Source of the DNA: Rhynchopus sp. YZ270_cl-10 | Taxonomy: Eukaryota | Reading direction: 5' to 3' | DNA length: 64,000 nt | Assembly (NCBI GenBank): GCA_964035575.1 | Contig: OZ037841.1 | Span: forward strand, 1,240,001 to 1,304,000 | Shown here: piece after piece, positions 1-64,000 of the stretch | Position numbering within the stretch: position 1 is the stretch's first letter | How the letters are laid out: every line of letters begins with the position of its first letter | Notes under the pieces: generated by a model | What the model saw: the letters and a program-made list of their open reading frames with translations, nothing else | What the model was told of the DNA's origin: nothing | Database searches by the model: none | Translations under genes and position numbers: made by a program

Positions 1-291
1 TCGCACCCATCTGTGCAAGCTTCATGGATCCGCAGAAGCTACAGCTGGACTGGTGGTACTGGTTGTGGAAGCCTACAAAGCAAACTGTAGAGGTCTTGTT
101 CAAGTGGAACGAAAAAAATTTTCTCTTCAAAACTCAAATTTCCCTCATATTTTCGTGTGTACACTTTTCCCAAGGTAAAATCCCTACCCAAAAAAAAAAA
201 CTCGCCAAAACTCGCCCCCCAAAAATGGGCGAGTTTTAGGCGAGTTTTTGGCGAGTAGGCGAGTTTTTTTTACTCGCCCGCACAGTATGTC

Positions 292-1540
292 TAGGGGGAG
301 CCACCAAGGGCGTTTTGCTGTCCAAAACCCATTTTTTTGAAATTTGGGTGAAGAAATCCACTAAAATGGGCGTGCCTGGCCGCAAATCGCCCTGGGGATC
401 ACCCATATATCCCAATAAACCACCTGACGACCTTCACAGAGCACTTCTTGTCTCAAAAAAATCGATTTTTTGTGAAAAAAAGCCCAAAAACCGCGTCACG
501 TTTGCGTCACGCTTGGTGACCAAAATTTAACACTTGCCAAGAAATTTCTCCAATCAGACAAAACTCCTTCTAAACACCCGAAAAACACTTCAGTCCACAT
601 CCGCTGGGGTCCCAGGGTGGAAATATATGGTTTTTGCAGCTTTTAGGGGTCCTGGGAGGGTCCCAGGCGTATTCATGAGGGACGGAACCGCTTATAATGC
701 CCGAAATTGCCTCTTTTTTAGGGTGCTTTTTCACCTTAAAAATTCAAAAAAAAGTGCTCAGACAATCACAGAAGTGTCCAAACCCCCTCGGAACTACTCG
801 CCAGACCCCCTGCGGGGTGGAGAATCATATTTGCGATCACTTTTTGGGCTAGTTTGCCCAAAATAACCCCGTGTCCCACTTTTGTCCCACTTGTCCCAAA
901 ATAGGCCAAAATACCCCATTTTGGGACAAGTGGGACAAAAGTGGGACACGGGGTTATTTTGGGCAAACTAGCCCAAAAAGTGATCGCAAATATGATTCTC
1001 CACCCCGCAGGGGGTCTGGCGAGTAGTTCCGAGGGGGTTTGGACACTTCTGTGATTGTCTGAGCACTTTTTTTTGAATTTTTAAGGTGAAAAAGCACCCT
1101 AAAAAAGAGGCAATTTCGGGCATTATAAGCGGTTCCGTCCCTCATGAATACGCCTGGGACCCTCCCAGGACCCCTAAAAGCTGCAAAAACCATATATTTC
1201 CACCCTGGGACCCCAGCGGATGTGGACTGAAGTGTTTTTCGGGTGTTTAGAAGGAGTTTTGTCTGATTGGAGAAATTTCTTGGCAAGTGCAAAATTTTGG
1301 CCCCCAAGCGTTACGCGAGCGTTACGCAATTTTGGGGTGTTTTTTCACAAAAAATCGATTTTTTTGAGACAAGAAATGCTCTGTGAAGGTCGTCAGGTGG
1401 TTTATTGGGATATATGGGTGATCCCCAGGGCGATTTGCGGCCAGGTACGCCCATTTTAGTGGATTTCTTCACCCAAATTTCAAAAAAATGGGTTTCGGAC
1501 AGCAAATCCTTAAGGATTTCCTTATACGTGGCTCCCCCTA
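292..1540. mobile_element. Foldback / giant palindromic element (about 610-620-bp inverted arms, 15-nt loop)
   Basis: TAGGGGGAGCCAC at 292 and GTGGCTCCCCCTA ending at 1540. Arms meet at ...TTGTCCCAAAAT (902), loop 903-917, ATTTTGGGACAA (918). Mirror ORFs 534..866(+) and 954..1307(-) translate identically. Confidence 0.8.
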
Positions 1541-1553
1541 CCCCCCCCCTCCC

Positions 1554-4289
1554 TAAGAACCCCCCTGTCCTCTACGATTTTTGAAAAAGGACGAAAAAGA
1601 CGAAAAAGGACGAAAAAGGACACTGTTAATGGTATACAGTAACTAAGTTACCTCTCGCGCTCCTGGTACAAAAAAGCGTCTCACAACCCACTGATAGTTG
1701 ACGCCTGTGTTTTCAAATTGATAAAAAAGTAAAAAAAAACACTTTTCAGTTTCTTGTTTTTGGCAATATATATTCCCTCTGATACCCCTTGCCCTAACCC
1801 TCGTGATAAACCCCCAACCCTTGTTTTATTTTTTCGCCTGCGCAAGCTTCGCTTTCTTTGCCGCCCTCTTCGTTGTCGTGCATATTGCCGTGACCTTGTG
1901 GAGTCTCTGCAAATCCATATTTTCCCTTCCTTCTGATTGCCACCCCATCGTGCTGAACACCCGTTCCTGGACTGCTGTATGCGGGACAATGGAGCACAAC
2001 TTTTTCGCTCGTGGTGGAAGAAGAAGATTAGGGTAGAGTTTCGACGCAATTCCCCAAAACACTTCAGGTGCGGATTTCTCGTGACACCAAAGCATCTTCG
2101 AGTGGTACGGAGCCTCTCTTGAGAGGAAACACGAAATCTCCCTCAGAAGTTCTAGCTCAGCCTCCTCGTTGTCAGCCCACAGCTCCACTGCTTTTTCTGC
2201 CTGATCCATGAGGCTCTTTGGATCGAACGTCTCAAGGTACCTTCCCAAAACCCCACGAGGGACTTTGCCTTCTGCGTCAGGAATGTAGCACGTAGGGGAC
2301 AAGATGGTGGCAAGAACACAGTGGCTGGTATCGACGTAGTACTTCTCTCGTTCATCCCTCGCCTTCTTGCACTTCTTGTGTCCAGGAACTTCCCCGTCAG
2401 GTGTAGTGCAGGCATTAAACACCTGCTTCAAAGCCCAGAACATCGGGAGAATGTGGCCAATGCGAGCAGAGTCTTGTTCCATGTACCTGATGGCTTCTGT
2501 CGTCGAGCACACTAACTTCCGCACAAACATGAACTTCTCCCAAAAAGCGAGATCTCCGAACTTCTGCAGGGCGGGCATCTGGTTGTGGATGCTGGTTTCA
2601 TTTTCGTCGTTCATGAGCGTCCGCATGGTGTTGAAGTTGTTGTTGATCCAATCCCAGGAGTCCCCAATCGTCAGCCAACGAGTATTGTTCCCAACGGGCG
2701 ACACTTTCTCCACCATAGCCGATGCCGCTTGGATTGCATACACAGCCTTCCTGATGTTCTCCGTGTTCTTTACCGCAGACACGATCTGGTTGCTCCACAC
2801 GAAGTACGCGTTATACACGTTAGGTGTATCCTTCTTTGATACAGTGCGGGTTCCGATAATATCATTCAGCAGCCTGTTTAAAGCATGGCACACGCACACC
2901 AAGATGAGGATTGTCGGGTAAACGTCCTTCAGGTCTTTGGCACCCTTCAAAATTGCCGACCCCGCGTCGACCAAAACGGCTGTCAGGTACTGCCCGATGC
3001 CCGTCTCCGAGATGATCTGCTTCAGCGCGGTGCAGTACTCCTCCCCGTCATGCGATCGTTGGGTCAGCGTGTGGCTCGCCAGCAGCTGTGGCTCAGGAGA
3101 ACAGATGGACACGCTGAGGAGGTGCTGTTTCTTCAGCTTGGATTCCCAAGCGTCGGCGTGCAGGGAGATCCCGGTACCGTTGTCCCGGGCAGCGTGCTTG
3201 ATGCGAGTAATCTCATCAAGCACAATCTCCTCGTACGCCGCATCCAGCAGCGGCCCACGAATGGCGTCCTCGTCTACCACCCTCCTCAGCGTGGGGCGAG
3301 TCGCCCGCATGGCCGCCTTAAACTCGGGGGAGGAGGCAAAACTGAAGGGGATACCTCCACAGTAGTAGGCCTTGGCCCAAGCTGAATCAATCAGCTTGTT
3401 CTCGGCCTCCGACACCCTGTCCACCACTCCAAGCAAAGATTGCTTGGGGTGGGCAGACCGAGTGTGTGCCTTGGGCACAGGCTTCGCCTTAGTAGATGTT
3501 GGGGCTGGGGCTGCTGGGGCTGGGGCTGAGGCTGCTGCTGAGGCTGCTGAGACTGCTGCTGGGGCTGGGGCTGAGGCTGCTGCTGAGGCTGCTGAGACTG
3601 CTGCTGAGACTGCTGCTGGGGCTGGGGCTGAGGCTGCTGCTGAGGCTGCTGAGACTGCTGCTGAGACTGCTGCTGGGGCTGCTGAGGCTGCTGCTGGAGC
3701 TACTGGGGCTGCTGCTGGGGCTGCTGAGGCTGCTGCTGGGGCTGAAACAATGGTGCAATCTGCATCTGCATCTGCTTCTGCATCTTCATCATCTTCTTCA
3801 TCGACATCTTCAGCATCTTCCATCCGGCTGCGCTTCCTCTTCTTAGCCAATTCAGCCTGTAGAATATGTGTGTGAATATTTTCGAGTAAATTTATTTTCA
3901 AACCTTGGCTTTGTTCTTGTAAACCTCCTCCGCATCTTTGCAGGACACAATGTGCTGCTTCCTCCTCTCCGCGTTCGACGCCTGGGCCATTGTCCCCTGG
4001 CATGCGTTGCACGTCAAAAACCTTCCGGTTTTTGAAAACAGCTCCCAAGTCCAGCATTTAGCTCTTGGCATGATTTGTTTTTTTTTCTTGTGTTTTTCTG
4101 TTGTTGGAGGACTTGAAATCAAGATTTTTTTTTGGGGGGGGGATTTTTTTGGGTGAACAGTGTTTTTCCTGGTGATTTTTCTGTACTGTACTTCCTGTAT
4201 TGTCCTTTTTCGTCCTTTTTCCCAGATCGAAAAAGGACGAAAAAGACGAAAAAGACGTAGAGGACGAAAAAGGACAAGGGGTATTCTTA
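1554..4289 (-). mobile_element. Complete autonomous hAT DNA transposon
   Basis: Imperfect TIRs: TAAGAACCCCCCTGTCCT at 1554 and AGGACAAGGGGTATTCTTA ending at 4289. Perfect 8-bp TSD CCCCTCCC (1546-1553, 4290-4297). Subterminal GACGAAAAAG arrays at both ends; transposase gene inside. Confidence 0.92.
1826..4071 (-). CDS. hAT transposase with N-terminal BED zinc finger; 2 exons (4071-3904, 3856-1826), about 732 aa
   Basis: Exon 1 MPRAKCWTWELF...CNAC...KQHIVSC (BED) is joined in frame by a 47-nt GT..AG intron (3903-3857). Catalytic motifs ADAW (D), LVDAG (D), CVCH (CxxH), TRW and QERVFS (E, dimerisation domain). Ala/Pro/Ser repeat linker at about 3500-3745. Confidence 0.9.
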
Positions 4290-4379
4290 CCCCTCCCCCC
4301 CCCAAAACGCGGACATTTTTGGTTTTTTTTCCCCCTATTTTTTGCTGGTTTTTGGGTGACGGGGTGCAAATTCGTGACC

Positions 4380-5050
4380 CAAAACACAGTTTTTTGGCAT
4401 TTCCGGAATCCGTCCAGAAAGTGGTGGGGTCAATCTCGAAAATTGGACAATTTTTTGACCACTTAAATTTTTGAAAATATGAGCCCGGTCACTAATACGT
4501 GGGGCCCATTTTCGGCCAAAAAATGCTGCTGAAAAAAATTTTCTGGTGAAAATTTTTCAGCCCCAAAACATGCCGCAATTTGCATTTCCGGAATCTGTCC
4601 GCGCTGTGGTGGGGTCAATTTGCCGAAATGGCCAAGTTCTTGGTTTTGGTCAAAATGAGTGTAAGGTAAAGGGGCCAAGGTAAATCCCACAACGCAGATT
4701 TTCTCTCTCTGATGCTGAAACCATGAAAATGCGCAAAAACACCGGCATTTGCATTTCCGGAATCCGTCCTTTCTGTGGTGGGGTCAATTTGCCAAAATGG
4801 GCAAGTTCTTGATTTTGGTCAAAACCCGTCGTGTAAGGTCAATGGGTCCAAGTGTTTGCCTGTAGAAACACGTGGTAGCAGGGGTTTTAGGGCCCCCCAT
4901 GCGTGTACATTTTGCAAAAAAAAAACGCGGGCATCTTGTATTTTTTATTTTGCCCGAAAACACCGGCATTTGCATTTCCTGAATCCGCCGGTTCTGTGGT
5001 GGGGTCAATTTGCCGAAATGGACGAGTTTTTATAAATTTTGGTCAAAATC
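4380..5050 (+). repeat. Dispersed repeat family with internal GTGGTGGGGTCAATTTGCC modules
   Basis: Four internal modules here. Homologous copies at about 8170-8350(-), 55905-55990(-), 57000-57480(-) and 60390-60630(+). Confidence 0.75.
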
Positions 5051-8000
5051 GTGTACAACCCCGGCAAAGAAAAAAAATTTCCAGGAAAAAAAAACCCCAA
5101 AATGTCCGCGTTTTCTGGAATTTCAGACCCCCCCCCTCCCCCCCCAAAAACGCGGACATTGTCCGCGTTTTTTGTTTTGATGCCACCCCCAACAACTACG
5201 CACTAAGTACGCAACAAGTACGTAATATAGGGTATTCCTGTATTTTTTTTTCTCGTGCACAAAGTACGCAGCAAGTACGCAAAATGGGGTTTTCAGGAGC
5301 GCCAATAATAAAGTAAAACCGCCCCACAATTTTGATTCAAGGTTTGACCAAGCAGAGGTGGCTTAGGTTTATCTATGATTTTTTTATTTTCGCTGTGCTT
5401 CATATTTTATCTCCGGGGGTTCGATAACCCGCGGAGTGTCAGTGCCTGCGTCCCAGAGGCGTTTGCACTATCAACTTCACTTTGTCTATCACCCCGCATT
5501 TCACAAAAGGCGTCAATATGTCGACAGAACCCACTTCCATGGGCGAATTGTATTTTGCTAACTTTTTATTTTATTGAAAAAGGGTTTTGTGCAGGCATTT
5601 TACCTCAAAGAGGATTGAATTGTTCGGAGTTAGATTTTCAGAATTTTTCCAAAACAAAAAAAGGGTCGGATTTAAAGAAATGCTTGGGTTATGTGTCTGA
5701 GAGGCCTCTTCCATAATGTTATTTCAAAAGATTTATGTTATTTTGATGGCTTTTTGGAATAGTCATGTCACTTTGTGTGTGCATGATCCACTTTTTTTAC
5801 CGGGAAAAAACAGTTTGTTAGCGACACCAATAACACCAAACCATTTTTCACCGTAAAAAAACAAAAAAATAAAACGATTTTCCAGTCCTCATAACCCCGC
5901 GATCACAACAACGTTACTCCCCCCACCTTCCTGACACCCACTTCCTCTGTCTTTCCTCTTTTTGGATAGGTGCAAGGTGTACACTTCTGGAGTCAGGCCA
6001 GCTTATTGCACACGGGAGAGCTGCCACATCGAGGGGTGAGATGTGCTGCTTCTTCTTAATGACTTCTCGAGTCCGCATTGCACTTCGCGGTAGCCCCAAG
6101 GGAAGGCACCCTTCTTCAGAAGGTAGGGAATGCTGCCCACCCCTACCCCCTCTACACTGTCCGCGTAGATCCCCCCACGTAAGGAGTCATCTGATGCCAC
6201 AAAATTGCTCCCTCAAAGCGATGGCATTGGATGGCATGCATTGACGAACTGTGCAAATGATTGCCCCTTAATGTCACCTGCTCTGCTCCCATATGGTAAC
6301 TATCGTGCAAAACCCTAGGGCCATTTAGGCTTGGGGTGTAAGACGGTGGGGTGTTTTTCGAGTGGTTATGAAACGCCTTTTTTTGTGGTAACCGTGTGCC
6401 AATGAAATGCTCTCTGGGGGTTCGATAACCCGCGGGGAAGCAGTGCCTGCGTCCATGAGGCGTTTGCACTTTCAACTTCTCTTTTTTTTTTTTTTGTTTT
6501 TGTCATTGTGCCCTGCATCCTGAAGTATTGTGAGTATTTGAGTACAGAACCCACCTCATCAGTGGGGGGTGAATTTCAATACAAAAAGGCATACAAAAAA
6601 AAAGTGCTAATGGTTTACATGCTCTCAGGGGTGTATGCATGGTGCAAATCCTACGTTACACCACCGTCTAAAATTTTTTTTAGGTGACTAAAAAACAGTA
6701 TGGCTCAAGATCATCTTATTAACTCTTCCCCCCCTTCTTTTGCAGAAACGAGAGGTGATGGGGAGGAAGAAAAAAAAAAATACTCTCAGTTCCGAATCCC
6801 CCGAGTCCCTCTCGTTGATGTCTTTAAAAAAATTTTTTTTTGTCCCTCTTTCTCTCTTTTTTAGTGCGATTCCCGTTCCCCTCGGATATATTCCCTCCTC
6901 CTCCTCCTACGTTATCCCAACAAAAATGCCTGATTTTTTTTTTTTCAACCATTACTATTCTCACATCCCTTCAGAAGGATATACAATTTCCAACACATTT
7001 TTTTTTTCAACGCTCTATTCGCCGTAGTGCTTAAATGAGTGCACAGCGATGACACAAAAAAAGGGCAACACTAATTTGTTTTCAAATTAAAGTATTACGC
7101 TTCTCAACCCTGCCTGTTGCAGTCACTGCAAAAAAAAAAAAATGTTAGTGGAGTTCATCCTGTGTCTACACTAATACAACCAAGTTTTCAAAAAAGAAAA
7201 AGGAGGAAAACCCAGAGATTCGCTGTGTGCGCATCCTGGCCCCTTTTAGGTGGACGATTTATTGAGGTTACAAAACTAATGTAATGTATCCTCAGTGTGT
7301 CTGCACATGATACAGTGCTCTCGGCAATCAAAAATGCCTCGATCAGTACACTGATACATTTCACACAAAAAAAACCCAACCCCTTTTTTGAACGATGTTT
7401 GCGCCCTCAGACGGAGCCTTATCATCGCAGATATACCCCTCCCTTTTTGTTTTTTTTATTTTTGGAAAATGCGATGCGATTCAGGGCAAAAAACCCGACA
7501 AAAATTAATATATTGAGCATACCCCACCAGATCACTCTGAATCATTTGAAAATATTGAAGCTTTTTTTTTTAGCTTTGTCTTTTGTGAGGGCTCTGTTCA
7601 TTTTGTCTTTGTCACCCAAATGAAAGAAAGAAGGTTTTTGGCAGTAAGGTCTGTCACACAATACACCTAACAGATTATCAAAAACAAGAATAGTGTTTGG
7701 AAAACTGACAATATGCACTTGAAACACATGTTCGTTTTTGAAAAAAGAAAATTTCACGTTTTCCCCCCCTCCACCCTCTCCCCACTCCCCCACCTCCACA
7801 CCGCACACAACCATCTGATGCCTATGAACAAAGCCATCTCCTTAAATGGCTGGCACCGGATGGCAGGTGTGTGTACCCTGTAGAGATTCATGACACCGTC
7901 ATACACTAAGTGGTTGTGCTCACAAAGGGCATATCCTAGCAGGGCTCCTCTAAGTGGCCAGAGAGGGTTGCTCTTTCTGGGGGTGTGATGTCATGGCTGT

Positions 8001-9954
8001 GTGCGTCCTTCAGGAGCGTTGGTTGAGCATTTTTTCTTTGAGACATAAGAGGTGTACGAGAAGTGCAATCGGCCATTCTTTCCCCATTTTTTTTCAACTT
8101 ACCTTCCTTCACCCCCCTGTAAGGGCAACCGTAGGTGAAGTAAGGTATAGTATTGAAATCGATGTGGGGGGGGAGTAAAGGGTCAATTTTACAAAACCAG
8201 ATTTTGAGGAAAATTTTAGCCGAAAATGGGCCCCACGTATAAGGAACCGGGCTCATATTTCTCAAAATTTAAGTGGTCAAAAAATTATCCAATTTTCGAG
8301 ATTGACCCCACCACTGCACGGGCGGATCCCAAAAATGCAAATAAGGACCCTTTTTAATTTGTTCTCTTGAAATGTATAATTTCATGTTTTCGCGAAAAAA
8401 ATAACAACTGATCCCTACAAGGGTTGAAGGAAGGTGGTTGAAAATAACAATAACAACAAGAACAACTAATTGCTAAGAAAAAACGGGTGTGATGTGGAAA
8501 ACTCCGCGCGATTTTCGAAACCACCGTAGCATCCTGGCGATTTGGTGGAGGTGCTGATGCGCCTGGTGTGATCGATGTGTTGTAGTCTGTGCATTCTGTG
8601 TTCCTTCCGCACTGCTCCAACGACGACGACAATGTGGGGAGCCTGTGGACAACTACGAGCTGGAACACGCCCAGCCTGCCGAGCCGACGTCCAACAACGC
8701 TCTCGAGCAGATGGTGCTGGATGAAGAGGACAGCCCCCCTTCTTGAACGTTTCAGATGCTGGCGTCCCAGTGGGTCTGGCAGCGTACGAAGAGCGTAAGC
8801 ATACCTACAGAAGAGCAGAATGCTGGGCGTGTTGTAGATTATTTCTACAGGATGGAGTTCCACATCACACCCCGTTTTTTTCCGATAGCAATTACTTGTT
8901 TCACCTACAGACAATTCCTTTCCCCATGAACAGAGAGGTGCATTCTCAGCCGCTGTGTGCTCAACCAGCGGCTGTCTTACGATACCTAAGGAGATGTGTT
9001 ATGCAAACCAAAAAAAAAAAATCCGTGTGTCCCTCACAAGCATTCAGCATGTTCCAGTTGCCCTTTTAAAAAAATGTGTTTTTCTTCTGTGTGTGAGGCA
9101 CATTAAGATTTTCCTTGTTTTTTTTTTGTTGGAATAGTGTATGTTGCCATTTGTGCAAAGCGTCACTTTCCCCTTTGTTCCAACAGAACAGAAGGTCAAA
9201 AAAATAGGGATTAAAGCGTGGATGCTTTCAGGGTTGCAGTCTATAAATTAATAGAAAAAAAAATGTCCCCCCTTTTATTCGGATTCTTTTAATGGTGGGA
9301 GGGGGTGTATTTGGTCAGAGATATTTTGATTTAGTTCTGTGTTTTTGGTTTATTTCATTTTATGCTGATTCTTCTTCTTCTTCTTCTTCTTCTCTTTTTT
9401 TTAGGTGGCTAAGCAAAGGCTTAGGTTCATCTTATAAACTTTTTTCTTTTTCTTTTTTAAATTCTGCGTTGTGTTGTGTCCAGCTACGATGCCACACAAC
9501 ACACACCCCCCACCTCCGCAATGTTACACTCTTGAGACTATCCACACAACTGCCTTTTTTCCAACACACAGCCCTGTCTCCCACCCTAATTATTCAATTG
9601 TCACTCCTTGAATAAATTAGCAGAGAAGTTCACAGCATTTTTTGGGCGCAGATCTCACGCTCTCCGCTCAAGGCATGGAATTTCACCTTTTTTCAGAACA
9701 TTTTATTATGTGATCTCAACTAGGGTAAGGATAGAGGGGGACTAAATTTCCGTTCTTTTTTTAAAAATTTGGTTTGTTTCGGTGCTTTCAAGATGGCTAA
9801 GAGAGGCGAAGAATTATCTTACCCACTTTTTTTACCTCTTTTCTTACTCCTTCTGTTCTGCCCCTTTTGTCTCGGTGTGCCCTGGGAGTGTTTCCGCTTC
9901 TTTTTTTTTTTTTTTGCTAAAAAAAAAATGTTTGGAAAATAGTGCAACTTTCAC

Positions 9955-10105
9955 CACGGATACTGCCAGATCTGGCCAGATTTGGGGATCTGGGAAATTT
10001 TTTTTTCTTCCAGTTTGGGTACATTTAGTGCACCCTATTATACCATCTATTCAGTAGAATAGTTAGTATATGAAACAATTTCTTCCAGATCTGGCAGTAT
10101 CCGTG
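9955..10105. mobile_element. MITE with 21-bp TIR
   Basis: CACGGATACTGCCAGATCTGG ... CCAGATCTGGCAGTATCCGTG; flanks TTTCAC / TTTCAT (6-bp TSD, 1 mismatch). Confidence 0.75.
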
Positions 10106-12279
10106 TTTCATCTTTTTTCGTTTCTCTCTTTATTAACAGAGTGCACCTCACCTCCCTTGGCATATTTTGTTATGAGCACAATATGGTGGTGGAAAAAGAG
10201 AAAAAAAATAAATAGATGAACTATAGTCCTTCTCGTGTACGCACCTTCGTAACCTCCAGAAGCCTTAGTTCATTTTTTCTCTTTTTATCTCATTTTTGTA
10301 TTATTGCAATTAAGCGCGTGTTATGTGTGACACACCCGAGGTGAAGTCTTTCACGGTTACGTTTTCAGATGTAAACCACGAAATGGATTGTAGGACTGCA
10401 TGGTTGGGGTGTCCACCTCCCCCCCCGGTACAGCCGGTCATATACCAAGGTACACTGTCACGAGAGGGCTTTGTATTTCAACCCTACTTTTTTTTTCTCT
10501 TCTGTTCTTAACATAGTGATAAATGCTTCGAGATGTGTTGTGTTCCTTTTGTGTCAATACGGTAGTGTGTGCTTGGTGCTCCTTCTTTTCAGGATATAAT
10601 TTTTGTGACCTTTTTTAAAGGTGGCTAAACACCATAAGGGCTTGGATCATCTTACCAACCGCTTTCCCTATATTTCAATTTCGATGAAGTAGGCGGCCAC
10701 ACGCCATGTCCTTGCTCTCCTCTTTTTTTTTGTCAGGTTGTTAGACATTAATTTGTCTCACGTTTTATTTCGTCTTTTATGTGTTCGCGTGGTGCATCCT
10801 TCAAGAAAAAACTTATTTTGGCACATAAATAGGTCATAAATAGGACCAATTTTTCTCTTCTGTTGCCGCAGGTACTTTGTGCTTTCATCGGGGAGGGGCT
10901 GGCATCGTACAGTGAGTCAGTTGGAGGTGATTGCATCAGTAACTCTTTTTTTGTTGCAATTTTTTTCTCGTTTTCTTTTGAAATCAACAAAATCCGATCC
11001 CTATTTTTACAGAATCAGTATCATTTTCGTTGTTTATTTTTGCTCAGATTTTCTTTCAAATTGTTTTTTCCCCCGAAATTTTGTAAACAACTTCCGGCGG
11101 GCCACGTTTAGAACAGTGATTCTTAGGCTCGTCTTTACCGACTTTTTCATTTTTTATCCCCCCCCCCTTCTTGCTTTGCATCGTGTTGAGTTCGCTCATC
11201 TAGTGATGTATCTGCATTGGCAAACCATTTTTGTTCTTTGCTAGCCTTTGATTTTGTCTAAAACCAAAACAAAGAAAGGGTGCATGTGTTGACCCTCTCA
11301 AATACTTTCAATTCTGTGAACTGAAAGTATAATGAATCTAATTTTGATCGTGTGGTGTCTTGACACTTTCTTTTCGCGGATGGTATCATACAAACTCTCT
11401 TTGTTTTTTTTTTACAAACGACGCCCCAGGTTTGTGTTTATATTCCTCTGGTGTCGGCTGCGGGGTTGCGCTTATCCTGTTGAGGGTCGGCATTACAAAG
11501 ATTTTCCTGCTAGCATTGGTTCTGTTGCCTTCCTTACCTCTACCCTCTTACCCACAAGGAGCCTCGCCCATATTGTCTTTTCAAGGTGACTGGGAAGTGC
11601 GAGAGGTTTAGGTTCATCTCATAAACTTTTTTTCTTCTTCGAAGGTGGACCGCCGGATGAGTGCTTTGTGTACCGGCCCCCCCCCACTACCGGTAACCAA
11701 TAGGGTTCCTTTTTACACCTTTTGTTGTTTTATCCGGATGACAGGCATCGTGGGTATGGTGGTTATCAACAACTGCCATTTATTCTCCACATGGTGCGTC
11801 CAGTTGTCCGGTGAGACATTTTGTGCGTTTTTCAACCTCTTTCTTTTTCTCTTCGTCGATTTGTTTCCCTGATTTTTCTTTTTTTATCTCCACCCCCACA
11901 AGCCTCACACCAATACCTCAAACGAACAAAAGCAGATTATCAAACAATAGAGGGGGGAAACTGTCTTTTTTTTTTTTTTTTCTCTCTCCAAATTTGTTGC
12001 CGTTTTGGACCATCACCCTTTTCACTTTTCACCTGGAGTGACTTTAAGGCATCCTTTTTTTCTTCTTTTCCTCTGGGGGCGGTATCCCCCATTCCATTGT
12101 AAATATTCTGCACAGTTTTATAGTGACTAAGCACGAGAGGCTTAGGTTCATCTTATAAACTTTTCTTTCATTTCCCCCTCCATCCACAACCAATTTCAAA
12201 ACACACACTAAACCCCTTATTTTTCCAGGCAGCATTTTTGTGGGGTTTATCCCCCTTTCCCTCTCTATTCAAACACAAA

Positions 12280-13224
12280 ATGGAGGTCCACCTGACATAT
12301 GAAGGAAACACCTGGCCTACGGAGGTCGGCATCGACGACGATGCGTCCGCTTTATTTAGTAGCGCTGCTTCTGTCAGCGGAATTGACCCTGGATTGTTAC
12401 AGCTGCAGCTGCCTAATACGGAGTGCATTGCGAAGGATGCGTCGCTGCACTCCTTGGATCTATGCAGTGGTGATGTGTTGAACGTCATTGGGGTGGAGAC
12501 GATTGAAACGTGCTTGCGGATTCTTTCTGATGCATATGGCGTGGTAGGTGGGGCTGTTTTGCACGCATTTCGTGCTGTCGTCGCTGAAGGGGAAATTGGG
12601 ACACAAAAGTTTGTGCTTTTAGCGCGGTGCTTGGCTGAGACAGATGGATCGCCGTTGTGCGAGGCAGCAAGGCTATGCAAGCCGGACGTAGCAGAGCGGC
12701 TTCTCTCCCTTCAAATCGGAGGCCTCCAGCAGCCCGACTGCGAAGGCATGCTGCCCCTCTGTGTCGCTGCAGTAAAAGGCCACCACGCATTGTGCGGGTT
12801 GCTCCTCTCCTACGGTGCGGAGGTTGATGCAGTGGACGGGTACGGATGCACCCCGCTGCTGCATGTGTGCTATGCTCTGTACGATGGACGCAGCACAGCA
12901 GATTTCTGCAGACAGCTCAGCGGGTCGAGCTGTGAGGACACTCAGAATGGGAACGGCTATGGGCAGATTGTGCTTGAGCATTACGTAGGGCAGTATGTGG
13001 GGGGTGGTGCTGGTGGTGGTGGTGGTGATTCGCCCCGTGGCAGTAGTGGTGCATGGAGTGTGGAGAGCGGGGTGGATCAGCTCGTGCGAAGTGCCTGTGC
13101 TGTCGCATCACTGCTCCTGCAGCACGGAGCAGACCCCCTCAAAAGAAACAGAAATGGATGCACGCCAATGTCATATGCAGTGGACGCCGGGTGTCCAGAG
13201 CTGCTTCAGTTGTTGGAAAAATAG
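12280..13224 (+). CDS. Ankyrin-repeat protein with N-terminal ubiquitin-like domain
   Basis: ATG at 12280 after a pyrimidine tract. Ankyrin motifs GMLPLCVAAVKGH..LLSYGAEVDAVDGYGCTPL and LLLQHGADPLKRNRNGCTPM. The first ~70 aa show a beta-grasp-like pattern. Confidence 0.85.
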   Translation: MEVHLTYEGNTWPTEVGIDDDASALFSSAASVSGIDPGLLQLQLPNTECIAKDASLHSLDLCSGDVLNVIGVETIETCLRILSDAYGVVGGAVLHAFRAVVAEGEIGTQKFVLLARCLAETDGSPLCEAARLCKPDVAERLLSLQIGGLQQPDCEGMLPLCVAAVKGHHALCGLLLSYGAEVDAVDGYGCTPLLHVCYALYDGRSTADFCRQLSGSSCEDTQNGNGYGQIVLEHYVGQYVGGGAGGGGGDSPRGSSGAWSVESGVDQLVRSACAVASLLLQHGADPLKRNRNGCTPMSYAVDAGCPELLQLLEK

Positions 13225-16060
13225 AGTTTTTTTGGGGGGTGAGGTTTTTTTCTTGCCTTTTTTTCACTTGGCCGAGTGAAAGACCCCCTTTTCAAATTTA
13301 TGTGTAATCTTGATAACGATTCAAGGCGACTTAAGTTCATCTTAAATATTCTTTTGAGGAAGACTGAAAACTGACGACTGTCGGTGTGTGCCTGAGTTGG
13401 GACACAGGAGGGTGTTTTGCACTTCCAACGTTTTCTTTTTTAAAAACAAGACCTGCCTACCGTCCTTGCCTTGCTTCCGCGAGCTTCGTTGTTATTCAAA
13501 CAAAACGGGGATAGTCAATCCTTTGAAATCAGCCAACTCAACGCGGGTAATTTATTTTGTTCCTTCTTCTTCTTCTTTTGTTCCAGACATTCGTTTTTTC
13601 GACCTTTTTCTTCTTTTCCCTCGATGGAGATCCGATGCCTGCGTCCACGGCGTTTGCACTTCAACTACCATTTTTTTCATAAACTATTTTTCTTAACCTA
13701 CGATGCCGCCATGGCCTGAGCAGCATAAATGATTTTGCAACCGCACGACTGGCAGCGGTGTTTTTGTTGCAGTATCGGTGTCCGGTATGGCGTTTGCACT
13801 TTCAGCTTCTCTTTGTTAACGATAGTGGTAATGATGTGTGCACGAGAGGCACATGCATCATACAAGTTTTATTGTGATTTCATCCGGATGGCTGGCATCG
13901 TACGTGGGTCAGTCGGAGGTGCCTGCATTAATAACTTCACTGAATTTGTTCTTATTAAGAAGGGGATGTAGGTGATGGGGGATGTAGGCCACTCACACTA
14001 CCCTCGTCTTAAACCAAACCGTTATTTGGTATCACAGTGCTTTGCACTTCTTGTTGCACTTATTACTATAAAAAATTCTCTCCCTCCCATCCCCCTAAGA
14101 CTCCCCCCCTTTGTTTGTATTGCTGCAGCCGCAGGTTTAGAATGCTATTGTTTTGTCTTTTTGCAAACCTCGTGGTGGCGCAAACAACTTAGGGTTAAAA
14201 TCCTCTAAAAAGTTGGCTTTATTTTTCCTTTATTTTCTCTTTTTTTTTTTGAAGTTTTTTTTCCCACTAAGGTGAATCTACCCCCACTAAGCACAGTTGG
14301 GCTTAAGTTCATCACCCAAACCCCCCTTTTTTTCCCCCCTGTGTGCTGCTTGCAAGTTTCCTGTAAACAACTCTGGTGCAGCACCTGGGTTCGACAACCC
14401 ACAGAGCGTGCCTGCGTCAGAGGCGTATTCAAGAGCGTCCTGTCAAGAGCGGGGTTTGTATTTCAGGGGGAATCTGGCCTCTCGGCATTCCCACGCAAGG
14501 CCCAATTTACAACGTCGCGATAACTTTGTTCAAGGAGCTGTATTGCATTTGAAATATATGCTCATTGGCGGAGTGCCTATTTCCCCATCTTTCCAACTTT
14601 TTCATCTGTGTTTTTTTTTTGTTTTGTTTTGTTTTTGGTCGTTTCACTAAATTGTTTCTCAACTTTTACAAAAAAGAGAAAAAATGCAACTTTCTGTTCT
14701 TTGACCGCCTGATTTTTTCTATCGGAGTTTAGTGGAGTTTGGCGGAGTTTAAATACACTGAACTCCACCAAATTGCAGGAAAAATCAGGTGGTTTGATTA
14801 GAAAGTTTTAGAAAACTAATTTTTTTTTTTTTGCAAAACCAACAAACGAGTTTTGGAACGCACCCCCTTTATAACATATAAGTAACCCAAATGGAAAATG
14901 GTGTTTGCCTTTCTCCTGTGGGGTGAGACACAGTGTCTTCATTTTTTTTTTCGTGCCCTCTGGGGTTCTGCCTGCACCATCCGGTGCCCGATAAGGCGTT
15001 TGCGCTCTTTTCAACGTCTTTCTTTTTATTTCTTGCTTTTGTACGATAACGATGATAAGAAGTGATCAAAAGTGTCTGCGAGAGGCTTAGTTTCAGGGGC
15101 TTTTCTCTTACTCTAAACCATATGGCTTGCAAAGCAAAACAGCAAAACCTGGCCGTATTGTGATATGCTAATTGCCCATCATAATGCACATCGCAATACA
15201 GCATTGCAATGTGTATTATGATAGGCAATTTATCACAATTCATCCACTAGCAAAACCCCCTCCCATCCTCTCCATATGGCCTTACCGTCATATCGAACAA
15301 TCACCTCTCTTATCCTGAAGTCGGATTCTATGTTTTTTTTGTCAAAAAATAAAATAAAAAAAATACACGCGATTCTCCAAAATGCATTCCCTTTTTCCGC
15401 CCAGAACGGAAGCAAAATGCACAGAAACCAATGCATTTCGGAGAACCTGTTTTTTTTTCTTCTTCTCTTTCTCTCTCTCTTTTTGGGAACATTTTTTGAT
15501 CCCTATATGTTTATTGAATGCATATGTTGAAATATTCTTTCTCTTTTTATTGATAACCCCGCGGAGTGTCAGTACCTGCGTCCCAGAGGCGTTTGCACTG
15601 CCAACTTCAACCCTTTTATGCACCACAAAACAACCCAGGGTATTAACTTCGTTTTTTTTTTTTTCAGACTGGGCTAAATGAAACGTTTTTGCCCGAGGGG
15701 AAAAAAACGGCATAATTTTCCCCCAATTTTTTCCCGAGCCCAGTCTAAAAGGCTATGCTTAGGCGAAGCTATTACACTGAAACAACCTTTAACATCCCCA
15801 CCCGCATATCAAAGGCACATGTCTTTCTTCTACCCATCCAGGGGAGAGGTGTTCTTTTCGCCTTTAGATAAAAATGCTGACAACGAAAAAAAAAAAATTG
15901 CATTCTCCCTCTCCCTCCCTCTCCCTCCATCGTTTTTCTTCCCTCCCTTCCACAACCTCACACCCTCCTCCCTCCCCACCTCCCACAAACCACAAAAACA
16001 GGGAGTGCCTTAGGGGGGGAACCCGAGGGGAACTCCCCTCCCCCCCCTTCTTTCCCCAAA

Positions 16061-18736
16061 ATGTATTATCTACCCACCCTCTTAGGCGCACTGCTGTGTG
16101 CTCTGTTGTGGGTCCCTTTGGAGGCATTTGATCCAATACAGTATCGAGAGGAAGCGCCTGAGACGATGCTCAATACGCATATTGTGATCATCGCGGTGCC
16201 TTTGGCGGTGACGGCGTTGGCGGTGGTGGTGGCGGGGGTTGCAGGGTTGACTAGAACAATTCCACTGAATGTTGTTTTGTTTTTGGGGGTGTGGGTTGGG
16301 TTGATTACGGTAGGCACCGTGTCGTGGGTGGTGACGTATCGGGCGTCTCGAGGATCGATCTTAGAGATTGCAGAGGCAGGCATCGTTGACTCTGCGGAAA
16401 CGGTAATCGCCAGCATCCACGGTGATCTCGGTGTCGGTCTTGGCATTCTTACTCTCATGCAAAACGCTGCAGCCGACCCGGACCATGCGATTGCAAGGAG
16501 CTGGCCGTATCCACACCTTTTTTTAACCAAATTATTTACAACGGTGGGGAGAGGAAGCACTTCGCTTGCGCTAATCTATTTTGGAAGTGAAAATGGGCGG
16601 TTCAACGGAGTACAGCGGTGGGAGGGTGACGTCTACCATATGCTGCAGACGGCGCTGCAGAACGATTCTTTGGCAGGGTGGATTGAGTGTGCGGCTGTTG
16701 ATGAGGTGGGAAATTGCGCGCAGAGCGACTGTTCTTCCACTTCACGCGCTCAGCTCTGCGGGAAAACATGCTCACGACTACGCAGCTCTCAGGAGAACTG
16801 CCGTGGGCGCAAGGTTATCATCTTCAACGCCACCCACCTCGACTCTCACAGCGAGCAACACGCCCTCCGAGAGCCACCCCCAGCGTACGCAGGCACCATC
16901 GCAATACCCTACGACCACAGATCACGCCCATGGTACATCCACGAGGTCACCCCGCAGTGGTCGAGACCGTACGTCTTTGCAGAAAGCGGTCCCGGCATCA
17001 CAGTGTCAGCAGCGGTGATGCGAGACGGACGGAGTGGGGTAGTGGCGGCGGACTTCCTCCTGACGTCGTTGTCCACAAGGTTGCAGGCGTTGCAGCCGAC
17101 GCAGAATGGGTTTGCAGTGTTGGTGACCGCAGATTTGGATCTAGTAGGATCGTCGTTCGGGAAGGCCCAGCTCATTCTTGATACGGGGATAGATTCAGAG
17201 GACCATGATGCGTCTATTCGTATTCCAAAATTCCGGTCAGAGTCAAAAATTGTGAACGTAGTGAACGATATCCTAGAAAAGTGGGGTCGTTTGGAGGACG
17301 CAATGCACGCCCCCGCGATCTATCACCGCCGTGGAAGCATGACCGTATCGTATCCTGTTCGTCTCTCGGGGATGACGCTTCTGCTCGCGATATCGGTGCC
17401 CCTAACGGACGTCATGGGGTCGGCAAATCATGCGTCTGTTGTTTCGTTGGCGTTGACCGTTGTTATTTCGGTAGGGTTGGCGCTGATTGCAAATATTGGG
17501 CTGAAAGTTGCGTTGCTTCCGTTGGATCGGTTGAAAGAGGAGATGGCGCATGTCGCCGTGATGCATCTGGACCGGAAGCACGCAAAGCGTTCCCATCTCT
17601 CAGAAATCCGCTCGATGCAGGAAAGCTTCTCCCTCATGGTCGTCAACCTTTGCGAATACCGGCACTACCTCCCGCAGTCTATTCTGCATGAAAGCAGTAA
17701 TTTGGAGCAGGAACAGGAGCAGGAGGAAGAGCAGAACTCTGGGGATGCAGCCTCTGTCGGCACATGCTCCGTAGCGTCAAACAGCGCATCGTCCGAAGGA
17801 GGTGGGGTAGCTCCTCCACTTGGACTGAATTGTATTAGGGGTGGACTGAAGTACCGCGATGTGACGGTGCTGTTAACAAACATCCCTGGGTTTGTCTCTT
17901 GGGCAAAAGACTCGCCTATTCATGATATCATGCAGCACCACACACTGTACCTCGAAAAGATCATCGACGTCGTACAGCCATGCCGTGGCATAGTCGACGA
18001 ATTTATAGGAGACCACATCCACGTCTCCTTCAACACCGTCGTCCTCTGCAGCCAACACCACCAACGAGCCGCCGAATGCATGGTCATCATTTCGAACATA
18101 AAATGGCAACCACATAAACAGGGGAAGAGGATTGCTCCTAATATTGCGGCAGCTTCGGGAAAGGCGTTGTGTGGCAATATGGGGTGCAATTTGATGAAGA
18201 AATATACGATTTTGGGGGGGTGTGCATCTTTGGTGTGGACGTTGGAGAGGTGGGGTGCTGCGTGGAACATACCGGGGTTGATTGATGGGAGTGTTGCGAG
18301 CGATGCGCAGTATGCCTTTATTCTACGCAAGGTTGTGAAGGTGGTGGAGCGCGATTCAGAGGAGATGACGATCTTTGAGGTAATGCGGCGCCGCTCCGGC
18401 CAAGCAGAAGAATGGATGTACATGCTCGCCGAAGCAGAAAAGGAAAACGAATACCTTGCCTACAACCAAAGCTTCGAAGCACTCTACCAAGGCGACTTTG
18501 ACAGCGCCCTCGCGCTCCTCACCCAAGCAGAGCTCCTGCCCCAATACCGACGCATGTACGCCTGGGTCCGCGAATGCTCCAAACGCGGTGCCCCACCCGC
18601 CCTCCTCCCAGTCAACTACACCCCAATGCTAGGTGGTACAGAAACCACCCCAGAAATGCGTGGTGACTGTGTAGTGGAGGCTCTCTCGCAAAGTGTTCCT
18701 TCGCAAGGGCAAAGAGAGGCGCAAAGGGAGGTTTAA
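16061..18736 (+). CDS. Receptor-type class III adenylate/guanylate cyclase-like protein (TMs, Cache-type sensor, HAMP, degenerate cyclase, TPR-like tail)
   Basis: 891-aa ORF with signal and TM segments. Cache motifs IYFGSENG, YDHRSRPWY, WSRPYVF and GVVAADF. HAMP region PLDRL..SHLSEI. Cyclase motifs VTVLLTNI, FIGD and GKALCGNMG...YTILG. Confidence 0.88.
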   Translation: MYYLPTLLGALLCALLWVPLEAFDPIQYREEAPETMLNTHIVIIAVPLAVTALAVVVAGVAGLTRTIPLNVVLFLGVWVGLITVGTVSWVVTYRASRGSILEIAEAGIVDSAETVIASIHGDLGVGLGILTLMQNAAADPDHAIARSWPYPHLFLTKLFTTVGRGSTSLALIYFGSENGRFNGVQRWEGDVYHMLQTALQNDSLAGWIECAAVDEVGNCAQSDCSSTSRAQLCGKTCSRLRSSQENCRGRKVIIFNATHLDSHSEQHALREPPPAYAGTIAIPYDHRSRPWYIHEVTPQWSRPYVFAESGPGITVSAAVMRDGRSGVVAADFLLTSLSTRLQALQPTQNGFAVLVTADLDLVGSSFGKAQLILDTGIDSEDHDASIRIPKFRSESKIVNVVNDILEKWGRLEDAMHAPAIYHRRGSMTVSYPVRLSGMTLLLAISVPLTDVMGSANHASVVSLALTVVISVGLALIANIGLKVALLPLDRLKEEMAHVAVMHLDRKHAKRSHLSEIRSMQESFSLMVVNLCEYRHYLPQSILHESSNLEQEQEQEEEQNSGDAASVGTCSVASNSASSEGGGVAPPLGLNCIRGGLKYRDVTVLLTNIPGFVSWAKDSPIHDIMQHHTLYLEKIIDVVQPCRGIVDEFIGDHIHVSFNTVVLCSQHHQRAAECMVIISNIKWQPHKQGKRIAPNIAAASGKALCGNMGCNLMKKYTILGGCASLVWTLERWGAAWNIPGLIDGSVASDAQYAFILRKVVKVVERDSEEMTIFEVMRRRSGQAEEWMYMLAEAEKENEYLAYNQSFEALYQGDFDSALALLTQAELLPQYRRMYAWVRECSKRGAPPALLPVNYTPMLGGTETTPEMRGDCVVEALSQSVPSQGQREAQREV

Positions 18737-19415
18737 AGGAGGGTGTGATAGGAGGAAGGTGATGTGTCAAGCAAAAGGCAAAAAAAAGGTTCAGGTAAAT
18801 GGGTGCTTTAAAAGTGAAGTTGTGTGAAGGTTTTATTTGGTAATTTCCTTTTGGTTATTTATTCAACATCAGTATTCTTGTGTGCACGCGAGGCACATTC
18901 ATCTTTCAAGTATTTTTTTAGTGACTAAACACATAGTGTTGGTTGCATTGTGTGGTAGTAAGGTCAGTTTTTTTTTTGTTACGAACTGCTTCCCAGGGTT
19001 TGATAATATTCGATGTGGGTGGTGTCACTGCGGCAGGAGGAGTCTCTCCCTTCCCTGCTTGCAGTGTTTCGTTTTGAAAAAACGACTTTTTTGTTGAAGA
19101 AAAAGAAACATTCAGTGTGCCAGAATATGGTTAGGTTCATGAAATCTAATACAGGAGTGACACCGTCTTCACGGCCTGTTGAATGGCGACTCTTTTGGAA
19201 GTCTGTACACGCATAGCTACATTCATCTTTTATCTTTCACGCTTTTTGTTTGTTTCGTTTATGCTGTTTTGGGAATGCATTGTGTGTTAGCGTGGTGTGT
19301 TTTTTTTTTTTTTTTTTAGCACATTCAATTTTTAATCTTGAGATTGAACTCAAGAGGTCCGTACAAATTTGCGTGACCCTGACTGAGAAAAGTTATGAGA
19401 TATTTTAAAAATACT

Positions 19416-20020
19416 CAGAGTGTTTTCCACGGTGGTTTTGGGTGGCATGACATGCCACCCAAGATTTTTGGGGTGGTTTTTGGGTGGCATATATGCCACC
19501 CAAGATTTTCTTCTTTTTTTTTTGAGTATTGTATGACCTGTGACCCCACCATGGAGAGCACGTGGCTCGCTGAGTTGCTCGAATTGCCTGCAGCTATCCA
19601 ACAAACATCATCACCGTCTCAGCTTCCTTCACGAGCCGTTCAGCCTCCGCCACCTTCACAAGCCAAAGTAAATAGGGCAAAAGTAGCGTACCGTGCGCCT
19701 GCGGCGCTCTTGCTGTCTTCATAAAGACAAAATCACATTGCCAAAATTGTGAATAGTGCGATTTTTTCCGCCTGCGGCGCCTACCTCCCTCCCCTCTCCT
19801 TCCTGTGATTGGCAGGGAGTCGCGCGCGCGACGACTGCTAGGGCTCGAAGAAAGCTCGGGGGCCAAATTTTGAGACCAAAAACCAAGCGGAAGCCCTGTT
19901 CGGGTAAATCATGTACAGTGTTTAGGAGGGGGCCTTCCGCGCGGGAGAATTTTTTTTTGGCCTAAAAAAAAAAATATGCCACCCAAAAAAAAAAAATGTC
20001 AGATCCTGGAAAACACCCTG
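19416..20020. mobile_element. Non-autonomous TIR element with GGTGGCAT subterminal repeats
   Basis: CAGAGTGTTTTCCA ... TGGAAAACACCCTG; flanks AATACT / AATACG. Confidence 0.65.
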
Positions 20021-20186
20021 AATACGAAATAAAAAAGAAAAGAAAGAAAACAAAACAGACGTGTACAAGAGACATTTATCTTTTCACGTTTTCAATAGAA
20101 GGTGGGCATAAGATGGCACGCCTTATGTTGGTATATCCTGTTCATGCCTACATAACTTTTCTTGTCAATCTGTTCGACGTCCTAGT

Positions 20187-20389
20187 CATACAGTGTGCAC
20201 GAGCCGTATTATCGGATACGATAATTATCGTATGAAGTTATTGCATTATTATCGCATACGAGAATATGCGATGATTTTTTTTACACGGGGTTTCCCCACA
20301 TAATCGTGTACGATAATATAGTGTGCAATAATTTTCGCTCAGACCCGAATACGATAATACACGATAATACGAGTCGTGTGCACAGTATG
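20187..20389. mobile_element. MITE with CATA..TATG ends and perfect 6-bp TSD
   Basis: CCTAGT|CATACAGTGTGCAC ... GTGCACAGTATG|CCTAGT; internal ATCGTAT/ATACGAT repeats. Confidence 0.8.
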
Positions 20390-20979
20390 CCTAGTACGCA
20401 GCCAGATAGGTCGTGTAATCATTGCACCTTGAGGAGCAATGAGATAATGGCAGCCAAGTGTATCGCAGCATCAAAGTGACACCGATGGTTCATTTCTCTT
20501 GAGTCCTTCGGATGATTCATGAGAGGTGGATTCGTCGTAAGGCTTTTTATATTTTAAATTCTACTGGGGCTGTCCTTGGTACACCCTTCTTACGCTTTCG
20601 TTTGCTACAAACAGAAAGGCGTGTCTGTTTATTCTATCTCTTGGGGACAAAAAAAAACTCGCATAGCTGAAGATTTTTCCAAAATCCAAAAAAAAAAAAA
20701 AAAACTTCAGTTGGCCAGGGTTCTAGCTCAGAAGAAAAAAAAAAGAAACGGAAAAGGTGGCTCAAAAAAAATTTTTCTGCGCTTCGCGCGCAGGGATTAC
20801 GCAGCTCCCCCAAAAATAAAAAAAGTACGTATGGTGTGGCTGAACGGGGGGGGAGCATAAAGTGCGGAAAAGTGCTGAAAAAGTGCGGAAAAAGTGCGAA
20901 TAGGTGCGGAAAAAGTGCGGAAAAAGTGCGAATCAGCCCCCAAAAAAATTTCCCCCACCTTGTAAAAGTTGAACACTGT

Positions 20980-21352
20980 GTACTGTAGGTACTGTAGGTA
21001 CTGTAGGTACTGTAGGTACTGTAGGTACTGTAGGTACTGTAGGTACTGTAGGTACTGTAGGTACTGTAGGTACTGTAGGTACTGTAGGTACTGTAGGTAC
21101 TGTAGGTACTGTAGGTACTGTAGGTACTGTAGGTACTGTAGGTACTGTAGGTACTGTAGGTACTGTAGGTACTGTAGGTACTGTAGGTACTGTAGGTACT
21201 GTAGGTACTGTAGGTACTGTAGGTACTGTAGGTACTGTAGGTACTGTAGGTACTGTAGGTACTGTAGGTACTGTAGGTACTGTAGGTACTGTAGGTACTG
21301 TAGGTACTGTAGGTACTGTAGGTACTGTAGGTACTGTAGGTACTGTAGGTAC
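20980..21352. repeat. Perfect 9-bp minisatellite (GTACTGTAG)n, about 41 copies, flanked by inverted AAAGTGCGG arrays
   Basis: Directly visible; produces spurious YST/LQY/TVP/CRY ORFs. Confidence 0.97.
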
Positions 21353-21475
21353 AGTTTTCGCACTTTTTCCGCACTTTTTCCGCACTTATTCGCACTTTTA
21401 CCATGTTGGCTTGCTGACTGTGTCTGTGTACCTGTGTAGGTACACAGTATTCTGTGGGTACCTACCGTACCTGTA

Positions 21476-21547
21476 CCTGTGTACCTGTGTACCTGTGTAC
21501 CTGTGTACCTGTGTACCTGTGTACCTGTGTACCTGTGTACCTGTGTA
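21476..21547. repeat. 8-bp tandem (ACCTGTGT)n in the loop of an inverted repeat (about 21355-21680)
   Basis: Arms ...GCTTGCTGACTGT and ACAGTCAGCAAGC... flank the array. Confidence 0.9.
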
Positions 21548-21826
21548 TTTGGCAAAGACAGTCAGCAAGCCTACATGCTAAAAGTGCGAACAAGTGCGGA
21601 AAAAGTGCTGAAAAAGTGCGGAAAAAGTGCGAATAGGTGCGGAAAAAGTGCGAGAAAGTGCGGAAAAGTGCGAATCAGACCCCTTCAGCCACACCAACGT
21701 ATGGATTTTCAACACGTACAATTCTAAGCAAAAACAATTAAAAACCGCGCGCGCTTCGCGCGCGCTCTCCCTGGCAAAGTTGGTTGAGAAGGGTTGTGAA
21801 AGTTCGAAGAACTGGAGAAATCATCA

Positions 21827-23640
21827 GTCATGGCATCCAAATGTTCCTGGCGAAGCCACGGTACGCAACATTTTTAAAAAATCTTGACATAAAATGGCAC
21901 TTTCGTTGGTAACTATGGTCCAGTTCCGTAAACTTTACTTCCATATTTTGCTAAAACGAAAGTTTCTGGCGAAGCCACGGTACGCAACATTTCTAAAAAT
22001 TGCGCTTAAAATTGCCCATTATGTCATGGGAAGGGTGTATTGCAATCTAGCGCCGCAGGCGCACGGTACGCTACTTTTTTCTTTCGCCATGCTGCATGCT
22101 CCTTTTCCGGTAAAATAGAAAATTATCTCCTACAAATAGAATTCTGTAGGGGGTAGGTGAGAGGTGGGGGCGGAGCCCCACTCCTCACCTACCCCACCCC
22201 AGCCCCAATCCAAAACCCAAATTACCTACGTATGGACACGTATGGATTCCACCTTTTCAAAAACAATTCACGTATGGATTTCCATACGTTCCACACGTGG
22301 AGCATAATCCCTGTTCGCGCGGAAAAATTGACCACGCCAAGTCGCTGTTTTTAACAGCAAAGGGGACTGGCTGACGACACTGAGGACCTCCTTGGCCAAC
22401 CGGTTTTTTGCACCGGGAATACCACGTCCTGGGCTGGACGTTAAATTGCATCCGGGGGCCCTTTTGTGGGAAACTCTATGAAGGTCTGACCTGAGGGTAA
22501 AAGGTGCTGGGTATGCTACCCTGGGTGCTGAAGGCAGGCACACAACATGTGTGGAGGGACCTGCAGAGCCCTAGCCAGTGAAGCCAAGGAGGCCCCCCTA
22601 GGAAACTAGGGAACGGATTGGAAGAGACCTCGCCGGTAGCCGGGAACCCTCCCTGGGCTAGTACAATGATGAAACTTCAATCTAAAGTCCACACCCATGT
22701 GGCGGCCGCTTTGGCATGCGTCTGTAAGGACAGCCTTGACTGATACTTTCTGTATTAGCACACGATTGCCTCCCTGAAGGCTACGTAGCTACCTGAGTAC
22801 AAAAAAAAAAAAAAAAAAACCAGACTTTTATATAGGGGGTCAGAACTGAGGGCAATCCTCAGTTACTGAAAAAAAAAAAAAAAATCCCCTTTTCGGACCT
22901 AAAAAAAATTTTTTTTTGATAAAACAACTTGTTGTCAATTCTAAAAAGATTGGAGGCAGCGCTGCAGGGCAAACAAAACGGATTGAAAAAAACAGAAGCT
23001 TGCTTGTTTCTTTGAGTACTCAATTAACCACAACAACCGTACTTCAGTTTAACACATTTTTTCACCTTTTTGTTTTCCCGGCTTTGAGCGCACAAACAAA
23101 AGACCCGATCTTTTTTTGGCGTTTTACTGGCTTAGAACACGACTCGTGACCAGCGGTGAAAATCTTGGGCAGTAAGCCCGGGAAAACCCGGGCTTAATTA
23201 ATTTTGCGCAGAGCAAGCCCGGGCTTACTCCCCGGGCTTAAGCCTGGGTTTTCCCCGGGTTTTAACTTTTCTGGGCTGGGCTGCCCCACCCCACTCCGGG
23301 GGGTGTAGCCTCAGGGTGCAGCCCGGGGTAGTCAGTCGCCGAAACGAAGCTCTGTTGACAGAAAACAACGAAGTCAGTAAAGAAAACACACACGTCTATA
23401 CTCAAGGGTTACCCACACCCCCGTCACAGCCAGAACGCGACTCAATTGGTCAAACGCAGAAGGAAAAGGAAGCATGCATCATGGCGAAATTATAAAAGTA
23501 GCGTACCGTGCGCCTGCGGCGCAAGATTGCAACCCACCCTTCCCTGACATAGTTTGGCTGTAAAAATGTGCGATTATGAGCGCAATTTTTTGAAATGTTG
23601 CGTACCGTGGCTTCGCCAGGAACCTTTGGGTGCCATGACC
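21827..23640. mobile_element. Inverted pair of a ~250-bp repeat (long-TIR element); a second pair lies at about 56318-57940
   Basis: GGCGAAGCCACGGTACGCAACATTT and GCGCCGCAGGCGCACGGTACGCTAC motifs occur in opposite orientation at each end, in both locations. Confidence 0.65.
22360..22819 (+). mobile_element. Possible short poly(A)-tailed retroposon (SINE-like)
   Basis: GC-balanced ~440-bp segment ending in a long A tract at 22801-22819. 5' boundary and TSD not identified. Confidence 0.35.
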
Positions 23641-23860
23641 GCCCTTTCTTTGTTATAAATGTACTGGCTACTTACAATTCGTGTACCACGTGCGCCTGGT
23701 GCACGAATTGCTATCAATTGGGTTTACAGCCAAGGGGGTTCAAGGCACACCACAACTGGCCCCAGCCGAAAAAACAACTTTGATTTTGGGTGGGTGGGTG
23801 AGAAAAAATGAATCCTCAGTTTTTGCCCCTGTTTGTTCAGGAAAAAATTCCTATATAAAA

Positions 23861-25623
23861 CATAGATGGTAGTCGGGCCGAGTCGGGCCGAGTTTTTGGA
23901 AAATCTGGGAGTCGGGCCGACTCGGGCCGACTTTTTTTTATTTTTTTTTTATTCCCCTGGGAAATAAAGTATACGAAGGATTTGGCACTTTTAGCGGGAT
24001 TCTTTTTAATGATAATTTCACGCAGTTTTTTTATCGCAAATTAAAAACCCGCTCATTGAACTTTATTTCACGCGTTTTTCACTTTTTTTCACTGCAATTC
24101 CTTCAGAGCGGGATTTTATTTTTATTTTTTTCACGCTAAAACAGGGGTTTTATTTGGCGATAACTTCACGCTAAATTTTGGTACATCCTGCACCACCACC
24201 CACCTAAAAATTGAAAATTTCGAATTTTTTTTGCCCTTTTCCCATTTTTTTTCTGACACATGCAACATGCCGAAGGATGTAAGACGCAAACGGTCCTCCG
24301 ACAGGAGATGGACAAGCACTACAGTGGTTTTGCTGAAGGACTAGCATTGTCGACACCGTACGTCCGTGAATGGGACCGCTTTTTAAGGAATTCATTGGCA
24401 AGCCTGACGGTAAGCCCACGGAAGCCGACTTCGTTTCGTACATAGTGTATCTCCGTGACGATCTCACTATCAAGACGAAGGACACACCACCCCCTTTACT
24501 TCATTGTGAGGAAGGTGGTGGCTGGCATGATATTCTGTGATGGGCGGGGATCTTCTGAATGTGTCTCGCTCTTGCACGACAGCCATTTCCCGACCTCCCG
24601 CTAGCACCCGAGGGGACACTGAGGTGGCGAGAGGTCGGGATGTAGCTTTGTGTACCGTTGAGGCAGCTTTCCAAACCGACCACACGCTGCGCTACGCGCT
24701 ATGCGTACACGTGGTGTGGGCTTTTTAGGCTACATACTGTACGCGCTACACGCAAAATGCCGTTGTTGTGTGTGTAAAAACGTGGGTTGCGTGGTACTGC
24801 ATGGGGTCACACGTGCACCACCCTGTGGCTCACACATGGTTCTGCCACCCCAAAAATGCGTATCCCACCCCACATACCAGGGTATGGGCCCAATTCACCA
24901 GTTTTTTGCAGGTTCCCAGCGAGCAAAAGCTAGCGGGAGGGTAATGAGAGCTACCTGGAGGGACACATTCTCGTTAGTTATTGCACAATAAATGAGTCCC
25001 GCTAAAAGTGCCAAATCCTTTCGTATACTTTATTTCCCGTGAAATAAAATTACGTATTCACCTCCTTTTAGCGGATTATTTTGCGATACTTCACTTATTT
25101 TTTTCCAAGGCTCGTGCACTCAATTTGCCTCGCTTCGCTCGGCAAATTAAGTAGCCCTCGCCTGGGAAAAAAATGCGTGAAGTTATCGCAAAATAAAACC
25201 CCGCTAAAAGGAGGTGAATAAATAGTTATTTTTTTTCAAAAGTCGGGCCGACTCGGGCCGAGTCGAAAAAAAAATTTTTTTAAAAAAAAAAGTCGGCCCG
25301 AGTCGAAAAAAAAACTCGGCCCGAGTCGGCCCGAGTCAGCCCGAGTCGGCCCGACTCGGGTCCCGTCGGCCCCCTCACAGTAAAATCTTTTCCAAAAAAA
25401 AAAAAAAACCAAAAAAAAACAAAACAAAAAAAAAAAAACCCAAAAAAAAAAAACCAAAAAAAATTCGACTCGGCCCGACTCGGCCCGACTTTTTTTTGAG
25501 TCGGGCCGAGTTTTTTCGACTCGGCCCGACTCGGGCCGACCCTGAAAAAAAAATTTTTCAAAAAAAAAATAACGAAAAGTGGTCGGCCCGAGTCGGCCCG
25601 ACTCGGCCCGACTACCATCTATG
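23861..25623. mobile_element. Non-autonomous element with CATAG..CTATG ends and AGTCGGGCCG arrays
   Basis: ATAAAA|CATAGATGGTAGTCGGGCCG ... CGGCCCGACTACCATCTATG|ATAAAA (6-bp TSD). Confidence 0.85.
23951..25230 (+). mobile_element. Nested Crypton-like (tyrosine recombinase) remnant
   Basis: Inverted repeats 23958-23999 / 24997-25038 and a terminal palindrome 25055-25220 with a GCTTCGC apex. Frameshifted peptide from about 24267 (YVREWDRF/KEFIGKPDGKPTEADFVSYIVYLRDD...MIFCDGRGSSECVSL) resembles a YR core-binding domain and first catalytic motif. Confidence 0.45.
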
Positions 25624-25644
25624 ATAAAACCCTGAAAAAAACCC

Positions 25645-25675
<31 letters not shown>

Positions 25676-28600
25676 CAAAAAAAAAAAAAAAAGAACGGAA
25701 AAGGTGGGCCACCTTTTCCGTTCTACTGAGCTAGGACCCTGAGTTGGCAGAAAAATTTTATTTTGTGTTTCGGTTCGTTTTCTTCTGTTTTTTTCTTCTT
25801 TTTTTGGTAGCTTAGCATGAGATACTCATGTTATCTAACCTACTTTTGTACCTTTCTTTCCTTTTGCACTGGAAAGACAAGGTGGGGGTCAAAGCGCCGT
25901 CCGCATTACTTTATCCTTTGCCACAAACGGCAGTGGAGATGAGGTATGCGCACGACCTGCAAAAAACACACCACCTTTGTAAAGGAAATTGTGCACAGAA
26001 CTAATTCTGCCTATTTGTCTCTCCCTCTCTCTTATATATTTTTGGAAAAAAAGAAGAAAAAAAGGCTAGGTGCATTCAGTGCACGGGATGGACTCGCATT
26101 TTTTAAAGAAGACTGTCTGAATGGCGGCCACACTGAACAAAACAAATTATCAAACTGCCCCCTTCCCGATCAATCCCGAGTCAGTGTTTGTTTGTTTTGT
26201 TTGTGTTTTTTTTCTTGCTATATTTTTTGTAGTACAATATGCGGCTTCCTTCCCGTTCTTTCTGTTCCTTCATTGGTGCGTAAAGGTACATCTGTCAAGT
26301 AATTTTTTGTTTTCTATTGTCCATTGCACTCTTTTTTGTTCATTATTTCAACCAACAGAGTTGTACAGTCATTGCGACATGGTGACGGAAACGTTCCACG
26401 TACCAGATGACTCTAAATAATAATGACAACGAAAGAGGAGGGCATTACGAGGTGCCGTGGGAAAAACATGTGTGGTCTTTTTACGCCAAGGTTTGGGAAT
26501 CAGGCCCAACCTTTTGATTGTGTCATTCCCAGCTGCTGTAGGTCGCCGTATTTACACGGAACTTCAAAATCTTTTTCTTCGTCGTGTCAGTGCTGCGTCC
26601 CAGAGGCGTTTGTACTATCAACTTCACTTTTCTTCTTTTGATCCCGACAGAATTTTATCAACCAAAAATCATAAAAAAGGTGCGACTTTCTTTAGCTGAT
26701 TTCGCTGTTTTTTTCTTCACCGGAATAAGGCCGACCTTGTTAGAAAGTCACACATTTTTTTTTTTTCGAAGATAACTGAGCAACGAAAGACTTAGGATAA
26801 TCTTGCAAAAGCTTTTCTTTTATAACTTTCCCCGAAGTCAGCTTTCCCTTTTATTCCTTTTATTCCTTTCATTTATATTTGCCTTTCCCTATATTGTTCG
26901 ATCAAACCCTCTCTCTCTCTCTCCCTCCCTCTCCACACCCTGCAAGGTGAGCTGTGCTGCGATACCCCATTACCCCCCATACACTGTACATCGCTCCCGT
27001 GGGGGTTCGATAAACTCCGTGAGGGCGTTGCAAAATCGGTGCAATTTCACTTCCAACAATTAAAACGGTACCCTGTGGGGGAAATGTGTCCAAACACAAT
27101 TGTACGATTGTGTTTGGGAATATATCCCTCTTTTTGAGGGGTCATTCCCAATCATATTTACCCACAACGGTATTTGGAGATTGGAAAGGGAAAAGAAAAA
27201 TGCAGCACTCCATTCTCCCCCGCTCAGCCTTTCAAGGCAATGAGTACCAAAGAGAAGGATTTAATATTTTCCCTCCCTCCATCCACAGTGTCTGCATTTG
27301 CAATTTTTTTTTTTCTATTCCACCCCCTTTTTTGTGTGCATCTCAGGCGTCAAGGGATCAGATTCACATTTTTTTTTTTTTCGCCCCCTTTTTTTTTGTT
27401 CTTTTTTCTCTGCTTCCCATTTCATCAGCGGAATGTGTTCGACGTTAAACCAACCACCAATCACCACAACTCAGCCACACTCTAGGGGACTGGACTACTG
27501 GGCCTTCTATTTTCGCCAACGGGAAGAGTGTGGTGCCTCTGTGCACACCAGAGTCTTCCGTATGGCGTCCCTTTTTCATCAGGCTGCACGGTGACCATGT
27601 GCCCGGTACTTTCCTTTTTATTCCTACGAAGCTTGCTTTAAAGGAGAAATAGTATTACCGGGGTACGGTCGCCAAATCATCCTCAGGAGGATTTTGTGCA
27701 ATCAACGAAAAACAACTTTACTTACCGATCCTATTTGTGTACCGTGCTAAAAACGGCAACATGCATTTAAACGTAATGCAAACAATCATGATATTTAGCA
27801 TGGTGTCCGAGGCTGGTCACTGTGTACGCCCAAATATTGGGGTGCACTGTTGCGACAGCCAGGTAGTCAGCATCACGTTAGCTTCATTGGAGCACCCCGT
27901 TTAGGTGCACCAAAATACAGAAGACTCCGATGCTTCGTGTCAGATACACATTTTGTTTTTTTTATTCTTATGTGCGAGACTATAAGACACCTCTGTTAGG
28001 GGGTGGCTATCAAATACGCAGTGCGTGTATGATACACTGTGGGGATGGCCTGCCGTTTCACCAGATGAGAATGGTGGTATTTTTTTTTTTAGAGAGTGTT
28101 TGGATAGTGAAGGAGATACCATCCTTTGTGAAACAGATCCTGTCTAAAAAATGATGATTTTTTATCAAAAGGTCAACTAAGCACAGTCAGGACCAACCCA
28201 GGTTCATCTAACACACAAAAAAACTTTTATTTTTCCACTATTGCAACGCCCTAACGCATTTCTGTTTTCTAAACATATTTTCCAAAAGGTGGCTAAGCGC
28301 GAGAGGCTTAGGGTCATCTTATAAACTTTTCTTTTCCGCAAGATGCGTTTGCACTCTCAACTTCACTTTTCTGTACATCACACGGTTCCCTATTTCTTCA
28401 AGATGGCTGAGCACTTCCCAAGGCTCGGGTTCATCTTACAAAACTTTATTTTATCGATGCACCTGCCGCCATCGAAGGGGGCGGTGTCTTGCAAGCATTT
28501 CTTTATGTGCGTGAAATTGCCGTCAAACAAAAAACAGGGATTTTTTTTTTTTCCAGGGAAGTTCCACCCCTGAAATCTCAATGCAGTGTTTTGTACTTTT

Positions 28601-29148
28601 ATTTTGCTTCACTTTTCAACCTTCTGTTCTTCTGTTCCTTCTCCGTTTTGTGTACATGCACTAGTCGATATCCACTGACTTCAGGTCTGACCCTTCATCC
28701 CCGCTCCCACCCCTCAAGGTAAATCGCTGTTTTTGTTATCAGTGTGCGGTACGGTGTTCTGTCTGACTTTTCTTTTGTGTCATATTTTGCTGTTGTGTAC
28801 TGTGCGTGCGTGCACGGCGTTATTTTTTTATTTGACTTTGCATACTGAGGGAGGGAGTTAACCACCCCCCCGAGATAGCCATATCTGAGTAATTCCTTTG
28901 GAAGAAAAAAGGGGAAAACACACCCCACCCACATTCATCCCTCATTACCCCTCACATACATAAAGCAAATATCACTCAGCCCCCATTTCATTTTTAGCGT
29001 TTCGGAAGCTTCGGCTCCCCTCTGTCGGCTTTGTATTTCGCCCCCCTTTTCAACACCCCCCCTTTTCAACACACCCCCTTTTCAACACACCCCCTTTTTT
29101 ACACACCCCCTCTCCAGGGCAAACCAAAAAAAACCAAAAAACACCACT

Positions 29149-30285
29149 ATGTCTGGGAGCGGCGCTTGGCTAAACGAGGACGGATCTGCTATGTGGGTTT
29201 CCGGTGCAAAAGAGGGGAAGTACTGTCCACCACCGAGCACCTTACCTCGGGTGGCGGGGAAGGTGACGAAGGCTGAGGGGCATCCTTTTGGGACTCCCAC
29301 CGTTGGGGACTGGGCGAAGGCGAGTGGACATCCTGAAACAGCGGGGCATGTTTGGAACACTGTGCGGAAGTGCACAAAGTGTGGCAAGCCGAATGCGTAC
29401 ACTTTGACAGAGTGCAACTCTTGCGCCGAAACTCTCCCGGTTGAGACAACGACGACAGCGAACCTCTTCAGCTGCATTGTCTATGGGTTTGATGCAGTGG
29501 GCTTGTCTTTGAGGCATGAGTCGGAAAACCTTGTTGTGCTGGATGATTTGCTGTGCCTCTCTGCTTGCCACGTCAATGCCGTCTGGGCAAAACACTTCAT
29601 CCCCGATGTCCGCACGCTGTTCACCAACCCAAAAGCCGGACTCAAAGTTGTCAACGAAATGTTCGACGCAGTGAAGCACGTCTACCTCGATAGCTTTGTC
29701 GCAAACAAAGAATTCGTCGCCTCCAACGTATCCAACCCCCCAACAAGCGAAGAGGACTGGATCGATCTTGCAGCCTGCGGGTTCAACACCCCGCCCTCGC
29801 AGTTCCAGCTGCACCTCCAGTTTGTGATGTTCCCGGTAATCCCATTTCACGCAGCGCAGCTGATGAAAGGGCTTCACTTCACTCTTGGACGGTTCTGTCC
29901 ATTTACATATGTGAAACGTGCGTTGGAGGTTGCAGCAGCACAGCCGGGGGGGTTGGATGTTAAGATTACAAAGGATACGAAGATGGAAGAGATCTTTGAG
30001 AGTGTTGGGAAGTTGGGTGTATGCTATAAGACCATGTGGACGGAGATGATGACACGCCTGAAAGCACAGCAGGAACGTCACGGTGCATACCCGAAGGACA
30101 ACTTCAACGGCGTCTTCAGCGATGCCAAAGGTGAAACCGACCCAAACACCGCCCACGACAGGCTTGCCCTAACAAGCTATGGACGCCCCTACACAGCAGA
30201 CAACAAGCCCAACGCTGACAACCACTACTCTATGTCAAAGCGCCCAGGAGAACTCCCCAATTTTGGGCCCGACACTGTATTCTAA
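29149..30285 (+). CDS. Zinc-ribbon + HIT/DcpS-C-like domain protein
   Basis: 378 aa; CTKC...CNSC ribbon; SACHVNAV and GFNTPPSQFQLHLQF resemble the HIT-family GFHxPPSxxHLHLH motif. Confidence 0.75.
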   Translation: MSGSGAWLNEDGSAMWVSGAKEGKYCPPPSTLPRVAGKVTKAEGHPFGTPTVGDWAKASGHPETAGHVWNTVRKCTKCGKPNAYTLTECNSCAETLPVETTTTANLFSCIVYGFDAVGLSLRHESENLVVLDDLLCLSACHVNAVWAKHFIPDVRTLFTNPKAGLKVVNEMFDAVKHVYLDSFVANKEFVASNVSNPPTSEEDWIDLAACGFNTPPSQFQLHLQFVMFPVIPFHAAQLMKGLHFTLGRFCPFTYVKRALEVAAAQPGGLDVKITKDTKMEEIFESVGKLGVCYKTMWTEMMTRLKAQQERHGAYPKDNFNGVFSDAKGETDPNTAHDRLALTSYGRPYTADNKPNADNHYSMSKRPGELPNFGPDTVF

Positions 30286-31969
30286 AAAAAAGAGGAAAAA
30301 TGGGGGAAAGGTGGCTTAAAATAGGGGGAAAAGATGTATTGGAGGGATAAGGGGGGGGATCGTGGCGGTGTGAGGGATGTGGGAGGGTTCAAGAAAGTAA
30401 AAGGAATAAAAGAAGGTGTACGATATTCGCAGTCGTCTATTGCCTCTCTGTGGCAAGTGCTGCACAACATTCGTGGGGTAGTTCTATCTTAGAAAGAAAC
30501 TAAGAAATCCCAGAGGGGAAAATGGAGATGGGTGGGAAGGAATACGGGGAGGGGGGGAATGGGCTGATAGTGGGGGTGGGGAGTACCTGGGGTGCACGAC
30601 GACATTTGTCATGACGAAGCGTAACGATAACTGCTTGTCAAGTGTGCCTTGTCATGGCATGGCAAGTGTCGTCGTGTGGGGGTTGGGGGTGCTGTCTTTA
30701 GACGTGGTGATGTGTGTGCAATGCACTCCCCATCAACCCTCCTTTTTTAAAGATGTGATGCCCGTCCATCTTATAAGTTTTTTTTGTGGCGATATGTGCT
30801 GGGTTTTTGTGCAGCTACCGCACACCAGTCTTTTATCTCTTTGTCTTTCAACTGCACAACACTAACTTGTACAAAACGGAAAAATAATAGCTGATTTCCC
30901 AGTAATCGCTCCTACCTCCCCTTTAACAACGTGGGGTCTGTACCCACTACACAAATGTACACGGATCCTTGTGAACGATGCGTGCCTCTTTTCCTGAGGC
31001 GATCTATCGCAAAATCTTTCTTCTTCTTTTTCCTGTTTTGCAATGTTTGCAACCCAAAGCCTTTGGTATTGTCACGAGAGGTTTAGGTTCATCTCAACCT
31101 TTCTACTAAGATGTGGTGTGAGTTTTTGTGCATATTGGGTGTGTGTTTTTTATGTCAGCGCTTATCGTGGATGTCTAGACGCGATATTCAACGGGAATTG
31201 CAGATAACTTAGGCACAGTCCATGTTTCAAAATGCTATTACCAAGGTTAGAGAAAGGCTGACAACGGGTGACGAGCTTGGGATCATCTTACCAACATCCC
31301 ATCTTGTATGTCTCCGTGTAGATTGCTCTGTCACCCGTGCGTTTCAGCTCGATGAGAGGCTTAGGTTCACTTTTTTTTTTTTTTTGAAATTTTTCTTATT
31401 TTCTTCCCCTCAAAACTCTTGGGCACACCCTGTCTATTTTGACAGAAAATATGGTTTGTCGCTTTGCAGAAAACAAATGCTTAACACGGCAAAGCAATAA
31501 CCCCCTCCCTTACGGTTGGCGCGAAAGAAACTCCTGCCATTCAGGGTACGCATATTTTGTTGAAAGCATTGAAAGCGTCCTTCTCTTTGCTCTCTATTAA
31601 GGATCCTGTGAAAGAAAACCGGTGGCTGCTATCTAGTGATAGTCTATAAACAAACAAAATTTCGTTGAAAGCAGTTGCGGGTAGTTTCTTGGAGCGAACC
31701 ATTGCGATATGGTAAGTGCATTGTTTGCAGGTAATTATGGGTCGTTCTTGTGCGAATATTGCTCATGGTTTAGTATGATCCCGCGGAAAGTACATTTCTT
31801 TAACAAGGATGGGTTGCTCCCCGTCATTTCTCCCCTCCCCATATTTGTTCAATTTTAAAAAAAGAAAGGACAGTTGCGAAGCATGCTTTCCCCCTCCCCA
31901 CCAATGGCTATGGTAGGTTCGGACTTCGTCTTTTAAAATAATACGCTCGTACAGGTAGAGGAGTTGCTT

Positions 31970-32860
31970 CAAAAGAGGATTCCTCCGTGGTCGTCGTAGG
32001 GACCGTAAACTGTGCTGCGACGCGCGCGGTCCTCCAGGTTTTCTCGCACCTCAGTGAGGATGCCCTCCACCACGGCCTTGCCGGACTTCTTCGACAGCAC
32101 CTTCTTCAACGGCACGGACAGGTAACTGACCACAACATCTTCCGGAAAAGTGGCCGACTTCGTGCACTTCTCTTCGACCGCGTCACGAGCGCAAAGCGCT
32201 TCAACAGCATTTTCTTGTCGCAAGACAGATGGACGTCGTCACCGAGATTCAGCTTCTTCCTGTACACAATCTCTACTGCGCGCTCGAAGTCCATCGAACT
32301 GCTCTCAGCTGGGTGCACATCTTCACATTTTTTACCTTTGGTTCTAATCCTCTCCCAGAAGTGTCCTGGTTTGATAGGAAATTTTGAGGATACCCCACGG
32401 GTTGCGCAGCTGTTCCGATACAACCGAGAGAAATGACAAAGGAGGAACAACTGTGTCGATACGACCTAGAGGTTGCATGAAATCTTCATCAGATACGCAT
32501 AAGAGACACATTCATATCATCTTGAGGAGGTTGAGGAGGTTGAGGTCGTTGTTCCGCACACATAGGTGCGATCATCGGCTTCCCGCTCATGAACCATGGC
32601 TCTTCTTCTTCTTCATCAGAAGTCCACCACGCTGTCACTGCCACAGTCGCTCGACTCGTCAGTTGCATCATCTGAGGGTGCATCATTCTCCTCGTCTGCA
32701 TCCACGTTGCTGCGCGACCTCGTCGTCATCCTGTGGATCAACAAATAGCTCGAACGCGAGGATACTCGCTGCATCCCTCGCACTCCTTGATGTCCTCTAG
32801 TTACACAAATTTTCTCTTTCAGTTGGTGGACACATACCATGGTGTAGAGGGTCATCGGAT
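31970..32860 (-). pseudogene. Fragmented coding-like remnant antisense to the gene cluster (possibly transposon-derived)
   Basis: Coding-like composition with an acidic segment (DADEENDAPSDDATDESSD) and broken ORFs 32616-32855, 32106-32450 and 31969-32223. No family recognised. Confidence 0.35.
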
Positions 32861-33010
32861 GTCATCTTTTCTTGTCATCTTGGAAGGAGGTTGGTAATGG
32901 CATGTGTTGGATTGTTTTCATGTTTCTCCATCCATTTCCCCTTCTGTAGTCTCTGTTCCCTGACTCATACACACCACACAGGGCAAGGACACACTGCTCT
33001 TCACTTAATC

Positions 33011-34646
33011 ATGTCGCTCGAGATCCATAGGAAGAAGCCTGCACGGCAGGGGAACGTATCGCCCGCATCCTCCACACAAGTCGCCGTGAGTGGTGTGCAG
33101 CAGCAGCAGGGAGGTGGTCAGGTATGCACAATAGAAAAGCTGCTGGGATGAGTTTCAAACTCTGTGTAGCAGACAGCAGAAAGGGGTGTGTGTGTGAGCA
33201 GTGTAGTGCATTCACATTTTTAGTTTTTTTCTCCCCTTTGTTTTTTTGAAAAAGTGATGAGTTCGGTAACACCCAAGGAAGTCACGTAACAAAAAAAATT
33301 AACTCACTCACTACACACAGCTTGTCACGTCGCAGCAGCCTGAAAGGGATGCTTCCAAGGAGTTCTACCTCCCTGGTGAAAACGAATTGGGGCTTCTGGA
33401 GGTATGTCATACACGGTGGGGTCTGGGAGGTCACAAATGTCTTGGCTGCCGTGTACCCTTCTTGCTGTGCGTCTTGAGTGTGCATGATGCCTCTCGTGAA
33501 GCTGTGCGGGGACAATCCCAGTCTCCCCGATCATCTGAATGCTTCCCTACATCTGCCCCGTCCTCCTCGTTTGTGTTTTTGTTATCAATGGTGTTTCATA
33601 CTCAGGTGATCTCTCAACGAGGATTTTTCATCCTTCACCTATTCCCCATGATGTAAATCCCACACCCACACACCTCTCCACCACACCCACTTCAGGTCTT
33701 CCACCGCACCCGCTCCCTTGCAAAGGGCAACACCTCCGACGACGGGGTCCCTGTCTGCAGTCGTCCTGTTGACGAGCTTCAGCTCAACTTCTACGACTTT
33801 GAGGGGTCACGCGTGGATTTGAACAACCGCCTTGTTCTCAAGGGCAAGATGGGTGTGATGGCAGAGCACCTCACAGAGGTCGACGATGCTGCTGTCATCA
33901 GCGGGCGTGACTTCAAGGGGCTTGCAGGCGGGCTCAACGGCCTGGTCGACGCTGAGTACATGATTGTGACGTACCGTGACTACTCACCGTGGGCTGTGCG
34001 GCACTTCCCTTCCGAGGCAGCAGGGAGCTGGCTGAACCCCTTCTCCCGAGCGAATGCGCGCTACGTCAAACGCTACTTCGCGATCAAGCTAGGCACGCAC
34101 CCTGGGGTGTTCCACCCTATCACGGAGTCGCAGTTTCTTGTGGGGTGCAACAAATTGCATCTTCGGCGGAGTGATTCTAGCGCTGGCGGGTATTCTCCGT
34201 TTGAAGCGCTTTCGCAGGAACAGTACAACACGATATGCAATATTCGCCACCCTGATGAGTTTCCGATGCCAGAGCCGGGTGCGGCACCTACCGGGGCGCA
34301 GGACAATATGTTTGGCTTTGTCTCACCCCAGAAGGGGAGCATGCTTGACTGGGTCATCGGCTACACACCCCTAGGATGGTACCGCCGTGTACGTGACGAT
34401 GCCTACCGTGCGCTTGGACAAGCATTAGTCTCGCTTCTGCTCTTTTCGGTAGGAGGGTACATTCTCTACAGCTATCTGATAAAGCCCTTCGTCGGCGGAG
34501 GGGAGAAGGACAGACGCAGCTCAACAAGACGTCTGCGCAGCCGTGCACCCCGTGACGATGGATACAGCCTCGACGCGATGTCCTCTCCACTCGGCTTCGC
34601 CAAGTCACAGCTGAAACAAGGTTTCGACACCATTCTTGGTGCCTAA
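33011..34646 (+). CDS. Hypothetical single-pass membrane protein; 2 exons (33011-33121, 33696-34646)
   Basis: Exon 1 MSLEIHRKK..GGGQ|GTATG; acceptor TTCAG|GTC at 33695, phase 0, in frame with ORF 33813. TM segment ALVSLLLFSVGGYILYSYLI. Confidence 0.75.
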
Positions 34647-36857
34647 GGAAAAGGGAGAATTGTAGAGTGTGATAACCTCTTGAGCAAAACCTTCGTGAGG
34701 AGTGAGGTTAGAGAGGTGGGTATATGGCCAATGCCTTTTTTGAGGTGAAACGCAGTGTTTTAATCTGATGAGTTCTTTTTTTGGGAGGGTTTTTTTGTTC
34801 GGGAAGGAGAGCTGATTTTTTGTCTTTGAAAAAACCCAGTCTTTTTGGAGATTGATGTTGCCGGTGTGTGGTGTTTTTTTTGTCAGCGTTCCAAAAAAGC
34901 AATACTAACTTTTACCCCCCCTTTCCCCCCGGGTATTTTTTGTTTTGTGACAGAAAACAAAACCGACCTCTCTGCTCTGCTGAGTGGGGTGAGAAAAACA
35001 CATTTTTCTCTATTTTTTTTTTTTTCTTCTTTTTCGCGGGAGCTTTTAGGTGCTTCATTCGAGGATTATTTTCATGATTTATGGTTTATGACTTCAATTC
35101 ATATTGGGTGTACAACAGAAAAATCCCCTATGTATTTACCGTGTTTTGACATAACGCCGTTTCTTGGCTGTCATATATGTTTTTTATTACATACGGGGTT
35201 GGTAGTTTTGAACGCTCTATTTCAGTGAGTTTGCACGAAGCTTATTCAACTTTCAAGTCGCCCTTCTTTTTCAGGGTCAGAAGCAGTCAAACACCTGTGT
35301 GCTTATAATGTAGGGCGGCCAATATGATACGGCGTTGCATCAGATATCACATAGCCTACACATTTTATCAATTTTTTCAAAAAAATTCTTTTGTTCGAGC
35401 GAGGGTATCCAAGCGGTTCTAGCCTTGAGGGAGCGTGAGGGGTGAAGGTGAGGGGAAAAGGAGAAGAACAAAACACAGGCTTGCCCTGTTGCCACACATA
35501 TGGTGCACACTTTGTTTTTTTTTATTGTCCCTTCTCCGAAAAGAGGCTCCAAGGGCTTCCCCCTCTCATGCTCATCTCTTCTTCCCTTCTGTAGATGATT
35601 GTGCACGAGACATAATTCATCGGTCACGTTTTTTTCTCTTTACCCCGTTTTTGGGTCGTTCGTTTTTGACCAATTTCAGCCCTTTTTAGGAAATTTAAAA
35701 TAGGCGACCACATAAGAGAGGCTTAGGTTCATTCTACAAATTTCTCTTTTTTTATTTTTCAAATGGTGAGTGGACATGAGAGGCTTGGAATCATTCCAGC
35801 ATTTTTTTTTCAGTGCCTGCGCTCCGATGAACGGTTGAGGCGTTTGCACTTTCAACTTCTCTTTTTTTTTCTTCAGTTCCTACGTCCACAGAGGCGTTTG
35901 TACTAAACTACCTCATTTTTTTGGTTCAACTATCCGGTTTGTTACGTTACGTCCTGCTTGCTTTATGTCCCATTGAATTGATGCATCGGAAAAAGAGGGT
36001 GAAAAGGGGTCTGGGTGGGGGGTGCAACCCCTGTACGATAGGCAAGGGACTATGCGTGCATGGTACGTGGCATCTCAAGGGCAGTGGTGATGTCCTAGAT
36101 GAAGCAGTTGCATGGATGCATGGTGGTGCTACGTGGTGGAAGTAAAAACAAAAAAAAAAAAAAAATAGTGGAGTTCATCCTTGGGTGTCTACACTAACAC
36201 AACCAAATTTTCAAACAAGGAGACGGATCTTTATGCCAGTAGGTGTAAAATTATGGATACAACAATAAAAATGGCGAAAAGCCACGTTCGAGTTCAAGAT
36301 GATTAGTGTCTATATCTAGTACAACAGCCTTTGGGCGACAATTGAGTACAGTACCCTTGCTTCGGTAGGTGATTGTCGACATAAATATTTTTGACACAAA
36401 AAAAGGTGCTATTGTGTGGAAAAGCAGTTGTGGGTTCCTATTAGTGGAACAGTGTGTGTATGTTTGCTATCAGGCGTGGGTTATTCCCTGATATTTGGAT
36501 TATAGCCCACTGTGTCGATACAACAAACAAAAAAAGGGGGGCAAGAACAGCAAAAAAAAAAAAGTACTGTAAGAACGAAAACCCACCCCACCTAACCTAT
36601 CTCTTTTCAAAAAAGAAAAAAGGGCGATTCATTTTCAACTCCATACCCTCTCACCCCCTCTTCCCTCCCTCCCTCCGCCATCTCCTCCAATCTCCATCTC
36701 CTTTTCTTCCAGAAATTTTCATTTAAGGTGACTAAGCAACGAGAGGCTTAGGTTCATCTTATAAACTTTTCTTTCATTTCCTCCCTCCATTTGGCCCACC
36801 CCTTCTCTTCAATCTCTCTCTCTCTTTCCCCTTTCTTAATTCAATGAGATTGAAGGT

Positions 36858-37490
36858 ATGAGCCAGGTGTGTTTTAGGGATGCAGACTGTCAGAGAGATG
36901 CGGGGCGTGGGTTTCTTGCCTCCGGCACACGGCGGAGGAGCAGTGTGCGCATCCTAGAGACGCTACCTGGGGAGCGGTGCGGGGCCAGCGCGCTGGAGAT
37001 CCAGCAGCTTCGCTTGGTGTGGCATGAGGTGGAGCGCGCTGCGGCAATGGAGCTGCAGAAGGTAGGTCGTGCGCTGCGTGACCGACGCCGTTGTGCAGAG
37101 TACCATCGTCTCTTCCATCAGGACCCTGCCTGCATGCTTGCGGAATATGGCCTTGCCCGTCTACAGCTCCGCAGGCACAGTCCCTCCTCCTCCCTCGGCT
37201 TCAGACTCGACACCACCATGCTCGTTGTCACCGTCGACCCTTCCTCCCCCGCTCACCTCTCCGGTCTCACCCCAGGCATGCGTGTCGTAGGCTGCAATGG
37301 ATGTGTGTGTCGTACGCCCTCCGCTCTTCATGCCTTCGCAAGCAATAGATTAGTCGTCATAGTAACGGTGCGCCTCGCTGCTCCAGCGGTTGTGAAAGAG
37401 TTTGTGGGGTTTGAGGGTGGGGGTGGAGGAGGAGGTGGTGGTGGTGGTGGTGTGGAAAGTGGAGACCATAGGTGCTGTGCTATCCAGTGA
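36858..37490 (+). CDS. PDZ-domain protein
   Basis: SLGFRLD..VVTVDPSSPAHLSGLTPGMRVVGCNG matches the PDZ signature; pyrimidine tract upstream. Confidence 0.75.
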   Translation: MSQVCFRDADCQRDAGRGFLASGTRRRSSVRILETLPGERCGASALEIQQLRLVWHEVERAAAMELQKVGRALRDRRRCAEYHRLFHQDPACMLAEYGLARLQLRRHSPSSSLGFRLDTTMLVVTVDPSSPAHLSGLTPGMRVVGCNGCVCRTPSALHAFASNRLVVIVTVRLAAPAVVKEFVGFEGGGGGGGGGGGGVESGDHRCCAIQ

Positions 37491-37868
37491 AGTTGTAGAT
37501 GCATCTTTTTTGCCAGTTCTTTTTTTTTGCTTCTGCAAAAAAAGAACCGGGCGGATATCCGAGATAAAACCCACACTCTTTTTCTTTATAGATGGTGTGT
37601 GTGTGTGTTTGAAAAAAAAAGCACTTTCTAGGGAGTTCCGAGAGCGGAACGTTTGCCTAGGTGATGCAGGGGGTTTTTGCGTTATTTTTTTTCTCTTTAA
37701 GCGACGTCTAACCACTACTAAACCGGCCCCACCCCCCAACACTCCCACACATAACGCAATCTATATCCAACTCCCATACTCCTTCTGACATCACACCCCA
37801 GAACTTTGCATTGTCACCGTCATTTAGAAACATCCCTCTTCTGTTCTTGTATGAAATAAATTTTGCGG

Positions 37869-38936
37869 ATGGAAGTATCAATACGCTGTGCCACCTCGGG
37901 GGAGCAGTGTGTGGTGTGTGTGGGTGAGGATGAGAGTGTCGGATCTCTGACTGCGAAGGCTGTGTGCGAGCTTGGGTGTACTGATGAGACTGCGGAGGTG
38001 GTGTTGCAGGATGACACAGACGCTATACTAGGCTCATCCGACACCCGTATTGCGGACACACCCCTGCAGGCGCAGGCGGAGCTGCAACTTGTCATTCTCG
38101 GTGCAAACATCAAGGCACCACACTGCTATCCGTGTTGTGCTTGCGAGATTGCGGTGTCCCCTTCAGGGACTCGCCTTGCGTGTGGAGAGGAGCTGGGCAT
38201 TGTATCAGTGTGGAACACTACTTCAGGCACAGCGCTGTGGCGGAGTGCAAAGAGCGGCACCTTGCATGCTTATGACGTCAGCTTCTCCCTCGACGGACGT
38301 CACCTCGCCTCCACACGCACCCGTGAGGTGGTCCTATGGGATGCTGCCACCGGAACGCCTCTGCACATCCTCCCCCACCCACGCCCCGTCCAGGCAGTCC
38401 GCTTCGCGCACAACGTGCTCCTCACAGGGACCACCAAATCATTGGACTTCTACGCGGATGGGGAGCACTTTCGTAGCGTTGTGGTCAGTGCGGGGGCGTT
38501 GCATGTGGCAGGTGGGGGTGAGGCAGTGTTGTGTGTCTCGCAGAGTGTGGCAAAGGTGGTGGACATTGCGAGCGGTGTGTGTGTGAGGGAGGTGGCCGAG
38601 GGGTTGGTGGGTGTGAGTGCCTGTGGCGGGTTGGCTGCGTTGGTGACGGTGGAGGGTGTGGTGCTGTACAGCATGCCGGATGTGGAGCAGCGTGGTGTGG
38701 TGGCGGTGCCCCCGGTAGAAGTGGAGTGTATTGCTGTCTCGTCCAAAGGGTTGGTTGCTTGCTCATGCGGCAGTGAGGTGTGGCTCTGCGCCACTGCGGG
38801 CTCATGCGAGTGGCACGTCCTCGAATCCGACCCTGTCGATGACGTCTGCACACTGCATTTCTCCCCATGCGGGAAGTGGCTCTTTATCGCTGCGTCCAAC
38901 ACCGTCATAGTGGTCTCTTGCAGGGATGCACAATGA
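37869..38936 (+). CDS. WD40-repeat protein with N-terminal ubiquitin-like domain
   Basis: WD motifs VSPSGTRLACG..VSVWN, FSLDGRHLAS..VLWDAATG and FSPCGKWL. N-terminal MEVSIRC...ELQLVI is Ubl-like. Confidence 0.85.
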   Translation: MEVSIRCATSGEQCVVCVGEDESVGSLTAKAVCELGCTDETAEVVLQDDTDAILGSSDTRIADTPLQAQAELQLVILGANIKAPHCYPCCACEIAVSPSGTRLACGEELGIVSVWNTTSGTALWRSAKSGTLHAYDVSFSLDGRHLASTRTREVVLWDAATGTPLHILPHPRPVQAVRFAHNVLLTGTTKSLDFYADGEHFRSVVVSAGALHVAGGGEAVLCVSQSVAKVVDIASGVCVREVAEGLVGVSACGGLAALVTVEGVVLYSMPDVEQRGVVAVPPVEVECIAVSSKGLVACSCGSEVWLCATAGSCEWHVLESDPVDDVCTLHFSPCGKWLFIAASNTVIVVSCRDAQ

Positions 38937-39757
38937 GAAAATCTTGACAGATATGTGTGTGTCGAAAAGGAAATAAGGTTTTCTGGATTTTCTAGCTTTC
39001 TATGTTTTGCGATTGGGGATGCAGCAGTGCATTGTCTCCTTGGGTCGTGCCAGATAGACATCAGAGGAAACGATTCGCACCTAGAGTCGTCTTTGCATGC
39101 TTATCGCACGTATTCTCATTTATTGTAGTGAAATTGCTGGGGTTTGGGTGTGAACGCAATTGTACTTTTAAGCAGGGAAGGGTCTGCGGTTTTTGTTTTT
39201 ATTCTGGGGCAATGATTATGTACCCGCATACACTCGTGGTAACCGTGTGCATGCCAATGAAGTGCTCTCTGGGATTCGATAACCCGTGGAATCAGTGCCT
39301 GCAGGTCCGCCGATGAACAGTGAGGCGTTTGCACTTTCAACTGCTCTTTTTTGTGTTGTGTTTTTCTCTTTTTTTGGTCTTGCAAGCCTCTGCAGTACAC
39401 AGTACAGCGGGCACCTCATCCTGTCCCTGTTGCGCTAACGCACGACAGGCTGGGTACTGGGTACCACCGAGTACGGGGGATAGCGGGATGTACCAATTTT
39501 TTGCAAAAACAAGGCAACTAACTACAGGGAAAGCTCGGGAAGTATTCACGTTACTTTAAGGAACTGCACCACCACCAAAACACTAAACCTAGAAGAACCT
39601 GAGAGAGGGACCTTTTTTACCTATTTTTGGGGAAATTGCACCAGAAAAACCATCATATTTCATATTTCATTCATATGTCATCTCGCCTGCCCTGGTTGTA
39701 TCGTCAAAAGCAACAATATATAAATAAAGAAATACCCCACCCCTTCTGATTGTGTCA

Positions 39758-39986
39758 CACGACGGTGATGTAACGGGTGTTACAAGTGGAGTTACAAGTG
39801 AGTTACATGTAACTTTTGTTACATGTAACTCACTTGTAACCCACTTGTAACCCACCAGTTACAACCTGATTTTGCCTGTAATTCATGTATCCCACTTGTA
39901 ACTCACTTGTAACTCACTTGTAACGGTTTTTCACTTGTAACGCTACAAGTAACTTCACTTGTAATGTACTGTACATCACCGTCGTG
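39758..39986. mobile_element. MITE with 15-bp TIR and internal TTACAAGT/ACTTGTAA arrays
   Basis: CA|CACGACGGTGATGTA ... TACATCACCGTCGTG|CA (possible 2-bp TSD). Confidence 0.75.
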
Positions 39987-40141
39987 CAGCTGTTCTCCGA
40001 TACTTTTGACAACCCCAAACACGAGTCAGTAGCTAGTCCCTTCAGCTCGTTCGAGTGCACCGTGCTGTGGTCTCTATCGGCACAGCTTGGATGAACAGAG
40101 TGCGAGGAGCGTCCCCATTCATCACAACACCACACCACACA

Positions 40142-43100
40142 CAGATGCGTCTTGCCTAAAGCATTCCCAGCTACCGTGCCCAGGGAGATCCCGGCCCCTG
40201 CGGCGGCTATGGCTGGCGCAATTGAGAAAAAGGAACGGAATGGTCTCACAGGCGCCCAAATCCTGACCGAATTCGCGAACTTGGGGGAAGATTACCTGAT
40301 CCTCCTTCATGATGGTGACACCTCTCCAACCAGCCAATACCGCGGGAGAGGCAAGAAGTCGCAGGTGAAAACGTCACGACACGCTACCAAGCACTGCAAT
40401 GCCAAAGGGGCGACCACAGACCTGACCAGAGCCAGGGATGCAGTTATGGGGAACCTGCGCACCATCCTCCAGCACATGGAGGCCAGACTCCAGGTGGACA
40501 GACCTTATGCGATGACCCGTATAGAGGAGCACTCATGGAGAGCACTCACTCGCCACCGGGGCGGCCCACTGAAGGAAGAACTTGCTGAAGCCCTTGCCTT
40601 ACCATCGCCTGATTTGCAAACGCTGCAACGACTTCTGGAGAAGCTCACCGGATCCAATAAGGAGGCCTTCCTAGCCCTTAAGAGCCAGCGCAGCCTGCAA
40701 TGGAAACAGGTGATGCAAAATGCTTACGCAGGGTGTAAAGGGCAAGGAATGGTTTTCGACTTCGTCGCAGATCGCTTCACAACGCCAGCTGCGTTCATGA
40801 GGCAACACGATGGCACGCTCACAGCGGACCCAAAGAAAATCGATGCCCTTCTCCTGGACAATGAAGCTTGGGGTGGAATCTTTCGCCGATACGTTGATTC
40901 GCCTGAACCCAGCTGGAATGAATTTCTTGACACGTACGAAACGATACTCCCACACAAAGAGCCCATGGAGTGCGAGCGAATCACTGTGGACGACGTGCGT
41001 TCAGCTATTGGCAGATTGAAGCGCACTACATCCCCGGGAATGCATGGTTGGAGGGCCTTTGAGCTGCAGCAGCTGCCGGACAGCGTGCTCGCACTACTGG
41101 CGGAAGGTTTGAATGCGATCGAACGCGACGGTGTGTGGCCGGAAGACCTCATGCAGGCCCTAGTACCTCTCATTCCCAAACCTGAAAGCGATGCAAACCC
41201 CCTGTCACAACGCCCTATCACAATCACGGCTGTTTTGTACCGGGTCTGGGCGTCGGTGCGTGCGAAATCGGCTTTCCCTTGGCTTGAGAAGCTGGCCCCC
41301 GCGGGGCTGCACGGGTGCAGGCCCAAACACGGCACAGAGGACCTGTACTGGCACCTAGCAGCCCAGCTGGAATGCGCGCATCTGTCTGAGGGCGATATGT
41401 ACGGAGTCGCTATCGACTTCCAAAAGTGCTTTGACACAGTGCCGATAGAGATCACGTTTCAGCTTGCGGCACGGCTGGGATTCAACGAAGTGGTGCTAAC
41501 CACGCTACGAGAGGCTTACGCTAGAATGACCAGGCATTTCAAGTGTAATGGCTCCATAGGGCAACCATTCGTCCCCACGAATGGCATCATGCAGGGGTGC
41601 CCGCTTAGCGTTATCCTGATCAACATCGTAGTCAGTGTCTGGATGCGGGATGTGGAGAGTCGGGGGGCCGAAGCCGCTTCTTACGTCGATGACATCTACG
41701 CGACTGCCAGCACACATGAGCTGCAGCAGGACATCACCGACCGTACTGTCATCTTCTCGCAGAAGACCCAAATGGCAATCAGCACGTCAAAGTCACACAC
41801 CTTCTCGACTTGCGACACCCCCCCCTTGCGAACTCAAAGCCTACGACACCCTCTCACGGTGTTTGGTAAGTCAGTCCCCACCCATCTTCCTTCCAGAGCG
41901 TAACAGCTTCGACTGCACGGGTGCGATGGTGCACGCGAAGCCAACACAGGATGTGGACAACCTGCCCGTCTCAGACCGCATTGCAAAGAGGCGTGAAACT
42001 GCAGTTGAGAACCTTCGAAGGGTGAAATCCCTCCCCACCCCAGTTCAGCACCGAGACCACGTGGCGTCCATGAGTGCGGGGTCGAAGTGCTACTACGCTG
42101 CCTCCACAACGTACATGTCCCCCAAAGAGCAGAAAAACCTCACGACAAAGTTCACAGCGGCGGTGTGGACGGGTACCAACAGAAGGGCGCCAGAAGTTGT
42201 ACTGCACGTCCTGCAACACGGACATCGCATGGACCCTTCCATGGTCTTGCACCTCCACAGGCTAAGAGCATGGGCCAAGCAAATGAGAAAGGCAAGTTGC
42301 AGACCCCTCGCTACAGCCGCTTGGCAGAATAGAGCCTCTCTGACATGTGGCCCATTCCATCTCATCTCGCTCACCCTGCGAGCACTCGGCTGGACATGGC
42401 AGTCTCCAACGTCGATTAGCTTTGTGAACGAGGCAGGTGACGCTGCTACCTTGGAGCTGAGTACGCTCACGGACAAGCAAGTGGCAGGAATGGAGGCAGA
42501 AGCCCGCCACTACCTCCGTACGGATACTCTCAAAAATGGCTAACAGGCGCCCCGACTTCGAAGGCCTGCAGCATGGTGTCGATGGCCACACAACCAGGCA
42601 CCTGTTAGAGGACTCTGCTAACGAGTTAACCGGCTACCAGAAAGGCATTCTCAGATCAGTCATCGCGGGTGCGGTGAACACCACGGGCCGCTCAGGCCTC
42701 AGCACAACATCTTGCCCCTATTGCGTGTCTGGCGAACGAGAAACGGTTGAGCATCTTTGGTGGGACTGCCAGGCGTGGTCGTCGGTGCGAGCCAGGCACA
42801 ACATCACATCGCAGGATCGAACCAATTGGCCAAATTGCCTGTCGATATGTGGGGTGGCCCCAGCCTTCCGACAAGGGGACAATGCGCTACCGCAAAACTC
42901 GGACGACAGACGCTTCATCGTCAGGAGTCTCCAACGCTTCTTTGTGGAGGTGGTAAAAGAGCGACAGATCCGTGCCGACCGCCCCGAAGAATCTGCCAGA
43001 CACCACCGGCTGCAGAGCTTTCCGTGGGGCTGGTCCTCACCCCAGCCCAGACAGGTACATCTCCCAGTCTACAGCTACGAGAGCGTCCGTCAACAGTGGA

Positions 43101-44555
43101 AACACAACGAAGACCTTTGGCACGCACTAAACTCCTGGGTGCGAGGACTTCAGTGGGCCCACGTCGGGTCCGAACACTCAATCAGCCTCATCGAGCTGGC
43201 AGTGGACTTTGAGCTCACCACAGGAATGCCGCTCCCAGACGTTGGCAGCCGCCGCTATCCGCAGTTCAAAGCCTCTACCTCGTCGTGCACGGTTAGGGAC
43301 CATATCGCGGACCACAGCGGGGTGGAAATGTTCTTTGATGGCGGAGCAAGACAGAACAAAACTGTCTTCGCGAGGGCTGGGGCAGGAGCGGTGGTATATG
43401 TGGATGGTGTCAAGAGCGCATCGGTGGCCACCCCACTTCCCTCAGCCAGAAGCAACAACGTGGCGGAGTACGAAGGAGTCATCAGTGGCCTCCGCCTCCT
43501 CAACGAACTCCCCTCTGAGCTGCAAGGCCCGGTCACCATCAGCGGAGACTCCAAGCTGATTGTGGACCAGCTCCGGGGGGTAGCTGACTGCAACGATTTC
43601 CTCAAACCGCTGTTCCTCGTGGCTAAAGAACTGATCAGAGAGGTTCAACCCCGTTTCACCCTGGGGTTCCGCCACATCGCGCGAGAGCGAAACAAGGACG
43701 CTGACGCTCTCAGCAACCAGGCAATGGATGAGGTGGAGAACCAGAAGCAAGCAGAACTCGCCGCTGCCTCCTCGGAACGCGACACCTTCCTGCAAAGCGC
43801 GTTGGCCAAGTCACTCTCACTGGGCGAGCTGATGCAGACCTTTGCGAAGGTGTACAAACCGCAGTCCTGGATGTACGGCCACTACACCAACGTCACTAGC
43901 CTTACTGCCATCGGAGGTTCGGTGACCAGTGGTGTGAGCAAACGAGCAGTTCTCAACAGCAAAACTGAGGAGGTACTGCGCCACCTACAGTCGCACATAG
44001 CAGCCTTTGCAGGGAACCGCCGCTCCCTCTTGTACGAGGAGACCCAGGCTTGGGCAGCCCAGTTCCGGCCACAAGAGCATTACGCTGATGACTGGACTGA
44101 AGCCTCCGCAGGATGGCGAGGCAGAGCGACTGAAGCCAGAGCTGCAGGAAGGGCCCGCCCACCTCGCACGGCCCCTCCAGACGCCAGAAAGTGCGCCAAA
44201 ACCTTGTCTTGTCTGACCCACGGCAAAGTGCGATGTAACTCGTGCAAGACGCTGCGAGCCGCTCCAGAAACCTGCTGCAGCCTACACCACACAGAAGGCG
44301 ATGGCCGCGCCATTGTGATGGACTTCTGCACGAGACATAGGCTCACGAGATGTGGGGCATGCTTGCTAGACAAGAAATCATTGGCCCAGTGCTGCGGAAC
44401 GTGCCACACACGCCACATCAATAACAGCACGTCAGCACGAGGCACACTCCCTCTACATCACAGGCAAGACCCCGCGGGGTCTTCGCAGGTGACGTAGCCC
44501 CCCCCACACCTAAGGGCCATATTCTGCGCAAGAATTACCCTCACTAGGCATTAAC
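40142..44555 (+). mobile_element. 5'-truncated non-LTR retrotransposon (RT, zf-RVT, RNase H, Cys/His-rich tail)
   Basis: Candidate 12-bp TSD CCACACCACACA (40130-40141, 44556-44567). The reading frame is open from the left boundary and no endonuclease domain is seen. No poly(A) tail. Confidence 0.88.
40152..44497 (+). pseudogene. Retrotransposon pol ORF split by two +1 frame changes
   Basis: RT motifs RPITI, DFQKCFD, GIMQGCPLS and YVDD. zf-RVT CPYC..ETVEHLWWDC. RNase H FDGG / NNVAEY / GDS / NKDADALSN with all acidic residues. Frame breaks at about 41820-41900 and 42532-42536. Confidence 0.85.
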
Positions 44556-44580
44556 CCACACCACACAGAGAGACACAACA

Positions 44581-46224
44581 ATGCAGCTGTATGTGCTGTA
44601 CCGTGGGGAACAACACCCTTTCGAAGTCGATGAGAGTATGGGAGAAGACCCAATAGAATACGTGTGTAGTCAGGTGGCGGCTGCAGTGGGGATCGAAGCA
44701 GATACCTTCACATTGCTGTTCGATGGGGAACCTCTGCGCGACCGAGACGACATCATGCAACTGAGCGAGGACAACACGATCGAGATGACTCTGCGGGAGA
44801 GTCAATGCCCGACAATGGATCTCTCTTGGTCCAACGCCCTCAGCAACAGAGGGGATGGCTTCCTCGCGCACCACACTTGGTTGACGACAATCACTCTTCC
44901 TCAAGAAAGCGACGTCGAGGATATAGGCAACGAATTCCTGTTGGGGTGTCGTGGGTTGACGACAATCGATCTCTCTGGTCTCAGCAAGGTCACCAAAATA
45001 GGGTATGGCTTCCTCGCGGGGTGCACCTCATTGACAACGATCACACTGCCTGAAGAGAGCGCTGTCACGGAGATAGGCCACAGTTTCCTGTGGGCGTGCA
45101 GAGTGTTGACGACAATCGATCTCTGTGGTCTGAACGGTGTCGCGGATTTAAGCAACAACTTCCTGCGGGAGTGCACTGGGTTGACGACAATCAACCTCTC
45201 TGGTCTCAGCTCTGTCAGGAACACAGGGTATGGCTTCCTCACGAAGTGCACCTCATTGGCAACGATCACACTACCTGAAGAGAGCGCTGTCACGGAGATA
45301 GGCAACGACTTCCTGCGGGAGTGCAGAGGATTGAGGACAATCAATCTCTCTGGTCTCAGCTCTGTCAGGAACATAGGGTACAACTTCCTCGCGGAGTGCA
45401 CCTCATTGACAACGATCACACTACCTGAAGAGAGCGCTGTCACGGAGATAGTCAACAACTTCCTGTACGGGTGCAGAGGGTTGACGACAATCAACCTCTC
45501 TGGTCTCAGCGCTGTCAGGAATGTAGGGGATGGCTTTCTCTCGAACGGCAGGTCATTGACAACGATCACACTGCCTGAAGAGAGCGCTCTGACGAAGATA
45601 GGCAACGACTTTCTGTGGGGACGCAGTGGGTTGACGACACTCGATCTGTCTGGTCTCAGCTCTGTCAGGAACATAGGGGATGGCTTCCTCGCGAACTGCA
45701 CCTCATTGGCAACGATCACACTGCCTGAAGAGAGCGCTCTCACGGAGATAGGCAACAACTTTCTGCAGTGTTGTTTTGACTTGACGACAATCGATCTCTC
45801 AGGTCTCAGCTCTGTCAGGAGCATAGGGGATGGCTTCCTCGCGCACTGCTATTTGACAACGATCATACTGCCTGAAGAGAGCGCTCTCACGGGGATAGGC
45901 GACTACTTCCTGGATGGGTGCAGTAGGTTGACGACAATCGATCTCTGTGGTCTGAGCGGTGTCACGGATGTAGGCAGTAACTTCCTGCGGGAGTGCAGTG
46001 GGTTGACGACAATCGATCTCTCTGGCCTCAGCTCTGTCAGGAACATAGGGGATCGCTTCCTCGAGAACTGCACGCTGCCATCGAACGAAAGGAAAATAAC
46101 AGTGAAGCTCACCGGCAGCAGCGACGTGGTGTCTGCGCGAGTGCTGTCGGGATTGGACGGAACGGACGTTGTTGAGATGGTTCCCCCAACAGAGGCTACA
46201 CTTGCGTTCATTCAGGGTAGCTGA
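44581..46224 (+). CDS. BspA-type leucine-rich repeat protein with N-terminal ubiquitin-like domain
   Basis: Alternating 25-aa repeats LTTITLPEESAVTEIGNDFL..C and LTTIDLSGLSSVRNIGDGFL..C (75/150-bp DNA periodicity). N-terminus includes FTLLFDGEPLRD (Ubl-like). Confidence 0.9.
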   Translation: MQLYVLYRGEQHPFEVDESMGEDPIEYVCSQVAAAVGIEADTFTLLFDGEPLRDRDDIMQLSEDNTIEMTLRESQCPTMDLSWSNALSNRGDGFLAHHTWLTTITLPQESDVEDIGNEFLLGCRGLTTIDLSGLSKVTKIGYGFLAGCTSLTTITLPEESAVTEIGHSFLWACRVLTTIDLCGLNGVADLSNNFLRECTGLTTINLSGLSSVRNTGYGFLTKCTSLATITLPEESAVTEIGNDFLRECRGLRTINLSGLSSVRNIGYNFLAECTSLTTITLPEESAVTEIVNNFLYGCRGLTTINLSGLSAVRNVGDGFLSNGRSLTTITLPEESALTKIGNDFLWGRSGLTTLDLSGLSSVRNIGDGFLANCTSLATITLPEESALTEIGNNFLQCCFDLTTIDLSGLSSVRSIGDGFLAHCYLTTIILPEESALTGIGDYFLDGCSRLTTIDLCGLSGVTDVGSNFLRECSGLTTIDLSGLSSVRNIGDRFLENCTLPSNERKITVKLTGSSDVVSARVLSGLDGTDVVEMVPPTEATLAFIQGS

Positions 46225-46465
46225 TCGGCAACAAAATGAGGGTGCGGTTGGGTTGTGCCGAGTTGCTTCAGCAGGTACAGCTGTGTGATGTTGTTGTGTC
46301 TCTGATATTGAACGGGACAGGGGAGGGGATGGGATGGGCGGTTAGGTATCGGGGTGGTTTGATTTGTTTCTCTGACGTCACCCTCCCGTCACTACCCCAT
46401 CGCTTTAGCACTTTTCAGTTATCACTCAAACCACCACCCCTTCTTCAGGCCACCCCACACACACA

Positions 46466-47791
46466 ATGGAATCACCGTATTCAATGAAGGGGACACCCGA
46501 GAAGGTTGTGTCGCAGCGTGTCATGGTGCCGTCGACCCCGGGTAGTCCACGGCGTTCACGCAACCCGTTGTATGCGTTTGAGAGTGGTGGTGGGCCGGAC
46601 CATGATGAGAGTGCGATGCGGACAGCACGTTGGGAAGGGCAGCTCGCACCCCCTGAAGCATTTCGCCAGCCACAGCTCTGGGACAACGAAAGCACCGTGG
46701 GGAACGGGAATGGAAATAATGCAAATGGGGACAGAAACCTGGCAGACCGTCGTGACACTGTCGTGGCGCCGATAGCGGTGTTGTCGCCCGCACACTCTGC
46801 ACCCACAACAACACCGCCCCCCACAACGACGTACCCTGCACGGTCGTACATCTGCGGGAACCTCTCCACCACGGTGGTGCTGCTTGGGGCATGGGCAGTG
46901 TTGTTTTTTGCGTGCTGCGTGCCTGCGTGGGAATGGTACCGTGATATCGAAGATATTGTGATCGGTGGGGTGGTGGTGTTTGACTCAGACGACAGCGCAA
47001 GACGGCTGTTGATTGCGGCGGTGGGGGCGATGGTGTCGTCATGCTGTCTTGCCCTGCTTGGCTGCATTGCGCTCCTCCACATGGCATGCGGGCATGTGCA
47101 GTGTGCTCTCGGTTGTGCTACCCCCTTTCTCATATGCAGCTGGGCCGGTGCTGGGGTATACACCGGTACAATGTCGTACCACCTATCGCAAATCGATGGC
47201 GCCTCCACCAGAGCAGAGGTTGCAGGCTATGGTACGTTCGCCTCGGCATTTATTGTTGCGGTTGCAGGGGGCGTGCTGTTCACAGCGAGCGTCAAGCCGC
47301 CGTCGACGTCGTACGTTGTGCCTATGAAGGCGCAGAGCTCGCAGAGCTTTGTGTCCATCTTTTTTCGGGAAAATGTTGCAACATTGGTGGCCTGTTTTGC
47401 GACGGTGGTGTTTCAAGTATTCGGTGTAGTGGTGCCGTTGTGGGGTGGTCCGGTGGTGGAGTACAGCCCTGTGGATGAGGACCGGCTTGAGACGTGGTCT
47501 GATACGGCTGCTATCTCTGGGGCTACGGCGGCAGTGATGTTTTCAGCACTCATCTGTGCTGTGCTTGCGCCGCTTCTTTGTGGGCGGCGGGAACACTCCA
47601 GCATGGTTGTCATCCTTCTCACTGTCGTGTCGTCGCTCTCTATCCTCGCCACCGCTGGAGCGCGCATCTGCGTCGCTGCCGAACTCTGGAAACACTGGGA
47701 CTCCGCAAAAAAATTCGAAGACACCGGCTCCATTGCTGGAGGATCGATCTTCGCGTTGGGGGCCCTCCTCTCTGCCTGTGCTACGTTGTGA
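46466..47791 (+). CDS. Hypothetical multi-pass membrane protein (about 8 TMs)
   Basis: 441-aa ORF with a disordered N-terminus followed by two blocks of about four hydrophobic helices. Confidence 0.75.
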   Translation: MESPYSMKGTPEKVVSQRVMVPSTPGSPRRSRNPLYAFESGGGPDHDESAMRTARWEGQLAPPEAFRQPQLWDNESTVGNGNGNNANGDRNLADRRDTVVAPIAVLSPAHSAPTTTPPPTTTYPARSYICGNLSTTVVLLGAWAVLFFACCVPAWEWYRDIEDIVIGGVVVFDSDDSARRLLIAAVGAMVSSCCLALLGCIALLHMACGHVQCALGCATPFLICSWAGAGVYTGTMSYHLSQIDGASTRAEVAGYGTFASAFIVAVAGGVLFTASVKPPSTSYVVPMKAQSSQSFVSIFFRENVATLVACFATVVFQVFGVVVPLWGGPVVEYSPVDEDRLETWSDTAAISGATAAVMFSALICAVLAPLLCGRREHSSMVVILLTVVSSLSILATAGARICVAAELWKHWDSAKKFEDTGSIAGGSIFALGALLSACATL

Positions 47792-49458
47792 ATGGGGGAG
47801 GAGGGAGGAGGACTCAGGGGGGTATAGTTTCATCTTAGAGCATTGCGGTGTAAAAAATAGACAGTCATAGAATGACATAGAATAGAAGGGGAGGGGAAGG
47901 GAGGAGGGGGGTGAAAAGGCGCTGCTGTTATGATTGCAATAGCGTTCTTGTGATCGGGTTGTGTACAAAAAAAAGTAGTGGAGTTCATCCTCGGGTGTCT
48001 ACACTAATACAACCAAGTTTTCAAAAATAGAAAAGTGGAGATTGTTGTGGCAAGCTACACGATGTTTTTTTCAAATAGTTTATCAAAAAAAGAAAGAAAG
48101 TTGTTGCTGGCCCGTTTGGCCTTTCTCGCAAACCCGTATGCTATACGGGGACTTTGTGTATTAGAAATTATGTGAATCCAATGCCGGTTTGTCGGTGTCG
48201 CGATGCGCCCTATCTGATCGTTTATACTTTTTTATTAGAAGGTGACTAAGCGCGAGCTTAGGATCATCTTATAAACTTTTTCTTCCTTTCTTTATTATTG
48301 CGCATGTACGTCCCGGCAGATGCCTTTGGTTCCCTTTAATATAATTATGTATTGGTGAGTATGTGCACAAGCACATTCATCTTTCAAGTTTTCTTTTTCT
48401 CAATTTTATCTTCTCTTTTTTTAAAAAAACAGTGAACCTGTGTGAACCCTGGCATGTCTGTCTCCAAATATGCCAATGTGAATTTTTTTGTAAGGTAGCA
48501 AGCCGGGAAAAGCACACGTAATCCACATGTACCCAAATTTTCAATTTTTTTTTTCCACATGTTGAAATCCACACTTTCCACCGGTGCAGCGTAATCCCTG
48601 ACAGGGCTCATCTTACCAACAATACCAAGCCAGTTTCTATTTTATTTTTCTAAGAGATGAATGTGCACGAGAGGCACGTTTATCTACACGTTTTCTCTTC
48701 TCAATAATTTATCACCTCTTCCAAGGGTCTGTCCATGATATGAAGGGACCACCCGATGGAAGCGTTTGGGATGAGAACAGTGCAGGTATTTCATCCCCCA
48801 ACCCCCCCTTTATTATAGTCCCGTCTCCAGGTAACGGCGACTAGCACCGAGTGGATCAAGGAGTATCTTACTGTTTATTCTCCTTTTGATGCACACTTGT
48901 TCATTTTGTATTTTCTTGTTGTCTGCAGGGTACTGCTTTTATCCGGGGCTGGCATCGTTCGTACCTGCAGCAATAGCTAACGTCTATGAATTGAACGTTT
49001 CAAGCGTTCCCCACAACCTTCCTTCACCCCCCCCTGGAGGGTCAGGCTCAACTCATCTTTCAAGTTTTCAGTTTTGTTTATCTTCGCCCCACTGTCAACC
49101 CCCTCTGACAGCCTGTGTGAGTGCTTCTCCCCCTTTTCTTTATCAAGGTGACTAAGCACGGGAGGCTTAGGTTCATCTTTTCTTTTTGTCAGTGCCTGCG
49201 TCCCAGAGGCGTTTGCACTATCAACTTCACTTTCTTTTTCCTTTCTTCAAATCCTATGTTATGTTAGTAACGTGCGTATTTGCGCCCCTCTCTCCCCCTC
49301 CCCCTCCCCCTCTGAGAATCTTTCATCTAAGCATCAGAACGGCTCAGGTTTCTTAACCCCCCCCCTCCACTCTCTTTTATACAACTTTCAGAATCTTTCC
49401 ACTATTTTTATCACCCCACTTACAGCACCTCCCTCTCCCCCTCTCCCTCACACAAAAA

Positions 49459-50483
49459 ATGCTGTCCGAAATAGAATTACCGACACGGGATAGGAGTGAG
49501 TTGTTTTTCATGCATAGAGAAAACGCGCGGGAACGGAGGGGTGTGTTGCCTGTGTTTGAAGAATCGCCTCCGCCTCTTGGGTGGGTGCAGGCAGTGGCGA
49601 AGGTGGAGCATGCAGAAGGGACGATCACAAAGCTGTTGCAACAGTTGCAGGAGTTGCAGGCAGTGCACATTGTGGAGGATGCGACGCTGGACGGCAAGCA
49701 AGAAGGCTTGGAGCAGCAAATTGTCGACCTCTCCCGCCAGATCATGTCCCTCTTCAAAACCCTCGACACTGCCATCAAACGCGTCGTCCAGGATGCAGAC
49801 GACCAGGAAATGCTTCTCAATGTGCACCGTGGGTTGGTAACCAGAGTAGCCGCGCTGCACGAACAATACCGGGTCTGTCAACAAAAGTACTCCGATGATT
49901 TAAAGCAAAAACAAGAAATGAAAAATCGGCTAAACACGATGCTTTCATCCTCGGAGACACAGAAGTGGGAGGAGGACGAGGCAAAGGAGTGTCGCATCGA
50001 CGACCTCAAGCTGCAAGGCTACGCTCCAGAGCACATCGAATCCATCCTTCTCGACGAAGAGGTCGCCAAAGAAAAGGCAGAAGCCCTAACGGACATAAGC
50101 TCGGCACTCAAAGAACTGCACTCGATGTTCTCAGACCTGCATGCACTCATCATTGAGCAAGGTACCATGATTGACAGGGTCGACCAGAACATCTCTCAAG
50201 CGCGTTCCAATATGCAGTACGGAGCGGAGCAGATACGGGATGCCAGGAAGGTATGACAAGTCAATGCTATATACCCCCAGAGGCGGCTTACTCTCTTTTG
50301 ATTCCTCTCTCTCTTTAGCTGCCGGAGAGAGGATTTCATGTATTTCTTTATGGCGACGAAGCAAACCTAGAGGCTTAGGTTCGTCTTGTAAACTTTTCCT
50401 TTTTTTATAAAACGATCAAGTACCATGGGACTAATTCCAATGTTTCTCTTTCTTTACAGACAAAACGATGCCTCGTGCAGTAA
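49459..50483 (+). CDS. Syntaxin-16-like Qa-SNARE; 2 exons (49459-50250, 50460-50483), ending in a CaaX motif
   Basis: N-peptide TRDRSELF, PPLGW, SNARE motif LIIEQGTMIDRVDQNI. AAG|GTATG donor, CTAAT branch-like site and TTTACAG acceptor give ...ARKTKRCLVQ*. Confidence 0.85.
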
Positions 50484-51356
50484 TGGTTGACGACGCTCGT
50501 TGGTTCGCATTTGGGTTGGAGTAGGCGGGGGGGTGAGGGGGTAGTGACTTAGTGGGGGTGGGGGGGAGGAGAAAGACGACTTGCTTCTAGCCCGAACCTT
50601 GTAGCTTTTTGTTTTATTTCTGGAGTGTCCTTTTTTGATTTTATTGGTGTGTGCACGAGAGACATCCATGTCTTTCCCCCTTTTGTCTCTATTATTGTCC
50701 AAAGGGGAAAGCGATGGTGGGTTTGTTCTTAGGTTTTGTTGTCAGCCCATTAGTTCTCTCTCTTTTTTCTTTCCCTCTGTTGCGCAGACAGTTATGTTCC
50801 TCCCGTCTCGTGTGAAAACGGGCTGCAGTTTCAGGAACACAGAACTTTGTTGCAGCTCTCCTTATTCTGTGCATCATGCAGCACACCTGACATCCACATG
50901 TGGTCAATGAAGTGTCCCTCTGTGGGTGTACGGTACAGCCAAGGCGGAGAACCAGTACTCTGCGTGTCTACCTGCATCTAGAGGGTGTTTGCACTTACAA
51001 CAAATGAACACATGCTCCTTTTTCTTCACCCTATGACGGAATTTGGGGGAGAAAGCTGAACGAAAAGAAATGCAAGGAGTTACCTTGCAATGTGCACACC
51101 ACACTTTCAGAACACAAAAAAAAAAGACCACAAAAGACATGCACATTACTTCAAAATATGAAGCTACCCAAAAATTCTCCTATCTTTTTTACTCTATGTT
51201 TTCACTCCCTACAGCTGGCACAACACCCCCTATCAGATAGCACACACTTGCTACCCCACACACCCCCCCTCCTCCCCGCTCATACGTACGCTCAGTTCAA
51301 TCTTTTTGGATATAAAGAGCCTTTCTTCCCCACCCTTTTTTGCCTCTCTCTTCTAA

Positions 51357-53180
51357 ATGAACCCTTCCGCTAACGCATTTGTCCCTGGAATGGTAGGGAT
51401 GGCTACTGGATTGCAAGGGGTTGTGCCGAATGCATTGCCAGCAGGCATGCAGACTGGTCTCCCTGATGCGCTTGGCGCACCTCTTCCCGCTAACACCACC
51501 TTTGATGCAGTTGCCGCCCTGCAACAGCTGCAGCAGTTTCAACAACTCCAAGCACAGCAAGCTCAGTTGCTGCAAGCTGCTGCCGCTGTCTCCCCAGAAG
51601 CGCAGATCGCGCAAATGATGCAAAGCATGACACCACAGCTCCCAGTGCAAACCCCGCAGGAGCAGCTCGAAGGACTTCTCGCTCTGAACCTTCTTGCCTC
51701 AGCGAATTTGGTGCAGAAGGTGCAGTACCAACAGGCAATATTGACACAACAACAACAGCCGCAACCGGTGATGGGCACCCCTTTGAACAGAGTGCCTGAT
51801 AAGAGGGCGCGGAGGGGGTTGGCAGTGCGGGTGGAAGGAGGGTCTGCGCCAGCATCGTCTCTGCCGTCTCCGGTGAGCAGCAGCAGTGCAGGGACGACGT
51901 CGCCCACGAATATGTCGCGCAAACCGCAGAAGGCGCTTGATGTTGTGGTGTGCACCCCATGGTACCCGGAAGGTGTCAGCAAGCACGACGTGCGTCTTGC
52001 CGAGGAGCTTCTCTGCTTCGCAGAATTCGTCCTCCTCACACCATCGGAGGTTGCCCAAAGGAGTCGTGCGATTGATGCGTTGAGGCATACAGACGTCTTC
52101 TCTGGCTGCCGTGTCACCCCGTATGGTTCGTTCATCAGCGGTACTATCACGTCGGCGTCGGCAGTCGATGTTTGTGTTGACATGTGCGGCAAAGACGCTA
52201 TCACCCAAGAATCGATTGCGACGTTCGTTGCAAAGGCAGGTCTGACGTTGAAGGGGGTAGTGAGTGTGGTGGATGATCCGGCTGGAGGGCAGAATGGGTT
52301 TGCGCAGGTTCACAGCGAGGCTGCGGCGGCGCTTCTGAACATCACGTTCTACCAGTCGCGGAGTGACGTTGCGGGGGATGCGAACACTGCAGTGCGCGAA
52401 TGGCTCCGCCGCTTCCCCAGCCTTCCCCAGGCGCACTCCGTCCTCCGCCAGGTCCTCCACCAGACAGGAAACCTCGACGTCTGCCGTGGTGGTCTCTCCT
52501 CCTACGCACTCCTCGTCATGCTCGCTGCTCTGTGCACAGAAATCTCTGCCAAGGTGCCTGCAGTCGCGCACTGCCCCAGCGCGCTTCTGCTGCAGGCATG
52601 CCGGGTGTACGGAGGAGGCTTCGCTTTTGACACAACCTCAATCTGCGCAAACCGCGGCTTTGTCACAAAGCCGCAAAGCGAAGAGAAGGTCTTTGTGTGC
52701 GATCCGTTGAACGCAGGGAACAACGTGGCGGCGAATTGTACACGACTTTTTGCGATTAAGGCGCAGCTCGCGCACTGTGCAAAGGCGCTGCAACGGTGGG
52801 AGGTGGACGTCCCTGTTGAGGAAACCCACGGTGCGAAGAAGGGGTACAAAGGGCGCACCCCTCTGTCCGGGATCATCAGTCATCAGAAGCTCTGGGGACG
52901 TGCCACTGAACGTGAAGAGGCAGCAGCTGAAGCAGCGAAGCAGTCTCCAGAGGCTGGCGAGGAGGACGAGGAAGTGACGCTCCCTGGGGACGAGAGTATC
53001 TGCGACGCAGCGACCACTGCCACCGCAACTACCTCCCCGCCAAGAAAGCGCAACAACTCTGACGGATCTTCCATCGCAGCCATCTTCGCAGTCACCTCAT
53101 ACGATTCTCTCGCTTCTCTCGACGACGACCCAGCTCTCGAAGAAGGCATTTTCAAGGACCTCGACCAACTTACAATGTGA
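51357..53180 (+). CDS. Trf4/PAPD5-like non-canonical poly(A) polymerase homologue with PAM2 motif (probably catalytically dead)
   Basis: LTPSE..R, YGSF...SAVDV, GGLSSYAL and DPLNAGNNVA motifs; N-terminal MNPSANAFVP; Q-rich region. Confidence 0.85.
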   Translation: MNPSANAFVPGMVGMATGLQGVVPNALPAGMQTGLPDALGAPLPANTTFDAVAALQQLQQFQQLQAQQAQLLQAAAAVSPEAQIAQMMQSMTPQLPVQTPQEQLEGLLALNLLASANLVQKVQYQQAILTQQQQPQPVMGTPLNRVPDKRARRGLAVRVEGGSAPASSLPSPVSSSSAGTTSPTNMSRKPQKALDVVVCTPWYPEGVSKHDVRLAEELLCFAEFVLLTPSEVAQRSRAIDALRHTDVFSGCRVTPYGSFISGTITSASAVDVCVDMCGKDAITQESIATFVAKAGLTLKGVVSVVDDPAGGQNGFAQVHSEAAAALLNITFYQSRSDVAGDANTAVREWLRRFPSLPQAHSVLRQVLHQTGNLDVCRGGLSSYALLVMLAALCTEISAKVPAVAHCPSALLLQACRVYGGGFAFDTTSICANRGFVTKPQSEEKVFVCDPLNAGNNVAANCTRLFAIKAQLAHCAKALQRWEVDVPVEETHGAKKGYKGRTPLSGIISHQKLWGRATEREEAAAEAAKQSPEAGEEDEEVTLPGDESICDAATTATATTSPPRKRNNSDGSSIAAIFAVTSYDSLASLDDDPALEEGIFKDLDQLTM

Positions 53181-55669
53181 TTTTTTTTTTCAAATAATTT
53201 GGTTTTTCAGCCCCTTCTAGGGGAAGAGAATGCAAGAATTTTAGCGTGATTTTTTTTTTTAGTGTGTTTTTTTCAAGGTGAAACAGAGATATAGGTTCAT
53301 CTTAATTTTTTTAAAAATAGTGCTTCTCTTGTGTGTGTTGTTAAGAGTCTCATTTTTTTTTTTGTTCCCTGATTCCATGATGAAAATACTTGTTCCCCCC
53401 AAAATTGCCGCCATCGCAATGAAATTCCCCTTCGTTTTCGTTTTTTTCTTTTTTCACCAAACCAATGCCCTTTGAAATACCAGAAATTAAATTTCTGCTT
53501 CAATTTTTTTTCAAATAAACCCCCCCATCCCTGACTCCCATTTGGGTTCGAAGGCCAGTGTGGAAAAAAAGGGGGGTTTTTTTTTAGTGTCCTTTTACAA
53601 TGTGATACAAGAAGTTGTGTTGCTCGAAAAAAAAAAATCTGTTATGCTCAAAGAAGACTATTTTACGACACGTTGTGATCCCTCAGCGCTAATATTTTGA
53701 AACGGGAATATTTTTTTTAAATTGTTTTGTTTTAAAGGTAAAGGCTAATACCTATCTTAACCAGCCTTTTCTCTGTTGTTATGTATTATGTTCTCTTAAT
53801 TAGAACGAGGTTCTTGTTTTTTAATCTTACTCACTCATCTTACGCTTCTTTGATTTTTCTCTTGGTTTTTTTTTTTTATAACGTTTATGAATTCTTTATT
53901 GGTATTTGTTACCCGGTTTTTCTTATTCGCTTTTCCCGTTAAGCGCGGTTTCGCTTCGTTTGTTTTGTCAAATTGTTTTTTGTTTTTTGTTTTTTGTTTT
54001 TGTCGTCCAACCCACTAATTTTAAAGCTAAACCATGGCAAGGGTATATCAATACTGCTGATTGCTTTCTGCCTTTTTGAGTATACAGATAACAGACCCGA
54101 ATCACCCATCAAAGATGGGTATTTCGGTTATTGTCGACACCACAGCGTGTGTGACGTCATGTCACACACTGAGTTTTTTTTTTAAAATATTTCACCATCA
54201 CCACCACCCCCGTCAATCCCTTTCAGCGATACGCTATGCTGTCTGCAAAAACAAAAAATGCTAATATTTTCCCTCCTCAGGTGATATTATTTGTACAGAC
54301 CCTCTCGAGAAAAAAAAATATATATCAGAAAGATGCATAACTACACCGAGAACACCATTTTCATTTTTTTTTTTCCAGAGAAATGTAAAAAAAAAAAATA
54401 CGGCGAGAAAACATTTTTTGGTTTTCTGCGTGACTTTTGTAAAAGAAATAAAGACAATTTCAGAATAGTATATCGTAAAGAAAGTACAATAACCTATAGA
54501 GGCAGGGAGGGGAGGGCCATCTGTCTGTCGGTGCGTTCCCTCCTATGTCTTGACCCCCCGACCCACCCCCCCTTTTTTTTTGCCTCAAGTGACCCATCAC
54601 AGCGAGGCTTGGGATCAAAACCCTTTTTCTTACCGAAAAAAAGTTGTTCAGTACTGCAGACACGTTCTCCCGTGTGACCTGGGCAGAGACCTTGCTGTCT
54701 TTGCTTCCTGGAAAATGGGAATTCCTTCCTTGACTGCGTCGCGAATGTCGATATGTCATTCTATTTTCAAGAAAGTGTCATGTGCGCAAGAAATTGGCTG
54801 TGGAAAAAAAAAATCCCTCTGTCGCTTGCTGCTGGCGATATTTCCCCCTTTTTTTTCCGCAGTTCATTTTCCAACCCTTGACTGATTTTTTTTTTTTTTG
54901 TTGGGAGGTGACTAAGCATAGCGTTAGATTCATCTTCCCAACCCTTTTTTTTTTCTTTCTTTTCCTCCCTTTTTTTTCTTTGAAAAATTGATAACGCGTA
55001 GTCCTGTGGTTTCCATGTTTTTTTTTTCTTCCTTTTTTTTTCGTGTTTGCACTTTCATCCTTAAAGGTAACAGCCCCTCGCCGTATCCTTGCAACATCCC
55101 AACTTCTTCGAAACGTTGCGTTCTGAAACAGAGAAGGGGAATGCTGGGAGAGGTACACAAGGGATGCATTGCCATTTGCATACGCACACACACCACTCTG
55201 ACGACTAACCGACAAAAAAAGCTTCTCAAAATGGCATATTATAGAGTGTGTGCGCAGCTTTCTTCTGTGCAATCTTTTTTTTTTTTTTTTTTTTTTTGCA
55301 CGCCAGCACACCAAGGGGTTGTAAGATGGGTCAAATATTTTTGAAAACCAGAAAACCAGAAAACCTATCTTATACCCTGAACACACAAAATTTACAAACA
55401 AAAAATTTTGGACAGTGGAGATTGCACAACTGTGGCAACACAACCGAGGCAACTACACTACTCCAACAATTTATCAAAAAAAAAAGCAAAGCTTCAGTTA
55501 TTAGTGTAGACATCCTTGAGTGTCTACAGTACTTCAAGTTTTCAAGCAAATTTAAAAAAAATCTGGACAGTGAAGGCTGCACCAACAGATTATCTAAAAG
55601 GGCGCCAAACAAAATAAAATTATATCCTACCTTTTTTGGGGTGGCGACAAGGGGGGTCGGAACTGGGCA

Positions 55670-55840
55670 GTCACGAAAAATCACGAAAAATCACAAAGAA
55701 TCATTTTTCTTTGTGATTCTTTGCGACAGGTCGTGATTTTTTGTGATTTTTTATGATCTTTTGTGATATTTTGTGATATTTTGTGATATTTTGTGATCTT
55801 TTGTGATTTTTTGTGATTTTTTGTGATTTTTTGTGATCGG
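55670..55840. repeat. Inverted array of 10-bp TTTTGTGATT/AATCACAAAA units
   Basis: Directly visible; resembles the subterminal arrays of the other non-autonomous elements. Confidence 0.8.
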
Positions 55841-58351
55841 CATATTTTGAGATGAGCTTTTTTTTTGTCCCACTCTGGGTCTGTGTATGCTGTGTATACT
55901 GTGTAGGCGGAAATTGACCAAAAACGAGAACTTGTCCATTTCTGCAAATTGACCCCACCACTGGCCGGACGGATTCCGGAAATGCAAATACCGCCGTTTA
56001 AAAGCTTCACCAACGAAAACTCAGGCCTCAGCCTAACTCCCGGGCCTCAGCCAAAACCATCGACCCATTTGAAAAAAAAAAAAAAAAAGAGAGAGAAAAG
56101 TGATTTTTACTAGTGCTTCCCGAGCTTTCTCCGCTGACAAGCTAGTCACAAGAAGAAAACTCAATCGAGCCCTAGCTCAAGTTGGGGGCCTCCGGCGGAA
56201 TGTGAGAGTTCCTCGGTGATCCAACGGCGGAGTTCGGCACTTCATTGATATTTGCACCAGGCACACATGGTGCACGAATTATCAGTAACCTCAGTTTTTT
56301 TACAAAAGAAATGGCGACATGTCACCCAAAGGTTCCAGGCGAAGCCACGGTACGCAACATTTCAAAAAATTGCGCTTAAACTTGGACATTTTTACTGCCA
56401 AACTATGTCATGGGAAGGGTGTGATGCAAGCTTGCGCCGCAGGCGCACGGTACGCTACTTTTTTCCTTTCGCCATGCTGCATGCTTCCTTTTCCTTCGAC
56501 GTTTGACCAATTGAGTCCGGCTCGATGGTATCTCAAAAAATTCCCCATCACCCCCTACCGGGTTGATGGTATCCCAAAAAAAATACCCCGGGTCAACCCG
56601 GTACCCATCGACCCATCGACCCGGGTATCCGGGTCGATGGGTTGATGGGTCGCAGGGTTTTATCTCCTTATATGTTAGTGGTCCCTAGACCGGGTAAAAT
56701 AAAAAAAAAAAATATTTACCCGGTCTGGGCAGAGCTCGCGCTAAAGTCCATCCCTCATCCCGGGATTTTTGGGGGTTTTGGTAGGAACGTTTTTTTTTTT
56801 GCAGTACGGGGATTTCATTAAGAAACCAGAAGTTCTAATATTGTTGAGTAAGACCACCACATAGTGGACTTGCATATACATGTGACCCCGCCGTGGAACG
56901 CAATTGGCTCGGAAAGTCAAAAGAAAGAGGAGAAAAAAGAAAAGGAAAAAAAAAAAAGTTGGTTACCGTGCGCCTGCGGCGCTGCCTGTTCCCTTCCAGT
57001 TTCTACAGGCAAACACTTGCCCCCTTTACCTTACACTGACGGGTATTGACCAAAACCAAGAACTTGTCCATTTCGGCAAATTGACCCCACCACAGAACGG
57101 ACGAATTCCGGAAATGCAAATGCCGGTGTTTTCGCGCATTTTCATGTTGCAAGACGTCAGGATCAGGGAGAGAAAATCTGGTTGTGGGATTTACATTGGC
57201 CCTCTTTACCCTACATGGATTTTGACCAAAACCAAAAAATTGGCCATTTCGGCAAAGTGACCCCACCACAGCGCGGACGGATTCCGGAAATTCCAATCGC
57301 GGTATGTTTTGGGGCTGAAAACCCACTGATTTTCAGGAGAAAAATTGCTTCCAAATCTCGGAATTTTCCGAATTTTCCTGAAAATGACCCTTGTTTACGA
57401 GTATGGGTTCATATTTTGCGAAAATTTAAGTCACTAAAATTTTGTCCATTTTTCCGTATATACCCCACCACAAGCCGGGATTGGCCCGGAAATGCCACAA
57501 AACGGGGTTTCCGGGCCTCCCCAGCTAACCTTTTCAAGGAACGTTTTTCCGTTCCCGAAATCCATTTTTCCCCCATTTTTTCCCATAATTAGCGCGACCA
57601 CTGGGTCTGGGGAAAAAAAAAAAAATAACCACCCGGCCAGGCCAAAAAAAAAACCAAAATGATATATCTTGGGGGTACCTCACACAAACCTCTAAGAGTG
57701 ACCAGAACTGGCCTCATGAACAAAGTGACCCCGTCACAGCCAGAACGCGACCCAATTGGTCAAACGCCGAAGGAAAAGGAAGCATGCAGCATGGCGAAAG
57801 GAAAAAAGTAGCGTACCGTGCGCCTGCGGCGCAAGATTGCAAGCCACCCATGACATAGTTTGGCTGTAAAATGTGCAATTTTAAGCACAATATTCTGAAA
57901 TGTTGCGTACCGTGGCTTCGCCAGGAACCTTTGCCATGACTGCCGTTTCTTTTTGTAGATGTCTATACGAGGAAACGTCCGCACGCTACCGACCTGACAT
58001 GATTTTTTTGCTTATTCCGCAAAGGTAGGGAACGTGAGATGATATGCAATATGCGAGTGAATGCAGCAGTTTTAACGGTTTACCGGGACATTTTCGCCGG
58101 AGGCGAATTTTTTTTTTTTTGACCACACGGTGCGGTCTGTCGTGCTTGGAGTGTGTAAATAACGGACTTACCCCCTGAGTCCGACAGTCGGACCCCCTGA
58201 GTCCGACAGACGGACTCAGGGGTCCGTCTGTCGGACTCTGGAGTCCGACAGACGGACTCTGGAGTCCGACTGTCGGACTCTGGGGTCCGACAGTCGGACC
58301 CAAAAAAAAAAAAATTTTTTTTTTTGGGCCGAAAAAAAAAATTTTTTTTTT

Positions 58352-61300
58352 CATAGGGTGAAAACGATCGTTTTTTTTTTTTTTTTTTTTTTACGAATCT
58401 GGGAAAAAGTGATCGGTCTTTTTTTTTTTTTTTTTTTTTTCACGATCGTGAAGAAACACGGGTCGGGAAAGATCTTTTTTTTTTTTTTTTTTTTCGAGAA
58501 AAAAAATCCTCTTCTCCCGAAAAAAAAAAAAAAAAAAAGATTTTTGGGAGAAAAAAAAAAAGAGAAAAGATTTGAAAATCCTGGGAAAATCCTGAAAAAA
58601 TCCTGAAAAATCCTGGAAAAATCCATGAAATTTCATGAAAAATCTCGAGATCTTGAGAAATCTTTGAAAAAAAAAAAAAAGATTTTCAAAATCTTTTTTT
58701 TTTTTTTTCCCAAAAAGATTTTTCAAAATCCCAAAAATCTTTTTTATCTTTTTTTTGAGAAAAAAAAGATTTTCAAGATCTTTTTCATCTTTTTTTCTCT
58801 TTTTTTCCTTTTTTTTTCAGGATTTTTCAAAGATCTCAAAGATCTCGAGAGATCCTGAAAAAAAAAGACAAAAATCCTGAAAATCTTGATTTTTTTTTTT
58901 TTTCTCCCGAGATTCTCGAAAAAAGACAAAAAAAGACAAAAGATCTTTCCCGACCCGTGAAGAAAAAAAAAACGATCGTTTTTTTTTTTTTTTTTTCTTC
59001 ACGATCGTGAAAAAAAAGCACCTTTTTCTTCACGATCGTGAAGGAAAAAAAAAACGATCGTTTTTTTTTCCCATATTATGTCGTTGATCGCTGGCCCACA
59101 CCAGGGAGGGAGCCCCCACAGGTGCCCACAACCCCCCTAAATCGGCCGAGAGTAACTTTTAGCGGTGTTTTGACGTGAAATGTCACCTTTTTTGCCATTT
59201 TTGGGGTGTACTTTTCTGGAACAAAATTCGCAAAACCCGAAATACGAATCGTAAAAAATCGCGACATTCTGTGACATGCGTATACCATGAAGCAGCACGT
59301 CACGGCATGGCATGTGACATGCACATGTAATATCGCCAAAAACCTAGTCGTAGTAACATCATCACTGTGCAAACCCCTGTCCATCCAATACAATTCACAC
59401 TCTTTGTGGGTGGTCTTGTTGCCTTTTTGCCACAGTAATTTTTGGCCGGCAGGCATGCTCTTGAAGCATGGCAATTTAGTGTGTATGGGGCAGGGTGTTG
59501 TTTTGTTCTGAATTCCCTTTGTTATAATATCTATCCAATCGCGAGTGGTTGTATGTGTATCGTGAGACACTCTTTTTAACCCTTTACGGACCAATAGGAC
59601 ATTTATGCCCATTGTGGCGGGGGATGCGGCGTTCAACACCAGGCCAAGTTGGCCAAAAGCCCCAACTTTTGAACTGTCCAACCTCTGTACAATTACGGTA
59701 TATTTCGTTGGCTGGTGGTCTGAAGAGTGATCTGACCATATTCTCCAGGTATAACAAATGCCCAAATAATGCATTGGCGAAGGAATTTTGCACTTTTGAC
59801 CATCACACATTACTTGTATTTTTACCGGTTTTTTAATGAGTACAACCTATGTCAGAGCACGCTGTCCCACAGATTTTAGAATTTGGGGGGGGGGGGGGGG
59901 GGGGGGGTCACGCAAGGATGATACGCCTGTATTTTTTTTGATAAATTGATGACGTGTAGACACCTCGCTTTTTTCTCGTGTGAACTCCACGCTGCCTTTC
60001 CTCGCCTATCTCTCGTTTCGTGGATACCGCTACTACGTCCTACTCCCGCCTCCACTCGTCAGGTAACGAACGGGGATCATTGGATGCCCAGGGTAATTAG
60101 TCCCGGGTGAGATAGGTTTGGTCAGGCATTATCCCTGCGTCAGAGTGTGGTCAAGGCTATAAGTGGAAAGCACAGTACCGTGTTCTCGTAAAACAGGTGG
60201 CTTTTTTGGTATTTTTTGAGCTGAGATTTTCAAAAAATACCAAAAATACCAGGGTCAACCGCTGTGATGCTCATTGTTTAGAACACAGGGCTATTTCTAA
60301 ATATGGGGTCCGGAGTCCAAAATCCAATCCGGGACACAATTTTGGCAGATTTATTTTGGGCCAAAAACGTCTTTATTTACATTGTTGGGATTCGCCCGTG
60401 CAGTGGTGGGGTCAATCTCGAAAATTGGATTTTTTGACCACTTAAATTTTGGGAAATATGAGCCCGGTCACTTATACGTGGGCCCATTTTCGGCTAAAAT
60501 TTTCCTCAAAATCCGGGTTTGTAAAATTGACCCTTCTGTGAAGGAAGGTTGTGGAAAAGGGTCCTTATTTGCATTTTTGGAAGCCGCCCGTGCAGTGGTG
60601 GGGTCAATTTGCAGAATTGGGCAAGTTCTTGCAAGACAACGGGTAATGTTTGTTAGATCTAAGGAGGGAAGGGGAGCGTTTGTAGCTCACACAGCACCCC
60701 AAACCCTGGCCTCTCTGTCCACAGCACACAGCTCTTCCCCTGAGTTCCATTTGTGCCTCAACATGCTGAGCGCATCTTCAGTACGATGGGTGGATGAGCG
60801 AGAAGAGGCGCAACTGGCTAGTTGCACCAAAGCTGCACAAGCTTGTGGTCGTAGCACGCAGTTTGCGCGAGAGCAAGCCGCCACAAGAGAATGGTTGGTG
60901 GGATGAGGAGAAGCTGGTGCAGGAGGAGAAGGAGCGTGCGGGAGCTATATTGACTGCGACGCGACAGCTGAGGACCCCAAGGTTGATGATGATGCTGAGC
61001 ATCACGACTCTGACATCAGTGAAGGCTCTTGGGACTAAACACATACAGTCTTGTCCGTACCCATTTCTCCCACACAAGTCACCACCCCCTTGTGACTTGC
61101 CTGTAACAGTGGAAACGTTTCCCTCCCAGCCGCAAACCCGTTCAGTGTATCGTGAGCCACTGCAGTGACCCACTCACGCTCGACCCTGTCCCTCCTTGTA
61201 AACAGTTCGCCTTCTCCTACGTTGTGCTGAGGAAAACCAAAAAACATGCTCAAAAATGATGTGGGCACGGGGGTCAGACTCCACTTCTGACCACCTAAAA

Positions 61301-62198
61301 TTAGGTCATACACGTGTTATACCCCAAACTGACCAAGAAATTTTCCCAGTGTTCGATGGTGATCGAATTAAATCGGTGGTAAAAAGTGAAAAATGGGGCA
61401 TGCCAGGCCCACGTCAATCAGCCTAAAAATGTTGCAACTTTAAACGCGCGTCTCTCCCGTACACCAATACACACTTTTTAACACATACAGTACAGCAAGG
61501 GAAAACCAAGGGATTTTACCCTGTGTTCTCCTTGTTACGGCTGCACTAACCTAATCATCAAAACTGCTCGATTTTGGCTTTATCTCAGATCGACATCAAT
61601 TCTTACGAAATATAATTTATTTTACGATTTTGAGTAGAATTCTGTTTGCAGGGCGAAGTCACGAGGCAGGGGGTGATTTTGGGGGTGAGCGCCAAAAAAA
61701 GTCGTTTTCCTAGGGTTGACCCACCTCCCTCCAGCATCCAACGATATGACATTTTCACGAAAGTTGTCGATTCTTGCCTTATTCTTGTCACACAGAAAAA
61801 AAAATGTTTTTACGAAAATGAGTAGAACCCCATTACCCCTACCAACGTGTGGCATTCGTGCGCCACTATAGTGGCACTTGCTATGGGTAAAAACGGTTTT
61901 CTGGTTTCAGTGCCTCGCTGGCGACATCCGTTGGGGGGGATTCTGGTGTGAGAATGTTCTCGATTTTTGCTTTATTTGAAAGATTCGCCACAAAATCGTT
62001 TCAAGGAAAAGAGTCGGTCAAAAAAGTCCAAGTAGAACCCAGAAACTCTCCCTTGCCACCCATTTCACGCCCATGCCCCTTGTACTACTAGGGGAAAAAA
62101 AAAAAAAAAACGATCGTGAAAAAAAAAAAAAAATGTCAAGATCTTGAAAAAAAGTTCAAGATCTTGAAAAAAACCGTCACGATCGTTCTCACACTATG
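58352..62198. mobile_element. Composite non-autonomous element with CATAG..CTATG ends and ACGATCGT arrays
   Basis: CATAGGGTGAAAACGATCG ... CGATCGTTCTCACACTATG, both flanked by T6. The interrupted GGCCGAAAAAATTTT repeat continues on both sides. Confidence 0.65.
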
Positions 62199-62550
62199 TT
62201 TTTTGGCCAAAAAAATTTTTTTGGCCGAAAATCGCCTTGTATAGCCACTACAGTACACATGGTTTTACCAAAATAGCCGTATTTTGGCTGAAAATTTGAC
62301 TTGAAAATTTTTTTCATTGTTTGGTCAATCTGAGGTTTTCTTTGAATTTTTTGGGCCATTTTATGACCTACTACACCCAATTTTTGGGGGATTTTTTTTT
62401 TCTTGGTCAAAAAATAGCGCTTGTTGCCTACTACTGGGTATAGGCTTGTTCAGAGGTGTGTATTTGGTGTACCCAGACATGGTCAAAACACATGAATTTT
62501 GCGTTTTTTTGCATTTTTAGGTTCTCGACCAACCAGGGGGCGACCAATTT

Positions 62551-62899
62551 GGGTACTGGGTACTGGGTACTGGGTACTGGGTACTGGGTACTGGGTACTG
62601 GGTACTGGGTACTGGGTACTGGGTACTGGGTACTGGGTACTGGGTACTGGGTACTGGGTACTGGGTACTGGGTACTGGGTACTGGGTACTGGGTACTGGG
62701 TACTGGGTACTGGGTACTGGGTACTGGGTACTGGGTACTGGGTACTGGGTACTGGGTACTGGGTACTGGGTACTGGGTACTGGGTACTGGGTACTGGGTA
62801 CTGGGTACTGGGTACTGGGTACTGGGTACTGGGTACTGGGTACTGGGTACTGGGTACTGGGTACTGGGTACTGGGTACTGGGTACTGGGTACTGGGTAC
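62551..62899. repeat. Perfect 7-bp satellite (GGGTACT)n, about 50 copies
   Basis: Directly visible. Confidence 0.97.
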
Positions 62900-63589
62900 C
62901 AAGAGAAGGCAGCTTGACAGCAGCGAAGGCGGAGGCTACGGGGAAGACAAGGTATGTAAATGTTTAACTTTCAGTTACTTGTGTAGATGCAAACAACACA
63001 CCCAGTGTTTGCAGCATTTTATTTTCTTGTGTGCTTTCTCTTCTTTGAATCGAAAGTATGTGAACCTTATTACATCATGATACAATGCAACGAGGCCGAA
63101 ACAGCCTCACTAAGGCCTCTGAAAATAAATGTTCAGACTTGGCACTTACTTATGTTTAGGTGCGCCTCAACCACACGCTTGAATATATTTAATTTGCCAC
63201 ACCTCAGATAGATTTTCCAGATATGCCTATGTTCAGGTGTTCCAGGCCTCGTCACAAATAGACAAAAAAACAAAAGCCAAAACAACAGAGAGAGAGCCAA
63301 CAATTTTTTATCTCACTTGTGTAATAATGTTTAGCCGCGTTTTCGAAATTCCTTCCTGGAGATTACACAAAATACAGTAGACATTATCTCCGCACACAAA
63401 GAACAAAACAAAACCCATGCCGAGAGTAGGCGCAAAAGCAATGTGGAGGAGATCTGCGCATGCAACCAAAAGGGTTGCAGTCATAGGACTTCGAGGAACT
63501 GTTCACCATACCCAACCTTGACGCCCCGTACTAGGTGGTCATACATCATTTGTCAAATATACTGTAGGAATTTCGAAAACGCAGCACAA

Positions 63590-64000
63590 CATTATTGCCC
63601 GTGAGATAATAACTATTTATTCGAGTGAAATAAGAACTATTTTATTTCACGCGCCACTAAAAAGGTGCCCGAGTGCGTTATTTCCCGAGCGAAGCGAGGG
63701 GAATAAGAGTGAGAGTCACGAGGGTGCCTTTTTAGTGGCAAGTGCAAGAAAATGTTCTTATTTCACTCAATATGTAATTTTATTCCACAAGTGAAAAACG
63801 TATTTATAGGTGTAAACAGTGGAACGTTGAGCCCACGCTCCACCCCTCACACCACCACACTTCAAATTACAGATTATTTATTGCCTCTTACACACATGCC
63901 TAAACCCACGCGCAAGTTTGCGGAGATGGAGGATGCATATGACAACTTGTTCGACGACATGAACAGTGGTGTGCAGTACAGGAAAACATGGGACGATTTC
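63590..64000 (+). mobile_element. Start of a second Crypton-like element; ORF from 63896 runs off the window
   Basis: AATAACTATTTATT (63608) is the reverse complement of 25217-25230; palindrome with GCGAAGC apex (63689). MPKPTRKFAEMEDAYDNLFDDMNSGVQYRKTWDDF resembles the 24267 peptide. Confidence 0.45.

Follow-up and report, generated by a model that had tools for sequence, protein, structure and literature searches.

Family A and the features of the locus

The window, by which we mean the whole stretch of 64 kb analysed here, is DNA of a Rhynchopus-like diplonemid, a marine unicellular organism. It carries an ankyrin gene, a gene at 36858, a syntaxin gene with a predicted intron, a hAT-type ORF, a LINE copy and a short hairpin repeat that we call family A. 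Family A is a real dispersed repeat, and its unit consists of a hairpin and a tail (approximately 45 nt including the tail). The window holds 15 full copies, about 12 partial copies and six copies of a subfamily, A′, on the gene strand. A sequence-only reading had described this repeat earlier, and at all 21 of the coordinates that it gave, the sequence it described or a fragment thereof was present.

The full copies at 6681..6728 (inner stem partly broken), 9402..9444 (loop of 4 nt), 10618..10664 (a variant with a TACCAAC tail), 11583..11631, 26769..26815 and 54905..54947 were recovered by the profile search, the pairing table and the covariance model, and those at 9790..9831 (decayed) and 48239..48281 (short loop) by the latter two; like all full copies, they lie on the + strand. 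The copy at 12120..12165 has the ankyrin ATG 159 nt downstream, the near-consensus copy at 36725..36771 has the ATG of the gene at 36858 132 nt downstream, and these two copies have a pyrimidine 3' flank of about 20 nt in common. The copy at 28286..28331 is followed by a 3' fragment of a second hairpin family, B, and that at 49145..49179 lacks the tail and has family B (49187-49232) directly 3' of it. One compensatory change, from A-T to G-C, was found in the copy at 28400..28448. The copy at 50350..50398 carries one compensatory change alongside a G-A mismatch, and it lies, as claimed earlier, within a predicted GT-AG intron of the syntaxin gene (50251-50459). In the copy at 35701..35746, the stem is broken by a C-A mismatch where the 50351 copy is compensated. 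The pair changes quoted earlier at 28401 and 50352 can be read directly in the sequence. One partial copy (5345..5374, + strand) was found by profile search, and others lie near 13327, 14270, 15079, 28166, 31074, 31267, 31354, 35766, 53276 and 54587. The supposed minus-strand copy at about 10214 turned out to be a single A-related hairpin with a long loop (10214..10276), in which both arms are present and which folds on either strand.

The stem-swapped subfamily A′, defined by a TGTGC/GCACA middle stem, was found on the + strand at 13833..13871, 18878..18915 (5' arm lost), 35594..35633, 48354..48393, 48656..48695 (an unbroken 12-bp stem with three G-T pairs) and 50645..50669 (a fragment), and its existence, noticed in the sequence-only reading, is thereby upheld. 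At least four further short hairpin families occur in the window besides family A. Family B, the longest form of which lies at 6385..6483 (+ strand; also 39236-39348), has nested 5' ends and one common 3' end that the shorter copies keep. Family D is an A-flanked hairpin at 47977..48025 (+ strand; also 7147 and 36167), and its copies at 7147 and 47977 end in AA[CG]TTTTC, as do A and A′. In the non-coding DNA of the gene cluster, this motif occurred eight times on the + strand and never on the - strand, in every case at an A, A′ or D-type 3' end.

Detection by models and databases

An nhmmer profile of family A gave 33 matches of at least 3 bits in the window, all of them on the + strand, in accord with the near-uniform orientation described earlier. 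Nineteen of these, including 14 seeds, scored above the best null (maxima of 10.6 bits in the reversed window and 8.7 bits across 10 local shuffles). A covariance model gave 31 matches at E ≤5, of which 29 were on the + strand; the 15 strong matches are the model's own training set. Searching the window against Rfam yielded no matches at the gathering score and 18 weak ones, none of which overlapped family A (E ≤5), and a tRNA search of the window found none. Family A has no Pol III head of the tRNA, 7SL or 5S type, and its copies have no common sequence 5' of the hairpin. The family A pattern was found neither in the metagenome stretches nor in the viral stretches searched. Five metagenome loci with distant homologs (29-41%) of one window gene gave no model matches in 10,386 bases; these loci are uninformative because they are short and were not shown to be diplonemid. 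A literature search found no description of family A, and a related Diplonema repeat could be contained in published repeat or UTR sections.

Placement, orientation and flanks

The sequence to either side of family A copies is T-rich (58% and 63% T versus 33% in the background). The orientation of 33/33 exceeded the bias of 67-86% that this T-richness brings (p 2e-6 to 0.006), and an orientation of 22/22 at 0.855 gave p 0.03. Blocks of transposons and other repeats, which were delimited post hoc and add up to approximately 25.5 kb, contained no family A copies, whereas about 33 were expected at the gene-cluster density. Target-site duplication around the copies was not above chance (mean 6.2 nt versus 5.7 nt, p 0.25, in 14 copies with low-complexity flanks), and no empty site was seen. 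The 5' flanking dinucleotide is variable, and therefore no fixed duplication is present.

The claim that the best copies sit just before start codons was borne out only as to presence: copies do precede the ankyrin ATG and the ATG at 36858, but 3 of 10 genes had a family A copy within 350 nt of the ATG versus 2.74 expected, indicating no enrichment. No enrichment after stop codons was seen in the window either. The label "PDZ" given to the gene at 36858 was not confirmed, because this gene has no Pfam match at E 0.01. We also considered whether the copies are non-canonical introns, an identity that was rejected because none of them is located in coding sequence and because 97% of Rhynchopus introns are canonical (PMC12621601).

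Stem-loop structure and decay of single copies

The predicted fold of family A is a 13-bp stem with a 2-nt bulge, and 7-11 nt 3' of the 3' arm are unpaired. As RNA, the 36726 copy folds at -13.0 kcal/mol on the + strand versus -7.8 kcal/mol on the - strand; as DNA, the stem is weak and wobble-rich (-4 to -7 kcal/mol). The fixed G-T pairs and the better fold on the + strand agree with the earlier description of a single-strand hairpin with G-T pairs.

An unlikely explanation is that family A, whatever its origin, is a host cis-acting RNA stem-loop under selection in most copies, such as a 3' UTR or pre-mRNA processing signal with a SIDER-like role. The orientation beyond the T-run bias and the absence of copies from the transposon blocks speak for it, as do the paired cells, which numbered 172 of 204 on the + strand versus 153 on the - strand. 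Divergence was also lower in the stem (62/408) than in the tail (35/119) or the bulge (11/34), a comparison for which the copies had been selected on the similarity of their stems and in which the tail varies between subfamilies. Furthermore, the median 3' UTR in Diplonema is about 800 nt (PMC10161547), and therefore many copies may sit in mRNA.

However, covariation within family A was not above that in shuffles (p 0.13; 123/500). When the 3' arms were permuted, 169.2 ± 2.0 paired cells were expected against the 172/204 observed, with low power at 15-17 copies, and double-sided changes affected 2 of 13 pairs versus 1.2 in shuffles (177/500). Among 55 departures from the consensus pairs, 32 broke and 23 kept the pairing; the 35702 copy, for example, has the GGCGA change without a change in its partner. 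Changes to G-T did not significantly outnumber those to A-C (17:11, p 0.17). Single family A copies thus decay without significant compensation, and covariation does not serve here as the sign of selection for which it had been taken. Against a host signal in most copies also count the random position relative to ATG and stop codons, the frequent half copies, the similar behaviour of several unrelated hairpin families and the very high apparent copy number. A selected cis-element in family A is therefore a weak proposition.

The stem swap between A and A′ is the one clear structural covariation, but it counts as just one difference, which sets two source sequences apart, and it would be equally expected from a mobile element with a stem-reading enzyme. 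Stems can also be rewritten by template switching, with no need for selection (PMC8794818), a process that may be the source of the perfected arms at 10214, at 53276 and in A′.

Ends and copy number

Four public runs were compared with positions 46300-55600, a comparison in which depth is not itself a copy number. Element-bearing bins exceeded single-copy bins in summed depth by factors of 100 to more than 4,000. Rough estimates were about 700 genome-equivalents for the A-only site at 50351 and about 5,000-8,000 for the combined A and B site at 49145-49233, which points to a genomic copy number in the hundreds to thousands. Loose contig ends piled up at the base of the hairpin (95-123 contigs per run) with T-rich sequence upstream, and the 3' loose ends showed the tail and then a T-run. 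The ends of family A are sharp, and at the 5' end there is no truncation series. Its terminus has neither poly(A) nor a tandem repeat; a T-run follows the tail.

Such ends can be compared with those of a miniature rolling-circle DNA element, similar to a Helentron or Helitron2 or to one end of it, in which an HUH transposase would read a single-stranded DNA hairpin and insertion into T-runs would leave no duplication. The T on both sides, the chance-level duplication and the layout of the inverted repeat, whose first arm is 5'-terminal whereas the second stops a little short of the 3' end, fit this explanation. HINEs favour T-rich targets without leaving a duplication (PMC4067079), Helitron2 families show compensatory changes relative to one another (PMC3627910), and Helitron-like ORFs exist in Diplonema (PMC10161547). 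Non-autonomous HINE/DINE-1 and Helitron2 elements share with family A T-rich surroundings, asymmetric inverted repeats, a high copy number and perhaps the lack of duplication (PMC4067079, PMC3627910, PMC11417382). Family A differs from them in having no separate 3' palindrome, in being far shorter and in its strict orientation here. Its 3' arm stands 7-11 nt from the end rather than 20-60 nt, which is too near; no separate hairpin follows, the tail being unpaired. The DNA stem is weak, no Rep-helicase was found among the 17 window ORFs scanned, and the A-flanked family D, with the same 3' motif and strand, is left unexplained. We therefore regard a rolling-circle origin as improbable.

That the stem arms are the terminal inverted repeats of a cut-and-paste MITE is very improbable and largely refuted. 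Family A is short, high-copy and built on inverted repeats, and the window has a DUF659 (hAT-type) ORF at 1829-4057. However, the fixed 3' tail makes the repeat asymmetric, the variable 5' dinucleotide speaks against a fixed duplication, a MITE offers no reason for one orientation in 33/33 matches, and local alignment found family A unlike the ends of the hAT-type element.

A LINE as candidate partner

The LINE copy at 40142..44555 (+ strand) has an OTU-endonuclease-RT-RNase H organisation and is young, 5'-truncated and frameshifted. It is bounded by a direct repeat of 11-12 nt (40130, 44556), a target-site duplication, and its insertion site is CA-rich, not T-rich. Its 3' UTR is 58 nt without poly(A). 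Its family includes intact 1991-aa members with more than 99% identity (5 among the 15 listed from a cluster of 17), and four diverged LINE families have a similar C-terminal motif at the end. Young, intact LINEs lacking a terminal poly(A) are thus present in the genome. In local alignments to the 800 nt upstream of the LINE, A′ and E reached p 0.01 and 0/100 shuffles.

The best two-arm match to family A outside the family itself (20/27; 44487..44524, + strand) spans the LINE stop codon and lies inside a predicted LINE 3' stem-loop. It was the top such match among about 124,000 positions and was reached once in 20,000 with shuffled arms, as one of 28 family-by-end comparisons. Only its outer three pairs fold in the family A register, and it escaped detection with the HMM and the covariance model as well as in a local alignment (p 0.36). 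A local alignment of seven hairpin families with four transposon ends gave nothing for family A. The match may offer a weak lead to a tail link between family A and the LINE, which we consider a candidate mobiliser or a relative of one.

Family A as a possible micro-retroposon

The reading that we favour, and for which the evidence seems evenly poised, is that family A is a promoter-less, non-autonomous SINE-like retroposon of about 45 nt, for which polycistronic RNA is the likely template and a LINE reverse transcriptase the likely enzyme. The stem-loop would be what this enzyme recognises, and copying would begin at the short 3' tail. Gene-strand copies would need no promoter of their own, because polycistronic transcription would read through them. 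The stem would be constrained in the few source copies that founded A and A′ rather than in each insert, and after insertion it would decay. A few copies may have been co-opted, for example the two with a common pyrimidine flank before ATGs. The sequence-only reading had suggested a possibly retroposon-derived element for trans-splicing or 3' processing; the retroposon link is likely, whereas selection on each copy does not agree with the non-significant covariation and the random position relative to ATG and stop codons.

Against the retroposon reading stand the chance-level duplication, the lack of a poly(A) or tandem-repeat tail, the sharp 5' end, the weakness of the LINE match, the CA-rich site of this LINE and the lower divergence of the stem. 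The strand bias is also greater than the T-run bias, and the A-flanked family D likewise lies on the + strand.

The Trypanosoma cruzi SIRE is a short interspersed element that occurs in pyrimidine tracts, in one orientation and near genes; it is about 430 nt long and part of VIPER. SIDER2 of Leishmania resembles family A in being euglenozoan, dispersed in the non-coding DNA of gene clusters, mostly sense-oriented and T-rich on its 5' side (PMC11520807, PMC2943621), and 82% of SIDER2 retroposons in 3' UTRs are sense-oriented (PMC11520807). SIDER2 elements differ in measuring hundreds of nucleotides and in having two 79-nt signatures, a 3' end rich in A and a demonstrated function in mRNA decay, whereas family A has about 45 nt, no 79-nt signature and a T-run instead of an A-rich end.

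Stringent LINE/SINE pairs have a common bulged 3' stem-loop (PMC1636434, PMC4176376). Eel UnaL2/UnaSINE and zebrafish ZfL2 resemble family A in that a short stem, interrupted by a bulge or an internal loop, lies close to the 3' end, the SINE being non-autonomous (PMC1636434, PMC4176376), and in stems that are alike while loops vary between families. Unlike elements of the UnaSINE type, family A consists only of a hairpin and a tail of 7-11 nt, with no tRNA-like head and no terminal tandem repeat, and its partner LINE is a candidate only.

More tentatively, diplonemids may possess a class of promoter-less micro-retroposons, a generalisation that we hold possible though doubtful. These would be hairpins of 45-110 nt in several unrelated families, with tens of thousands of copies and an AA[CG]TTTTC or AACTT end, riding polycistronic transcription, copied by an undescribed OTU-endonuclease-RT-RNase H group of LINEs and inserting or surviving only on the transcribed strand, and they would seed UTRs and introns across the genome with a common RNA structure, which the host might be able to read. 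Transformation is possible in a related diplonemid (PMC12621601).

Should its copies be merely neutral, family A is of modest interest as a repeat family not described before. If the retroposon reading is right, it would be among the smallest SINE-like elements and lack its own promoter, and it would illustrate how the needs of a parasitic element change under polycistronic transcription. Long 3' UTRs are thought to serve gene regulation in diplonemids (PMC10161547), and family A would then be raw material for them, as SIDERs are in Leishmania.

Family A copies and their orientation

When the sites listed in the sequence-only reading were checked in the window, they did carry family A, a hairpin-plus-tail repeat. 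A profile built from 14 seeds gave 33 matches of at least 3 bits in the window (33/33 on the + strand), and 19 of them, including five non-seeds, scored above the best null (10.6 bits). The curated set held 27 A copies (15 full and 12 partial, some under the null maximum) and six of the proposed stem-swap subfamily A′, which indeed has another middle stem with the outer stem and loop of A. In the A consensus (about 45 nt), an outer stem of 6–7 bp, one pair of which is a fixed G-T, is separated by a 2-nt bulge from an inner stem of 6 bp; a loop of 3–10 nt and an unpaired tail complete it. The predicted fold was stronger on + than on − in five of six folded full copies, the exception being 50352, and the supposed minus copy at 10214 proved to be a long hairpin with two arms.

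All position and strand analyses of A refer to one gene cluster, in which 10/10 host genes located at 12–53 kb lie on the + strand; this fits the unidirectional clusters described for Diplonema (PMC10161547). The nearest named relatives of the gene with its ATG at 29149 were Rhynchopus euleeides (65%) and R. humris (57%), followed by Diplonema and Flectonema (48–50%), which makes the host a Rhynchopus-like diplonemid. The A flanks were 58% and 63% T against a background of 33%, and T-runs and T-rich windows themselves favoured + at 67–86%. Orientation of A exceeded this T bias (33/33, p = 2e-6 to 0.006; for 22/22, p = 1.5e-4 to 0.03), so that the copies are oriented as had been claimed, within a single cluster where gene strand and + strand coincide. 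Such a bias requires selection or a transcription-linked cause.

Host selection on the copies would supply the former, and we consider it unlikely. The suggested placement before start codons showed no enrichment (3/10 genes had a copy at most 350 nt from the ATG, 2.74 expected), and copies lay within 150 nt past the stop in 3/10 genes (1.75 expected, p = 0.24). The near-identical copies at 12120–12190 and 36725–36792, each 130–160 nt upstream of an ATG, had a pyrimidine flank of about 20 nt in common, and are possibly a subfamily carrying this tract.

Pairing within family A

The reported covariation did not rise significantly above shuffles. In 17 A copies, 172/204 stem cells were paired, compared with 169.2 ± 2.0 when 3′ arms were permuted among copies (p = 0.13); in 15 copies, 86.1% were paired versus 85.4% in shuffles (123/500), with two double-change pairs versus 1.2 (177/500). 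The 55 departures from the consensus pair consisted of 17 G-T, three G-T to A-T, three double changes, 11 A-C and 21 other mismatches; the 17:11 ratio of G-T to A-C (p = 0.17) became 13:11 when five copies with a shared A-to-G change were counted once. We thus assign the hairpin to the source sequences; pairing in A gave no significant sign of constraint on single copies. Differences from the consensus were fewer in the stem (62/408) than in the tail (35/119) or bulge (11/34), a contrast inflated by choosing copies on stem similarity and by tail subfamilies; the lower stem divergence nevertheless counts against the source-copy reading and is not explained away.

Element ends and abundance

Contigs of four public runs, whose kind is not on record, were compared with 46300–55600. 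The contigs of one run, X1, had an even depth of about 100 and zero differences across intergenic DNA and the syntaxin intron; X1 thus looks like genomic DNA, possibly from the sample that gave the window. Its depth in element bins was 10,000 to 485,000. Summed depth is not copy number, and rough arithmetic gave, as orders of magnitude, about 700 genome-equivalents at the A-only site 50351 and about 5,000–8,000 for A plus family B; families D and E each came to about 20,000, the greatest summed depths among the elements compared. In each of X1, X3 and X5, about 100 contigs ended at 49145 with T-rich letters upstream, and 210–280 ran past 49179 into the tail and then a T-run. A is sharply bounded at both ends and has no 5′ extension.

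The syntaxin-like gene of this region (49459–50483, +) has a predicted intron (50251–50459) giving a C-terminus, KTKRCLVQ, with no transmembrane anchor; we take this end to be a CaaX-like motif, which suggests a lipid-anchored protein. Downstream (51357–53180, +) lies a gene resembling a non-canonical poly(A) polymerase, its N-terminus rich in Q.

Other hairpin families and repeats

Other short hairpins with tails were B (14 above the null maximum among 15 matches), C (four), D (three full) and E (one). B (6385–6483, 39236–39348, 5416–5482, 15550–15610, 26583–26629, 49187–49232 and others) has two hairpins and nested 5′ ends, its 110-, 70-, 47- and 30-nt forms having a common 3′ end. The long form carries a GGTTCGA-type motif similar to a tRNA B box, and B is possibly a tRNA-related SINE. 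It lay within 150 nt downstream of an A copy in 6/14 cases (2.4 expected, p = 0.024). C (10894, 11733, 13883 and 48945) ends in an AAC-T tail; all B and C matches were on +. D and E are A-flanked hairpins (7147, 36167, 47977, 55406–55485 and 55511 on +), with a weak D/E hybrid on − at 59939–59990, beyond the gene cluster. In the non-coding DNA of the cluster, AA[CG]TTTTC occurred eight times on + and never on −, and all eight terminated A, A′ or D-type copies; in the whole window it occurred 11 times on + and once on −, 3/12 being unconnected with these families. One end motif on unrelated stems suggests that the families may use a common copying enzyme.

The window also held a DUF659 (hAT-type) ORF (1829–4057, −), many hAT-type subterminal repeats in both orientations (4382–5050, 8178–8354, 55913–57510 and 60363–60631), and perfect short tandem arrays in repeat blocks at 20970–21350 (9-nt unit), 21470–21547 (8), 62550–62900 (14) and 55740–55840 (10). 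A membrane protein (16061–18736, +) had a weak Cache-domain match and a C-terminal region that looked nucleotide cyclase-like by eye, with no Pfam cyclase match.

A candidate partner LINE

The RT-RNase H element at 40142–44555 (+) is a 5′-truncated LINE copy, bounded by an 11–12 nt duplication and ending 58 nt beyond its stop without poly(A). The intact form (1991 aa) combines OTU, endonuclease, RT and RNase H domains. Of 15 listed members in a family of 17, five were full length and more than 99% identical; a second LINE family (P0022) had 24 members. In this LINE group (the window copy and P0021–P0026), which is young, multi-copy and without poly(A), the OTU protease domain is N-terminal, ahead of endonuclease, RT and RNase H; the C-terminal peptide is conserved, and relatives occur in Diplonema papillatum. 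A literature search for a LINE family with an N-terminal OTU domain found no matching paper. The window LINE interrupts the upstream region of a ubiquitin-like plus BspA-type LRR gene (44581–46224, +), whose ATG lies 25 nt past its 3′ end.

The tail-less end of the window LINE resembles that of stringent LINEs, which are recognised by a 3′ stem-loop (PMC4176376). A predicted stem spans the stop codon, and four LINE families of 42–100% identity have a similar C-terminal peptide. The best two-arm A match (20/27) in a set of about 124,000 positions outside the families fell across this stop, where shuffled arms equalled it in 1/20,000; the match is one of many comparisons and was missed by other methods, and the predicted LINE 3′ fold has only the outer three pairs of A. 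We treat the match as a lead, not proof, that a related LINE's tail gave rise to A.

Proposed mobility and class of family A

We give about an even chance to A being a SINE-like retroposon. It would be transcribed within polycistronic RNA, its stem and tail recognised by a LINE protein, and the RNA reverse transcribed into T-rich targets, and stem constraint would fall on source copies. The observations are of a hairpin repeat that is dispersed, oriented and sharp at both ends and whose single copies decay, alongside young tail-less LINEs. Target-site duplication at A copies was not above chance (p = 0.25), and retroposition leaves unexplained this lack of excess duplication, the sharp 5′ end, the full orientation and A-flanked D on the same strand. 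HINE-like rolling-circle mobility is an unlikely source of such copies; on the features tested, A does not belong to HLE2 or to MITEs.

As a retroposon, A would act in the manner of a stringent SINE's 3′ tail. It is not a classical SINE, as it lacks a Pol III head and a terminal repeat, and it is similar in setting to SIDERs but on the features tested is not one of them. Our literature search found no description of family A. The family is real and apparently undescribed, and it is more likely selfish than regulatory.

Follow-up and report, generated by a model that had tools for sequence, protein, structure and literature searches.

A dispersed, gene-sense hairpin repeat in a diplonemid gene cluster is probably a tRNA-headed, SINE2-type retroposon

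Trypanosomatid short retroposons are described as deletion products of ingi or VIPER (PMC12278014). The SIDER groups, ingi-derived by deletion, are reported to be 450-790 bp long, with an A-rich 3' end and vestiges of 11-19-bp target site duplications (TSDs) (PMC2323293, PMC2689281). Among diplonemids, the genome paper of Diplonema papillatum reports close to 10,000 repeat motifs dispersed in that genome, many of which have no known origin, as well as SINE-like rRNA pieces, leaves non-coding elements unresolved, and describes no tRNA-headed or oriented hairpin family in its text (PMC10161547). Five motifs of the hairpin families studied here (B and A) were absent from seven D. papillatum supplements, a set that does not contain Additional file 1 on repeats and UTRs, and a search confined to the literature yielded no entry describing a tRNA-headed SINE in a euglenozoan. 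Here, a window of 64,000 nucleotides from Rhynchopus sp. YZ270_cl-10 (GCA_964035575.1, contig OZ037841.1, positions 1,240,001 to 1,304,000, forward strand) was analyzed for one such family, family B, whose members had been put forward as micro-retroposon relics.

All 15 positions listed for family B in the original prediction hold a copy, all on the + strand. Two extra copies were found, at 26995-27055 (E 1.2, noise level) and, as a 3'-arm remnant, at 55043, giving 16-17 copies in the 64-kb window (Table 1). An 18-nt 3' motif has 11 matches at three or fewer mismatches, all on +, against an expected 0.14, and 0 of 100 shuffles reached 11. A profile HMM built from nine copies and used at a cut-off of E ≤ 5 gave 18 matches in the window, all on +, of which 16 are family B (nine of them the seeds) and two are background, at 8913 (E 0.67) and 29770 (E 3.4); the top match on the reversed window, serving as control, had E 0.6. 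The copies at 13388 (E 0.81, or 0.094 with a tail-only model) and 14965 (E 0.18, or 0.053) are weak by score, but both arms are visible in each. Family B occupies the gene-sense strand between the genes of a unidirectional cluster, at no fixed distance from codons (162-9604 nt downstream of a stop codon and 229-6800 nt upstream of an ATG); homologues place the host among the diplonemids. No copy in the window lies inside coding DNA, nor in 17.9 kb of transposon-rich non-coding DNA with 142 T-runs, whose intervals were drawn after the copies had been seen. Family B is confirmed as a real, dispersed, short, non-coding repeat in gene-sense orientation. A reading as non-canonical introns in coding regions was rejected, that setting being missing, whereas introns in UTRs would still fit.

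Table 1 Copies of family B in the 64,000-nt window
Copy	Positions	Strand	Basis
Longest copy; tRNA-like head (39233-39295, ~11 nt of the 5' end missing), long-loop stem-loop tail, TCAAC box, T-run	39233..39346	+	profile, tRNA alignment, loose ends
Long copy; head from D-loop-like GTGGTA, 4 nt deleted near 6396 in this copy only, tail with short loop, T-run	6385..6481	+	profile, folding
Divergent 5'-complete copy, 3' arm damaged	14346..14428	+	
Long copy, old and divergent; sole clear replacement of G-C by A-U in the upper stem	50899..51001	+	profile, covariation
Medium copy, subfamily B1; starts at the T-arm-like small hairpin	5412..5480	+	profile, subfamily comparison
Medium copy, B1; starts inside the T-loop-like motif	15551..15610	+	profile, subfamily comparison
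Extra copy, weak score; T-arm-like hairpin, then divergent tail	26995..27055	+	profile
Tail-only B1 copy directly 3' of a family A copy; its tail matches that of 5440 exactly	49188..49230	+	profile, subfamily comparison
Tail-only B1 copy	26585..26627	+	profile, subfamily comparison
Tail-only copy, long-loop subfamily B2	35811..35861	+	profile, folding, subfamily comparison
Degenerate tail-only copy directly 3' of the 35811..35861 copy	35874..35908	+	profile
Tail-only copy with 3-nt loop	13632..13669	+	profile
Degenerate tail-only copy	13768..13811	+	profile
Highly degenerate tail-only copy, weak score	13386..13429	+	profile
Degenerate tail-only copy, long loop, weak score	14966..15015	+	profile
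3' arm and box only, directly 3' of a family A copy	28340..28366	+	profile
3'-arm remnant, noise level (E 0.64)	55043..55059	+	18-nt motif, profile

In a full unit of ~125 nt, a tRNA-like head is followed by a stem-loop of 45 nt and then a T-run. The fixed 3' end and variable 5' truncation claimed for the family were both borne out, with 14 of 16 profile matches ending at model positions 105-113 of 113 and starts varying from 2 to 92, and with nested 5' extents inside one young subfamily. For the copies at 5440 and 49190, the 40-nt tails are 100% identical and the heads measure 29 and 3-4 nt, respectively. The copies fall into at least two loop subfamilies, which differ in age, and long and short forms are present in both. 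Tail-only copies are common, and a head-only profile model found no strong head-only copy in the window. Instead of the progressive shortening that had been described, the 5' ends fall into discrete classes, at the hairpin foot, at the small hairpin or near full length. The copies at 6386-6480 and 39236-39342, proposed as the longest, are indeed long, but so is the copy at 50975, which begins at ~50899. The copy at 14408, taken for 5'-short, is a divergent one that extends back to 14346 and has a damaged 3' arm, and the copy at 28343 is present, but as a 3' arm only rather than a complete hairpin. On the best reading, most copies are cut back near the head/tail junction.

The head of the 39233 copy aligns over 60 nt to one tRNA, from D arm to acceptor stem, with a score of 40.5, which was reached by 0 of 300 shuffles and 1 of 300 GC-matched intergenic 62-mers; the reference comprised 43 tRNAs without the T-arm search motif, drawn from phage and viral contigs and not from the host. 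Against the same motif-free set, the heads at 6385 and 14346 are weaker, their scores being reached by 21 and 34 of 300 shuffles, respectively. The D-loop and T-loop of the head are 37 nt apart (35-39 in 41 tRNAs), and the head/tail junction lies 22 nt beyond the T-loop (median of 22 in tRNAs). Loose-end consensuses share a 5' start ~15 nt upstream of the D-loop-like motif (tRNA median 15), with an agreement of just 0.52-0.54. Moreover, positions 14346-14351, which open the 14346 copy, and 6438-6443, which close the head at 6385, are exactly reverse-complementary, like the two sides of an acceptor stem. Both the D-loop-like and T-loop-like motifs, where the A and B boxes of an internal Pol III promoter would lie, are degenerate, the latter with an extra base, and the D and anticodon stems have no clean pairing. 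The head was called neither by Rfam (three scans, irrelevant sub-threshold matches only) nor by ARAGORN (0), and a tRNA HMM placed it at E 14-24, no better than the reversed window. By its sequence, and mainly on the strength of the 39233 copy, we hold with moderate confidence that the head is tRNA-derived.

The retroposon reading is strengthened because the fixed 3' end and the nested 5' extents are joined by a tRNA-like head that the original prediction had not recognized, even though TSDs, covariation and similarity to a LINE, described below, were at control level or absent. We consider it probable (roughly 0.65) that family B is a SINE2-type, tRNA-headed retroposon, most copies of which retain only the stem-loop. 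Retro-pseudogenes spread from a single non-mobile master, a host gene for a small RNA of tRNA-like fold, would show the same anatomy; small-RNA retropseudogenes truncated at tail or head are known (PMC3747384), and no partner tail was found on the one LINE of the window. The loop subfamilies, two or more in number and unequal in age, with long and short members in each, instead suggest several successive masters, Rfam gave no match and four sister families behave alike. An origin from such a gene is improbable. Lower still, and the lowest of all, is the chance that family B stems from rRNA or mitochondrial DNA scattered through the genome. Such pieces are dispersed in the related D. papillatum (~3600 28S pieces and >1400 NUMTs; PMC10161547), but three Rfam scans returned no rRNA family match, and NUMTs would be neither strand-fixed nor alike in having a fixed 3' end.

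The hairpin, composed of a stem, a 2x2 pyrimidine loop and an upper stem, is the minimum-energy fold in 4 of 14 folded stretches (5409, 6380, 49186 and 35808; z -2.0 to -3.4) and is partly retained in 13628 and 15550; the whole 39230 copy folds less well than its own shuffles (z +2.1). The sense strand folds more stably than the antisense strand in 4/4 B copies and 7/7 sister-family copies tested. Covariation within family B, proposed earlier as a check, did not rise above shuffles, 20-140 of 500 of which reach the same measures: 88% of cells are paired, two pairs are changed on both sides, and an alternative pairing register scores alike. Covariation in family A was likewise not above shuffles. 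SECIS elements, C/D or H/ACA guides, and hammerhead or HDV-like ribozymes were rejected by eye, as their core motifs are missing. The hairpins might also be recognized as DNA, if they terminate, or descend from, a MITE or an element that moves as single-strand DNA (HUH, rolling-circle). A variable-loop hairpin followed by a fixed TCAA-containing box fits such an origin, as do TSDs that do not exceed the control, and hairpin and box presumably resemble the right ends of IS200/IS605. Terminal inverted repeats are absent, however, and the hairpin is internal, unequally flanked and confined to one strand; its G-U pairs favor a sense RNA, and a tRNA-like head and T-tail would be unexpected. In addition, a scan of 15 ORFs yielded a DUF659 transposase-like ORF and the LINE only, with no transposase of the expected type, and exact B patterns had 0 matches in viral contigs, as did family A and LINE P0002. 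A DNA-element origin is very improbable.

TSDs, another proposed check, did not stand out in family B, with a mean of 3.8 nt against 3.56 nt for swapped flanks (p=0.35; 15 copies, whose T-rich flanks leave the comparison little power). Duplications of at least 6 nt occur in 7 of the 15 copies, all but one T-rich, and the test was negative for family A as well. The T fraction of the flanks is 0.43 (5') and 0.51 (3'), compared with 0.33 in the background. The sole LINE of the window is 5'-truncated, has a clean 12-bp TSD, ends differently from family B and has no sequence similarity to it, so that the expected parent reverse transcriptase (RT) element was not found there; extension of the consensus 5' of the head gave no sign of a long parent among the loose-end rows listed. 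Intact relatives of this LINE with endonuclease, RT and RNase H were found, P0001 being 99% and P0002 75% identical to it; P0002 represents a further LINE family.

Genome-wide, family B has at least hundreds of loci. In one sequencing run, 378 contigs fall on one B copy, and at the 39305 boundary 135 and 102 contigs from two runs enter with a T-run consensus flank. Loose ends before 39233 were seen in 35 and 34 contigs. Along the 6385 copy, depth rises from ~2,000 at 6386-95 to 144,084 at 6441-45, against a flank of 100.8, with overlapping contigs summed and 6470-6500 skipped; given this summing and the private deletion at 6396, the rise was rejected as a copy number or a clean truncation curve. 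The one metagenome match (L001) was dismissed as chance: it lies in coding sequence of bacterial appearance, where the rest of B is missing.

Family B is accompanied by four sister hairpin families, and 60 of 62 matches to the five are on +. Within the 26 kb of intergenic DNA in the window, families A-E together have ~60 copies, almost all in sense orientation, and families A and E have their lower stem and loop in common and their upper stem swapped on both sides. It is possible, though unlikely, that the hairpins, whatever their origin, are retained as RNA elements of the polycistronic transcript, serving as 3' UTR stability or translation signals or as trans-splicing or polyadenylation markers in the manner of Leishmania SIDERs, a reading compatible with a SINE2 origin. 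It is favored by the shared sense orientation, which the strand bias of T-runs would by itself produce with P 0.001-0.005 for 16/16 and 1e-6 or less for 41/41, by the more stable sense fold, by the swapped A/E stem and by the absence of B from coding DNA and from the transposon-rich intervals drawn post hoc. Long 3' UTRs, with a median of ~800 bp reported for D. papillatum (PMC10161547), are also in its favor. Against it stand the control-level covariation within B or A and the variable distances to stop and start codons; moreover, the A/E swap points to selection on master elements rather than on single copies, and the blocks without B may simply be younger. A more speculative extension, slightly less likely again, is that A-E together form a superfamily of hairpin micro-retroposons, 45 nt in size, in diplonemid gene clusters, that one or more tRNA-headed SINEs seeded it, and that its domestication produced a dense, modular RNA code controlling polycistronic transcripts post-transcriptionally. 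Leishmania SIDERs would then have an independent counterpart of Pol III descent.

For the preferred SINE2-type origin, a tentative mechanism can be outlined. Family B would be transcribed by Pol III into an RNA ending in a U-run, and a LINE RT would recognize the 3' stem-loop and copy from the 3' end. Polypyrimidine tracts may offer the U-tail an A-rich bottom strand to prime on, and both the T-rich flanks and the stacking of A, B and D copies would follow from that; SIRE, too, inserts in polypyrimidine tracts. Reverse transcription may stall once it reaches the folded head, and the discrete 5' classes would result. Targeting of T-tracts alone does not explain the strict sense orientation, which needs more, likely transcription-coupled insertion or loss of antisense copies; such copies would form double-stranded RNA in polycistronic transcripts and be removed.

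Compared with known systems, family B resembles SINE2 elements, including the T-tailed grass SINEs (ZmSINE2), in its tRNA-sized colinear head, structured tail, simple-sequence end, dispersal and fixed 3' end (PMC3747384, PMC5786205). It differs from them in that it has no body domain, its TSDs do not exceed the control, no partner LINE turned up, and its copies, mostly tail-only (~45 nt), are all co-oriented with polycistronic transcription. With Leishmania SIDER1/SIDER2 and Trypanosoma RIME/NARTc it shares a euglenozoan host, an intergenic position in directional clusters, a sense bias and a T-rich upstream context (PMC2323293, PMC2689281), but its bias is 16/16 rather than the ~4:1 reported for SIDERs (PMC2689281), and unlike SIDERs it is 45-125 nt long, T-tailed and tRNA-headed. 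The A-rich 3' end of the SIDER/RIME/NARTc type, whose 5' side is marked by a signature of 77-79 bp, was not found in B, whose sense-strand 3' flank is T-rich, nor was an 11-13-bp TSD, the longest boundary-anchored duplication being 10 nt and mostly T. Trypanosoma cruzi SIRE, a short VIPER derivative, is likewise a short dispersed euglenozoan repeat, of an element class that makes no TSD, but it corresponds to the split direct repeats of VIPER, whereas B has no such repeats and has a tRNA-like head (PMC12278014). Because diplonemid regulation is mainly post-transcriptional and 3' UTRs are long, the dense oriented hairpins are concrete candidate regulatory signals. If the SINE2-type origin is true, SINE2 elements also occur in the diplonemid lineage, and family B is an unusual form of them: T-tailed, retained mostly as tails and oriented with transcription without exception.

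Family B, the oriented hairpin repeat, is a real, abundant and oriented repeat. Its 3' motif gave 11 matches at ≤3 mismatches against 0.14 expected, all on the + strand, and a profile HMM built from 9 copies returned 18 matches at E≤5, again all on +, 16 being family members and 2 background (best match in the reversed window used as control, E 0.6). All 15 positions listed in the original prediction were found, 2 of them with low scores. The window is eukaryotic DNA. Ten host genes, mostly without introns, occupy the + strand at ~12.3-53.2 kb, and blocks rich in transposons lie at each end of the window and at 19.4-25.7 kb. The best Atlas cluster of one host gene is eukaryotic with Euglenozoa commonest, and the LINE reverse transcriptase has 12 matches, 5 of them named and all 5 from Diplonema papillatum (54-60% identity), suggesting that the host is likely a diplonemid. 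Diplonemids are described in PMC10161547 as having directional gene clusters, trans-splicing, long 3' UTRs and RNAi genes.

All 16 B copies are intergenic within the gene cluster, none being in coding DNA; none lies in the 17.9 kb of transposon-rich non-coding DNA (length-based P 2.5e-4, with interval limits set after the copies were known). In these intergenic spacers, 66-72% of the T/A-runs on + are T-runs, and from this strand bias P is 0.001-0.005 for 16/16 B copies and at most 1e-6 for 41 copies of A and B. Across the five hairpin families, 60 of 62 matches fall on + (B 16, A 25, C 4, D 4/5, E 11/12), a count that includes several weak matches and leaves out one palindromic D self-match and two E matches overlapping A copies. 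Family D is located in A-runs, yet is sense. The orientation bias requires transcription-coupled insertion or selection against antisense copies, both putative. Co-option of B copies as candidate UTR signals, which is compatible with a retroposon mechanism, seems unlikely.

Of 6 public sequencing runs that contain the region, contigs from 4 were placed on it, and these runs span genes and spacers evenly, as DNA would. In run X1, single-copy depth is ~100, against tens of thousands or higher in bins that contain hairpins, and 378 contigs were placed on one 150-nt stretch; these summed depths and counts are not copy numbers. Because the contig flanks are distinct, at least hundreds of B loci are implied genome-wide. 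Elsewhere in the genome, hairpins adjoin as A-B, A-A, A-D, D-B, B-A, B-B and B-D (among the joints listed, 15 of 1144).

The predicted fixed 3' end and variable 5' start were both borne out: 14 of 16 profile matches stop at model positions 105-113 of 113, with starts from positions 2 to 92. A head-only model recovered the 4 seed heads, each with a tail behind, and otherwise one weak match (26999); the end asymmetry is therefore not merely a product of defining B by its 3' motif. The 40-nt tails of copies 5440 and 49190 match exactly, but the heads measure 29 nt and 3-4 nt, respectively, and the long-loop subfamily likewise includes a long copy (39233) and a tail-only copy (35811), from which we infer that shortening occurred per copy rather than through one separate short master. 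The 5' ends fall in clusters. At 39305, 135 (X3) and 102 (X4) public contigs join, their consensus being a T-run right before the hairpin foot, and loose contig ends lie before 6385, 6397, 6416 and 6417 (12, 9, 12 and 24 contigs; among the rows listed, 6 of 55).

The 5' part of long copies resembles a tRNA. Rfam and ARAGORN made no tRNA call on this head, and a tRNA HMM gave only E 14-24. In pairwise alignment, 60 nt of the 39233 head aligned to a tRNA from D arm to acceptor stem. Against 43 tRNAs without the search motif (18 from phage T5 and 25 neighbours in viral contigs), its score of 40.5 was equalled by 0/300 shuffles and 1/300 GC-matched intergenic 62-mers; the weaker heads 6385 and 14346 were equalled by 21/300 and 34/300 shuffles. 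Three landmark positions agree with tRNA: the D-loop and T-loop motifs are spaced 37 nt apart (range 35-39 among 41 tRNAs), the T-loop motif is followed after 22 nt by the head/tail junction (tRNA median 22), and the common 5' start, taken from low-agreement loose-end consensuses, lies ~15 nt ahead of the D-loop motif (tRNA median 15). At 14346-14351, the opening 6 nt of the 5'-complete copy are exactly reverse-complementary to the final 6 nt of the head in the 6385 copy. Judged from the head alignment, spacings and complement, the full unit, in which a ~77-nt tRNA-like head is followed by a 45-nt stem-loop and then a T-run, has the SINE2 layout described in PMC5786205 and PMC3747384.

Other checks fared less well. 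The TSD check on 15 copies gave a mean of 3.8 nt against 3.56 nt with swapped flanks (p=0.35), and p was 0.74 for family A. As for a partner element, the LINE in the window does not resemble B, and the window contains no short derivatives of this LINE. A full-length relative of this LINE (P0001, 1991 aa, 99% identical), P0002 and D. papillatum P0007 all have an OTU-like protease domain preceding the endonuclease. In 4 of 14 folded stretches, the minimum-energy fold was the one described, with stem, pyrimidine internal loop and upper stem; 88% of cells are paired, yet covariation lies inside the shuffle range, and an alternative stem register scores equally well.

Hairpin families and other features of the window
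Feature	Coordinates	Strand	Description
Family A	25 matches, 5345-54942 (e.g. 12123-12161, 36725-36767)	sense	42-nt hairpin: 7-bp stem, 2-nt bulge, 6-bp stem; between T-runs
Family C	10871-10944, 11728-11774, 13875-13936, 48929-48978	sense	hairpin
Family D	7141-7192, 36161-36215, 47971-48025, 55497-55546	sense	hairpin, in A-runs
Family E	13830-13872, 18873-18915, 19196-19236, 35592-35633, 48354-48394, 48655-48696, 50643-50669
B-head-like stretch	14160-14180		resembles inferred B-head 5' start, remainder absent; unscored by head model
LINE	~40140-44556	+	5'-truncated; RT and RNase H, split across three ORFs, ahead of LRR gene; 12-bp TSD, own 3' stem-loop, no poly(A)
378-aa protein	29149-30285	+	0 Pfam matches; best Atlas cluster (0.96) eukaryotic, mostly Euglenozoa, 20% DcpS_C; next-best matches aprataxin/HIT-like
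Likely GT-AG intron (by eye)	~33606-33697		canonical, CA-rich inside; 5' end of gene ending 34646
MITE-like element	39755-39995		high-copy, inverted ends, internal short GTTACAAGT-type repeats; X1 depth ~93,000 vs 100
Inverted repeat and transposase ORF	314-1506, 1826-4057	-	near-perfect 592-bp inverted repeat (9-nt spacer) next to 743-aa DUF659 (hAT-like) transposase ORF
Related subterminal repeats	4381-5031, 8178-8354, 55914-57321, 60363-60631
Perfect tandem arrays	20980-21350, 21464-21547, 62550-62900		units 9, 8, 7 bp; within transposon-rich blocks

The five families share an ending seen by eye: stem, few bases, AA(C/G) and T-run. No longer form of family A was seen, and 285 X1 contigs join behind 36774. 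Family A starts AG/GT and has a later AG/GT, resembling a candidate 23-27-nt GT-AG micro-intron. Families A and E have the lower stem and apical loop in common and differ in the upper stem on both sides, a block compensation between families.

We favour, at a probability of roughly 65%, a tRNA-headed RNA copied by LINE machinery. An RNA ending in the stem-loop and a U-run would likely be made by Pol III, its 3' stem-loop would be recognised by a LINE protein, priming would occur in T-tracts, and copying would mostly be abandoned at the folded head or just inside it. No SINE-type element was found described for this lineage in the literature searched; seven supplements of PMC10161547 held 0 motif matches, and its Additional file 1 (repeats, UTRs), outside that search, may bear on novelty.

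B is probably an unusual kind of SINE-type element. SIDERs and RIMEs were ruled out, B showing neither their A-tail nor their 12-bp TSD; SIDERs are ~4:1 sense according to PMC2689281, whereas B is 16/16 sense. B works in the manner of a SINE2, and its membership in that group is likely.
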